DNA of 64,000 nt from Paraspadella gotoi. Taxonomy: Eukaryota; Animalia; Chaetognatha. Below the pieces are notes generated by a model. The model was not told the DNA's origin. It saw only the letters and a program-made list of their open reading frames with translations, and did no database searches. The stretch covers positions 11,977,553 to 12,041,552 of the forward strand of contig CM119267.1 of the NCBI GenBank assembly GCA_051294375.1, written 5' to 3'. Position numbers and translations under genes: made by a program. This document shows, in pieces, positions 1-64,000 of the stretch; the first letter of the stretch is position 1, and each line of letters begins with the position of its first letter.

Positions 1-125
1 ATTAATGTTAGTCGTTTCCATCCATTGTGACGGATAATCTTTTTTCACATTGGACCTTGGTACTTTTGCCTTTTTAAATGTTTTTCATTCTTTCCGCTCA
101 GGATCAGTTCTACAAAGTCATTAAA

Positions 126-3100
126 ATGCATATTAAAGAGTTGCGTTTGAAAAACTTTCGATCATATGCCGAATGTCACATTCAGTTTTCACCCCACGTT
201 AATGGTATTTACGGCCTCAACGGTTCCGGGAAAAGCAACATTCTAAAGGCTATTGAATATGTGCTGTCTCACACCTATCTCCGCCCCCACAATTGCGAGT
301 ACCTTTATCGTGATGTGAGTTTCGTTCCGAGGAACTCTGGCAGTGTCCGACCGACTGGAACCGAGATCGTCGTCGTCGTCGACAACCACGATCGTAGAAT
401 CCCTGCTGATCAAGACGAGATCATCTTTAAACGGGAAATTCGTCTCAAGACCGATCAGTTTTACTTCAATGGCAAAAAGATTAACAAAAAAGAGATGGAA
501 GAGTTTTTAGAGACCTCGGGATTGAGCTGTATGAATCCTTACTACTTCGTTCATCAGGGCATGATTACTCAAATATCGGAGGCTTCGCCGATTGCTCGTC
601 ATCGGACATTGAAAGATATCGCCGGATTCTCTTATTATGAAGAGAAGCGGAAAAGCATGATGGTGGATCTCAATAACTGCGACAAAAAAATGCAAAATAT
701 TGATTTGCTGTTCGCAGAATACAAAAGGGAAATAGATAAAATGGGAGCCACAAACAAAGATTTTCTACAATTCAAAAAGCTGGAACGTGAAATTACCGTT
801 TGTCGCTATGGCATTGAAACTGTTAAGGCCCGTGCTTTTCAAAAGACGCTGGCGGCAGAAGAGGCCGAAATGTCTTCCCAGTTGCGTCCCGAAGTCGCAC
901 GAAGGGAAAACGAATTGCGTGAAATTGAGGCCCAGTTAGTGATATTGAACAAAAACGTGAATGATAAGTCGGTGGAATCAAGGAGATTGGAAACGCTTCT
1001 CTCGACCAAAAAGGATGAGAGAGACGAATTGGTTGCTCGATATTCCAAAAACGAGTGCCTTAAAATATCTTTAGAGAGCGAGTTAACCGATCTCAAGACC
1101 AACACCTTAGATGAATCGATGGCGCCTCGTCTAGAGGAAGAAATGAGAATTGCTGAAAGCGACAGAGATAAAGTCGCTATAGAGTTCAATGTAATGAAGG
1201 AGGAAGAGGTGAAGACAAAGAAAGAGTTGAATGGACTGAAAGCCCAGCAAGAGAGGATGATTAATCGGCAGGCGGCCGCCAAGGCTTTTAAAGGTGACAG
1301 GAAAAAAAGGGATAAGTTTCTTCGAGAGAAAATAAGAGATATAGACGCTATCAAGCGTACCTGCGAAGATAATATCGTCGAACACGAACAGATTATTGAA
1401 GAACAGGAAAAAAATTTGAGGAACAAAAGCGCACATTTACAAGATATTATAAAAGAAAAATCGATTCATAAAGAAAAATACGAAAAATTAAAAAAGTTGT
1501 TTGAAGATTGCAAAACACGATTGGTTAATGCGAAATCAAAAATTTTAGAGGCAACAAAGGAGACTTCTATGAAGGAAACCGAATACGATATAATTCAAAC
1601 AAATACGGTAAAATTCGAAAATAATCTTAAAATGCCATTCGCCGTAAAGATAGGTTTCAACAGTATAACTGTAATTATCGATTCTTTGAAGGAAGAAGCG
1701 GTTTCAGGTAGTCCGGATAAAGAAGCAGATGCGCAAACATTGCTGGATAATTATTATGGTTTACTCATCGATCATATTGTGCCTGTGAACGATTCATTCA
1801 TTGTTGCCGTGGAAGTGATTGCCGGAAACAAGTTGTGGCATTATGTGGTTGACAATTCGCTGGTGGCCACGGAGTTCTTAAAGCGTCAAAAGTCGATGAA
1901 ATTGCCTGGAGAAATAAATTTTATTTCAGTCAAAGAAGTCGCCGAATTCATTGAAAAAACACCCCCGATCAACCAAGAATGGATCCAGGGAAAATTACCG
2001 CAGCACTCGAACGCGATACAACCCGCTTTAAAATTAATCGAATCCAATACTATGGGGGTTCAAGCCGTTCTCGATTTCGTTTATGGTCAAAACCTTGTTT
2101 GTAAGAAAAACTCCGATGGCAACGAATTGAAAATTGCATGCGACGTTCGAGCTCGCGCTCGGAAACAGTGCGTCACTTTAGAAGGAGAGAAGATTGAAAA
2201 GAAAGGGGCCATGACGGGCGGGTTTCGCAATTTTAAGGAGTCAAAGATTCAAACTTGGCGAGAGTACCAAGAGCTGCGACATTTACGACGAAAGGCTGGA
2301 ACCGAGTTAAAAACCTGTAGGGAAGAGTTGGAAACTTTGCAGAACCATTTGTCCGCCGAGTCGCTTAAGTTAGAAAAGATAAAGCACACAATGGAGAGGC
2401 TGCGACTTGATTTGGAGTATTTGATTAGTACTGAGGTCGTGATCTTGCAAGAGATAAGTGCAACAAAAAATTCACTGGGCATTAGGAGAAAAGCCTTAGA
2501 AGAGGCAAAAGAAAACGGGGCTGACCTTAAAGACAAGATCTCCGTTTACGAAGATGAAATGAAGCAGGGAATCGCCTCGCAGTTGACAGACGATGAGGAA
2601 TTAGAGATGATCCGCTTAGTAAACAAGATTCAGCTTATTGAAGGCCCCTTACCTGAAGGTGCCATACCGCAAATGGTCGCCATAAACGAAAATCTCTTAA
2701 AAGTTGAGATGCAATTTAACCAGTTGGAAATATCTCTGACCAACAAACGACGAGATTTTGAAGCAGCCGTTAAAGATCAACAAGAGTTTTCGATTAACCA
2801 CGACCACATACAAAGACTCGAGGCTCGAGTCGCCAGTATTAGCGTAGAATTGAAAAAAGACAGAGAAGCCTTGTCTTTGGTCGAAAAGGAACTCGAGGAA
2901 AATGAAAAAAGGCAGGAATCTTTAAATCGTGAGCACGCGAAGTTGAGGGAAGAAGTTACCAACTTGGACAAGAGAGTTTTTGCCATGAACCAAGCCTTGA
3001 AGGAGGCGATCGACGCCTGCAAATCCTCATGTGTAAAATCGAAAGAAGCTGATAAGGCTTTGACGGAAGCACGGAAAAAAATGTCTCATTACGAGCTGCA

Positions 3101-4049
3101 ATTGAAACCAGCGGAGAAAAAGGTTCCTGAGGATGCTCGTGTTTGGAAGCTTGAAAAGCGCATCGTCGAACTGGCACAAAATCAAAACGAATTGTCCTAC
3201 GACCCAGTTGTCGCTTCGAGATTCAAAGAAGTTATGGAAGATTGGACAAAGTTGGAGAAGCAAAAGACAAAACTGAAAAATAGTCGACTATCTTGCGAGG
3301 ACCTGCTTTCGGTTAGTTTATCATTTTGTTGTTTATAAAATTTTTAAAACTTTTTCTGAATTTCGTTTAAATATCTTCAGCACATGGAGGAAAGGAAAAG
3401 CGCCGCGATACAAGACACGTTTGATCGCGTAGCAGCAGAATTCCAAGAAATCTTTGCAACTCTCGTGCCCGGAGGCAGCGGAAAATTCATCCAAATCCCG
3501 GACCCTCGGGTCTTAGTCGCTACCGAAGAAATCGATTCTACCGACTCGTCTTCTACCACGTCGACGCAAAAAAGATGGGGAGAGAATCGCTTCAACCTGG
3601 GCCTCGATATCGAGGCTACCTTTGACCAAGACTCCGTCCCAATGAAGTCTATTCAATCTCTCTCGGGTGGCCAAAAGTCTCTTGTGGCGCTGGCTTTCAT
3701 TTTCGCCATTCAAAGGGTCGACCCTTCACCCTTTTACATTCTCGACGAGGCCGACGCCCACATTGACGACAATTACAAAGTTCTCGTGGCCGACATGATT
3801 GAGCGTCTAAGCCAAGGAGAGGCAGGAAGCCAATTCATCATCACCGCTCACAAAAAGGGTTTGGTAGATAAGGCAGATATGATTTTGCGAGTCAAAATGG
3901 TTAACCACCAATCTAGAGTAGCCAAGTCGTCGTTAAAGGAAGCGCTACGTTACTTTGAAAAGAGGCAGGACAATTCGGCCTTTCCGGAGGTGGAATCTGC
4001 TTCAGTGTCGTCCTCCATGGCGGACGAAGAGGAGTACCGAGTTTCATAA
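126..4049 (+). CDS. SMC3: Structural maintenance of chromosomes 3 (cohesin subunit)-like, divergent; exons 126-3311 and 3381-4049 (~1284 aa)
   Basis: Walker A GLNGSGKSN, NPYYFVHQG Q-loop, coiled coils, hinge ending CVTLEG...GAMTGG, signature LSGGQKSLVALAFIFAIQ, Walker B PFYILDE. A 69-nt GT-AG intron (3312-3380) joins the two ORFs in frame. Confidence 0.88.
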
Positions 4050-4808
4050 ATTCATTTGTCGATTGTGTTAGAGACTAGCTTTAAAAAAGTTTTTACTTCT
4101 AAGTATATTTTCAGTTAAAATGTTTGTTGAGTCAGATGTTGGGTTAACAAGTTATTTAATATTTATTTTAAGTTTACGAACTTAATTTAGATTGATTATA
4201 AGCTCTGATGGACCATTGCTTAATATTGTTTTTTTTTTCTATTCACTTTTACTAGTTTTCTGTAACGAGTTTACTCTTTAATCTACAGGGAGGTCCAGCT
4301 CTTTTGAGACCGAATTTGAAAAATCGTTTGGATCAGTAAAAAAATGAAAAAATCGGATGAAAATTTATAAACTTTTAAAAACTTATAATGACTACTTAAT
4401 AAAGCGTAGCAAAAATGTTAAAATCAAAATTCGAATAGTAAAAAAAAATAATAATTTAAAAAATATTTTTTATTTGTTATTTATTATTTTATAACGAATT
4501 GTATTTGACAATTTATTAGTCAGACATATTTCGACATATTTCTTTACATTGGGCAATGTACATTGTCCAACAATGATATATGAAAATAAATTAGCAAACT
4601 TAAAAATTAAACTAATAATAACAGGATAAATTAGTTGAGTTTAAAGGTTGAAATTGAAATAGAAGAATAAGTGAGGAGGGATAGGTAAGTAAAGAGTTAG
4701 TGAAATTCAGTATAGAAAAGAGCTCAAAATGAGGCGATAGGATAGGGTCATTGGCTTGTCATAGGCTGAGAAGATATGATTGTATAGTGAGACAATTTAG
4801 GACAAGTA

Positions 4809-6743
4809 TGTCATCCTTCAGAATCGCCTCCCCCGGGGGCGCTGCTAGGGGCAGCTCCGCGGGGTGGCCCCGCGGGGCGGCCCGGGGGCAAGCAATCCTT
4901 ACTGCCTAGGGGCGGCCCCCTGTAGCCTCTTTTTTTGGGCCCCAAGGGCCACTCCAGGGGAATCCCCCAGGGGCTAGAAAAACCTTTCCCCTGGGGGCCA
5001 CCCCCGGGGGCATGAATTTGCCTGCCCCCTGGAACGGCTCTCTCTTCCTCCTATTCTTCTCTCCCTCTCCTCTCTTTCTCTCTCTCCCTCTCTCTCTCTT
5101 TCTCTATCTCTCTTTTCTTTTTTCATCTTTTATTAAAATAAAATATAAAAATAAAAATAATATTTTTCACTTCAATTAATACAATCAATGAACCAATAGC
5201 TGCTGCAACACCAATATGCAATATTTGGTAACATTGCATAATTTGTCAAATGACATAATTTGGTCAACTGATAAATTTGGTCAACTTTTAGAATTTGATA
5301 AACTTGCATAATTTGTAAACTTGCATAATTTGGTAAACTTGCATAATTTAGACAACTTGGATAATTTGGTCAACTTGCATAATTTGGTCAACAATCAACT
5401 TAACAATTAGCTAATTATTAATTTCATCTGTGAGAAATAGAAAGAAAGAAAGTGAGAAAATTTTTTTAATAAAATTCAAAGTAAATGTGACTTTTTGTTT
5501 TTTCCATTAAAACTCACTTTCACTTGCACACTTTTTTACCAACATACAAATTTTATCTTAATTCATCTATGAAATTTTAAATAGTAGAATAAAGAGTAGG
5601 ATGGTTTTTTATTTCACTTATAAAAAATAATTAATTAATTAATTAATTAATTAATTAATTATTAATATCAGTCTTTAAGTCTGTCCCACATTAGCATTAA
5701 ACTCAAATTATTCGTGATTAGATATATGGATTGGAATGAAATCTTGTGTGTGGGTAGAAAAGTGTGTGATTGAGCTAGATATAAAGTTTTGCTACTTCTC
5801 TCTCTCAAACCATCAGCTTTTCCTCAACAACGTGAGTTCATCAGAGGGATCTATAAACTGACAATTTTTAATTACAATCTTAAATGAAAAAAATTTATTT
5901 CACGATGTGGAACTCATTTAATGTTGATCATGAATTAAAAATCTTTATGAATATTTTTTTTTGGGGGGGACTCCATAAATTCACTAAATTATAATTTAAA
6001 AAATTATGTTTCTCTCTATCAGTCCATCAGTAAGTCCATCCAAAAAAAAAAAGGAAAAAAAAGGAAAAGAAAAAAAAAGACAGATGACTGATTAGCTTCT
6101 TACCTACAAATATTGTTGGGCCACGTCATACATTGTTTGCTCAAACTTGTTTCTATATCTTTTAATTGAAATAAAAATAATTAAGTTCAAAAAATATAAA
6201 TATTATAATTTTTAGATAAAATATGGAATAAACGAGTTAACAATAATTTTTAAAAAATGTATATTTTTTTTAGTTACATAAAACAAGTCTTGAAAGATAG
6301 AGAAGAAAGAAAAGATAGAGAGAGAGAAAGAAAGAGAGAAAGAAAGAAAAAGAAAAGAAAATAAAAAAAGAGAGAGAAGAAGAGAGAGAGAGAGAGAGAG
6401 AGAAAGATGAGAGAAAAAGAGAAAGAGAGAAAGAGAGAGTAACAGACAGGGAGAGATTCTCAGATACAATAACATTGTCAGAAAGTATATTTTTTTTATC
6501 TAAACTTTGCTCTCTCCTTAACTCGCCCCAGGGGGAGCACTTTTTTGCTCCCCATGGGGTTACCCCCAGGGGCAGACTTTTTTTGGCCCCAGGGGGCCGC
6601 CCAGGGGGGTTCCCCTGGGGCAAACATTTTGGGTCTATTAGGGGCACCCCCCTCAATAACCATTTTGCTGCTCCCCTGGAAATGTCTGCCCCCTGGGGCC
6701 GCCCCTAGAGCCACCCGCGGGGCGGAGGATTTGGGAGATGACA
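4809..6743. mobile_element. Non-autonomous DNA transposon (MITE-like) with TGTCATC...GATGACA ends and TA target duplication
   Basis: TA at 4807-4808 and 6744-6745. Imperfect inverted GC-rich subterminal blocks (4809-5035, 6520-6743), (CT)n at the left and (GA)n at the right, AT-rich interior, no transposase ORF. Confidence 0.7.
5220..5395. repeat. Minisatellite, ~18-bp unit AACTTGCATAATTTGGTC
   Basis: About 9 degenerate tandem copies visible inside the MITE. Confidence 0.8.
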
Positions 6744-6849
6744 TATCTCATTTAGGATCTGGTAAGGATCCTCCTGGGAAATTTCTTAGTGCCACTCGAA
6801 TATCTCTGATAGGCCTGCCAATGGCCCTCCTCCCACCAGGGGATTACTG

Positions 6850-7490
6850 AAGCTTTGGTGCGGGTGCTGGCAAAGCAGGGGATCTCCACTTCTGTGACGG
6901 CCCGTGGTTCTCTACATGAGCAATTGGTGAAACCGAAAGACAAAATCTCCAGAACGAAAACATCAGTAGCCGTCTATTGGGCGGCCTGCATACATAGGGG
7001 AGACAGAAAAATCTCTCTCAGATCGGTTCAAGCAACATACAAAACCATACCGTGCCTCACGTGGTCACTATCTGTCGACTATCTCAGAACACCGTTGCCT
7101 CTGGCCATCTGTTTAGAGAGACTGACTGTCTCGTGCTGTCCCATGACCAAAATTGGTTTTCAAGAGGTATTAGAGAGGCAATCTACATCAAAGCCCTCGA
7201 GCCCTCTCTGATCCGTGATGGAGGACGATTCGACCTCCCTCCAAGCTATGATTCGTTTATCAATATCTCTCTATTTCAAATCTCACCAAACTTACTTCTT
7301 CCCTGTCCTTTCCTTCACCTGTCCTCATATCTGACCACTGTCCTTTACTCAATTCTTTGTTGGAAACTCTCCATCTCTCTCTCTTTCTCTCTCTCTAACT
7401 TAATGTTAAAAAGAGAAAACTTATTAATTCTATTTACAGAGTCAAAACATGTCCGACTAATAAATTGTCAACTACAATTCGTTGTAAAAC
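6850..7490 (+). mobile_element. Degenerate Penelope-like retroelement 3' fragment (GIY-YIG endonuclease region plus pseudo-LTR)
   Basis: Frameshifted peptides SLHEQLVKPKDKI...VAVY and NWFSRGIREAIYIKALEPSLIRDGGRFDLPPSY resemble PLE C-termini. The tail at 7441-7487 is the reverse complement of 4491-4535 and is related to the hammerhead-bearing repeat near 30150. Confidence 0.75.
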
Positions 7491-8886
7491 AATTCAAAAC
7501 TGTAGATACGCATTGATTATGAATTATATTTTCTTTCATAAACTTTTTATTAGGAATTCAAAACTAAGAAAAAACTATTTTAAAAATTTGACATTTTCTA
7601 TAATGTAAATTATGTTTAAATATGGGTTAATTCAAAAATTAAGAAATTTTGTTAAAAATTTATATATCAATGTTCTTTAGTACAAGACTGTTCATGATCA
7701 ACTATTCGAATTTTGATATGCAACTTTCACTACGCCTTACTACCCAATCTATTAAAAAAAATCCTTTTCGGTGGGACATCTTGGTTCTCTCTCCTACGTT
7801 TTCATAAATCAAAAGAATTTCATTCAGAGCTCAGAGCTCGGCCAAATGATTTTCGGAAATATTTCGTTCAAATTAAATTATATAATCCAGTTGGTTCGCT
7901 TTTAAATTTTTTGGGGAGATACAAATATTTATTTATGTTAACAAAATATCATTTTGTATAATGTAGAAGCCAACTGAATAAGAAACTGTGAACGATTATT
8001 AATTAAAAGGAAGGAAACGAGAATAGTTAATCGTTTTGATTCCACCTTTCCTTCTTTATCTTTTTCTATTATATGTTGAAATCTGGCGGTCTTGAGGAGA
8101 AAGTTGAGCAGATCGGTGAGCTCAGCGAATGGCGGCCAGTTTGTTTATAGTATTACCATCTGCTCCCTCCTCATATAGGTGGATAAATTGCCGTGGTGAG
8201 CGAAAATATTTACTTAATGTTTAGACATTAGCTTATTTTTACATTCGCCGATCGGGATTTTGCGGTCGGTTATTTGTTTTTCGCTTCTTATGAGCAATGT
8301 TACGCGAAAAAAAAGGACACTGGTACGGGTAGAAAAATTTTTATTATAAATTTCATTTCGAAAACTCCTCTAACCCTAACTTCCCCTAAACCCTAACTAC
8401 CCATAACACAACTGCTAACCGTTTAAAAAATATAGTATAACAATAAGAGAGTCAAAAGTTTTTGCTGTAACTTTTGTCTCTCTTAAACTTAATACAAACA
8501 ACAAAAAGAAAGGTTAAACACACAAAGTATAAAAATAGCAATTATAATAAATTTAAAACAATTATTCAAACAAATAATACGAAAATATATTTTTCAACTA
8601 ACGAAAAATGAAGAAATGAAAAAATGAAAAAAAACATTTTGTGCTGTAAGCAGTTGAAGTTAGTCCAATTAGGGCTGGACCTCCCTGTATATGGAGAACA
8701 TTTTTGTTTTATTGGGCACCTATGCTGTTTGGTTTTTATTTAGTTTTCATCGTGTTTTCTTTCAGTTTTTGAGGACGCTCCCCTCCTGGGACAGCTTCAA
8801 TGGCTTTTATGAATTGCGGAATAACCGTTCTTTACTGTTAAAGAACCCTTGTCCCAATCTCGGTTATCCCGCGGACAGGGTGAACG

Positions 8887-11800
8887 ATGACGCAGCGCAC
8901 CACATGGGGTGCGGTTAACAACTCTTTGTCGGATTGTCTCTCCGACGACGGCGGCGATGGCTGTGGCGGCGGACAGGAAGCGCGGCGTTTGTCGCTTATC
9001 GCTGCCAACTCTAAACGGGCGAATATGGAAGAAGTTCCGTTATCGTCATCCCTTCCATCTTCCCCTCCGTCGGCGGCCAATAACGCCTTCGTCGACAGAT
9101 CTCCATTGGCCAATCAGTTGACGGCCATGAGATTAAAACTGGTGCGTTTTAAAAAAGTTTGCTTAATGAAAATTTGCAAATTACTTACTTACTTTTATAT
9201 TTTTATATTTTATGAAAGATTTAGTATTTAATCTATATTATTTAAGCAAATATATAATGCTTTCTTTCTTAAAAAAATTTTTACAATTAAATATTTTTTT
9301 TGTATAGGAGGAAAAAAGAAAATCCATCGAAAAGGATAAGGTAATATTCATCAAACGTCAAAAGTCCGACTTTGAAAAAGCAATGGTAGACTTTGTTCCT
9401 AACATTTTTTTTTTTTTTTTTTGAAAATTAAATAATTGTGGTATTTTTGTAACTTATTGCTTTTCTTTCTTTGACAGTCACGTCTCGAATCAAAGTGGAC
9501 GAAGGAGCGGCAACGCGTTGGCAAGGCGGCATTTCTCAAAGTGGTCGGTGCCTCGTCCAAACCCGGAGAGAGGGCCTTTCCAAATTCTACCTCTCCTAAT
9601 CAAGATGCCATTGTAGAGGAAAAAGAATCTCCCGTCAAAACGCCGGATATTTCCCTCGTTGCCGGGGAAAAAGATTCCTCTCCGCGCGTGAAGGGAGCGT
9701 TGGAAGAGTTGCCGCCGGCTCCGTCAAAAATTGTGCGAAACAGGACTTACACGGAGGAAGAAATCAAGGGAACGCTTGAGGAACTTCGTCAAAAATGGTT
9801 CGAGGAAGATCGCGTCGAAATGACTCGAAAAACTTCTTCCTCGAGAGGATCGAGCGGTCGTTCTTCTCCGCTTCACGCTATTCAGCGGGACGAACACGCA
9901 GTCGCTGGTGGACGTAACAGTGAAGACAACACAGTCATCCGCGGGGAAGAAGCAGGACGGAATCGGACCGACAGTGTTGGATCTGCCCGTCGAGACGAAG
10001 CTTCTCGGTCCGGGAGCGTCGGAACTTCCTCACCTTCCCCGTCGCCGTCTGGCGAGTATCACCACAATATCGAGCAATTGAACGCCAGTCTCGTGGGACT
10101 CGAGGCCGAGATCCAAAGACTAAAGCTGCAACAGGCGCAGCTCAAAGCTCACCAGCAACAGTTTAACTTCCCACATCAGGCTGTCCACTCTCAAGACGGT
10201 GGAATGTTGGATTATTATGGACATCGTTCCAGCCCTTATGCGCAACAACAAATGGTGCCACCGCACAAATTGCCTCCGCAACATCATCCTCCGCATATGC
10301 CTATGCCTCATCAGAGTCACCTTCAGGGTTCTCATTTCGGTGGTCCCCAGTATTCTCATCATTATCCCGCATACGCTACTGGAGGTTATGTTCCTGGTAT
10401 CGCCACTCCACCTCAACATTACGGTAGCCTAACTTCTGTTTCCGCCGGCAGGGACTCACCTGGGCCACAAGGATACCCCCCACAAGGTCCCAGCGTGCCT
10501 TCAAACCCGTACGGCTCCCAAACGTTGCCAATGCATCCACAAATGTACCCGCTCGCCAACGCACCACCTGATCCTCGATTTCAAGCCCAGCATCTTTACC
10601 AGAATCATCCCGACCATTCTCCCTATATTCCGCATGTGCATCATCAGCAGCAGCAGCAACATATACAAAGTCAGCAGCGAGATCTCAACTCCGAGGATTA
10701 TGGAGATTTTCGGGATTCCAACCAAGAATACCGGCAGCAAAACGACTTAAGGCGGGCTGTTTCTCCCGCCGAACCCCAAATTATGACTGTATCTCACGAC
10801 TCGAATCAAACCAACTTGTACCCATCGATGGCTTCATCCCTCAAATCTGAGGACCTCCAAATAGAACAATATTCACAAGACGGTGCCTCAGATCATGAAG
10901 TCTTTGGTTCCGGTGAGCAGAATCTTCCGGTCGGCGAAGACGCATTTCCCGAGAACGAACCAACCGCGTTTTCCGTTTTACCCGCGTCCCCAAGAGAAGC
11001 CTTTGCTGCGGCATCCCCTCGACCCCACGAAGACGACGCGCTGCCCGATGCCGGACGGTTTTTGACTATAGAAGACGGTGCCGTGGAAACGAACGGCACA
11101 AAGAGTGACCAGTTTTTCGTGGATTTTGGCGACGGGAAGAGTGAAGCGTCGAAAGAAGGATTTCGACTGCCACCGTCTCTGCGTCGTGCGAAAAAGACGA
11201 AAGAAACTGCAGCGATAGAGCCGATGAAGGGCGGCGGAAAGGCTAAGGCGGCGCCGGTCGTCGCTCGCGTTGTGCCCGTTTCGCAGGTCGACCGGGAAGG
11301 CCATCAAGCCGCGCTGAGCCTTGATTCGAGCGACGGCCATCCTGAACCCTCAATTTCGACGGATGTGCAGGAAACGTTCCGAGGGCCGTCGTCGAATTTC
11401 GAATCCGTTTCGATTGCTACTCCACTTCCGACCCCATCGCTTTCTGCGCCTAAGCCCGGAACTTTGATTATCGTCGCTGGCGGCCGAGAAGAGGCAGAGG
11501 AGAGACAATCTCCCGATTCAGCAGTGCCTGTCACAGGTGGATCGCCCATGTTTAGCGTGGATAGCGCCAAACTTTCCGACATGGAAAAAAAAAAACAGGA
11601 GATGATTATGAAGCAATTGAAGCGACGCGAGGCTCAAGAACTGAAGCGCATCAAGCGAGAAGCGGAAGCTGCCGAAAAGCGACAGGAAGAGGCTCGCAAA
11701 ATGGAAGAGGTCGAAGCTAAAAAAGCCGCTGAAAAGGCCAAAAAAGAGGCCATCTTTCAAGAATATCTCAAGCGAAAAAAGGAGAAGGAGTTGGAAGAGG

Positions 11801-12534
11801 CGGGGGGCGCGCCGGCTGCCCCCTCGCGAAAGCCGCCTCCTCGATCGGCGGGTCCGAAGAAGAAAAAGTCGACTGGATCTGGCGCTTTCTCGTCGCCTGT
11901 CAGAGGAGCGTCGCCGGCGAGAAGGGTTCAATTTTATGCGAAATCCGGAGTAGACGATGAGAATGGTGATACGGACATGACCTCCTCTTACCCGCCACCC
12001 ACCGGGGGTTCGCCTACGCACCTCGCGTCCAAGGGCAAGGCGTCTTCGACGCTTTGCCAGCAACCGGGCGACCAGGAAATCCCTAATCAGAACGAGTACA
12101 CCGGTCCGAAGCTTTTCGTGCAACCCAGCGGAAAGACAAATAAGCAAATAATCGTCAACGCTGTGAAAACTGTTTGTCTTGCTGGTTCCGTCAACGCTGA
12201 CTTGAAAAAAAAAGTATTGGACGAACTGGAAAAGTCAGAGGGGAAACACTTTCTCATCTTATTCAGGGACGCTGGTTGTCAGTATCGGGGCGTTTTCGAG
12301 TTTGATCCTGAGTCAGAGAGAGTTGAAAAACTTTGTGGGAATGGTCCCAAAAGTATTTCCAACGAGATGTTGGACAAGGTGTTTAAGTACAGTAGCGGCC
12401 AAAAGAAATTTACCAGCATCTACGCTAAGCAATTTTCCGTCTCTATTGATGCGTTTACCATTAAAGATCACCTATGGCAATCGGCAAAATCGAAAACGGG
12501 TCCGAGACCTAGACCTCTTACAGTCTACAATTAA
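8887..12534 (+). CDS. CAMSAP: CAMSAP/Patronin microtubule minus-end binding protein; exons 8887-9141, 9308-9340, 9478-12534 (~1114 aa)
   Basis: CC1 motif MRLKLEEKRKSIE...RQRVGKAAFLKVV assembled across exons, further coiled coils, C-terminal CKK domain (YTGPKLFVQPSGKTNKQII...HFLILFRDAGCQYRG...KYSSGQKKF). Confidence 0.9.
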
Positions 12535-14997
12535 GAGTATTTTTTTAAAAATTTTCTTCTGTTCGACTGGGCAATGTCAGGAACAAACTCTTGTGGAATC
12601 TCGATTAAATCTTTGTGGAAATTCGTATAAACAGCCATTTCCGGTCTCTGCTATTTTTTCCGGTTTAAAGATATTGATACAATGCAAATACAAATCTTAT
12701 AGATATTTTTTATTGGAATGAATCTAATAAATCATAAAATATCATTAAAAAATTATTTAAAATTGGATATTAGTATAACACGAAATCGATAAATTTGACG
12801 CTCGTGGCACTATGACCTCCCTTGGAGAGGCGAGATCTATTTAAAAAATATTTGGAAGGCTGTTTTTTTTTTTAAAGAATGTTTAAATACGAAAAGAAGG
12901 ACACTTTTTACCACTTTCTATGACCATTTTCAGCGGAAAAAAGTGTCTCGTACTTCTTCGTGCTTACTTAGTGATTCCTTTGCGACACTGTAATAATATA
13001 TCAAGAGAAAAATACATTGGATCAGTAGCCACAGCTTCGTGAGCACAAAGGAATCACTAAGTGAACACGAGGGGTGGCCTATCACAGTAAGTTGGGTCGA
13101 AAATTTCAATTGAGCACTCAAGAACAAAAAAATTATTTGAATGACCGAACAATAGGGTTGAGTGAAAGTTTGGAATTGTGGACAAACAATTTAGCAGTGA
13201 TATCTTGAAAACTATTTTATTAGTGAATACTAATCTATAGTTATTTTTCTTTTTTTATAAATATAGTAGCCGAGTCAGCTTATTTTGTATATAGTACTAC
13301 CCTTATATAATGTCAAAATTTCAAAATGTTTTTTTTAAATTCTGAGAACTGCTCAAACGAAAATTTTAACATTTTTTTAAAAAATGAGGATAGACAAAAA
13401 AAATTTAACATGACTCTACCTTATATATTAATTTTTTAATATTTATAGATAGGAAAGGGTAAAAAATTTTTTAAAATTTATTTATTTTTAGATCAGATTC
13501 AGGTAGCTTGCAAAAAGTTGTCTACACAAAGTATAATTCTTTTTCTGATATTTTGATCATAAGTGGGTGAAAATAATCTTTCGATAATTTTGCGCATTTT
13601 TCTTAATTTTAAGCAAGAACACGTAAGACTTTTTAAAAGTTGTAATTATATTTTTCATTTAAATTTTTGTGCTCTATCAGAATCCATCAATTCAAGATTG
13701 ATTAAAAAATTTTGATAGCAACAAGAAAAGCATTATAATTAAAATTTAAAATTTTCTACCTGAAAGTAGACATCAAGTCTAAAGTTTTGTACCCCAGCCT
13801 CGTTTGATTTTAATTTCATAGTAGATATGGGTCCCAACACCTCTGCTATAAAATATTAATCAGTAACTCATGATAGCTGAGGGGAGAAAAGAGTAATGAA
13901 TCAATTAAATAATTATCAATGATGAATGAATGAATAATCCATGAATCTTTGATACTTTATTTAAATAAGACAATCAATGAATTAAATCCACAAATGTTTC
14001 TACGCATTTCCACAAAGATTTAATTGAGATTCCACGAGTTTGTTCCTGACAGCAACATTTTTTTTAATATAAATTTTAATATTGATCTCCTTTCGTCTGA
14101 GGCGGTTAGATATATATATATATAGTATTTTAGTAAACCATGCTGGCGCACACAAAATCGACACATTGAATTTTTAATGAAAGAGGCTGTTCTATATTCT
14201 AATTTTTAATTTCCCGCTTTTGCATAAAAGATTAATTTGTTATAATTTTGTCTAAACTAAGCGGCATGCCGCCTCATGCGATCTGGCATCTCGGTTAGAT
14301 CCTTTTTCTATGTCGCTCTTTTCTTCTCGCGCGCGCTTACTACCTTTTTTACTTTTAATTTTTGTTTCCTTCAGACTTCAACCGTTTGTTGTTTTAAAAT
14401 AACTTATTTATTGAAATTAGACGTGATCCAGTAATTCCGTATTGAACCCAGCAAAGCCTTCCATTTTTTAATGTGCATATTAAACAACTACTTATTATAT
14501 TTTTACAAATAGAAGGGTTAATTTCTGTTCTTGCATTGCTAGTTTTCGTATTGTAACTTTAAAAAAATAATTAATAATTCATGTTGGCAGGCAACGTGAT
14601 TCGTGATTTTGTTTACATATTTTGACGATTGACTTTTGAACCATTCCATTTTAGTTCATTTATATCTAGCAGTTAGTGCTTCATGAAATGGTCATTTCTT
14701 CTAATGGCTATTTTCAATAAGTTTAATCATTAATTACAACAAAATACGAATTAGGCTTGTCTCTCTTTTTCACACTCCAGTGGAGTTTCAGCATTCTATA
14801 TATTTTGCTTCTGCTTTCTCTACACGTTTTTGTTAATTTCTATTGGCAGAGCAAAGTTTTTGTCTTGGTTTTTTGGATTCCCCCTCCCCAATTTTTTTCC
14901 CACCGGAAAAAAAAAACAACTGAAAGCCGTTCAGATGAAACGTTTTTAACATCTCTCACGCGCAAGCGCGTACGCCCCCAGAATTAAAAATTTTGAA

Positions 14998-17900
14998 ATG
15001 GCTTCCGTACGAGTCGCGGTGCGCGTGCGACCCCTCAACCAGAGGGAGATCGGCAAAGGGTCTCCGGTCATCATTTGCATGGAAGGCAAGAAGACGAAGA
15101 TCACTAACCGCAAGATCGTCGTCGAAGGAGAGAGCGACATCCGTTCCTCCGAGGGCAGAGAACGCGTTAAGGAGTTTGTCTTTGACTATTCTTACGACAG
15201 CATGGACTCGGCCCAACCCAATTTCGCGAGTCAGCAGCAAGTCTTCTCCGACTTGGGCACAGAGGTCGTTCAGAGGTAGGGGTTAAAGGCGACATAAGGT
15301 TTGGTTGATTGGAATGCCGTATGCGTTCCTCTTCGTTGTCAGCTCTTTCGAGGGATACAACGCCTGCGTTTTCGCCTACGGCCAAACCGGAAGCGGGAAG
15401 TCATATACGATGATGGGAGATGGAGACAATCCAGGTCTTATCCCGCGCATCTGCAAGGGACTTTTTAACAAGATGAACACGGGCTTGAGGGACGGCGCCG
15501 CTTCTTATCGAGTCGAAGTCTCTTATTTGGAGATATACAATGAACGCGTCAGGGATTTGCTCAAAGCGAGCAAGGCGGGCATTAACGCCCACGCCCTGCG
15601 CGTTAGGGAACATCCCAAAAACGGACCCTATGTTCAGGTACAACTTAAAAGGTTTAATGGTTCATGTTTGTTTGGTATTGGTTTTATTTTTTTTTTTTCA
15701 TTTTTAGGATTTATCTAAACACATTGTGATGGATTATGGAGATATCCAGGCGCTGATGGATAAAGGAAACGCTAATAGAACGACGGCTTCTACAAACATG
15801 AATGACACAAGCAGCCGTTCTCACGCTATATTTACCATCAGCTTCACTCAGGTAGTTTTTATTCGCTCGGCGAACAGTTTTTTTTTGACGCAAACCATTG
15901 GCCAATTTTATATGGTATAATGTCCACTTGGCCAGCTTATCTACGTAAATACCTCTGGTTTAAGAACTAAGAAATAAACCAAAAGTTTAATATTTCCTCA
16001 CAGGCTAAACTGGAGGACGGCATGCCGAGCGAAGTAACGTCGAAAGTGAATCTCGTCGATTTGGCGGGATCGGAGCGTGCCAGCAAAACTGGTGCTCAGG
16101 GTGATACTCTGCGAGAGGGAGCCAATATCAATAAATCACTCGTGAGTCGGTGATAATTTTTTTTTTTTCAGCGGGCGCGGTAAATGATCTTAATCGCTTT
16201 ATTTATATTGTTTCTCAGGTTACTCTGGGTAACGTGATCTCCGCCTTGGCCGACGCTTGCGACTCTCGTCGCGCCTCCGCCTCCCCTGGCGCCACCTCGG
16301 CCTCCGCCGCCGCCTCGAAAAAGATGGTTTTCATTCCCTACCGCGACTCTGTCCTCACTTGGCTGCTCAAGGACTCGTTGGGCGGAAACTCAAGGACCAT
16401 CATGGTCGCCACAATTTCGCCCGCCGAGGATAATTACGGCGAAACGCTAAGCACCCTAAGGTTCACAGGGGTTCTAGTCTGGGAGGGGCATATGTCAAAT
16501 GGGTTGTATTAAGTAAACGACTTGAATATCTTTTAACGTCCCCTTCGACTCTGATACCTCAGGGATTTTCACACCCCCTCTCCTAAATGAATTTTTACTC
16601 AAGGACGCGAGAGTAACGAAAAGAATAATCCTATGTAGCATAATGGAAATTCAATTACTTTTACTCCGCCAGATATGCCAACCGCGCCAAGAATATCCTC
16701 AACAAGCCTGTCATCAATGAGGATACGAATGTCAAACTTATTCGAGAACTCAGAGCCGAAATCGTCAGATTAAAGAATTTGCTTGGGAACGTCGACGTCG
16801 TCTTAGATCCGGCTATACAAGAGAGAATCCACGAAAACGAGGCCAAGGCCAAGGTCGGTTCAGTTCCGTCTTGAAGCGTTTTATCCCGAATTATTTTTCT
16901 AAATTTTCTCTCCAGCATATGCATATGAAATTGGTACAAACAATATAAAAATTATCCATTCATTTAATAAATAAGCTATCTTGCCCCTGACTTTGGACAG
17001 GCTTTGGTGTTTTAAGGTGTCCGTCACTCTTACAAGATAATGACATAGCAAGCTTTCAATCAAGACTCTCTCACAATCTCGTTTAGTCACTCCCAGAATA
17101 CCCGGCTTCCCTATCAATGAAGTGGCATAATGTTTCAAAGAATGTTTCAATTTTATGAAAAGACCACTCCCTTAAGTATGTGACTCAATAAGTGTTTTAC
17201 GAATTACACTCATATATGATTAATTCCACTTTTTTGTTAGAGAAAGTCGGCTTATTTTATGGTGGTTTTGTTTTATTCTTGACAAAAATTAAACTAAACA
17301 AAAGAAGTCAAAGAAATTGAAATCTCAAATGAAATGCACGTTAAATTTAAAAAAAAATAACGAAAAAAAAAAATAGCCAGGAAGCGACTTTAGTTATATT
17401 TTATAAAATATAGTATTAGTATCAATTGTATCGAGAAGTTTAAACGTTTTCTTTCGCGTTCCCTCTTTTCACTTTGTTCATCGTTCTTTGAATGTCCTTG
17501 GCTCTTCTCTTCTTTTCACATCCATAGCTGCTCCTCTTCATCCTCCTCCTCCTCCCTCCATATTTTCCTATCGCTCACGTTCTATTTCGCGACGGGGTGA
17601 CCTTGTCGAATTGTTATTCAGGTACTCACGGCGGAATGGACGGAAAAATGGCAAGCGACGCAGAGCCTATTAAGAGAGCGCAAAGACCTGCGCATTCAAC
17701 GCGAGAAGGGAGGCAAGGGCGTGGTCCTGGATTCTGAGTTGCCCCATCTTATCGGCCTAAACGACGATATGCTGTCAACGGGAATCACGTTGTACCACCT
17801 TAAGGAGGGCGCCACCCACATCGGCGCCGCATCTCTCACTCTGGCCGCCGTGTCCAGCCCCGACGAAGAAGGGGCCGGGGATGGCGACGTCGACGAGTCG

Positions 17901-20900
17901 CCCAACGACGAGCGTCCGCAACTCGCCCAACAGACCCCCGTCGACATTGTTCTTCACGGTCCGGAGATTTACCCGTTGCACTGTACTATCCATTACAACG
18001 TCAAAGCCAACGGGCAGGTCACCTTAACTCCTGCGCGCTTGGAGGCATCTTGTTGCGTCAACGGAACGCCGGTGCATGGCACGGTCAGGCTGATGCAAGG
18101 CGCTGTCATTTTGTTAGGCAGTACTTCCATGTTTAGGTGAGTTAAATCTTTACGTTATGATCACTTACCTAGTTTTGTATGTGATGCGGCTTCTGAATTA
18201 AAATGTTAGAAATATAAAAATATATATACACTATTTAATTTTTAAATCATGTCACGATTATAGTTCCGCATGAAATTGATACAATCAATAAAAATACAAT
18301 ACAAAATAATAAAATTTATCCCACATCTTGGGACGGACCATGATGGGTTTCGTCCCCTATTCTTCTTACAAGATAACAATGTAACATGATCCTGCAAGCT
18401 TTCAATTGAGATTCTTTCAGACATCAAAGCAATTTCATAAAAGGACCACTGCTCTCGCTAATATTATTTATTATATTTAATTCATAGATTCAATCACCCG
18501 GCTGAAGCAGCTCGTCTTCGCGCGGCCGTGGCCACGTCTTCACCCGAGCGCGGCAAATCTGGTGGGGTTCCCCAATCATTTCTCCGTCTGCGCGAGGCGG
18601 CAACGGGATTTCTTTCCAAGAGCATGTCGGATTTGGCGCGCATTAACGAGACTATCTACCATCGACCGAACGATGATAGCGCCGTTTCCGACGACCACAG
18701 CTCGCCGCCCTCGCCCGTCGAAGAAGACAACAACAACGTCGACGAGAACGACGAAAAAAAGCTTTTGGAGCAAAAACGACGAGAGTTGGACGAGCTGCGT
18801 GCCGAACTGGAGCGGACCGAGGCGGAGAGACTGCAAGAGGTCAGGCGAAAGGAATGGGAGTTGGAGCAAAAGAGGATTGTGTTGGAAAAGCTCAACGAAG
18901 ACGTCGCTTTAGCGCAGAAGAAAGTTTTGGGTGAGTTTTGCACATTTTCCCAAACCACTTAAAATGTTTGGATAAGTCACATTCGTTCCCACCTTTTATT
19001 TTTCTAATAGACGAAGAATCTCGTTTGAAGATTCCCTCTCCGGAAGGTTCTTCCGACGAAGGCGCCGAAATCGATGACGCTGCCCGCTATTCCCTCGAAA
19101 GGCGCCAGTCCAATTTAAAGCACGTCATCGAGGATTCCCTTCACGATCTGGCAAGGAAGGAGGAGGCGCACATCAACGCCACACTCACCGCTAAGTCCTC
19201 CATCACCAACGAATTGGAGAACTTTAGCGAAAGGGTCGCCGGTCAGAGGTCCGTCATGCTTCTCGAGTGGGAAAGGCTGGAAGAGGCGGCCTCCAAGCAG
19301 AGGTAAACGGAAAAACAAAACAAAAAAAATATTTTCTAAAATTTGTTTTCTTTCTCAGGCATCGGCTGGCATCAATAGAGGATTCTTTGAATCAGCGACG
19401 CGACGCTCTGCAGTGGGAACGAGACGAGGAATTGGCCAACTTGGAAAGAGAAGAAGCGGGGTTGTCTGATCTCAAGGTGGGTCAGCGGTTGTGTGTATTG
19501 GGGCCGACGTATTTAAGAGTACTAACGAAATTTTCGGGTGGGGCCTTTTTTAGGCCGAGTTGGCTCGAATTCTGGAGGAACAGGAGCGGACGCAGGAGCC
19601 GACGGAGGAGCGCATTGACCGCGAATCGAAGGCGCTGCTGGAGGCGAACGCGAAATTGATGGAGATGGAGGCGGAGCTGATCGACTCGCGCTCTGCTGAA
19701 GAGGTCGACATCGTCAAGAGGAAGGATCAACTCGAGGACGATCTCCGAAAGGAGTGGGAAGAATTAGAGGTAAAATATTTTTGGTTTTATTACGAGATTT
19801 TCCATAATTTTCATCGACGCTGAGTCTGTCGGCGTTTTTCCCTCTCATCTCACATAGAAAAGAAATGGTACCTGTGCTCAGGTAATAGGACGCGAAGCAA
19901 AACGGTGATTCGTCCTTTAGGTTTTTCTCGGAAAGCTTTATTTGTTACTTTTTGATTACTGATATGTAACCCTTTAACCGAACCTTCAAATTGGACTATA
20001 TCATGTCCGAAAGGCTGATGCCACTAAACCTGCGAACTGTGAAAGCTCATATATCGTTTGCCTTAATCCGTCTCTAGTAGCAACTTTGATGGTATTCCTT
20101 TTTTAAGTTTTATGCGTTCTATCGCGAACTGGTTGTATCCTCGAAGTCACTCTTTTCATCTTCCAATTGCTCACCAGGAGTCCAGTTACAAAGTTCGGGA
20201 ACGCGAGGAAAAAATGAACCAGCTCTTAGGCGCGTGCGCTTCGGAAAAGGACAAAGCCAAGATTATGGAAATTGAAGGAAAAGAGATTGGCGACGACAAG
20301 CGCCGAATTCAAGACGAAGAGGAAAAGCTCATGGCAATCGCTGCGGAGGTGAACCCAGTAACTTTGCCTTTCTTTCCATGCTACTTAAAACAAAATTAAC
20401 ATCAAAGAAAATAAAGAGTCGTTTGATGGTTGTCAGGTGGAGGCCATGTTTGAAGAAGAAGTGACGCAAATGGAAGAGAAAGCCGACATAAAGCGTAAAG
20501 TATTGGAAAAAGAGCGCGAGAGAATAAAGTCGATGGAAAAGAGAAGTCTACACTATGTTCAGAAAAAGATTCAGGAAAAAACAACCTGGATCGACGAGAG
20601 AAAAGCCAAGGTTTGTCTATGCCATCGTAACAGTTCAAAAACAACGTATAATTCTATGCAAAATTATAGCTACCGTATACAATTTTCTATTTTTTTCCGT
20701 TCTTAGGCCGAAGATCAACAGCGACTTCTCGCGGATCTGACAAAATCCAGTGACACAGAACGAATGGAGGCTGAATTAGCTAAGCAGGCTGTTTATGACG
20801 AAAAAGTGGCCCTGCTACATTCCGCGCTCAAGGAACATCAGGAAGCCACGAAAGCTTTGGAGGACATCGACAAGTTTGTATTGTCCCTTTTCGTTGAAGC

Positions 20901-22336
20901 TGGTAAAATTATTTTATTTTCTTAATTTTTCTCTCATCGTTATCTTTAAGGTGCAAGAGTGTGATGATGAAAAACATGCAATCTGAGATTGACACGATTG
21001 ATTTGCAACGAAAGAGATTGTTGGGACAAGTTTCTCCTTCGCCTCCCTTGGATTGTGCAGACGATGCAGGTGTGACACTCTGACCTTAAGAACTAAAAAG
21101 TGTTTTGACTTTATCAATTGAAGAATAATTTTGATTCGTAGCAACTTTCAAAACATTGGAACAAGAGTGCGTCTTCGACGCTGCCGAGTTGGAGTTGGCA
21201 CAACGGAAGCTTCTCGAAGCCTCGGACGAAGTGGAGCGCGTGAATTTTGACCTTTCTCAAATCGACGACGCTGAACGACTCAACTTGTTGGTACGTAAAG
21301 AAAAAAACAATTTGAAAATCTCGTCGCTCCATCGAAATTTTTCGACTCATATTTCTCTTCTTTTCCCACTTTTTCTTGCATAGGTGAATCAAGAGGTGGA
21401 TCGCAGGCTCTTCGAAGAAAAGCTCTTTCGCGAAAAGAGGATGGAAACGGAGCGCCAGGAGGAACGACGTCGTGGTCATGCGGAGTTAGAGCGCATGCGC
21501 CGAATGCACGCTCGCGAAGTTGAGCTGTTGAAGCGCCGTCTCAAAGCCGCTCACGAGGAAAATTCCAACTTGGTCTTGGAAGGGCAGACGAGAGCCAATC
21601 CTTACGGAAGGGCGTTTTCTCAGGTGAGGATTGAAGGCTCGACTTAATTCGCGGCTTATATCGATATTATAATTATATCGTGACTCTAATTAATTTAGGA
21701 CAGCACCGTTTCCAGGGATGATAAAACCAACTACCGGGGTTTTTCGCGGCCTCGCTCTCCCGGCGCTGGATATTATTTGGGAAACCAGATAGAAATATCT
21801 ATCCCGTCGTTCGTTCTCCGAGGCGGAGGAGGCGGCGACGAACACTACGCTTTTGAGATGCGAATCGTTGTTGGGGAAGAGGCTTGGACGCTTTTTAGAA
21901 GGTGCCAATAACAATAAAAATCGGATAGTTTTATAGATTACTGCATAATTTATGATTTTTTTAGTTTTAAATAAGATTAGCAACGAGCAAGTGGTAGTAG
22001 ATGAGACTAATGAAAAAGAATATTCCTAACCTTTCCATCCCCAGATATTCGCGCTTTCGTGAATTCCACATGTCCCTGAAGCGAATCTACCCCGAGGTCG
22101 CGGCGCTGTCATTTCCTCCCAAAAAGTTCTTCAGTTCTAAAAACGAGCGCTTCGTCGCGGAACGGCGTCAAGCGTTGGAGGAATATATGAGAAGAGTGTT
22201 GGAGATCTTGACCACCACCGCCGGTTATCCACTTGCGCTTTGTGACGGCCATCCCGTCACGAAAAAGGCATTTTCAGACTTTTCTCCGTTCTTCCGCAAA
22301 GGAATTTTTGAAACAACAAAGCATGCTACCAGTTAG
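14998..22336 (+). CDS. KIF16B: Kinesin-3 KIF16B/Klp98A-like (motor, FHA, coiled coil, PX); multi-exon
   Basis: [12 protein letters not shown] start, P-loop [47 protein letters not shown] region ([24 protein letters not shown]), C-terminal PX (RYSRFREFH...FPPKKFF...[10 protein letters not shown]). Canonical short introns. Confidence 0.93.
16928..17075. repeat. Dispersed intronic repeat (core AATAAGCTATCTTGCCCCTGACTTTGGACAGGCTTTGG)
   Basis: Near-identical copies at ~16960-17010, ~25750-25797 and ~30325-30380, with a partial copy at ~18365-18420. Confidence 0.75.
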
Positions 22337-23038
22337 ATACAGAACCGTGTTCTTTTTTTTCTGTTTGCAACACTATTATCGTGATATTTATTGTTTATTA
22401 TTTACCACTCGCATTCGAACTACGCGTAGATTTAATGAAGATTTATTTAGTGTAAGATTTAAATACTTATACAATCTAGATATAGTTGTTTATTAATTTG
22501 TGATAAAAAAAATAATGGTCAATGTCGTTCGAGTAAAGTACTATTTGAAAGAACAAACACCTCTTAAAGATTGAGTTAAAGTTGAAACATCTTCCTGTCT
22601 GGCTTCAATTGTTCATTAGTTGTTTTCTGCAAATTAATATATTTATAATTTTAAATTTCTTTTTTGTTCACCGAGTTTTTTCTCCAAAAAATTTGCTATG
22701 GTGTCGGACTTTTCCTTGGAATCTTCCTTATTTTGCTGGTTGATACGTACCTTTAACCAAGTGCCTTTTGTTTAACCTTGGCAAATGATTTTTTCAAGTA
22801 TTTACAAGTCGAACAGTTTCGTTATCAGTCATTCCAATCTGCAGGGACGTCTTGTTCAAAACCATGTGCTTTAAATCCTTTTTGCCATTTTTTGCCTTTT
22901 TAATGAACATTTTCTTATGTTGGAAATAAAATGGAAATCTCAGCCCTATATGTATTGAATTGCCTTTTTCTTGATGAAATGGAAAAAAATCATGAACGAC
23001 TGTTATTGAATTCACTTTTATTTAAAAGGTAGTACGTC

Positions 23039-26000
23039 ATGGCTTCCCTACAAGTCCCAGAAAGCATAAACTTTCCGCAAGAAGAGGAAAAGATATCAAC
23101 ATACTGGAAAGAGATTGATGCTTTTCAGGTGGGACTTATTTCATATTAAAACTTCGGCACATTTCCTTAATTTATAACCGTTTCTATTTTTTTCTCAGAC
23201 TTCACTAAAACTATCAAAAGGAAAACCGAGATACTCATTCTATGACGGGCCTCCCTTTGCTACTGGTCTGCCTCATTATGGTCACATTTTAGCCGGGACC
23301 ATAAAAGGTGTTCATCCTATAATCCTAAAATCATTTTTTTCCCAATATAACTAGTTTCTCTTAAACAGACACGGTGACTCGTTACGCCCACCAAACTGGT
23401 CACTATGTGGAGCGTCGCTTTGGCTGGGACACTCACGGTCTTCCTGTCGAGTATGAAATCGACAAAACATTGGGCATCACAGGACCACATGACGTGGAGA
23501 AAATGGGGATCGTGGCTTATAACAACGAATGTCGCAAGATTGTGATGCGCTATGCCGGTATGTAATTCATATATTCGGTTCTTTCTTATCTGACGTTTAT
23601 ACATGTTTACATCTCTCTTGGTAGATGACTGGCGCCACATCGTTACTCGACTTGGTCGTTGGATTGATTTCGATAAAGATTACAAAACTCTTTATCCGTC
23701 ATTCATGGAATCCGTTTGGTGGGTCTTCAAGGAGCTTTACTCCAAGGGTCTCGTCTACAAGGGATACAAGGTGATGCCGTTCTCAACCGCTTGTAACACA
23801 CCTCTTTCCAACTTCGAGAGTGGTCAAAACTACAAGGACGTAGTTGATCCTGCAGTCGTCGTCCGATTCCCGCTTTTGGAAGAACCAGAAGTCAGCTTGG
23901 TGGCGTGGACCACGACACCGTGGACGCTCCCCTCGAATTTGGCTCTTTGCGTCAATCCCGACAAGGTCTATGTTAAAGTTCGTGACAAGGAAACGAATTC
24001 TGTTTACATTATGATGGAGGCTCGCGCTTGCGAGCTCTACAAATCCGCAGAACTCTACGACGTCTTGGACCGTTTTAAGGGCAAAAGTCTGGAGGGAAAG
24101 AAATACGAGCCTCTCTTCCCCTACTTCGAGTCGAAGAGATCTCGCGGAGCTTTCCGCGTCCTGATTGATGGATACGTGACGGAGGACAGCGGCACAGGCG
24201 TTGTTCATCAAGCACCAGGATTCGGTGAAGACGATTTCCGTATCGCCACCTCCTACGGGATCATAAGAAAAGATGAACCCGCCGTATGCCCCGTCGACGC
24301 CAGCGGACGTTTCACCGAGGAGGTCATTGACTTTAAGGGACAATACGTTAAGGACGCTGACAAACATATTATGAAGTGGCTGAAAGAGAAGGGAAAGATG
24401 GTCAAACAAGCAACTTGCAACCACAGTTATCCCTTCTGCTGGCGATCGGATACTCCGCTTATTTATAAAGCGGTACCGAGTTGGTTCGTCCGTGTCGAGT
24501 CGATGGTTGAGAGCCTCCTCGAGAACAACCAAAAATGTTACTGGGTCCCGGGTTTTATTAAAGAAAAGCGTTTTGCCAACTGGTTGCACGATGCCCGCGA
24601 TTGGGCCATCTCGCGCAACCGCTACTGGGGAACCCCCATTCCGCTCTGGATCTCCCCCGATGGTGTCGAGATTGTGACGGTGGGCAGCGTGGCCGAGTTG
24701 GCCGAACTTTCTGGGGTCCATGTCGACGACCTTCACCGCGAAACTGTTGATGAAATCGTCATCCCGTCGGCCCGCGGACCTGACTTCGCCCCTTTGCGAC
24801 GTATTCCCGAAGTCTTTGACTGCTGGTTCGAGTCTGGCTCGATGCCCTACGCACAGGTGCATTATCCCTTCGAAAACAAACGCGAGTTCGAAGACGCTTT
24901 CCCGGCGGACTTCATTGCTGAGGGAGTGGACCAGACCCGCGGGTGGTTCTACACTCTGCTTGTGCTCGGGACGGCTCTATTCGGCAAGCCGCCATTCAAG
25001 AACCTCATTGTCAACGGTCTGGTGCTCGCCGCGGATGGACAGAAGATGAGTAAGAGAAAGAAAAACTACCCGGATCCAATGACCGTGGTCGACAAGTTCG
25101 GCGCGGATGCTCTCCGGCTCTACCTAATCAACTCTCCGGTTGTCCGAGCCGAGACTCTTCGATTTAAGGAGGAGGGGGTACGGGACGTTCTCAAGGATGT
25201 GTTTTTGCCCTGGTACAACGCCTTCAGGTTCTTGCTTCAAAACGTGCACCGTCTTCAGAAGGAGGACGGCGTGGTCTTTAACTACGATGAAGCCAATGCG
25301 GCTCGTTCCGAAAACTACATGGACAAATGGATTCTCTCCTTCACGCAGTCTCTCGTAACTTTCGTACAACGAGAGATGGCGGCCTATCGGTTGTACACCG
25401 TGGTGCCTAGACTCGTCAAGTTTGTAGACACCCTCACAAAGTGGTATGTGAGATCCAACAGAAAACGTCTGAAGGGAGAAGCGGGACGCGACGAGTGCCT
25501 GAGGTCGTTAGAGACCCTCTTTTCGGTCATCTTCACCATGGTTAAGATGATGGCGCCGTTCGTTCCGTTTTTGTCGGAACACATGTATCAGAAGCTTAGG
25601 TTGTTACTCGATCCAGAGAAACCCGCTTACAAGGTAACCGATACATAAAGGTCCTCAAACTTACGTATTAGGGTTAACTAGCCCCAGTTTCCTTGTAAAA
25701 ATATAAAAAGTATATGAAATTAATACAACCAATATAAAAATTATTAATTCATTTAATAAATAAGCTGTCTTGCCCCTGACTTTGGACAGGCTTTGCCTGG
25801 ATCTGGTGGATTAAAGCCTCCATAATATGTAATTTATAAAGGGAAATAAAAAAAATTGATTCTATGGCAACGGGGGGACATGTGTGATGCCTGGGGTGTG
25901 AGGCATCTCCCGACAGCTGGCGCTCAGGGCTTTGGACCTGCAGTGACCACCCCACGTCACTGGCGTGTTTATGCCGACACCATCACACTTTAACCAGCGT

Positions 26001-28927
26001 GACCGTGAGGGGAGATTGAACCCGGAACTCACGGTTGGTGAACGAGTACTTAGCTGTCCAAGCCAATGGGAAGAGCTGAGTTTAACCAAGCTATACGGGA
26101 GGCGAATTTAGGATTCGCCACAATACATAATTTACAAAAAAAACTTAATTCCGATTAATTTTTTTTTTCAGTTATGACCTATGCGTTTATGCAATTTGCG
26201 ATATTGTTTTCCATTTAGGGTCTAGATCTTCGCTCTGTCCATTTCCTGCCTTTTCCGACCCCCAAAGAGTGCCTCATTGAATCTGGGATCGAGGAGGCCG
26301 TCGCCAAAATGCAAACTGTCATCGAGCTCGGCCGCGTTATTCGCGACCGCAACACTATGCCAATAAAGTATCCGCTCAAAGAGGTCGTCGTCGTGGCCGA
26401 ATCTTCTAAATCTCTGAAGGATGTTCAGGTATGTGCATTGTGTAACTCATTTTTCGTCTTCCAACAGAATTTGGATCAACTTTTTAAAATGTCTTTTTAT
26501 TTCAGACTTTGCAAGGCTTCATAATGAGCGAGTTGAACGTGAAAACCCTCACAACGACGACTGACAAGGCCAAATACGGCGTTAAACTTCAGGCGCAACC
26601 GGATCATAAAACGCTTGGGCTCAAGTTAAAAGGCGCCTTCAAAGGCATCATTCCCAAAATTCAGGCGCTGACCGATACGGAGCTAGTCAAGTTTCAAAGA
26701 GATGGTGTCATCGTCATCGACGGCCATCGTCTGGAAGCGGAGGATCTTAGGATATTTTACAGCTTTGAAGGTTAATTGCGGAAAAAAAAAATAATAAAAA
26801 TTATGATAACTATTAAAAAAAACTACAAAGTCAGGGTTATATAATTTCAATAATTTCTAATTTCAATAATTATAAGGAACTAATAAAAAAATATAATGTT
26901 ACGGATTTTAATCTATTTTCACAAAAGATTATACATGATAGTTCCTAGTAAAAATAATAAGGAAAAAATAACAAAATTAAGCCACATTAAATAATAATAT
27001 TAATAACATCAACAATATTATTTAAATAACTTATTTAACTCTTTTCTTTAACTTATTTTTTTAAACTTTTATTAATTAACTTAATGTTAACTTTACATTA
27101 ACATACCCTTAATTATTTAACTAATTATTTAACTTATTTAAATTATTTACAATTAAACAAATTATTACAAAGCCTTAATAAATTTCCCTAAAATTAATAA
27201 TGCTGTGATACCAGGGCTTTGGTCTGTTTAAGATAAACATTCAAAATATATCTTAAAATATAAGATGAGCAACAATGAAGGATCACCATTCCATGAAGGG
27301 CATAGGTTCCCAACTGATGACCTTCCGATTGTATAAACATAAAATTAAAGAATAGTCAAAAAAAGAAATAATTAAAAAGTGGGATAAAGACAAAATATAC
27401 TTTTAATTAAAGTATTTTAAAATTATATTCATGACATAAAGGTGCCCCTATAGACCTTTCCCCAGTATGTATCCCTATCAGAACATACAATTTTACATGG
27501 TAGTCTTATCCCTATTGATAAAAAAAATCATATATAACTTTGGTTCCCCCTCAAAAATTTTTCTATTCCCACCCCTTTCTGTTCAGCCTCTTAGATATTA
27601 TGATTTTTCATTAATGACTTTCTAACAGAAATGATGTGTGATATCTATTAAAAAACTAGGATAGATTGTAATTTAACCTTGTGTTGTATAGATGCTCCCT
27701 CTATTTCCAGAGGATAACACTGACTTCCTCTTCCCAAATTGAGTTATTAGATATAATGATAAGTAAAAAAAAAATTTAAGAAAGAAAGCGATATATATTT
27801 AATTAAATAATATACCAATTTCATAGATTAAATACTAAATCCTTCATAATATAAAAAAGAAAATAGTGAAGCAAGTAATTTGCATATTTTCATTAATCCA
27901 CATAATAAATTTTAGCATATCCGCTTGTTAGTAGTTGTTAGTTATACATGTAGGATACGAATCAAGCGGGTCATCTAAAGAAACCGTACCTCAATATTCG
28001 GCACACTCGGAAGGCGACTTGTTGGTCATCCTGGACGTGAGCCCCGATCAAGGCATGATCGACGAGGGTGTGGCTCGTGAAGTCGTCAATCGAATGCAGA
28101 AATTACGAAAGAAGGGAAAGCTGGTCCCGACCGACCCGGTAACCATCCATTGGCGTACCTCTGACTCGAGCCTTGGCGACGTTATCGTTAGGCACCAGGG
28201 CTTCATAGAAGGTTCAATCAAACAACCGATCCGGCCATACCCCCCTCGTGCCGAAGGAACCGTCATTATCTCGGAAACTACACAGCTCAAGTCCTCAAGT
28301 CTGGACCTCACTATCGTGTCCCGGTCTGGTGCTGGATCGCCCTCCTCCCTCAGCCCCGGCGGTCGGAAGCCACGAACTGTCAGCGTTCACTTCGCCGAGC
28401 CTCTGCCAGTCGAGGGTCCTCCCGTTTGTGACTTCGCCAACGTCGTCAGTCTTGATGGCCGGAGGAAAGCCACGATCCTGCTCGAAAATCCTAAGGGTGT
28501 TCCGCTGAGCTCCGTCTCCTTGAAGACCCAGTTGGCGACCGTTTTTGACGTGGAAGCAGCGAAAGTGCGAGTCATGGAAGAGCGCGTAGATGGCCTCGCT
28601 ACGTTCAAGATCGCAGATAATGGCGTCAACGGGGAAGGGATACAGAGTATGAAGAAGTCCACGGCTGAATCTACGTGCCGTTACGTGAATCTTTGTCACG
28701 TTAGCGGGCAGGATAAGAACGGACAGTTCCCCTGCGCCACATTAATGCTAGAAAATCCCTCTGGGCAACACCCCATCGACATAGAACTCGTTAAAAGGGA
28801 AGTCTCCGCCGTCTTCGGATGCTTTGGCAAAAATTTGCAGTTTTACTTGGACCCCAAGAAATCGCAACCTTTGGAGGAAAGCCAAAGGGCCGTCGAGCTT
28901 CATAAACGTACTATTTATGTGGAATAA
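23039..28927 (+). CDS. IARS1: Cytoplasmic isoleucyl-tRNA synthetase; multi-exon
   Basis: [13 protein letters not shown] (HIGH), [17 protein letters not shown] editing motif, [26 protein letters not shown], and two C-terminal repeats ([20 protein letters not shown]) typical of metazoan IleRS. Confidence 0.97.
25865..26080 (-). mobile_element. tRNA-derived SINE-like element in an IARS1 intron
   Basis: GC-rich island. The minus strand reads TGGCTTGGACAG (A-box-like) then GTTCCGGGTTCAATCTCCC (B-box-like) at tRNA-like spacing, without a full cloverleaf. Confidence 0.5.
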
Positions 28928-29192
28928 TAGGATCTCGATTACTGTGTGAATACTGAAACGTGAAGTGTGCAATGGAAATTAGAAGGACCAACTTCAAACC
29001 ACCCAAATTACTTAGGCTAAAATATTTTAAAATTATTAACGATCTGAATGTTAATTGTTTCTGTGATTTTTGTGGAAGTTTTATTACCCGCGTTTTTAGG
29101 CGAAATAAAGAGATGCCTTACGATCGCACTTCGGATTGAAAGAATTAAAACGACAAATAAAATAAACTGACAATAATAAAAATTTAAAAAAA

Positions 29193-32100
29193 ATGAAATC
29201 GAAATCTACTTCCGAGGATCGCCACTTGGGCTTCGTCATTCGCGTCGCCTTCCTTTGTATCGTTTGGTACGGCATTTCAACCTCGTCCAACGTAATCGGC
29301 AAGCTACTTCTCCGCGGTTTCCCCTACCCCACAACACGCGCTATGATGCAGCTCTTTTGCACCGTCGTTCTTCTACATCCTGCACTCAAGTTTCTCGACG
29401 TTCCCCAGTCAAAGCCCTTCCCGGCGCGGTACTTCGCGTTCGTGATCGTTCCGTTGGCCGTGGGTAAGTTTGTCGCTCTGGCCCTGAGTCACGTATCCAT
29501 TTGGAAGATTCCCGTCTCTTATGCCCACACGGTCAAAGCCACTATGCCTCTATTCGTCGTTGCTCTCTCGCGCGTCATCTTGCGGGAGCGGCAGTCGTGG
29601 GCCGTTTACTTTTCTCTCGTCCCCATCATCGTCGGGGTCTACGTCGCAACGGTCACCGAGATTTCCTTCGACCTCACGGGACTCTTGTCCGCTTTGATGT
29701 CTACCTTTCTCTTCTCCTTGCAAAATATTTTTTCGAAAAAAGTCTTGAGAGAATATGACGTTCATCACTTAAGACTGCTTCAGACTTTAGCGACACTGTC
29801 TCTGGTAAGAGCGCTTGGACTTTCTCTTTTATAGGGTAGTGCGGGGTAATTCTAAACAGGGGTAATTCGGAACACTGATATATAAATAATTGTGCATTTA
29901 ATATTTAACCAACTTGACTTTCCATTAATAAAGTTACACATTCGGCTGCTGCAGCTGCAGCAGCAATTTGAAAGATGCTCGTCAATTTTCGTCTTTGAGT
30001 AGTCGTTTTCAAGCCTCTGTCACAGTCACGTAATATTAATATTAATATTAATATTAATATGAAGTTGGTACAACCAATATAAAAATTATCAATTCATTTA
30101 GGAAAAACAGTTTTGTTTGACAACGATTTATTTGACACAATTTTTAGTCAGACATGTTTCGGCTCTTTCATTTAGAGCCTTCATCAGTGTTTGACAATCA
30201 ATATTTTGTCTCTGTTGAAGTAAGTTTTTGAGAGAGAGAAAGAGGGAGAGAGAGAGAGAAAAAAATTGAGGGAGAGTTTCCAACAAAGAATAAGGTAAGG
30301 GACAGTGGTCATAATAATGTCTACCAATTCATTTAATAATTAAGCTATCTTGCCCCTGACTTTGGACAGGCTTTGGTGGTTTAAGGCCTCTTTGACTTTT
30401 ACAAGTTAATAACATAGCTTTCAATCAAGACTCTCTCACTGTCGAGTATATGATAGACGAGACTGCTAATTTTTAGTTATTGTATAGATTATTTTGAAAA
30501 AAGAATTCAATTATTTTTTATATGGCTACAATTAAAGGGGGTAAAACAGAACACCTGTAAAGTATTCTGTGTTACCCCATGATTTTTATAAGTTTTAGTT
30601 ATAATTAATAATTAAATAATTAGGCGGAAAAAAATTTTATACTATTAATATTACAGTAAAAAAATCTTATTTTTATATGTAAAAAAGGGGAAAAACCAAT
30701 TAAAAAGGAAGATGGGGACAAAATGCAGGAATGGAAGGAAATTAAAAACTTTGTCAAAAATATTATAAATAATAAAATATATACAAATTTTCATTTAATA
30801 ATTTTGCAAAACTGAGAACATAGTACTAGATTTACAATTTTTTATATATAAAACATTAATGACAGGATCTATGGTCTTAATAATAGTGTTTGTTATTATT
30901 TTCTATTATATTTAAAAAAATTATACATTATAAACCCCCGGAACGCTTTTCTATTTTTTAAAAAGTTGCGGGGACACTTTACTAGAAATATAACAGAAAT
31001 TTTTTTTTATCTCGCCTTATCTTGGCTAGATTTTGTTTTAGCTTAGTTTCTTTGTGACGTCGTCGTCTGTGTCGGCTTCACGCTTTTTATCGTCGCAATC
31101 GCTTAGCATTTGCGACGATATTGTAACGCTTTTGCGCGTAAGTGGCGTCGGCGTTGCACAGTGATCCAAAAAAAAATTAAAACCGGATAAAAGCCACCTG
31201 AACATACGGGCATAAATGCATATTCAGACTTTCCATAGTAATGGTACAAAGTCTTATGTAAGATAACAGTTTCCAAAAATTATTCTTTCTCAAGTTATAA
31301 GCAAATCTCTATTTCGGGTGAGTCCTTGAGAGGTTTGTTTCACCCAGATGGGAGGAAGAGAAAAATTATTTGACTTTGTTATGATTAAAGCTCTTTGTCT
31401 AGTTTGTTAACAAATAAAAAGAAGATTATTATACTATGTCACTATGTATGATATGAAAAACATAGTAAAAACTCATCGAATTTCAACCGATTTCAATCAA
31501 CCAGATTTAGTTCCTAATGATACATCTTATTACTAATCAGTTATTAATTAAATCTCATCCGCATTTGTCCGCCCTTTTGAGAAATTTAAAAATGCTTTTC
31601 ATTCCAAAAATAATAAAAAAGAATTCGATATTCTTCAGAAATTACCATATGATTCTTTTCTTTGACCGATTTTCCGATCTTAATTTGCTTAACGCACTTT
31701 TAAAAAGATTAAATTAATGATTTTATATTTAGCAAATATACACCTATTACTTATAATATAATAAAGATAAAAATATTAAGTTAGGTCAATTTTTTTTTAA
31801 TATCAAAATTATAAATCAAAAGTTGTTCAACTACCATAAATGATTCCTTTAAGAACCAAATTTGGCGGTAAATGAATTTTTTCTCCATATTTTTTCAAAT
31901 CCCTTTTTATTATCTGAAACATTTCTAACAACCTCAGAGGGCATCTATGATAATCAGCATACAAGAAAAAGTTGTTTTTGCCAAAAAAGAGAGGTTTATC
32001 CGGAAATTAAGGCCATTTGGATCACTGTGCGTTGCCGGCGTTCCAAATTATAGATCGCCTTTTTTATGATTAAGTTTGGGTGTATGAAGCTGAAAATTTA

Positions 32101-35100
32101 TATACAGCTTCTCATCATCGATGTGCTTAAAATTGGGTCAGGACAGGTATTAAATATGTTTTGTTTACGTTTTATCAAAACAAACAAATTTCCTCTTTTA
32201 TTTTTATGTTTCCTTCTCCTCTCTTTTTTCTTTTAATTATATGTTGCTCTCTCTCTCTCTTTTCCCCAGTGCTGATTCATCGGGAAAAAAACGAATCTGC
32301 AGCTGGCTCTGCAGGGGCTCTTTCTTTTTCCCTTTTTATCGTTGCAATCGATATTGTAACACTTTTGCGCATAAGTGACGTCGTCGTCGTCGTTGTCGTC
32401 GGTGTTCCAAATTATAAATCGCCTTTTTTATGATTAAATTTTGGTGTATGAAGCTGAAAATTTATATACAGCTTCTCATCATCCATGTGCTTAAAATTGA
32501 GTCTGGACAGTTATTAAATATGTTTTGTTTACGTTTTATCAAAACAAACAAATTTTCTCTTTTATTTTCATATTTCTTTCTCTCTCTCTTTTCTCTTTTA
32601 ATTACATGTCTCTATCCCTCTCTCTTTTCCCTAATCACCGATTCATAATCATAGGGAAAAAATCGTGTCTGCAGCTGGCTCTGCAGGGGCTTATTCTTTT
32701 TCTCTCTTTTCTCCTGCTGCTTCTGCTGCTGCCTTTTGATTTCTTTCTCGCAGTTGGCTCTGCAGGGGCTCTTTTCTCCTGCTGCTTCTGCTGCTGCCTT
32801 TTGATTTCTTTCTTTTTTTCTGGGTGCCTCTGCTGCTGAAAATGATTTGGCTTCTTTCTCTCTCTCTCTGATTAATTTTTTCCCTCTAAAAACTTTTATT
32901 ATCGCCATTTATTCCTAAATTTACATCCGAGATTTTCGTGGATTTTTTTTCCTAAATATTCTAAATATCAATCAGAATAATATTTTTTTTACTATATATT
33001 TACTTTATTATTTTATTTTACTTTACTTCATTTTATTTCACTTTAGTCTTTACTTCACTTCGTCAGTCTGATTCAACTTGAAGTTTCACTTTGTCTTTTG
33101 TCTGGGAATGTTGACAGTGTTTGGAGAGGTCGTTAAAAGTAAAACAAAAGTACCTTCAATAATGTCTATCCAGACTTAGCACTTGCTAAAAATTAAACTC
33201 GAAAATAAGTTATTTTACTGTTTTATATTTATTATTCTTCATTTTATTTATTTTTTTTGGTAAATTTTTATTTTCTTCATTTTTCTTAAATTTGATTTTT
33301 TTAGTATCAAAATTTGTCGTCAATCCAGATTTTTCTTATGCGATTGCGACGATCCTTATGCTTTTAAGATTTTTCTTATAGTTTGATTAATTACTCTGAA
33401 TTACGATGGATTTTTATAAAGTATGCGATCATATTAAGTTAAAAGTTTAGATGTGGCTTCTCATCTTTAAGATCTCTGCAATTGTCATGTTTCATATGGA
33501 TTTTATTTTATTTATTTTTTCTCATTTTGATTTACTGCATTATACAAATTAATTTTTATAATAAGCAAATTTGTATATAGAGTACTATATTCTAATTTGC
33601 ATATTGCAGTAAATCATATTGAAGAAAAAATTCATGAAAAAAATATTTGAATCAATATAAAACTTTTTTGATAGGAAGCTATATCTAAATTTTTTTTAAA
33701 ATTTTTTTAAATATATATATTTCTTTTTTTTTTTTTTTTTTGTTAGATTTAATACTGCCATATGTCATTTAAAATCATATTAAATAATCATCTCTTACAT
33801 ATTATTTACTGCAATATGCAAATTAGAATATAGTACAGTGAAGATTGGGAGAAAGAATTTAGTAAATTACAAAAAATGTAAATAATATTTCTCTCGGCCT
33901 AAAATTCCATTCTCGTTTACAAAATAAACAAAGTAGTTCATATAAAAGTCATTATTTTATTCTCGCGCTCATTATTATATTTGCATTTCCCTTCGATGTT
34001 ATACTGAAATAAACTCTCGTTCATTTTATTTGGTATCGAATTCTTTTCACTAAAAAATTCCGTCCTAAACTTGGTGGCAGCGGTGGGTCCCACCTCAATG
34101 GTGGGATTACACCTACAAAGAAGATGCGTCTGAGAATGGCAAAAGATGAATCTTTTGGCATTGGGACTTTTTGAAGAAATGAGAAAACGTCATCGCAAAA
34201 CGACATAAAATGGGTTGTTTTTTTTTTTGTGTCACTGAGTGGATATGCGAAATTTGGACTAACGTTTCTCCTGCTTCGTTAAAGTCTGCCAACTTGAAAA
34301 CGACATCAAATTTTTGCGATGAAAGTTCGTCATCTATGGGCACGTCAGCGTCACGTTCTATGAGCAAGTTTTGGACGCCAAAAATGCCATGTGGATCGGC
34401 GATGAGAGGGGAGATGTTTGAGACCAGTGGATCATGTTTGCGTTTGCGGCAACATGCACCAGTAGTCACTTGTACTGTACTGGAGAAATAGCCCTGGTTA
34501 TGCCTCCTACGCCACAGAGGATCTGCGTCACGATGCTACGTCATCACTCTTTTCAAAGTCTAAATGTGTGCTCATCGTTTTGTGCTGTTCACTGTGTTCA
34601 GGGTGCTATCAACTTCATCACAAACTGGATGTCTTTCGTGATTCATAAATCAGAACTTCGTAATTTGAATTTTCATGTGTGATTTACCAACGCTACCGTA
34701 TATTTTCCTAAATTATTATTAAATTTCATTTTGATATTTCGCATTATTTAGCTTTAACTGGCCAAAAAGAAGTTACTGTGATGTGTACTTTTATTTTAGA
34801 AAGTGGCCGTTTTTAATTTAATCTTATTTGCTTTACTTTGATACTCATTTATTTGCTTTCTTTGGTGCGTGGCCGAGTGGAGATCCTGATTATTATTATT
34901 AGTAAGAAAGTAAATAAAATCGCCGGCCGAATTCTTTAAAAATACCAATGCCCGCTAAGAAATATTTTGCTCCTCTGTTCAAACGCCGGTCGCAAAACGT
35001 TACCTTATTTGGAAGTATTTTTAGAATTGTTTACTTTACAAATGTAAACCAAAATTTTCTCTCTCTCGCCGTATAAAAATGAATGCCACTTTGTACAATT

Positions 35101-36091
35101 AGCCAATTCGATTCCATTCGCTTTTCTGATTTCAATAAATCGATTCATCTCATTTTGTTCGCCATTTTTATCTCGACCACCTCCACTTATATTATATTTC
35201 AGAGATTGACAATGTTTTAGTTTGCAACGAATTTTATTTATACAAAACAGATATGTTTCGACTTGTTTTTCAAGCCTTCATCAACGTTTTGACAGTTTGT
35301 GAAAACAGAGTTGAAGTTTGTGCATTTGAAGGGTGTGTGTGAGAGAAAGAGAGAGAGAGAGAAAGAGAGTAAAAGTTTTCCAACAAAGTGGTGAGACAGA
35401 ATGGTACTTTTTCATTAATTTTCTTTGATAGTAAATAATAATAAATAAATTTACTATGCAGAAAATTTTATTACTTCCAAAAGTGTTCCGAATTACCCCG
35501 CACTACCCTTCTATATAAACTTTCATTTTTCGGGAAACATTGTTCTATTTACTGAATTAATCTTTTCCAACATAGTTCCTCTTCGTACCCTTTTGGATGT
35601 TTTTCGACGGCCTCCCGCTCTTCTTCGGTGGCCACGCCCGCCCATCGGAGGTTAACATGCGTACCTTAGCGTTGGCCGTCGTCGACGGGTTTCTTGCTTT
35701 CACCCAGAATCTCGTTGCCTTCACTATGCTGTCGCTTGTCTCGCCCGTTTCCTATTCGGTGGCCAACGCTTCCAAGCGCATCGTCGTAATCGCTCTTTCC
35801 ATAGCATTACTTCAAAACCCCGTGACGGCGAGCAACGTTGCCGGCATGAGCATCGCCATCGTAGGCGTCTTTCTCTACAACAAGGCGAAGTTCGATCAAC
35901 GCGGCCACAAGCTCGTCGCCACCGTACCCCCCTTCCGCTTCAAAGAAGCTTCGCTCATCGACGACGACACTTTCGACCGCGAGAGAGCTCCCGTCATCGT
36001 AGTTCATGGAGCGGAAGATAGTGCGAAGGGAGCTCTCCTTGATTCGTCGATTAGAGGAGGATACGAATTGGTCGATGTGCGGATAAAATGA
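29193..36091 (+). CDS. SLC35E1: Solute carrier family 35 member E1-like (TPT family); exons 29193-29804 and 35576-36091
   Basis: SHVSIWKIPVSYAHTVKATMPLF, FSLQNIFSKKVL, SPVSYSVANASKRIVVI, GVFLYNKAK. A phase-0 intron of 5.77 kb is filled with transposons. Confidence 0.92.
30146..30190 (-). ncRNA. Minimal type I hammerhead ribozyme motif (Penelope pseudo-LTR type)
   Basis: Minus strand reads CTGATGA-A-GGCTCT(aaatgaa)AGAGCC-GAAAC-AT-GTC: intact core, 6-bp stem II, palindromic ACATGT stem III, GUC cleavage triplet. Stem I is weak. Confidence 0.75.
31083..33372 (+). mobile_element. Helentron/HINE (DINE-1)-like element with an internal tandem duplication
   Basis: 5' subterminal ATCGTCGCAATCGC with a nearby partial inverse, 3' GCGATTGCGACGAT at ~33340, T-run flanks. 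The block at 32035-32330 is duplicated at 32400-32700. Confidence 0.55.
31157..32029. mobile_element. Non-autonomous Transib-type element (873 bp) with CACAGTG termini and a 5-bp TSD
   Basis: TIR CACAGTGATCCAAA at both ends; TSD CGTTG at 31152-31156 and 32030-32034. An uninterrupted paralogous site is visible at ~32370-32420. Confidence 0.88.
33585..33833. mobile_element. Small MITE with ~30-bp perfect TIRs and TA flanks
   Basis: TA-CTATATTCTAATTTGCATATTGCAGTAAAT ... ATTTACTGCAATATGCAAATTAGAATATAG-TA. Confidence 0.75.
35246..35290 (-). ncRNA. Degenerate hammerhead motif (second Penelope pseudo-LTR copy)
   Basis: Minus strand reads TTGATGA-A-GGCTTG(aaaaa)CAAGTC-GAAAC-AT-ATC, with a C3U change and a stem III mismatch. 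The flanks resemble the copy at 30146. Confidence 0.5.
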
Positions 36092-36261
36092 CGACGAAGA
36101 TTATTTTTTTCTCATCACACCTTGCTGTGCTCATTTCTCATACACAATCTATCCTCTTTCATAGTCTGTGATTTACCCCCCCCCCATTTTTACTATTATA
36201 TTATTTAAACGTATCTAATAATCATGTTTTTTATTGACATCTACTGGCACAAGTTAAAACA

Positions 36262-36864
36262 ATGAACTGGATTCGTCGTCCCATCTTACAGCTCTCTCGG
36301 AATTTCCTCTGGTCCCGTCCCAATCTTTTTCGAAGAATTTCGACCGATGATCATCCGAAGGGAACAGTATTTATGGGCGAAGATGTTTTCGGTAACCGGT
36401 ATTATGAGGCGCCAAAACCTGAGGCGAAAGGCGTTTGGGAGGTGCGGGTTTATTACCAAAAGACAAAGCGGTGGATGGAACCTGTTGAAGAAATCGAAGA
36501 GGAGGAGTATGAAAAACTTTCTATCTTTGAAAAAGCTGATATAGAAAAGGACGAAATGCATACGGCAATCTATGATACGCCTCCCGAATGGGAATCTTGG
36601 TTGCGGGGACGGCGAAAAGAGCCGCCTTCTCTCCAGGAACAGGCGCGGAGCGCTCGGATTATGCTGAAGAGAGCCGAAGAGAAATCCGGCGATCGAAGGG
36701 GTTTTTCTTGCGCCCAGACGAAGGACGAGGTGGAGAAGGAGAGCGTGACGGGAGTCTCTTTTCCTGTTTACGACGAATACGAATTGACGCCGGGAGAAGA
36801 GAGGACCGGACGAAGTCGGCCCTTGCCCGCTAAATTGACAAGTTCAAAAAACGAGGAGGGTTAA
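36262..36864 (+). CDS. NDUFAF2: Complex I assembly factor NDUFAF2 (NDUFA12 family), single exon
   Basis: MGEDVFGNRYYE, KRWMEP, PPEWESWLRGRRKEPPS; Arg-rich mitochondrial-type N-terminus. Confidence 0.85.
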   Translation: MNWIRRPILQLSRNFLWSRPNLFRRISTDDHPKGTVFMGEDVFGNRYYEAPKPEAKGVWEVRVYYQKTKRWMEPVEEIEEEEYEKLSIFEKADIEKDEMHTAIYDTPPEWESWLRGRRKEPPSLQEQARSARIMLKRAEEKSGDRRGFSCAQTKDEVEKESVTGVSFPVYDEYELTPGEERTGRSRPLPAKLTSSKNEEG

Positions 36865-36954
36865 ATACTCTGGGCATTTAATGAATGTGATTTGTGAAAA
36901 GTTGTGGATAATTTATTTTATCTTGTTTACTTTGTTAAACTGCCTCTTATACAT

Positions 36955-37931
36955 TAGAGCGTTCAAAGATAACAAAATATAAGAAATTTAATTTCATTCA
37001 TTATTTTTTTAATGTAATAAGGTCTGAAGAATTCGATGATGATAACCATTTTTTGGTATAGTTTCATCTTCCTTGTCGCCAGTGGCGATTTTTGAAGCAT
37101 ATATGGTGCTATTAAAATGGCGTAACCATTGTATAGTATGAGAAACTAAAATTATTAAAATTTTATAAAAGTCATATTTAGCTTATATAATATGAAAATA
37201 AAGACCCATAAAAATATTTTGGTAAGTTTATTTACAAATTTTATATTTTATTAACAGCTTGTTAACTATATTTATTAATAATTAGTAGTTAAAATAGGCT
37301 AAAGTTAAAAAATAAATATTTTAAAATTTTAAAATAGGATTTGAATTCCTTGCAAAAAGTTGAAGTAAAATCCATTTTAACAAATTCTTTCATTAAGTTG
37401 GTTAAAAATGTTAAAAAATATGATTTTTGTTTAAATTTATTATTTTTGGCTTAAAATTATAGTTTTTCTAAATTTTGACGAACTTAATGATATAATTTTT
37501 TAATAAAAATTATATTTTTTATATCAACTTTTTGCAAGGAATGCGAATCCTGGATAAATTTTTTTAAATTATTATTTTTTAACTTTAGCCTAATTTTTAT
37601 TCATAATTATTAATAAATATAGCTAACTAACTTTTAATAAAACATAAAATTGAGAAATAAAATTACCAAAATATTTTTATAGGTCTTTATTTTTATATTT
37701 CAAAAGCTCATGTAATTTTTTAAAAAATTTAATAATTTGATTTATCATAACTTATAATGTTTGCTCTATTTTATTAGCATTTTATATACAATAAAAATCG
37801 TTATTTCCGACAAGAAAGATGAAATTATAGAAAAAAATGGTCATCACCATCGAATTCTTCAGACCTTATTACAGTAAAATAATTATGAATGGAATTTAAT
37901 ATCTTATATTTTGTTATATTTGAACGCTCTA
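36955..37931. mobile_element. hAT-type foldback MITE (977 bp) with an 8-bp TSD
   Basis: Ends TAGAGCGTTCAAA...TTTGAACGCTCTA; TSD TTATACAT at 36947-36954 and 37932-37939. The arms are imperfectly complementary over most of the length. Confidence 0.9.
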
Positions 37932-38488
37932 TTATACATGCTACTCGCGACAATAATTGTGTTTGACATCCTTTGCTAATTGGAAAAAAAAATTTTAGGC
38001 AGGGATTCTTCTCGTTAATTTTGTACGATTTGTTTCTTATTTAAAGTTTTTTAAGTTAAGCTTCTCAAGTAACTCTCTCACATTCATTGAAATATCCGTC
38101 TGTGTGCACGGGTTCGAATCAAGAACTTTCTGTTCTTTCACACTGTCCCAGGTAAAGGGAGTGAAAAACCTTTAGACCAACTGGAGCCGAGTTTTCTGAT
38201 ACATATTTTTATTTTAGTTCCGGTAGTTGCTTTTATTTTTAATTGGGTTTTATTTAAAAAATGTTTGTGGTCAAAAGCATTTTGTCAATGAGCGTTAGCC
38301 ATTACCGGTTACGAATCACTTGGTCAAATTAACATGGGTTTCGGAGGCTCGAATAAATATGCTGAATGTGGATGAATGTCCTGTAAATTCGCCGCATTTA
38401 AATGAACATTAAATGAACAATGATCATGATAATTGAAGAATGAAGATTGAAGATTTTTTCTTGCTCTAAAGAGTTTTTCCGTCGTCAG

Positions 38489-40553
38489 ATGGCAAGTAAG
38501 AGGACCGCTGGCGACGAGCTGACCGATCGAAACTGGGACAAAGAGGAGGAGCCCGAGGAAGCAGGAACCTTCAAATTGGCCGAGGAAGCGACGCTGAAAA
38601 CCCGAGTGATCAAGACAGCTAAGAGACGGGCCGGAGCAAGGTAAACAGTGATTTGGGCGTTTGTTTGCTTTTTCCTTTGACTATTTTACTTATTTTATCA
38701 TTAGTTGTGCGAATCCAATCGGTTCTTCGACTGCCTTTTCTGGCTTCGCGGGATTTTCGGGCTTTGGAGGAGCGACTTCTTCCAAACCAAACGTTAACTT
38801 CTCCTTCGGTGATAGCAAGTCGGCCATCAACCTTTTCGGATCGACGGGTCCGATTAAATCTTCAAGCCAAGAAAAGGATAAGTCGGAAGGAGAGTCGGTC
38901 GTCGATTCCACAACATCTTCCGGCAACGATCCAAAGTCGACCAACGTCTTCACCTCCAAAGTTCCCTCTTTTGTAGCCTCCTCCAAGGATTCCGATATTG
39001 AATCCGAAGAGCGACTCTCATCTTCAGTTCCGTCGATAAATCCTGTACGCGAAAGTGCATCCGTCGAAGAAAAGGCGAAAAAGGAGCAGAAGTATTTGGC
39101 TCATGTAAAAACTCTCAACAAGAGCGTCTTGGCCTGGATTCAGAAGCACGTCGAAGAACGACCGGCCTGCATCCTAACGCCCGTCTTTGAGGATTACGAG
39201 AAGCATCTTAAACGCATCGAGGAAAAGTTTGGCGTCGTGTCCAGCGACAACGAAGACAGCGACACCGAACGCATGGCGTCCAAGACGAAGTCCAAGGGCG
39301 AATCTTCGCCGAAGAAAAAAGACGAAAACGGAGACGATTCGTCCGTCACGCGGGAGGCGGACACGTTTTCCGCGACTAAGACCCGTTTCACCAGTACCAA
39401 CCCATCGCAGTCGACAGCCGCTCGAGGTGGTCTCGACTCCTCTCTTAAAGAAATCGACTCCAAGGATCGCAGCCTCAGCGAGAGCAAGAGCGACGAGCAG
39501 CCCAAGCTCTCCCATTTTGACGCCTTCTCTTCGACCAAGACAAACCACACGTTTTCATTTTCTAACCTGTCTCACGCTCGGGCACCGACCAGCAGCTGCA
39601 ACTCTTCAATGAAACCCACTTTTTCCTTTTGCGTTTCCGGCGCCGACAAAACGCTGAGTAACACCAGCACCACCACCGTGCCGTCCAACGCCGGCGTCTT
39701 CTCCTTCAGCGGTAGCGGTTCCGGTCCTAACTTCAATTTCGGCGGGACGTCGACCTCGGCCCCGCCCTCGTCGAATGCCGAATCCAATAAGGGCGTCTTT
39801 TCTTTCGGCTCTGACGCAGTTTCCTCCGCCTCGGCTTCCACGTCTTCGGCGCCGACTTTTTCTTTTGGCTCGGGAACCTCTTTCTCCTTCGCAAGCTCGT
39901 CGACTTCCGGTGTGTTCGGCAGCGGCGCTTCCGGCAGCTCTTCCACCGGCCTGTTTGGAAATCCGACCGGGACATTTTCCTCTTTGGTTTCAAAGACCAA
40001 CGGTGACGCGACAAAGGATGTTGCTGGGGCTGGTGGAGACGACGATGAGTACGTCCCGCCCAAACCGGAAGTGAAGGAGGTTGGCGAGGACGATGCCGTT
40101 TTCACTAAAAGATGTAAACTTTTCTACAAAAAGGATAACGCGTTCGTCGACCGAGGAATCGGTAAGATTAAATAAAAATTAAAACTCTGCGCTCTTTGGC
40201 TTAGTCCTGACGATTAAAATTTTTCGATCCTCATCCTTTCCCCCCATTTCTGCTCTCCGTCACTGTATTCAGGAAACCTTTTTATCAAACCCATTGGTTC
40301 CGAGGACGGCGAAGACAAAAAATTCAGTCTGCTTGTCAGGGCGGACACGAACCTGGGCAACATTCTACTCAACATCTCTCTCACGTCGCTCAAATTCTCC
40401 AAAATGGGAAGCAAGGACATCTCGTTCCTGTGCATCCCGAATCCGCTTCCCGACCCGAAAATGGCCACTGACGTCCCGGTTGTCATGCTTATTCGGGTCA
40501 AGGACTCCGACCTTCGGGACCAAGTTCTCGAAAAACTGAACGCCCACGCTTGA
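38489..40553 (+). CDS. NUP50: Nucleoporin NUP50; exons 38489-38640, 38705-40161, 40273-40553
   Basis: [28 protein letters not shown]...RVIKTAKRR importin-alpha-binding N-terminus, [13 protein letters not shown]...[16 protein letters not shown] repeats, C-terminal RanBD ([10 protein letters not shown]...[15 protein letters not shown]). Confidence 0.93.
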
Positions 40554-41253
40554 AATTAAACAAATAAACAAATACATATAAATTGTAAAAACAAAAATGA
40601 AAAACAACAATCAGACTTTTGATCCTATGCTAATATTATTCGTTGACTATCCAACCTTGTTCGCAAATGATTTAGGATAAGAAAATTTTAATCTTTCTTT
40701 TTCAATCATCGCGAACCGTCGACTTCATCGATTTTGTCCTAAAGATAATTATATAACTAACCTGGTAAATGGCCCTACGTTTTAAAGTTTTTTATGCGTG
40801 CAAAAAAATGAGGTTCAGATTTTTTATTTCAGTTTCTTCTTATTTTTGTTTTTTGCTTTTTCGCTTTTCAGCTTTTCCGACTGATAAGTCGAGAACAGAG
40901 CGTGAAAAAAGTTTGTCATATTTTTTTTCCAACATGTTTTGACACTTATCCTTTTATTCTGTGATAACGCTACCTAACGTTCACCTTTAACTCAGATGTG
41001 TATATTGAGGATAATCCCTGACAGTGTTTAAATATGTTTTTATGCTATCTTATGTTAAAGATTTCGTGAAAACGAATATGTGAGAAGTTATGATTTAATT
41101 TTTCCCGCAGAATATATAGGAAATTAAGATGAGAACTCACCAAGACTATTTTTAAAAAAGGCAAGAACAAAAAAATGAGAGAGAATATAAATAAAAAATA
41201 ACTTTTAAGTAGTAAAAAATAGGGGAAAAAAAGATAATAACCATCCTTGCAAA

Positions 41254-42435
41254 ATGGGGAACTGCGAGAAACGTTTTCTTTTCATCACGAGCGCGATTCT
41301 TTCCATTGCGGCGTTCATCATCTTGTGCATCTCCATATCCGGAGATAAATGGCTGTACTGCCTAGAAAAAATGCAAGAGTACCCGGACAACCGGACCGAG
41401 CGGTACCGAAACTTTTACATGGGTCTTTGGTACGTCTGCTCTCACGAAGACGTGATTGGAGCCGACGTGAATCACGACGTTCGGTGGGACATCATCGACG
41501 CCAAAGATGAAGAATTCGAATGCGTCAACATCCCTTACTTCGTTAGCGACGACGTTTTCGACTCGGGCAACACTCTCGATATGATCAAGAAGTCGATCCG
41601 CAAGTCGACCGCGTTTCCTTTCCTCAGCCTATTTACGCTGTCGTTCGGGGCAGTGGTCACCCTCTGCGGCCACTGCAAGAACAAGGGCAAGAAACCGCTC
41701 AACTTCTTTTCCGGTATCGTGTTCGTCAGCGCGGGCCTGCTCAATTTGTGCGGCATCATCGTATTTATCGCCAGCGTGACTGAGGAGGTGGGTCACAAAG
41801 CGCGTCAACCCCGCGACGATCCGGCCTTGCAATATCGCTACGGCTGGTCCATCGCCTTCTCTGCGCTTTCCTTTTCGCTCATGGAATTCGCCGGCGCCAT
41901 GTTCGTCTACGTCTACATTAAGCGCTTCAAAACCTCCTTCGAAAAGAAGCAGGAACACTTAAAGATGGTTGTCGACGGACGCAACCCACCGCTCCTCCCT
42001 CCGCCCCCGCCTCCTTTCCCGCGCGGCGATCACGAGGACGACGACGAGGACGCCAACTACCACGACGCCAGCCTCGACGCTCCGGCCTCCAATCCCGCTG
42101 GCTTTAAGGTTGGAGGAGGCGGCTACCTGCATCTGCCGGCCCACGACCGGCAGCCGTCGGCCTCGGCAACGTCGTCGCCCGGCGGCGGGGGCTACCATCC
42201 GTATCATCCACGGGCCAGCATTGTCAGTCGATCGATGTCGCGATCTCAAGACTTTCTCAATACTCTCGAGGGCGGTCGTTACGACACAGGAAGCCGCCAC
42301 GCCTCACTTACCCGAGGACTTACCGCCGACTATAATTTCGTGTCGAGGGAAATCTCCAGGAACACTCTCTCCACTACTGCCGAATACAACAAAGACTTCT
42401 CTTACGACACGCTTCACCGCACCACGCCAATATGA
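41254..42435 (+). CDS. TARP/stargazin (CACNG-like, claudin superfamily), single exon
   Basis: TM1 followed by DKWLY, GLWYVC, three more TM segments (FVSAGLLNLCGIIVFI, YRYGWS), C-terminal PDZ-binding motif HRTTPI like vertebrate TARP RRTTPV. Confidence 0.88.
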   Translation: MGNCEKRFLFITSAILSIAAFIILCISISGDKWLYCLEKMQEYPDNRTERYRNFYMGLWYVCSHEDVIGADVNHDVRWDIIDAKDEEFECVNIPYFVSDDVFDSGNTLDMIKKSIRKSTAFPFLSLFTLSFGAVVTLCGHCKNKGKKPLNFFSGIVFVSAGLLNLCGIIVFIASVTEEVGHKARQPRDDPALQYRYGWSIAFSALSFSLMEFAGAMFVYVYIKRFKTSFEKKQEHLKMVVDGRNPPLLPPPPPPFPRGDHEDDDEDANYHDASLDAPASNPAGFKVGGGGYLHLPAHDRQPSASATSSPGGGGYHPYHPRASIVSRSMSRSQDFLNTLEGGRYDTGSRHASLTRGLTADYNFVSREISRNTLSTTAEYNKDFSYDTLHRTTPI

Positions 42436-43803
42436 AGTGCGATAAATGAGGTTTTTCTTTTTCGAATAGGTGACACTTTTGATGCCGCGTTTCCGCGAAG
42501 GGCTTGAAAACTATCCCATCCTGGCGTAATTTTTTCAAACGCCTCAATTATTTTTTTCTCAACCCAAAATTTTGTGGCTCATTGAATGTGAACATCTTAA
42601 GGCCGTCTATCTTGATTTACTGGAGAATTACTGTATAATACTCATGAAGAAATTACTTCAAAAATATGTTTCCGTCGGATACTATAATCTACATAGACTT
42701 GTTTAGTAAAAAATGATGCGTTGATTAAGTGAACGCTTACACAAATTTCCGGAATCCGATGTGCAAACTGGAGATGAAATCGATCATAGATGAAAAACCA
42801 TCTTCTCCCATCTTCAACTTGGTACAGCCATTCCCATTTAAATGTATGAAAAAAGTATTTGTCCCAAACGAGTCGTTGTATGCTGCTCCCTCGCTTACTA
42901 ATCAATAAAAAAATTGCGTTTACTCCCATTCCTCGCCGTTTGACTAACTATTCCTAACAGATAATAACCTTATTCGGTACAAATGTTTACTAAATGTTAG
43001 TTTCTAAGTTCACCAGGCCGAGTTGTTGGTGGGAGGGTTTCAATTACTAGTCAAAGTGATACTAATAATTCTGTTTTTGAACGTGGAGTTCTTTTATTCG
43101 CACAAAGGAAATCTTTCAAACAGTTATGACAGATACGATATGACGATTGACTGCACTAATTAAGAGAATATTTATAAAGAATAATCCCTACATTCCAGAA
43201 ATAGCTACTAACTGATAGTTCCTCTTATTCTAAATCTAGTCATGTCACAGAAGTACAAAAATGATCTCATGGTTTGAACAGATAAAATAGTCCTCAAAAG
43301 ATCTCACTCCTCTTTTGAGGATTCCTGTTATGTTGTAACTGAATTTGTTATTTATGACACTCACAAACTGAAAGTTCCCTCAAAGTTTTAATTGCAGCTG
43401 CAAGGTAGAAAAGTAATAATCTAACAACATTATCTCTACGCGGTTATAGTTTTAGTATAATTAGAATAAGGTAGTTCTTAATTTACTTGTAAAATATTCA
43501 TTGGAATTATTTGATGGACCGGTTATTTTAAATTTCGGCGAAAATATTGTATTTAGTTTTAAGCCCATGTCAAAAACTTGGTTTCCCCATAGGCTCGTTT
43601 TACATTTCCTTGTAAATTTCGAGTAAACTCGAAATTCCCGGTCCTTGTTCAAAATGTTGTTGTAACAAGACCCGCTTCTTGTCAATTTTATACCCATGCA
43701 TATGTTTAATGTATTGTGGAGTGTTTAAAAAAAAGATTCCTTATCGATGTCATCCCAGATAACGTTGAAAATTCCTCATGACGAATTTGTAAACGTCGCG
43801 AAA

Positions 43804-45484
43804 ATGAGTGTGACACGGTCGTTGACTCTAGATCGAGAGACCGAAGCCTTTTTGGACGAACTAGTGGGCGAAAAGCGGGACAATTTTGGCCTCATTGTTG
43901 GCCAACTTTCCTCGGAGGGCGACTTCGCCGTTTTTTTGGCGCCTACGCTTCCACCCCAGGAAAATAAAGTTAACGTGGAGGAGGATGGCGGGGATGGAAT
44001 CGACGACGCCGAAGTAAACACGCCCACTCCTCCGAATCCAGCACCGGGTATCGTGCTTAAAGACCTGACCAAGGAGTGGGTCATCCATCACTCTCACCAG
44101 CTGTCACGCCTTTTGACCGGGGGACTTGAAATAATCGGCTTCTTCGTCGTCTGCGATCCTGACATCTTCCTGGAATCGACTCCCAAACTAAAGACGTTCT
44201 TTACAGTGTTGGAGAAACAGAGAAAGAAGCGCTTCGTCAACGGTTTCGTTGATGACTTTCGTTCCCATCGCGACGAAGGCTACCTTATCCACGGATGCTC
44301 GCGCACTGGAAAGATTTCCTGCAAATCCATAAGCCTTGATTCGACCGCTCCGTTGAAGGCGATCGACCTTAAGTTCCAGAACTTTCTCCACTCGTGGTCG
44401 AGGATCGATAGCTCGTTCGGTGTAGATTGCGTCATCGACATTCCCGCTGATAAGCTTTCCAAACTTTCGCTGATCTGGCAGATTCAACACGGCTTGACTC
44501 CCATGTTAAAGGAATTGTGGCTCTCGAAAATCTTGCTGACTCCGGCGACGTCGTCGTCCTCTGCAGCGGTAATCGTGCCTCCTCAGCGGTCGCCCTTGAA
44601 TAGAGAAGCTGCGCAAGAACCAAAGACAACCAAAGTGGGACGAAAAGGCGGAAGAAAGGGACAAGGCGACGCTCCCTCGGAGGCGGTCAGCGGACGACTT
44701 TATTCGGCTCACGTCTTTAAGAGGACTCTCGACAACGAAAAAGATGACAAGGTGTTCAGGTCGGATTGCGCCACCCAGATGATAGTCGGTGGAACTGTAT
44801 GTGCTCGCGCGCACATGCATGCAAAAGCGTCTGTTGAGGTAAAACTTCTGGCGTTTTAGCAGATGACATCATTTTTCTCGCCCCATACTTACATTTTTCT
44901 TAACCATCCCCCCTACCCACTTTAAAGGACTCGATAAATGCGCTGAAAAAAGATATGTTGAATTCGGTCCTGACGCGTTGTGAACTTCTCTGCGACGACA
45001 TGTTGACGGAAGAAGATCAGGAAACTCGCCCATCCGGCGCCGTCATCTACGAACTTCCACTTCGAATATACGCCCCCGTCAAGGATGGCCTCACCATCGC
45101 CGACTTCATGTTTAGGGATGAAACTAAACTTGACGCCGTTGAGCGGATTAAGGAAGTCACGGGACATGAAATTCTTGGTTCGCACACCGAATTTAATTTA
45201 CTATTAGTTTTAAACATTTAAGATTGAAATTTCTTTTATTTTCAGAGGAGGCTTTGGAAACAGCGGTGGAATCTTTCGTTTCTCGCGATATCTCGCCCGC
45301 CTCCTCCATCGAGTCACTCTCATCTCAAATCTCAAGTGATGGTCTGCAATCTGTCGACAATTCCGCCGGGTTCCTCCAAACGTCGTCGCAAGCGCTCAAG
45401 CGTCATTATGTTTCGGTTCTCTGCGCCGGTGGTGCTTTGGCGGCACTCTTTACAGCTTACCTTCAGATTGAACACGTTCTCTGA
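43804..45484 (+). CDS. ODR4: ODR-4 homolog (GPCR maturation factor, tail-anchored); exons 43804-44838, 44928-45177, 45246-45484; alternative ATG at 43747
   Basis: GLIVGQ, WVIHHSHQLSRLLTGGLEIIGFF, ALKKDMLNSVLTRCELLCDD, LPLRIY, C-terminal TM. Reading frames join through GT-AG introns. Confidence 0.85.
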
Positions 45485-45947
45485 TAGATACATTAAAATT
45501 AAACTAGTCACTACGCCTTTCCGTGATTTTAAATTTTTAAAACTTATCATAATGATCATGTGTTTAAAGCTTTAGAATTTCTTTTCAGATCTTAAAAAAT
45601 TTACTACGATTTACGATTTACTACAATTGCGACTAAATTATATGTAAGCAATGGAAGTGATGGACTTTTTACTTTTCGTTTATTTCTAAAATTCGTCAAG
45701 ATTATTTCGGTTTAAGTGACATCTGTCTGTCACTTGTGTTCACCGTATTATTCACAAAGACCGATAATATTAACTTTTAACAAGAGGAATGTGTAATGAT
45801 GTGTAATGATAAACACTCATGACTTCAGTGTCCTTATAGTCCAATATAATTTATTGGACTGAATATGATGACCTGATAAATTGCCCAATTGATATCGGAA
45901 GAACCTGTTAAAAAATTCGCAATCAAAATCATCGTGATAGAAGAACC

Positions 45948-47015
45948 ATGGCTAATATTTTTGGCATAGAATTTGCACCTATTAAAGTCCCAATACATCG
46001 GCGCCTTCAGACATTAGTCGTCTTCCAATTTATTTCAATGTTTCTTTTTTATGGCCTTTTGTCTGTCGCTTTTCTCTATTACGTTTTTTTTTACACGAGA
46101 TTTTGGTGGATTGTTGTTTTGTACCTAATTTGGTATGTTATTGATCAACCTAAAGCTCATCGAGGTGGTAGACATAATCTGTTAATACTCGGTGAATATG
46201 TAAGCTTTTTCGCAGTACGAAAGTGGCGCATTTGGCGCCATTTTCGCGATTACTTCCCTATCCAACTAATCAAAACGCATGATTTGAATCCTCATAAAAA
46301 TTACATCTTTGGATATCATCCGCACGGTATGATATCTATAGGCGCTGTTTGTTCCTTTGTCATGGATGCTGCGGGGTTTTCAGAGATATTTCCCGGCCTT
46401 GTGCCACATTTATTAACGTTACGTTGTTGGTTTTATTTTCCAATTGTGCGAGAAATTCTTCTTTTTGGTGGACTGTCGGCTGCAAGTCGGGAGAATATTG
46501 ATAGCCTTTTACACAGTACGGATGAAAAATCGTCATATGGTAAATGTGTCGTTATTGTGATTGGTGGAGCGCAGGAGGCCCTTTATGCCAATCCCGGGTC
46601 GCACACTCTCGTATTGTCCTCTCGGTTCGGATTTGTGAAAAAGGCGATCATTCATGGCGCTGCCTTAGTGCCAGTTTATGGCTTTGGAGAGAATGACCTG
46701 TTTTGGCACAAACAGGCTCCAAGAGGATCTATGTTGTCAAAATTTCAACATTTTTTTCGTAAGATATTTACTTTTTCTACACCTTTGTTTTGGGGTCGAG
46801 GAATTTTCAACTACACCTTTGGGATTTTACCCAGACGAATCCCCTTGAATGTTGTTGTGGGCCCTCCGATTGAACCAAAAAAAAAAAATCCAAATCCTAC
46901 ATCTGAGGAAATTCAACAACTTCATGGCAGATATGTTGAAGCTTTGACAAATCTTTTTGAAAGCAATAAAAAAGTTTATGGAATTACAGACGATGTGCAT
47001 CTGGAAATTTTATGA
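45948..47015 (+). CDS. MOGAT/DGAT2-family acyltransferase, single exon
   Basis: IEFAPIKVPIHRRLQT, FRDYFPI, YIFGYHPHG, IGGAQEAL, GFVKKAIIHGAALVPVYGFGEN, VVGPPI. Confidence 0.92.
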   Translation: MANIFGIEFAPIKVPIHRRLQTLVVFQFISMFLFYGLLSVAFLYYVFFYTRFWWIVVLYLIWYVIDQPKAHRGGRHNLLILGEYVSFFAVRKWRIWRHFRDYFPIQLIKTHDLNPHKNYIFGYHPHGMISIGAVCSFVMDAAGFSEIFPGLVPHLLTLRCWFYFPIVREILLFGGLSAASRENIDSLLHSTDEKSSYGKCVVIVIGGAQEALYANPGSHTLVLSSRFGFVKKAIIHGAALVPVYGFGENDLFWHKQAPRGSMLSKFQHFFRKIFTFSTPLFWGRGIFNYTFGILPRRIPLNVVVGPPIEPKKKNPNPTSEEIQQLHGRYVEALTNLFESNKKVYGITDDVHLEIL

Positions 47016-47432
47016 TCCCTTCTGATAATTATAGCTAATAAAATGACTTACTATTCTGATTGCGGAACAAATCATGTGTTTTGATTTTTTTGTTAAAATT
47101 TTAATTTTTTCTATTGTCATCATTTTACGATTTTAGTATTGCTTCTTTGTGCCGTTGTCATCGTCGTCACGCTTTTCTTATATAAAAACTACTATGAATT
47201 ACGATTGATTTTCGTAAAAGTGATAAAGCTAAAAATTTAGATATGACTTCTCACTTTGTTTATTTTATTTACCAATAAATTTTTATATAAGAACTACTAC
47301 AAATTAAGAATTACGTTTTAATTATATGTCTCTCTCTTTCTGTTTCTTCATTATATGTCGCTCTCTGTCCCTGCTTCTTCTGATTCGCCTAAAAACGAGT
47401 TCAGCTCGACAGCCGCTGGACTTCTTTTCTCT

Positions 47433-47992
47433 TTTTATCTCGCGTGATTTTGGTTCGCCTCTGCTTCTTTGTGACCGTAGTCGTTCGTCGTCGGCGTTGG
47501 CGGCGTCGTCGTCATACTTCTTTACCATTGTAAAAATGTGTAAAAGGCTATCCAGCTTCTCCCTATTTCTCTCTCTTTTAATTATATGTCGCACTCTTTC
47601 TTTTTATTTAACATCGTGTTATAAATGGGCTAAGCGCCCCGTCCCTCTTAACTATTAAGCGACCACCAGGCTAAAACCCCGGACTTTTGGGTTGGGAGGC
47701 GAATGATTTGCTTCCTGCACCACTGGCCACTGATGAACGGTTGGTGGATTTTAGTCCATCATAACATCATAGCATTAATCATTTTCTTATCATGGCATCA
47801 ATCATTTGGTTATCATGGATCAATCATTTGGTTATCATCGCATCAATTATTTGGTTATCATCGCATCAATAATCAATTACTATTATATCAATAATTCGTT
47901 ATCGCATCAATCATTCGTTTTTTTTCCGGATTTTTTTATTAATTTTCTTTGATAGTAACGTCTGGCGAGATCACTATACTTTTAAGATTTTT
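47433..47992 (+). mobile_element. HINE-like repeat copy (same family as 58249-59300)
   Basis: 5' TTTTATCTCGC. The 3' end GTAACGTCTGGCGAGATCACTATACTTTTAAGATTTTT is identical to the copy near 59262-59300, and both share the ATCATCGCATCAAT minisatellite. Confidence 0.6.
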
Positions 47993-48619
47993 TATATCGG
48001 AATCTTGAGAAATACAATTTGACTTAAATGAATCTACGCTCAAAAAACAATTGTTAATTATCTCAGCGAAATTTAATTTTTGATTCTTTACAAGAAATAA
48101 ATCATGACATCATTTTGATCAATAGCCATTAGTCATGAGATTGACTAAATTTGTATTGGCTTCCTTCATTTAAGAAAAATTACATTTATACGTTCTACAT
48201 GACTTTAAAATTTCCTGTCTAGTTTTGGAATTTATAATAAATGATATATACCTTATACAGTCTTGTACAAAAAAAGACACCCAAAAACATTATGAAAATA
48301 AATCAAGTTAGATTCCTTTAAAATGAAAGATATTATAAGTGGATAATATTCTTGGAAAAAGGAACTATTGGTGTAAATTTGGTTAATACGTGGCTATCCG
48401 TTACGAAGCAGTACTTGATTTTAAAGGTTGATTATAGATAGATTTCTTAACATGTCACTAAAGGCCTTTCATCAAAAAATTTTACCAAATTATTAATCGG
48501 TATTGATAACCATTTTTGTCTTAAACTGTTGATACTTTTACTTCGTAGTGGAAAATGGATCTTGGAATTCTTAAAAAACTTTATCTTTAAAACTTTTCAA
48601 TTTTCGATGAAAAATAAAG

Positions 48620-52814
<4,195 letters not shown>

Positions 52815-53343
52815 AAAAAATTGGGGGGGGGTGATTAATAGCAGCATGCCAATCATCGTTTTCGCAGTTATACCCGCATTATCAACATTCCATCGATTTC
52901 CCGTTGTTCTCAATCATATTCGTTTATCAACGCAATAAAACTTTAGTAATTATGCGACTCTACGACTTAGCTATTAAATTTTATTTTAGACCGTGATCTC
53001 CTTTATTTACCTGTCACTTTGTTCTTTACGTGAAATCTTTGCGTTGTAAGTTTTCAATATAGCGACAACCTTTACTAACTCAATTATCCGGATATTTTTA
53101 GTTCGGAATTGTGTGCAAAAGGACTTTTCTACCACTCGTAGCGTCAATTTCGTTGTTCTTACACAGCGTATTACTAGTCCTATTAATTTTACATCCTTTT
53201 CCCTTTTATTTATTTTCTCCATCTATATTAGTTTTTGTTAGAAATTAGTTTTGTTATACTATTTATTATATCTATTCCGTTTTAATGTGGAATGGAAATT
53301 TTTCTCCATTTAGGAATTATTAGGCAATAAAAAACAAAGAGAA

Positions 53344-54405
53344 ATGTGGAATAAAGTTTTGGCGGTAATTTTCCTGTCAAAGTTGGTTTCGTGTGACGGA
53401 CAAATCATCTCAACGGACATCACCTGCAAGCATCCGTCCGATTGTTCTTATCCCAAACAATGCTGTTACTTCAAAGAATACAAGAGCAAATTTTCCCTGG
53501 ATGATAACACCTACTTGGCCGGGGAAATAACAGGAAAATGTTGTTATCGTGGCCACTATTTCGGCGGCTACGGTTACTACCGCATGTCGTTTTGGAACAT
53601 GTGGTATTTTTGGTTCATCGTTATCTTCATTCTTCTATCCTGCTTCGGTGGCTGCGGCTATTGGCGTCGACGTCAGTGGTTGCTGTCGTATCAGAATCAT
53701 CAGGCGGTGCCCATGGCGCAGGCACCGGGACACCCACTTTCTCTGGCACCACCCCCACCCCGTCACCATCGACCCTCTCCGCTATCGTCCCAGGCCCATG
53801 ATATAGTCACTGGGCGACGATTATCCAGCCGACTGGGTCGTGGACTTCCCTCCCTTTCTCCGGGTCCCACCGGGTCTCTCCCCCACCCCCAGGGTTTCGT
53901 GGCACCTCCAGGGTTTGATCTCTACACGGCGCACGCGTCTTCTCAGATCCCCGCCATGTTTTCCCCTGCCCGTGCCACCCATCCCTACGTAGCCAACCCA
54001 CCGCCCCACCTTCCCCAGGCGGCCAGCATAGATGGAGCCGCGTTGGATAGTAACTTTTCTTCGAGAGGTCTCCCAGCCCCACCCCCTTACGTCGAAGTGG
54101 TTGGAAGCGCGCCGGTGGACAAAGACGCTCCCGAATACGGTGGGAGCGTGCGGGATGAAAAGATGAAAGACTTGCCACCCTCCTACGCGGAAGCCGTGGC
54201 TCAGATGATGAGCGTGGCGCCCGCGAATGAAGCCAACGATCCTCAACAGCGCCCGACGGGGCCGGTTGCGCCGACGTTGTGCCACGCCCGTGATGGATTT
54301 TCGGTCCGGGGCGAAACCACCACCGCCGGTGTTTACAACCCTATTGCTTCGCCGCCCGATGGCACCAGAGACATCTCTTCCGGTGGAGCTTCAGGGGGAA
54401 TTTGA
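53344..54405 (+). CDS. VOPP1/WBP1 (Shisa-like) single-pass membrane protein with PPxY motifs, single exon
   Basis: Signal peptide, Cys-rich ectodomain (CC...CC), TM WYFWFIVIFILLSCFGGCGY followed by WRRR, Pro-rich tail with PPPY and PPSY. Confidence 0.75.
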   Translation: MWNKVLAVIFLSKLVSCDGQIISTDITCKHPSDCSYPKQCCYFKEYKSKFSLDDNTYLAGEITGKCCYRGHYFGGYGYYRMSFWNMWYFWFIVIFILLSCFGGCGYWRRRQWLLSYQNHQAVPMAQAPGHPLSLAPPPPRHHRPSPLSSQAHDIVTGRRLSSRLGRGLPSLSPGPTGSLPHPQGFVAPPGFDLYTAHASSQIPAMFSPARATHPYVANPPPHLPQAASIDGAALDSNFSSRGLPAPPPYVEVVGSAPVDKDAPEYGGSVRDEKMKDLPPSYAEAVAQMMSVAPANEANDPQQRPTGPVAPTLCHARDGFSVRGETTTAGVYNPIASPPDGTRDISSGGASGGI

Positions 54406-55540
54406 TCATTTTTCAATCAAGATAAAAGAATACAACTTTTTCTCGCTTTTATGTAAGTCAGCTTTGGCTGATTAAGCTTTACTTCTGATCTCATTATTTT
54501 TCTAGAGAAAACTCTAAATAATAATCGGTGTCAAATCTGTGTTTATTTTTGATAGGGAAACGTAACCACCGCGGATTACCGATCGTGTCATTCCTTTAAT
54601 CTTATGTAAAATGCTTTGCCATTTAAAAAAAAATTGCCTACTTCTGATGAAATCTCTTTGTGCACGTAAAATGGATATCATTTCTTGAGTCATGGATTCC
54701 GTTGAGAATTAATTTTCGCATTAGAGCTACTCAACCAAAGTTCTTTTTCTAACTAGTAATAATCGTAGATTAACAATTGTTTGCTTTGTTTGTTAATTTA
54801 TTTAAGCATACATAATTTATTTCATTTGAAATAAAATTTTATAAATTATTACTTTGTTTTATTTATTTTGTCGTTTATTTTCTTTGAATACGTAAAAAAA
54901 TGTCGAAATTTTCATCATTAGAACATTTCAGTTGATGTTTAAACTTTTCTCTTTGTGTCATTAGGGACCGTGCTTTTTACAAAATAAAAAATCGACAAAT
55001 TGAATCACGAACCACTTATAGATAGCATAGGAATTTTTCACTTTTTTGTTAGACTATATGTAACTATTTCGAAAAATTAAAAGGGATGAAATTGAAAATA
55101 AAACAATTTACAGTATTTCCCGCATCGGGTTTTGCTTGCAGAACACAGGCAGAGATATTTATAATTTAAATGTTTGAATGGTTTTAAAAATGGTATAAAT
55201 GGTAATGTAATTATTGAAGGTTTTTTCAGACAAATACTTTTTAAACTCGCTCTGAGTGACTGTTCTCTCTACCATTTCTTAGAGAATTTTAAGTATTATG
55301 TAGTATATACCTAAGCTAAGAAGTCCTTGGTTTTTGACAAGCTGCGATTAGTATATGAATTATGGTTAAATCGTCGCGACGTGAAATAAGTGATATTTTT
55401 GCCGAAGTTTACAATTTACTCATTTAAAAATGCGAGAGCCGTTTAAAAATTGAAAGGAATAGTGGTTGGGTGAGCGCAATATCGATTTTATATTGAGACT
55501 TTGCTTACAGATAGTCACGATGTAGAAACTCGTTACCAAA

Positions 55541-57365
55541 ATGTCATTCAGCCGGAGCCGATGCGCCTCCGCAGCGCTCCTGGTGCTGTTATCAGGCTGG
55601 GTCACACGCCCTTCGACTGCGACGGCCTTATCGACCGACCGATTTTCCGCTGGACGGACCACGGCGGTCGAATCGAAAGAATTCGTTGGGGAAAATCGGC
55701 CTCGCGTTCCGCACCCAGAGTATGTCGGTGAAATTGCCTTTCCCGGTCTCGGGCAAATCGGCGGTTTGGCCACCGACGCCTCTGGCCGACTCGTCGTCTT
55801 TCACCGAGCGGACCGGCGCTGGAACGCCGTCTCTTTCAGATTGGATAATACATTCTCTGGCGAGCCCATCGCCGCTAACACGCTCGCGCTGATCGAGGAC
55901 GGCAGGGTGGTGCAAGAATGGGGTAGCGCCACCTTTTACATGCCTCACGGATTGACGATCGACTCCCACGGCGCCGTTTGGCTCACCGACGTCGGCGCTC
56001 ATCAGGTCTACAAATTCGCAGAGTTGGGAGCCCCAACTCCCAAGTTGACCGTCGGAGCTAAGCTGAGTCCTGGCAACGATAACCGACACTTTTGCAAACC
56101 AACCGACGTCGCCGTCGAGGAGAGCGGACATTTCTTCGTCGCCGACGGGTACTGCAATTCTCGAGTTGTAAAGTTCGACCCAGCGGGAAAGTTTGTCACG
56201 CAATGGGGACATTCCGTGCGCGGTTTGGGACTGCATCCAGGACCTGATGCCTTTTCTATTCCGCACGGGCTTGCGTTAGATGAAAAAAAAGGTCAGTGTG
56301 ATGATTTTTTTGTGTGGGATTTAAATAAGTTTTATCAAAATTTATTTTTGACTAGGAATTCTTTATGTTGCCGATCGAGAAAATGGTCGAATTCAATGCT
56401 TCGACCCCATGGGAAAATTTCTTCGCGTTATCGAGTCGTCGGCCTTCGAACGCCTTTTCGCGGTCGAGTTTTCTCCGGCCGACGACGTGCTGTACGCCGT
56501 CAATGGTTAGTTAACCTTCTCAGCTTCGCTCATACCTAGCTCATTTAATAGTTACCTTGAAGAGATCCAATGATTTTTATGATTTACTGATTGAACCATT
56601 TTAAATTAGCAGTACTTTAATTGCCGAAGTGAACGGTTGGTGGATTTTCAATCACCACAACGACATGTTAATTGAAAGCAAAATCGTTATGATATTGTGG
56701 AACTTTTATAATCACTGATCTCTTATTCTGTAAATCCCAGTTCTTGGCTGCTCTCCCTTCGTTTAGGTCCTGGTATATTCGTCAAAAGCGTGAAAGGCTT
56801 CACCATTTCCGGGGAAAACTTCACAATTCTGAATCCTTGGAACCGGGCGGGAGAAGATTTCGACCAGCCCCACGACGTCACAGTCAGCCCGGACGGCCGC
56901 TACGTCTACGTTGGGGAAATCGGTCCCAACCGTTTGACTCGCTTCGCGGTTTCGCAAATCGACGAGGAGATGAATCGTTCGCTCAACGCCAGTTCCGACG
57001 CATACTCGTCCTACCCCGTGTTGACACTTTTCGGAACTGTCTTCGTCGCGGCTGGTGTCATCTTCGTCCTCGGCGGCGTAGCCCTCGTCTGCCTTTACCG
57101 ATACCGCGGCGTCGGTCTCAACAAAATGGCCAAGTTCCATTTCGCAAAGTTGTGTAACGACCCGGCGAGCGGCGGACGCGACCGTTTCGGTGGCGGATAT
57201 GTGCCGCCCATGAGCGACAGCCTCAATTTGGGAACGCTCCTCAACCGGCGCCAGGGCTTCGACCGGCTGAGTACCGAGGACGGCGAATTGGACAGTCTGA
57301 GTCAAGGCCTAAGTGACGCCGAAGAGTATGAGGCCACGGGAGGGACCACCGAGTTGAATGCTTGA
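55541..57365 (+). CDS. Monofunctional peptidyl-alpha-hydroxyglycine alpha-amidating lyase (PAL), membrane-anchored; exons 55541-56291, 56356-56505, 56767-57365
   Basis: Signal peptide, VVFHRADRRW, FYMPHGLTID, HFCKPTDVAV, FVADGYCNSRVVKF, LYVADRENGRIQCF, PHDVTVS...YVGEIGP, TM segment, tail GFDRLSTE. Confidence 0.9.
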
Positions 57366-57878
57366 AAAGGAAAACTAACTACGTAGACTGATTGTAACAT
57401 CATACTTATTTAACTTTTATCCCCTATTAGTATGATTTTTCCCCTTCTTTGCCCTCTTGGGAAAAAAAAAGATCTGAGTCACTGCCGTTACGTTTATTTA
57501 AGTCTGCTTAAACATTTAAATCTATATTAGATGTTAGTATTATGAAGTACTTGTTCGTCAATTTTTTGACATACTACTATTTTTATTTGATTTTCCTCCC
57601 AATTCCCTGGTGGATCTATTTTTGTGGTGGATACAATTTTTGAATTTTGACCGGTTTCCTTTTTTAAAAAAATACTCTTTACTATGTACGTACCTAAATT
57701 CTCATTTATTTTCCTCATCCCTAAATTTACTCAGTTCAAATTAATAATAATACATTGATTTGAAAAAACTTTTCCTCGAGATGAAATGGCCAAAACGGTA
57801 AAGATTTTCTTCACGAATTTCTAAGAAAAGACCGATATAATTCGAAAGAGGAGACGACGAAAGATCGAGGAGGGCGCA

Positions 57879-60800
57879 ATGGGGTTGGAGGAACTCCAGC
57901 AATGGTGGGAGATTCCCGCCGTGGCGCACTTTTGTTCTCTCTTCACCTCGGCCTTCAACTTGACCGACTTCGATATCGAGGAATTGGAGGGTGCGCTGAT
58001 TGCCGAGGAGGAGGTCGGAGCCTCCGCCTTTACTGCCGAAATCATGGTTGGGCTTCTCAGGGGTGCCTACGGACGCAAGGATATCGCCCCCGCCAACTTC
58101 ATGAAGTATTTGCGAGACATTCTCTATTACCGCTGGGAGACTGAACAAGGAAAGCCCAACCCGCTCCCGCCCTGGCCTATGGGGGAAAAGCCTCTGCTTG
58201 ATGAAGGTCAGTTGCTTGAACACTTGAATAAGATAGTTCTACATGACCTTTTTATCTCGCCAAACGGGCTTAAGCCCGTCTTGGCATGATTTTGGTTTAC
58301 TTCTGCTTCTTTGTTACCGTAGTCGTCGTCGTTATTGTTATCACGCTTCTTTATGTCGCTCTTTTTTTTCTGTCGCTGCTTCTTCTGATTCGTCTAAAAA
58401 CGAGTTAAGCTCTGCAGCGGCTGTCCAGCGGCTTTTCAGCTTCTCTTTATCTTTTTTTTTCTTTTCTTTTTTTTTCATTCTCTCTTTTTCTTTCTCTCTC
58501 TCTCTCACGCATACACGCATGTTTGTTTTATTTGTTGGATATAAACTCGTAATCCGTCGATCTTATTTGCTTTAATACAGATTGCATTAATGTTAATTAA
58601 TCATCATTGGGGTTTATATGGTTTAATATTTATTTCACGTAGTTCATATTACCCCACTCATCATATTTATGATGAATAACGTCAATGAATGACTGTCATC
58701 GCATCAATGAATGATTATCATCGCTTCAATAAATGATTATCATCGTATCAATCATTTGGTTATCGCATTAATATTTGCTTATCATCGCATCAATATTTGG
58801 TTATCCTCGCATCAATCCTTTGGTTATCATCGCATCAATCCTTTGGTTATCATCGCATCAATCCTTTGGTTATCATCGCATCAATCTTTGGTTATAATAA
58901 TATCAATATTTGGTTACCATTATATCAATGTTTGGTTATCATTGTATTAATCAATCAATTATTATTATATCAATCTATCAATTACTATTATATCAATCAA
59001 TTATTATTCCATCAATCAATCAATGACCTTTTACATCACTCAATCAATGACTATTACATCAATCAATCAATTATTATTACATCAATCAATTATATCAATC
59101 AATCAATTACTATTACATCAATAAATCAATTAAATCAATCAATTACTATTACATCAATCAATCAATTACTATTATATCAATCAATTATGATTACATCAAT
59201 AATTCGTTATCGCATTAATCATTCGTTTTTTTTAATTTTTTTTCATTAATTTTCTTTGATAGTAACGTCTGGCGAGATCACTATACTTTTAAGATTTTTT
59301 TTTTTATTAAAACACAATTATTTTTATAATAACGCTCCAGGCTGGAAAACCTTAAATCTTCGGACCAAAGTCGAGATTTTGAAAGAACTTTGCGACTATC
59401 GTCTGGACGCGATCGATGTGCCGGAACTATTGCGCGGTTTTCCCGGCAACCAACTTCGCGTCGATCCTCTAGGTTATGATGACCACGGAATGTCCTATTG
59501 GTATTTTTACGGTACGAGACTCTATAAAGCTGCTCCCACTGCCACCTCTGTCAAACGAAATTGCCGTGACGAAGAAAATAATGAGGAAGGTGAAGATGAA
59601 GACGATGACGCCGACGACGAGGACGAAGAGGACGACTCTACCGAAGACGAATCCTCCAAAGACGAACCAGCCAACGTTTTAAAAATCCTACCGACGAAAA
59701 GGCCGCAAGTTCGTCGAGCCGATCTCGTAGAGGACGATCCCGACCTCGGACGTGAATTGGAGTGGCTGAACGAGGTTATCGAGGAGGAGGAATTCGGGGG
59801 CGGGCTTGGGGACGACGACGACGAAGAGGAGGAAGAAGAAGAGGATGATGAGGACGGAGGAGAATGGACACCGACGGGATGCAAGGGCAAGGGTCGGCGA
59901 AGACGAAAAGAGGAGAAAGAAGAAGCGGAGGAGGCGGCAAACTCCAGCCACACCGAATCCACGATAACCAACCCCGCTCCCGCTCCTGTCACTAAGTCAA
60001 AACCAAAAGCTCGACGCCGTCTGATCGAGGAGGAGCTAGCAGAAAGATACAAAGAGGAGCGCGAGTTTCAGCTGGACATTCAGCGCTTTAGCCGTGCGGA
60101 GAGAGCCTCGCGTCGCGCCACGCAACCCGTCGTTGCTCCCCATCGGAAAAAGCGTCGCCGGAGGCGCAAAGACGAGGAGACTGGAGAAAACATTCAATCC
60201 ACTGACGACGAGAGATCGCAGCCAAAAGATTGCGTTGATGGTGGAAAAGAAGGCAAGAAAGTCAAGAGAAAAGGGAGGAAACGAAGAAACGCCACGGGAT
60301 TCGATCTCATTAGAAGACCCAAAAAGAAGAGCCAACCCGTTTATCCGGTCAGCATCCGAAAAGCGATCACGCCGCCCGACGATGAAGACGCCGATAGCCA
60401 AGGCGCCGACAGCCAACCGGGTGCCGTTTTCCAAAATGGGCTGCCGCCGAAAAAACGGGAGGCAAGGGAGAAAGACGCCGACGACGAGGAAGAAGAGGAA
60501 GACGACGACAAGGTTCCGGGCTCTGAAGGCAACGCCTCTGCGTGGAGCAGCGACGAGGAAAATCTTCCTTCGCCGAGCAAAAAATTTAAGAAGGAAAAGT
60601 CCTCCTCCCGATCTTCTTTGATGTCCGCTGCTTCTGTAGAAAACAATGGCGACGACCAAGCGGACAACATCGGAGAAGAGGAATCGAAAAACGAAGGTCC
60701 TTCCGGTGTTTTCCCGGTGTTTTGCGTTCCCTCAGAGGAGGCCCCAGAAAACGTGAAGGTCGAAGCATTGGCAGAGGTTGCGGAAAAAAAGGAAGAGACG

Positions 60801-63701
60801 AAGGATGCCAAAATAGGTGAGAAAACATCTTGTGAAACGGAGCTGAAATTGGAGGTGAAGCCTCAAGTTAAGTTAGAATTAAAGTCGAAAGAGGAAGGAA
60901 CGGAGCTGAATTCAGATTTTAAGGGTATGCAGGCGACCGATGAATGCGATTCTCCAAACAAAGATCGAGATACCATGAGAGATAAAACGAAATCGGATCC
61001 ATCAGCTTCAGAAACGGAGGAGGACGTTTTGGATAGCCAGAGGTCAACAGAGAAAGAAATGAAAGAGAAAGATGTTGAGGCAAGAGAGAAGAAAAAAGAT
61101 AAAGTCACAAATGCCGAGGAGGATGAATATTTGAAAACCGACTCGCGATTCGAGACAAAAAACTTAGGCGACGGTTGCAAACAGGCTGACTATCTGGGAT
61201 CGCCGATGGAGATTTGGCGCGACTGGCAAATCGTTGCGTCCGACCTAGACCAGTGGACGTCGCTCGTCGAATCGTTGGAGCAGAGCAAGACCAAAAAGGG
61301 ACGAAACTTGTGCAAAATTCTCAAGGGCGTGTTTGTGGCCGAAATCGAAAAAATGTTAAAAGAGCGTGATGACAACATGGAAAAGAAGAAGCTGAGTCTC
61401 GGGCATGCCGGTGCCGGATTGAAGAAACCGGAACTCGTGTTGGCCGCGGTCATCACCGAAGAAGAAAAGATTCAGCAGGAACAGGAACGCAAGCGATTAG
61501 AAGCGGCGCGTCTCGAGAAACTCGAGGTCGAGCTACGGCTGAAGGAAGAAGAGGCGCAGAGATTAGAAGCCAAGACGAAGGCGAAGGAGAAGAGAGAAAA
61601 GCGAAAGCAACTTCGTGAGATGAAGCTTCGGGGCGAGGCCATCCCCTCGGATTTGCTCGCCGACGACGAGGACTCTTGCAGCCAGCCGGTCGCGGGCGGC
61701 GACTTTGCCTGCGCAGCGTCGGACGCCCTTCGAGAAGCGAAGCAATTAGAGGATCTCGACGAGGACGCCTACCTGAGCATGTACAAAGTCGTCGCCGCAG
61801 TGAAGAAACACGAAGATTCCTGGCCGTTCTGGGAACCCGTGACCGACGATGTGGCACCGGGTTATTCCGAGGTCATCGAAAACCCGATGGACATTTCTAG
61901 GATAGAGGATAAGCTGGAAAATAGAGCCTACAATTCGCGATCTCAGTTTGTAGAGGACTTTCACATTATGGTGGACAATTGCGAAGAGTACAATGGGGAC
62001 GACAACGAATACACGGTCATGGCGCGGACAATTATGCGTCACTTTCACCGAATGTTGAACAAGTTCTTGCCCGACGAAAACCTTGATTCGGACGACGACG
62101 AATACATGACGTGGAAGGATCGACAAAAACAAAAGAAACGTGGCCCTAAAAAGCAGAAGAAAGTCACGTCAAAGCTGGATCGTTCTTACGATCCGTTCGA
62201 TAGCAGCGACTCTGACACATCGCTCCACCCTCATAACTCTTCTCGATCACTCGGACGAATTTCTACAAGGACCGTGACGAACGCTTTGCCGGCGAAACCG
62301 AACCCTTCGAACCGCCCCAACGGAGCATCTTGGGATCCCTGTAGTTTGAATTGGCCCGGGATGATCACCAACCGAGAGGCACCGTTGCCTCGTCCCGCTG
62401 AAATAATGACCGCTTCCATCGAAGAGGAGGCCGATCTGAACAGCTCTCAGATGTCAACCGATTCGGCTTACTCGGAGCCGGACAGGCGAGGGAACGACAG
62501 CAACGTCGCCACGCTTTTGACGACGTCTCGGTCGTTGGAAATTTCCATCAAGGGCCCAACCGTCACGTCAAGCCTTGGCACTACCCAAGTCCGAGCCGGG
62601 CCCAGTCCCATCTCGAAACCCGTTAAACCGTCGAAACCTCCTAACTACGGATGCTTGGAACCGGATCCGCCGATTCTAAAAACCTCCATCCCGCCGCCCG
62701 TGTCGTCCGAAATAACAGTCGTCAATCATTATCCCACGGCGCCCATGCAGCCTTTCCAGCGTTTTCCAACTTCATATCATTCACAGCAGGCACGTCTGCC
62801 GATGACTCATCCGTCGACCTATAACAGTAATCCAGCTTCGTCGTACGGACCCGTCTCAGTTGCCGCACCTCCGAACATTACCTTTCCTAATTCCAACGTC
62901 CATAATCGTTTGTATCAGTGGCGCAATCCCACTCATTTGCCACCCATGAATCATCATCAAATGCCAGTCTCAGATTCCTTCCATCGCACGATAAGTCAGC
63001 CCAACGGGGTGGCTGTGGGGCCAGTCGTTCACGACTCTCAACATCATCAACCGCAGCCTCAGCAGTTTCCATCAAATCGAGTGCCAGTGATGTCGAATTC
63101 TCTAGCATATCGTTCTGTAGTACCTATTCAGCCACCGACTCAGCCATTTCCCTCTGGTGACGCCCTAGCCATGCAGCATCGTTCCCAAATGTTAGGTGGA
63201 ACTTCCTATTATCCGGGTATGACCTACTCTCAACAAAGATTCTGTTATTCCTCCTCGTCGTTGAGTCAATCCCCACAGAACGCGGGGCCCGGTGGTTATT
63301 CCCATCCTGTTGCCCAAGATTCTCCACCGACGCCGAATCTGTTTATGAGGCCGGTGACTTCTGAAGTGCTCCAGCCTAGTCAGTCGACCCTCCGATATCC
63401 CGGAATGATACCGCCTGAGCGTCAGGGATTTTCTCCATATGTTCATCGAAATCCAGTGCCCAACCACCCTCAGATAATGGCTCCTCAGAGCAATTGTCAT
63501 AATAGAATTTCTTCTCAAACAATGCACAGTACGCTTGAATATGGGTCTACCCTTCCTAATTCATACAAACTGTATGGACAGGACGTAATCTCAGCTTCCA
63601 ATTACCCGTCCTGTCAAAATTTTCAAGGTGGGAACGACAATAACGGTCACATAAAAGAAGATGAAAGAACTCCCTCGCCGAAAGTTTATCTCAGTTTGTG
63701 A
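57879..63701 (+). CDS. CECR2: CECR2/dikar-like bromodomain chromatin-remodelling subunit; exons 57879-58207 and 59341-63701
   Basis: DDT-like ELQQWWEIPAVAHFCSLF...DFDIEELE, WHIM-like LKELCDYRLDA and LRVDPLGYD...YWYFYGTRLY, bromodomain KHEDSWPFWEPV...APGYSEVIENPMD...NCEEYNG. Confidence 0.88.
58249..59300 (+). mobile_element. HINE/Helentron-like element with an internal ~23-bp minisatellite, in the CECR2 intron
   Basis: Subterminal inverted ATCTCGCCA (58254) and TGGCGAGAT (59270), 5' hairpin GCCAAACGGGCTTAAGCCCGTCTTGGC, T-run flanks, ATCATCGCATCAATCCTTTGGTT repeats within 58700-59220. Confidence 0.6.
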
Positions 63702-64000
63702 TCGGTAGCTCTTGATGCATACTAGATTAGTTTATTTACAGGGTAAGCAATGATTTTTTTTTATTGTTGTCAAGCGCTTTTTTTTATAGTTTTTTTTTTT
63801 ACATTTATTAGTTTAAGGAATGCTTAAATTATTTTTGTTTGTCGAATTATTATTTATAAAATCTAAGTTGGATTATTAATGTTTAACAGAAATAATTGGT
63901 TAATTGTAATTTTTACGGGTTATTTTTATTTCAGTATCAATACAATACAAGATATTTTATTTGCCAGGTTGATACTTAAAAACATTGTTCCATTTCAATC

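Follow-up and report, generated by a model that had tools for sequence, protein, structure and literature searches.

What does it mean when fourteen unrelated genes of an animal follow one another on a single strand? In the 64-kb stretch of DNA analysed here (the window), all 14 protein-coding genes lie head to tail on the + strand, from position 126 to 63701, and neither end of the window closes the run (Table 1). Thirteen of them match Pfam above the cut-off, each a different family; the fourteenth, a VOPP1-like ORF of 353 aa, is called from its open frame and contig cover. The minus strand appears empty by the same measure. None of 82 minus ORFs, comprising all 64 stop-to-stop ORFs of at least 50 aa in 22 non-coding stretches and 18 chosen long antisense ORFs, reached the Pfam cut-off, and a single match fell below it (E 0.0066). 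On the plus strand, Pfam brought up no overlooked gene in another 61 non-coding ORFs, which gave one sub-cut-off match; a screen of this kind is blind to genes that have no Pfam family or whose exons are shorter than 50 aa. The original prediction of 14 unrelated genes on one strand, with no convincing gene on the other, is thus borne out. No Rfam family, SL RNA included, and no tRNA was found in the 64 kb.

Gene names more specific than the Pfam family are our presumed assignments: we take the order motor/FHA/PX to denote a KIF16B-type kinesin, and CACNG/stargazin-like, VOPP1/WBP1-like, PAL and CECR2-like are likewise names that we assume to apply. The top PDB match of the SMC3-like protein is SMC3, at merely 156 bits, and no CH domain was found in the CAMSAP/Patronin gene.

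Table 1. Genes and other features of the window, with the basis for each.
Feature	Position	Strand	Basis and remarks
SMC3-like cohesin subunit	126..4049	+	SMC_N and hinge (Pfam); one intron, very divergent; 1284-aa open frame
CAMSAP/Patronin	8887..12534	+	CAMSAP_CKK, E 5e-48
KIF16B-type kinesin	14998..22336	+	motor, FHA and PX domains
Cytoplasmic isoleucyl-tRNA synthetase (IARS)	23039..28927	+	Pfam and homologs
SLC35E1-type transporter	29193..36091	+	TPT in both exons; single 5.8-kb intron
NDUFAF2-type complex I assembly factor	36262..36864	+	NDUFA12 family; starts 170 nt past SLC35E1 stop
Foldback (inverted-repeat) element	36955..37931	.	self-BLAST, arms 78% alike; 977 nt, between NDUFAF2 and NUP50
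Putative non-coding NUP50 5′ exon	37902..38151	+	inferred from lengths; cis-spliced to AG abutting ATG
NUP50	38489..40553	+	PF08911; contig skips two introns
CACNG/stargazin-like claudin-family protein	41254..42435	+	Claudin_2; intronless
ODR4	43804..45484	+	PF14778; start set by homologs; introns skipped by contig; 507 aa
ODR4-MOGAT gap	45485..45947	+	463 nt, 12 ATGs; crossed by one contig with both ORFs
MOGAT/DGAT2 acyltransferase	45948..47015	+	DAGAT; intronless
CYFIP	48620..52814	+	FragX_IP; five introns, one GC-AG; joints seen in contigs
VOPP1/WBP1-like membrane protein	53344..54405	+	353-aa ORF and contig cover; no Pfam match
VOPP1-PAL gap	54406..55540	+	1,135 nt, 20 ATGs, four AATAAA/ATTAAA; crossed by one contig
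Stand-alone PAL (peptide amidation lyase)	55541..57365	+	NHL repeats; introns skipped by contig
CECR2-like bromodomain protein	57879..63701	+	Bromodomain; KIAA2026_hel below cut-off

From first to last, the stop-to-ATG gaps measure 4837, 2463, 702, 265, 170, 1624, 700, 1311, 463, 1604, 529, 1135 and 513 nt, and the seven short ones listed in the original prediction (702, 265, 170, 700, 463, 529 and 513 nt) are all exact. Homologs place the ODR4 start at 43804 instead of 43747, which brings the CACNG-ODR4 gap to 1368 nt. Three of the 13 gaps are no longer than 500 nt, seven no longer than 702 nt and six exceed 1.1 kb; these figures include UTRs, the distance from poly(A) site to trans-splice site being smaller. 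Several longer gaps had been put down largely to transposon fill; repeats and the foldback element are indeed present, but the gap ORFs have no Pfam match.

Contigs from one public run (X1, presumed to be RNA although no run is on record as such, and compared over 20 of the 64 kb) bear on whether neighbours are read together. They skip 11 GT-AG/GC-AG introns, and in 20 of the 23 bins examined no cover of introns is needed to account fully for the depth. Bridging of adjacent genes, which the original prediction proposed to look for in reads, is seen at the level of contigs at two of the six assessable junctions, where single contigs carry ODR4 with MOGAT and the VOPP1-like gene with PAL; a two-gene contig is an assembly, not proof of a single transcript molecule, and contigs cannot show 5′ ends. 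Genes 1-6 (SMC3-like to NDUFAF2-type) with their gaps, and the PAL-CECR2 junction, lie outside this assessment. Because intron-skipping contigs run unbroken across two gaps, parts of the array are likely co-transcribed. The crossed gaps hold 12 and 20 ATGs, and translation of the downstream ORF by scanning would therefore call for a fresh 5′ end. Contigs also extend beyond AATAAA/ATTAAA signals at all six stops examined and lie over 4,283 of 5,799 gap bases at the six junctions; the MOGAT contig runs on into a repeat, and that of NUP50 likely extends 5′ into the foldback element. Three stretches have no contig cover (41018-41304, 43748-43767 and 53146-53328) and were not weighed as evidence. 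Thirty unplaced contig letters past 41017 could be poly(A), inserted sequence or an other-strand leader.

Co-transcription of ODR4 and MOGAT probably recurs in a relative, whose proteins are 83% (IARS), 70% (MOGAT) and 45-73% (ODR4) identical to those of the window. Its full-length ODR4 (P0493) and MOGAT (P0241) each have 3,849 nt as longest contig and likely come from one and the same contig, in which, once both ORFs are subtracted, 1,188 nt remain for the gap together with the UTRs, with no space for a third array gene. The relative also has a contig of similar size (3,844 nt), and a 4,312-nt contig that, by size, holds IARS alone. Conserved neighbours were sought around 80 IARS loci in metagenome contigs: none of these loci belonged to a close relative, a weak SLC35-type match (E 5e-7) accompanied one of them, and the CAMSAP query was out of frame.

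Our favoured, if tentative, reading is that the window strings together a number of short operon-like units with internal promoters, likely resolved by trans-splicing, and not one 14-gene transcript. Units of two to four genes, some with promoters of their own, would stand in series. Having read one gene, RNA polymerase would pass through a short AT-rich gap into the next, as the two-ORF contigs suggest; cleavage and polyadenylation would finish the upstream message, and the downstream one would most likely be capped by spliced-leader trans-splicing at an AG shortly 5′ of its start codon. If operons were abundant, a larger fraction of neighbours would lie on the same strand, and a run of 14 would then be unsurprising. 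Of the long polycistronic array first proposed, this retains co-transcription of some neighbours, which fits the co-orientation, the tight gaps and the two-ORF contigs. The idea of a single array resolved by a spliced leader finds no such support: the inspected ends are leaderless, the motifs weak or null, NUP50 probably has a cis exon and six of 13 gaps are above 1.1 kb.

The short-operon reading is itself weakened by the tests made around gene starts. No leader sequence was found in the six of 112 loose contig ends inspected, and contig records 2, 3, 4 and 5, of which 3 and 5 are the two-gene contigs, align along their entire 5′ side. With a splice-site model fed by 37 cis introns from window genes, acceptor-like sites within 170 nt before the ATG scored 5.3 bits; shuffles gave 3.7 (p 0.018), but the after-stop control gave 5.3 as well. 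A T-to-A switch coincided with a YAG in 4 of the 14 genes, where 1.9 were expected (p 0.115), and the Ur motif, as defined in PMC7668243, was not enriched at the candidate acceptors (6 of 13 against 4.94 expected). Candidate AG sites for the joining of a leader lie at 29099, 36164, 41110, 43758, 45839, 48548, 53313 and 55510. At NUP50, 247 unplaced contig letters fit 37902-38148 by length and are joined to the AG before the ATG, with a donor site of 8.8 bits at 38152, after the candidate exon; an AG joined to 247 further letters fits a cis exon and not a short leader, and the likely picture for NUP50 is an ordinary 5′ exon spliced in cis. Strong donors also lie upstream of CAMSAP (9.0 bits) and KIF16B (7.8 bits). 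The CYFIP contig begins at 48549, immediately past a YAG. Contig starts as such were rejected as a 5′-end signal: four of four follow an acceptor-like AG by no more than 16 nt, but the AG window was picked post hoc, so that the p of 2e-4 is nominal, one of the four sites falls inside CACNG coding sequence and is thus chance, and the pattern was not weighed because contigs cannot show starts.

These weak or null results for acceptor, T-to-A switch and Ur motif, the probable cis exon of NUP50 and the donors before CAMSAP and KIF16B would all suit a different, somewhat unlikely explanation, in which a separate promoter serves every gene, the run is the tail event of a mild co-orientation bias in a large scan, and contigs cross the gaps via long 3′ UTRs or read-through in a compact genome. 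A compact annelid genome without operons or leaders has been described (PMC7854359). At 50% orientation the probability of 14 genes on one strand is 0.5^13 = 1.2e-4. The "1 in 8000" quoted at first is therefore arithmetically correct; it loses force in the setting of a large scan, where even at 50% the probability of meeting one or more such windows is 0.115 in 1,000 and 0.705 in 10,000 fourteen-gene windows. At 60-70% same-strand neighbours, the range that would go with short operons, the run itself has a probability of 1.3e-3 to 9.7e-3; Oikopleura operon counts (PMC11067885) imply about 62-69%, by our own arithmetic. However, the 170- and 265-nt gaps would have to accommodate a 3′ UTR, a promoter and a 5′ UTR, and none of the three gaps of up to 500 nt has a TATA box. 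A shared promoter motif was not found either; the candidate GTTCACC, present in five upstream regions, was discarded because the window holds 7 copies where 5.1 are expected. Separate promoters also sit poorly with the likely repetition of the ODR4-MOGAT join in a second species and with the absence of divergent gene pairs at any of the 13 junctions.

One could also envision genome-wide, trypanosome-like directional clusters, with tens of genes read from few promoters and every message trans-spliced. The open-ended run, longer than the largest operons in the literature consulted, of nine genes in a chaetognath and seven in Ciona, is compatible with this, as are the extensive contig cover of the six gaps and the passage of contigs into a repeat and, likely, the foldback. 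Yet the proposal is doubtful: it rests on one window with gaps up to 4.8 kb, tissue-specific genes and no leader in the inspected ends; the relative's contigs end with two genes or with IARS alone; and the likely NUP50 cis exon hints against universal trans-splicing. Least probable by far are uncut mature dicistronic mRNAs read by leaky scanning or re-initiation without trans-splicing, as in green algae: unbroken contigs, the want of a leader in the inspected ends and the relative's 3,844- and 3,849-nt contigs agree with them, but crossed gaps of 463 and 1,135 nt, rich in ATGs, are no short spacers, and the upstream ORFs are large (507 and 353 aa), whereas the algal mechanism prefers leaky scanning past small ones (PMC7896298).

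Operons and spliced leaders are patchy across animals and their origin is debated (PMC12460157). A further animal lineage possessing them would be an additional independent case; were the strand bias genome-wide, it would offer an animal parallel to trypanosome genome organisation, of which no description was found in the literature searched. In a quick-method CYFIP tree of 50 rows, the window protein is a long branch outside arthropods (placement support 25) and stands apart from the two deuterostomes as well; the named rows include no priapulids, kinorhynchs, nematodes, tardigrades, flatworms, gastrotrichs, chaetognaths or tunicates, and no tunicate is among the rows at all. In the IARS tree the window protein joins solely a JGI protein. 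It is tempting, though rather far-fetched, to speculate about a lineage of invertebrates other than the arthropods, lophotrochozoans and deuterostomes sampled, with one-directional clusters that far exceed the longest animal operons in the literature consulted (seven to nine genes), intron-rich and neuronal genes included (CACNG and PAL are likely neuronal here), cut by an undescribed leader.

In kinetoplastid clusters, throughout the genome, tens to hundreds of genes point one way before the strand switches, no gene has a promoter of its own and every mRNA is trans-spliced. The window shares with these clusters a long same-strand run of unrelated genes; unlike theirs, its genes carry many cis introns, and the comparison rests on one 64-kb window. 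As in green-algal bicistronic mRNAs (PMC7896298), an assembled RNA can carry two ORFs, an arrangement probably conserved between species, and no leader is seen, but the spacers are much longer and ATG-rich and the upstream ORFs large. The window may itself be of chaetognath origin. Operons of the chaetognath Paraspadella gotoi, as portrayed in PMC12460157, comprise up to nine housekeeping genes less than 250 bp apart and are depleted in nervous-system genes; here one of 13 gaps is that short, and the likely neuronal CACNG and PAL lie inside the run. Most gaps are wider than the chaetognath cut-off of 250 bp (same source) and the 60 bp used for Oikopleura, but they include UTRs; the 500-bp Oikopleura definition (PMC11067885) takes in three of the 13. 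Ciona operons have no spacers and a mean of 2.08 genes, and 173 of 310 neighbours of trans-spliced genes are co-oriented (PMC1488885, PMC7986045); in Ciona and Oikopleura alike, operon genes are co-oriented and loosely related, as here, and dicistronic RNA is detectable. Compared with nematode operons, the window differs in its leaderless inspected ends, its unenriched Ur motif, its 14-gene run, its several gaps above 1 kb and its proteins, which have no nematode affinity among the named top matches. Nevertheless, the SL2-type operons of C. elegans and Trichinella likewise place unrelated genes in head-to-tail order; in C. elegans, some 80% of the intercistronic regions do not exceed 500 bp (PMC7668243), and the 170-, 265- and 463-nt gaps fall within that range even with their UTRs.

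All 14 genes encoded in the 64-kb stretch lie on the plus strand: in order, SMC3, CAMSAP, a KIF16B-type kinesin, IARS1, SLC35E1, NDUFAF2, NUP50, a CACNG-like gene, ODR4, MOGAT, CYFIP, VOPP1-like, PAL and CECR2-like. Thirteen have Pfam support, each in a different family; names finer than the family are our own assumption. None of 82 minus-strand ORFs scored above the Pfam cut-off, nor did any of 61 further non-coding plus-strand ORFs. On these checks the original prediction of 14 unrelated genes on one strand, with no convincing minus-strand gene, describes a real feature correctly, and the stop-to-ATG distances it quoted are exact, except for the ODR4 start, which homologs shift to 43804. Introns are short (n = 37 GT-AG or GC-AG, median 93 nt; two more candidates, whose coordinates lacked GT..AG, were excluded).

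The rarity claimed for such a run needs qualification. The chance is 0.5^13 = 1.2e-4 per fourteen-gene window, but many windows are scanned, and the probability of at least one such run is 0.115 in 1,000 windows and 0.705 in 10,000. With a same-strand share of 60-70% the per-window chance rises to 1.3e-3 to 9.7e-3. Shares of roughly 62-69% follow, by our own arithmetic, from the Oikopleura counts in the available part of PMC11067885 (2,379-3,124 operons holding 6,653-9,543 of about 17,000 genes); for Ciona, whose operons are small, the accessible text of PMC1488885 gives the same orientation for 173/310 upstream neighbours of trans-spliced genes. The run thus speaks for an operon-rich genome by a factor of some tens, though chance could still have produced it.

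Features of the array, with side observations
Feature	Positions	Strand	Observation
Gene array	126-63701	+
SMC3	126-4049	+	One intron; unusually divergent for a normally conserved protein (156 bits over ~950 aa to best PDB SMC3); possibly a fast-evolving paralog, e.g. meiotic
GC-rich inverted-looking repeats	near 4830-5030, 6520-6730		Flank the decayed ORFs
Decayed ORFs	6800-7250		0 Pfam matches; similar to the GIY-YIG terminus of Penelope-like retroelements
CAMSAP	8887-12534	+	Apparently without N-terminal CH domain, in-frame stop just 5' of ATG; either domain lost, or CH exons upstream of the window and SMC3 nested in a CAMSAP intron
SLC35E1 intron	29805-35575	+	5.8 kb, repeat-rich, five times the next longest
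GC-richer patch	near 34050-34600		In the SLC35E1 intron; no Pfam match
Foldback element	36955-37931		977 nt, arms 78% alike, begins 91 nt past NDUFAF2 stop
Donor of upstream NUP50 exon	38152	+	Strong
End of NUP50 contig alignment	41017		30 more letters behind it, matching nowhere in 38250-58249
ODR4 start	43804	+	Moved here by homologs
ODR4-MOGAT gap	45485-45947
MOGAT	45948-47015	+	Intronless; GC3 0.33 vs 0.48-0.71 in eight other genes
Repeat family	47700-48000, 58700-59300		X1 contig depth >20,000; in MOGAT-CYFIP gap and CECR2 intron
CYFIP intron	48954-49028	+	GC-AG; skipped by X1 contig
VOPP1-PAL gap	54406-55540

Contigs of the public sequencing run X1 (85% of sampled words; its RNA nature is a guess) were aligned to 38250-58249, 20 of the 64 kb, with 8/576 pieces, 15/19 joints and 6/112 loose ends listed. 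They skip eleven canonical introns, and spliced pieces alone reproduce depth to within 0.1 in 20/23 bins, so the cover of unique sequence is spliced RNA, not DNA. One contig carries ODR4 and MOGAT over the 463-nt gap, stopping 30 letters inside a repeat; another carries VOPP1-like and most of PAL over 1,135 nt, and a third stretches from CACNG up to 57 nt before ODR4 begins. Contigs bridge adjacent genes for two pairs, although they cannot reveal single molecules, nor starts, ends or strand, and we therefore gave cover gaps and contig ends no weight. Six of the seven junctions in this region could be assessed; contigs lie under 4,283/5,799 of their gap bases and extend beyond AATAAA/ATTAAA signals after 6/6 stops, some piece ends being placed from depth. 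From co-orientation, gap sizes and the intron-skipping two-ORF contigs we infer that some neighbours are co-transcribed, the ODR4-MOGAT pair conservedly so. The RNA partly supports co-transcription of pairs; the single long co-transcribed array originally proposed is no more than a candidate reading.

Conservation of that pair is suggested by JGI/Logan proteins of a relative, more similar by far than those of named animals (IARS 83%, MOGAT 70%, ODR4 45-73%). The longest contig measures 3,849 nt both for a full-length ODR4 (P0493), open through both introns of our ODR4, and for a MOGAT (P0241); a near-identical MOGAT (P0121) is on a 3,844-nt contig, and P0493 is on two contigs. Equal lengths, with order and strand unseen, would place both genes on one contig; their coding need of 2,661 nt leaves 1,188 nt (the corresponding X1 contig has 3,547 nt). 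These lengths bound the unit at two genes in that assembly. MOGAT relatives in ENA contigs are divided at one position into 86-aa and 264-281-aa pieces, which suggests intron loss in our MOGAT.

How would the downstream proteins be made? The crossed gaps contain 12 (ODR4-MOGAT) and 20 (VOPP1-PAL) ATGs, so making these proteins requires another capped 5' end, which would come from trans-splicing or an internal promoter. Short operons, putatively trans-spliced, are the reading we tentatively favour, at somewhat under even confidence. With an acceptor model built from the 37 introns, the top candidate no more than 170 nt from each ATG scored 5.3 bits, against 3.7 in shuffles (p 0.018) and 3.2 on the reverse strand, but windows after stops scored an equal 5.3. 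A T-rich to A-rich switch at YAG occurs in 4/14 genes (1.9 expected, p 0.115) and the nematode Ur motif in 6/13 (4.9 expected); none of the six listed loose ends of 112, all from repeats, carries a leader. The 5' side is fully aligned in four gene contigs. At NUP50, the AG preceding the ATG is joined to 247 more letters. They would suit an exon further upstream that has a strong donor at its end and overlaps the foldback element by exactly 30 letters; this is likely ordinary cis splicing, with RNA continuing upstream and the contig likely extending into that element.

Separate promoters, with overlap or read-through between genes, are a less probable account. The window yielded no promoter motif common to the array genes, and a TATA box is present in 0/3 gaps of <=500 nt. 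Long directional clusters, as in kinetoplastids, we consider improbable; no such cluster in an animal was found described in the literature searched, mostly without subscription papers. Uncut dicistronic messages, which green algae have according to the available part of PMC7896298, match the two-ORF contigs but leave the intervening ATGs to be passed, and are very improbable.

Returning to short operons, compaction alone is no sign of operons or leaders, since a compact annelid genome has neither, as far as the accessible part of PMC7854359 goes. In the available parts of PMC7668243, PMC7986045, PMC12460157, PMC11067885 and PMC1488885, the longest operons hold seven and nine genes. The array would work like the operons of nematodes, tunicates and chaetognaths described there, although, its defining leader not being seen, it is not classed as one of them. 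If the animal is a chaetognath, flatworm or nematode, short trans-spliced operons are already known for its group.
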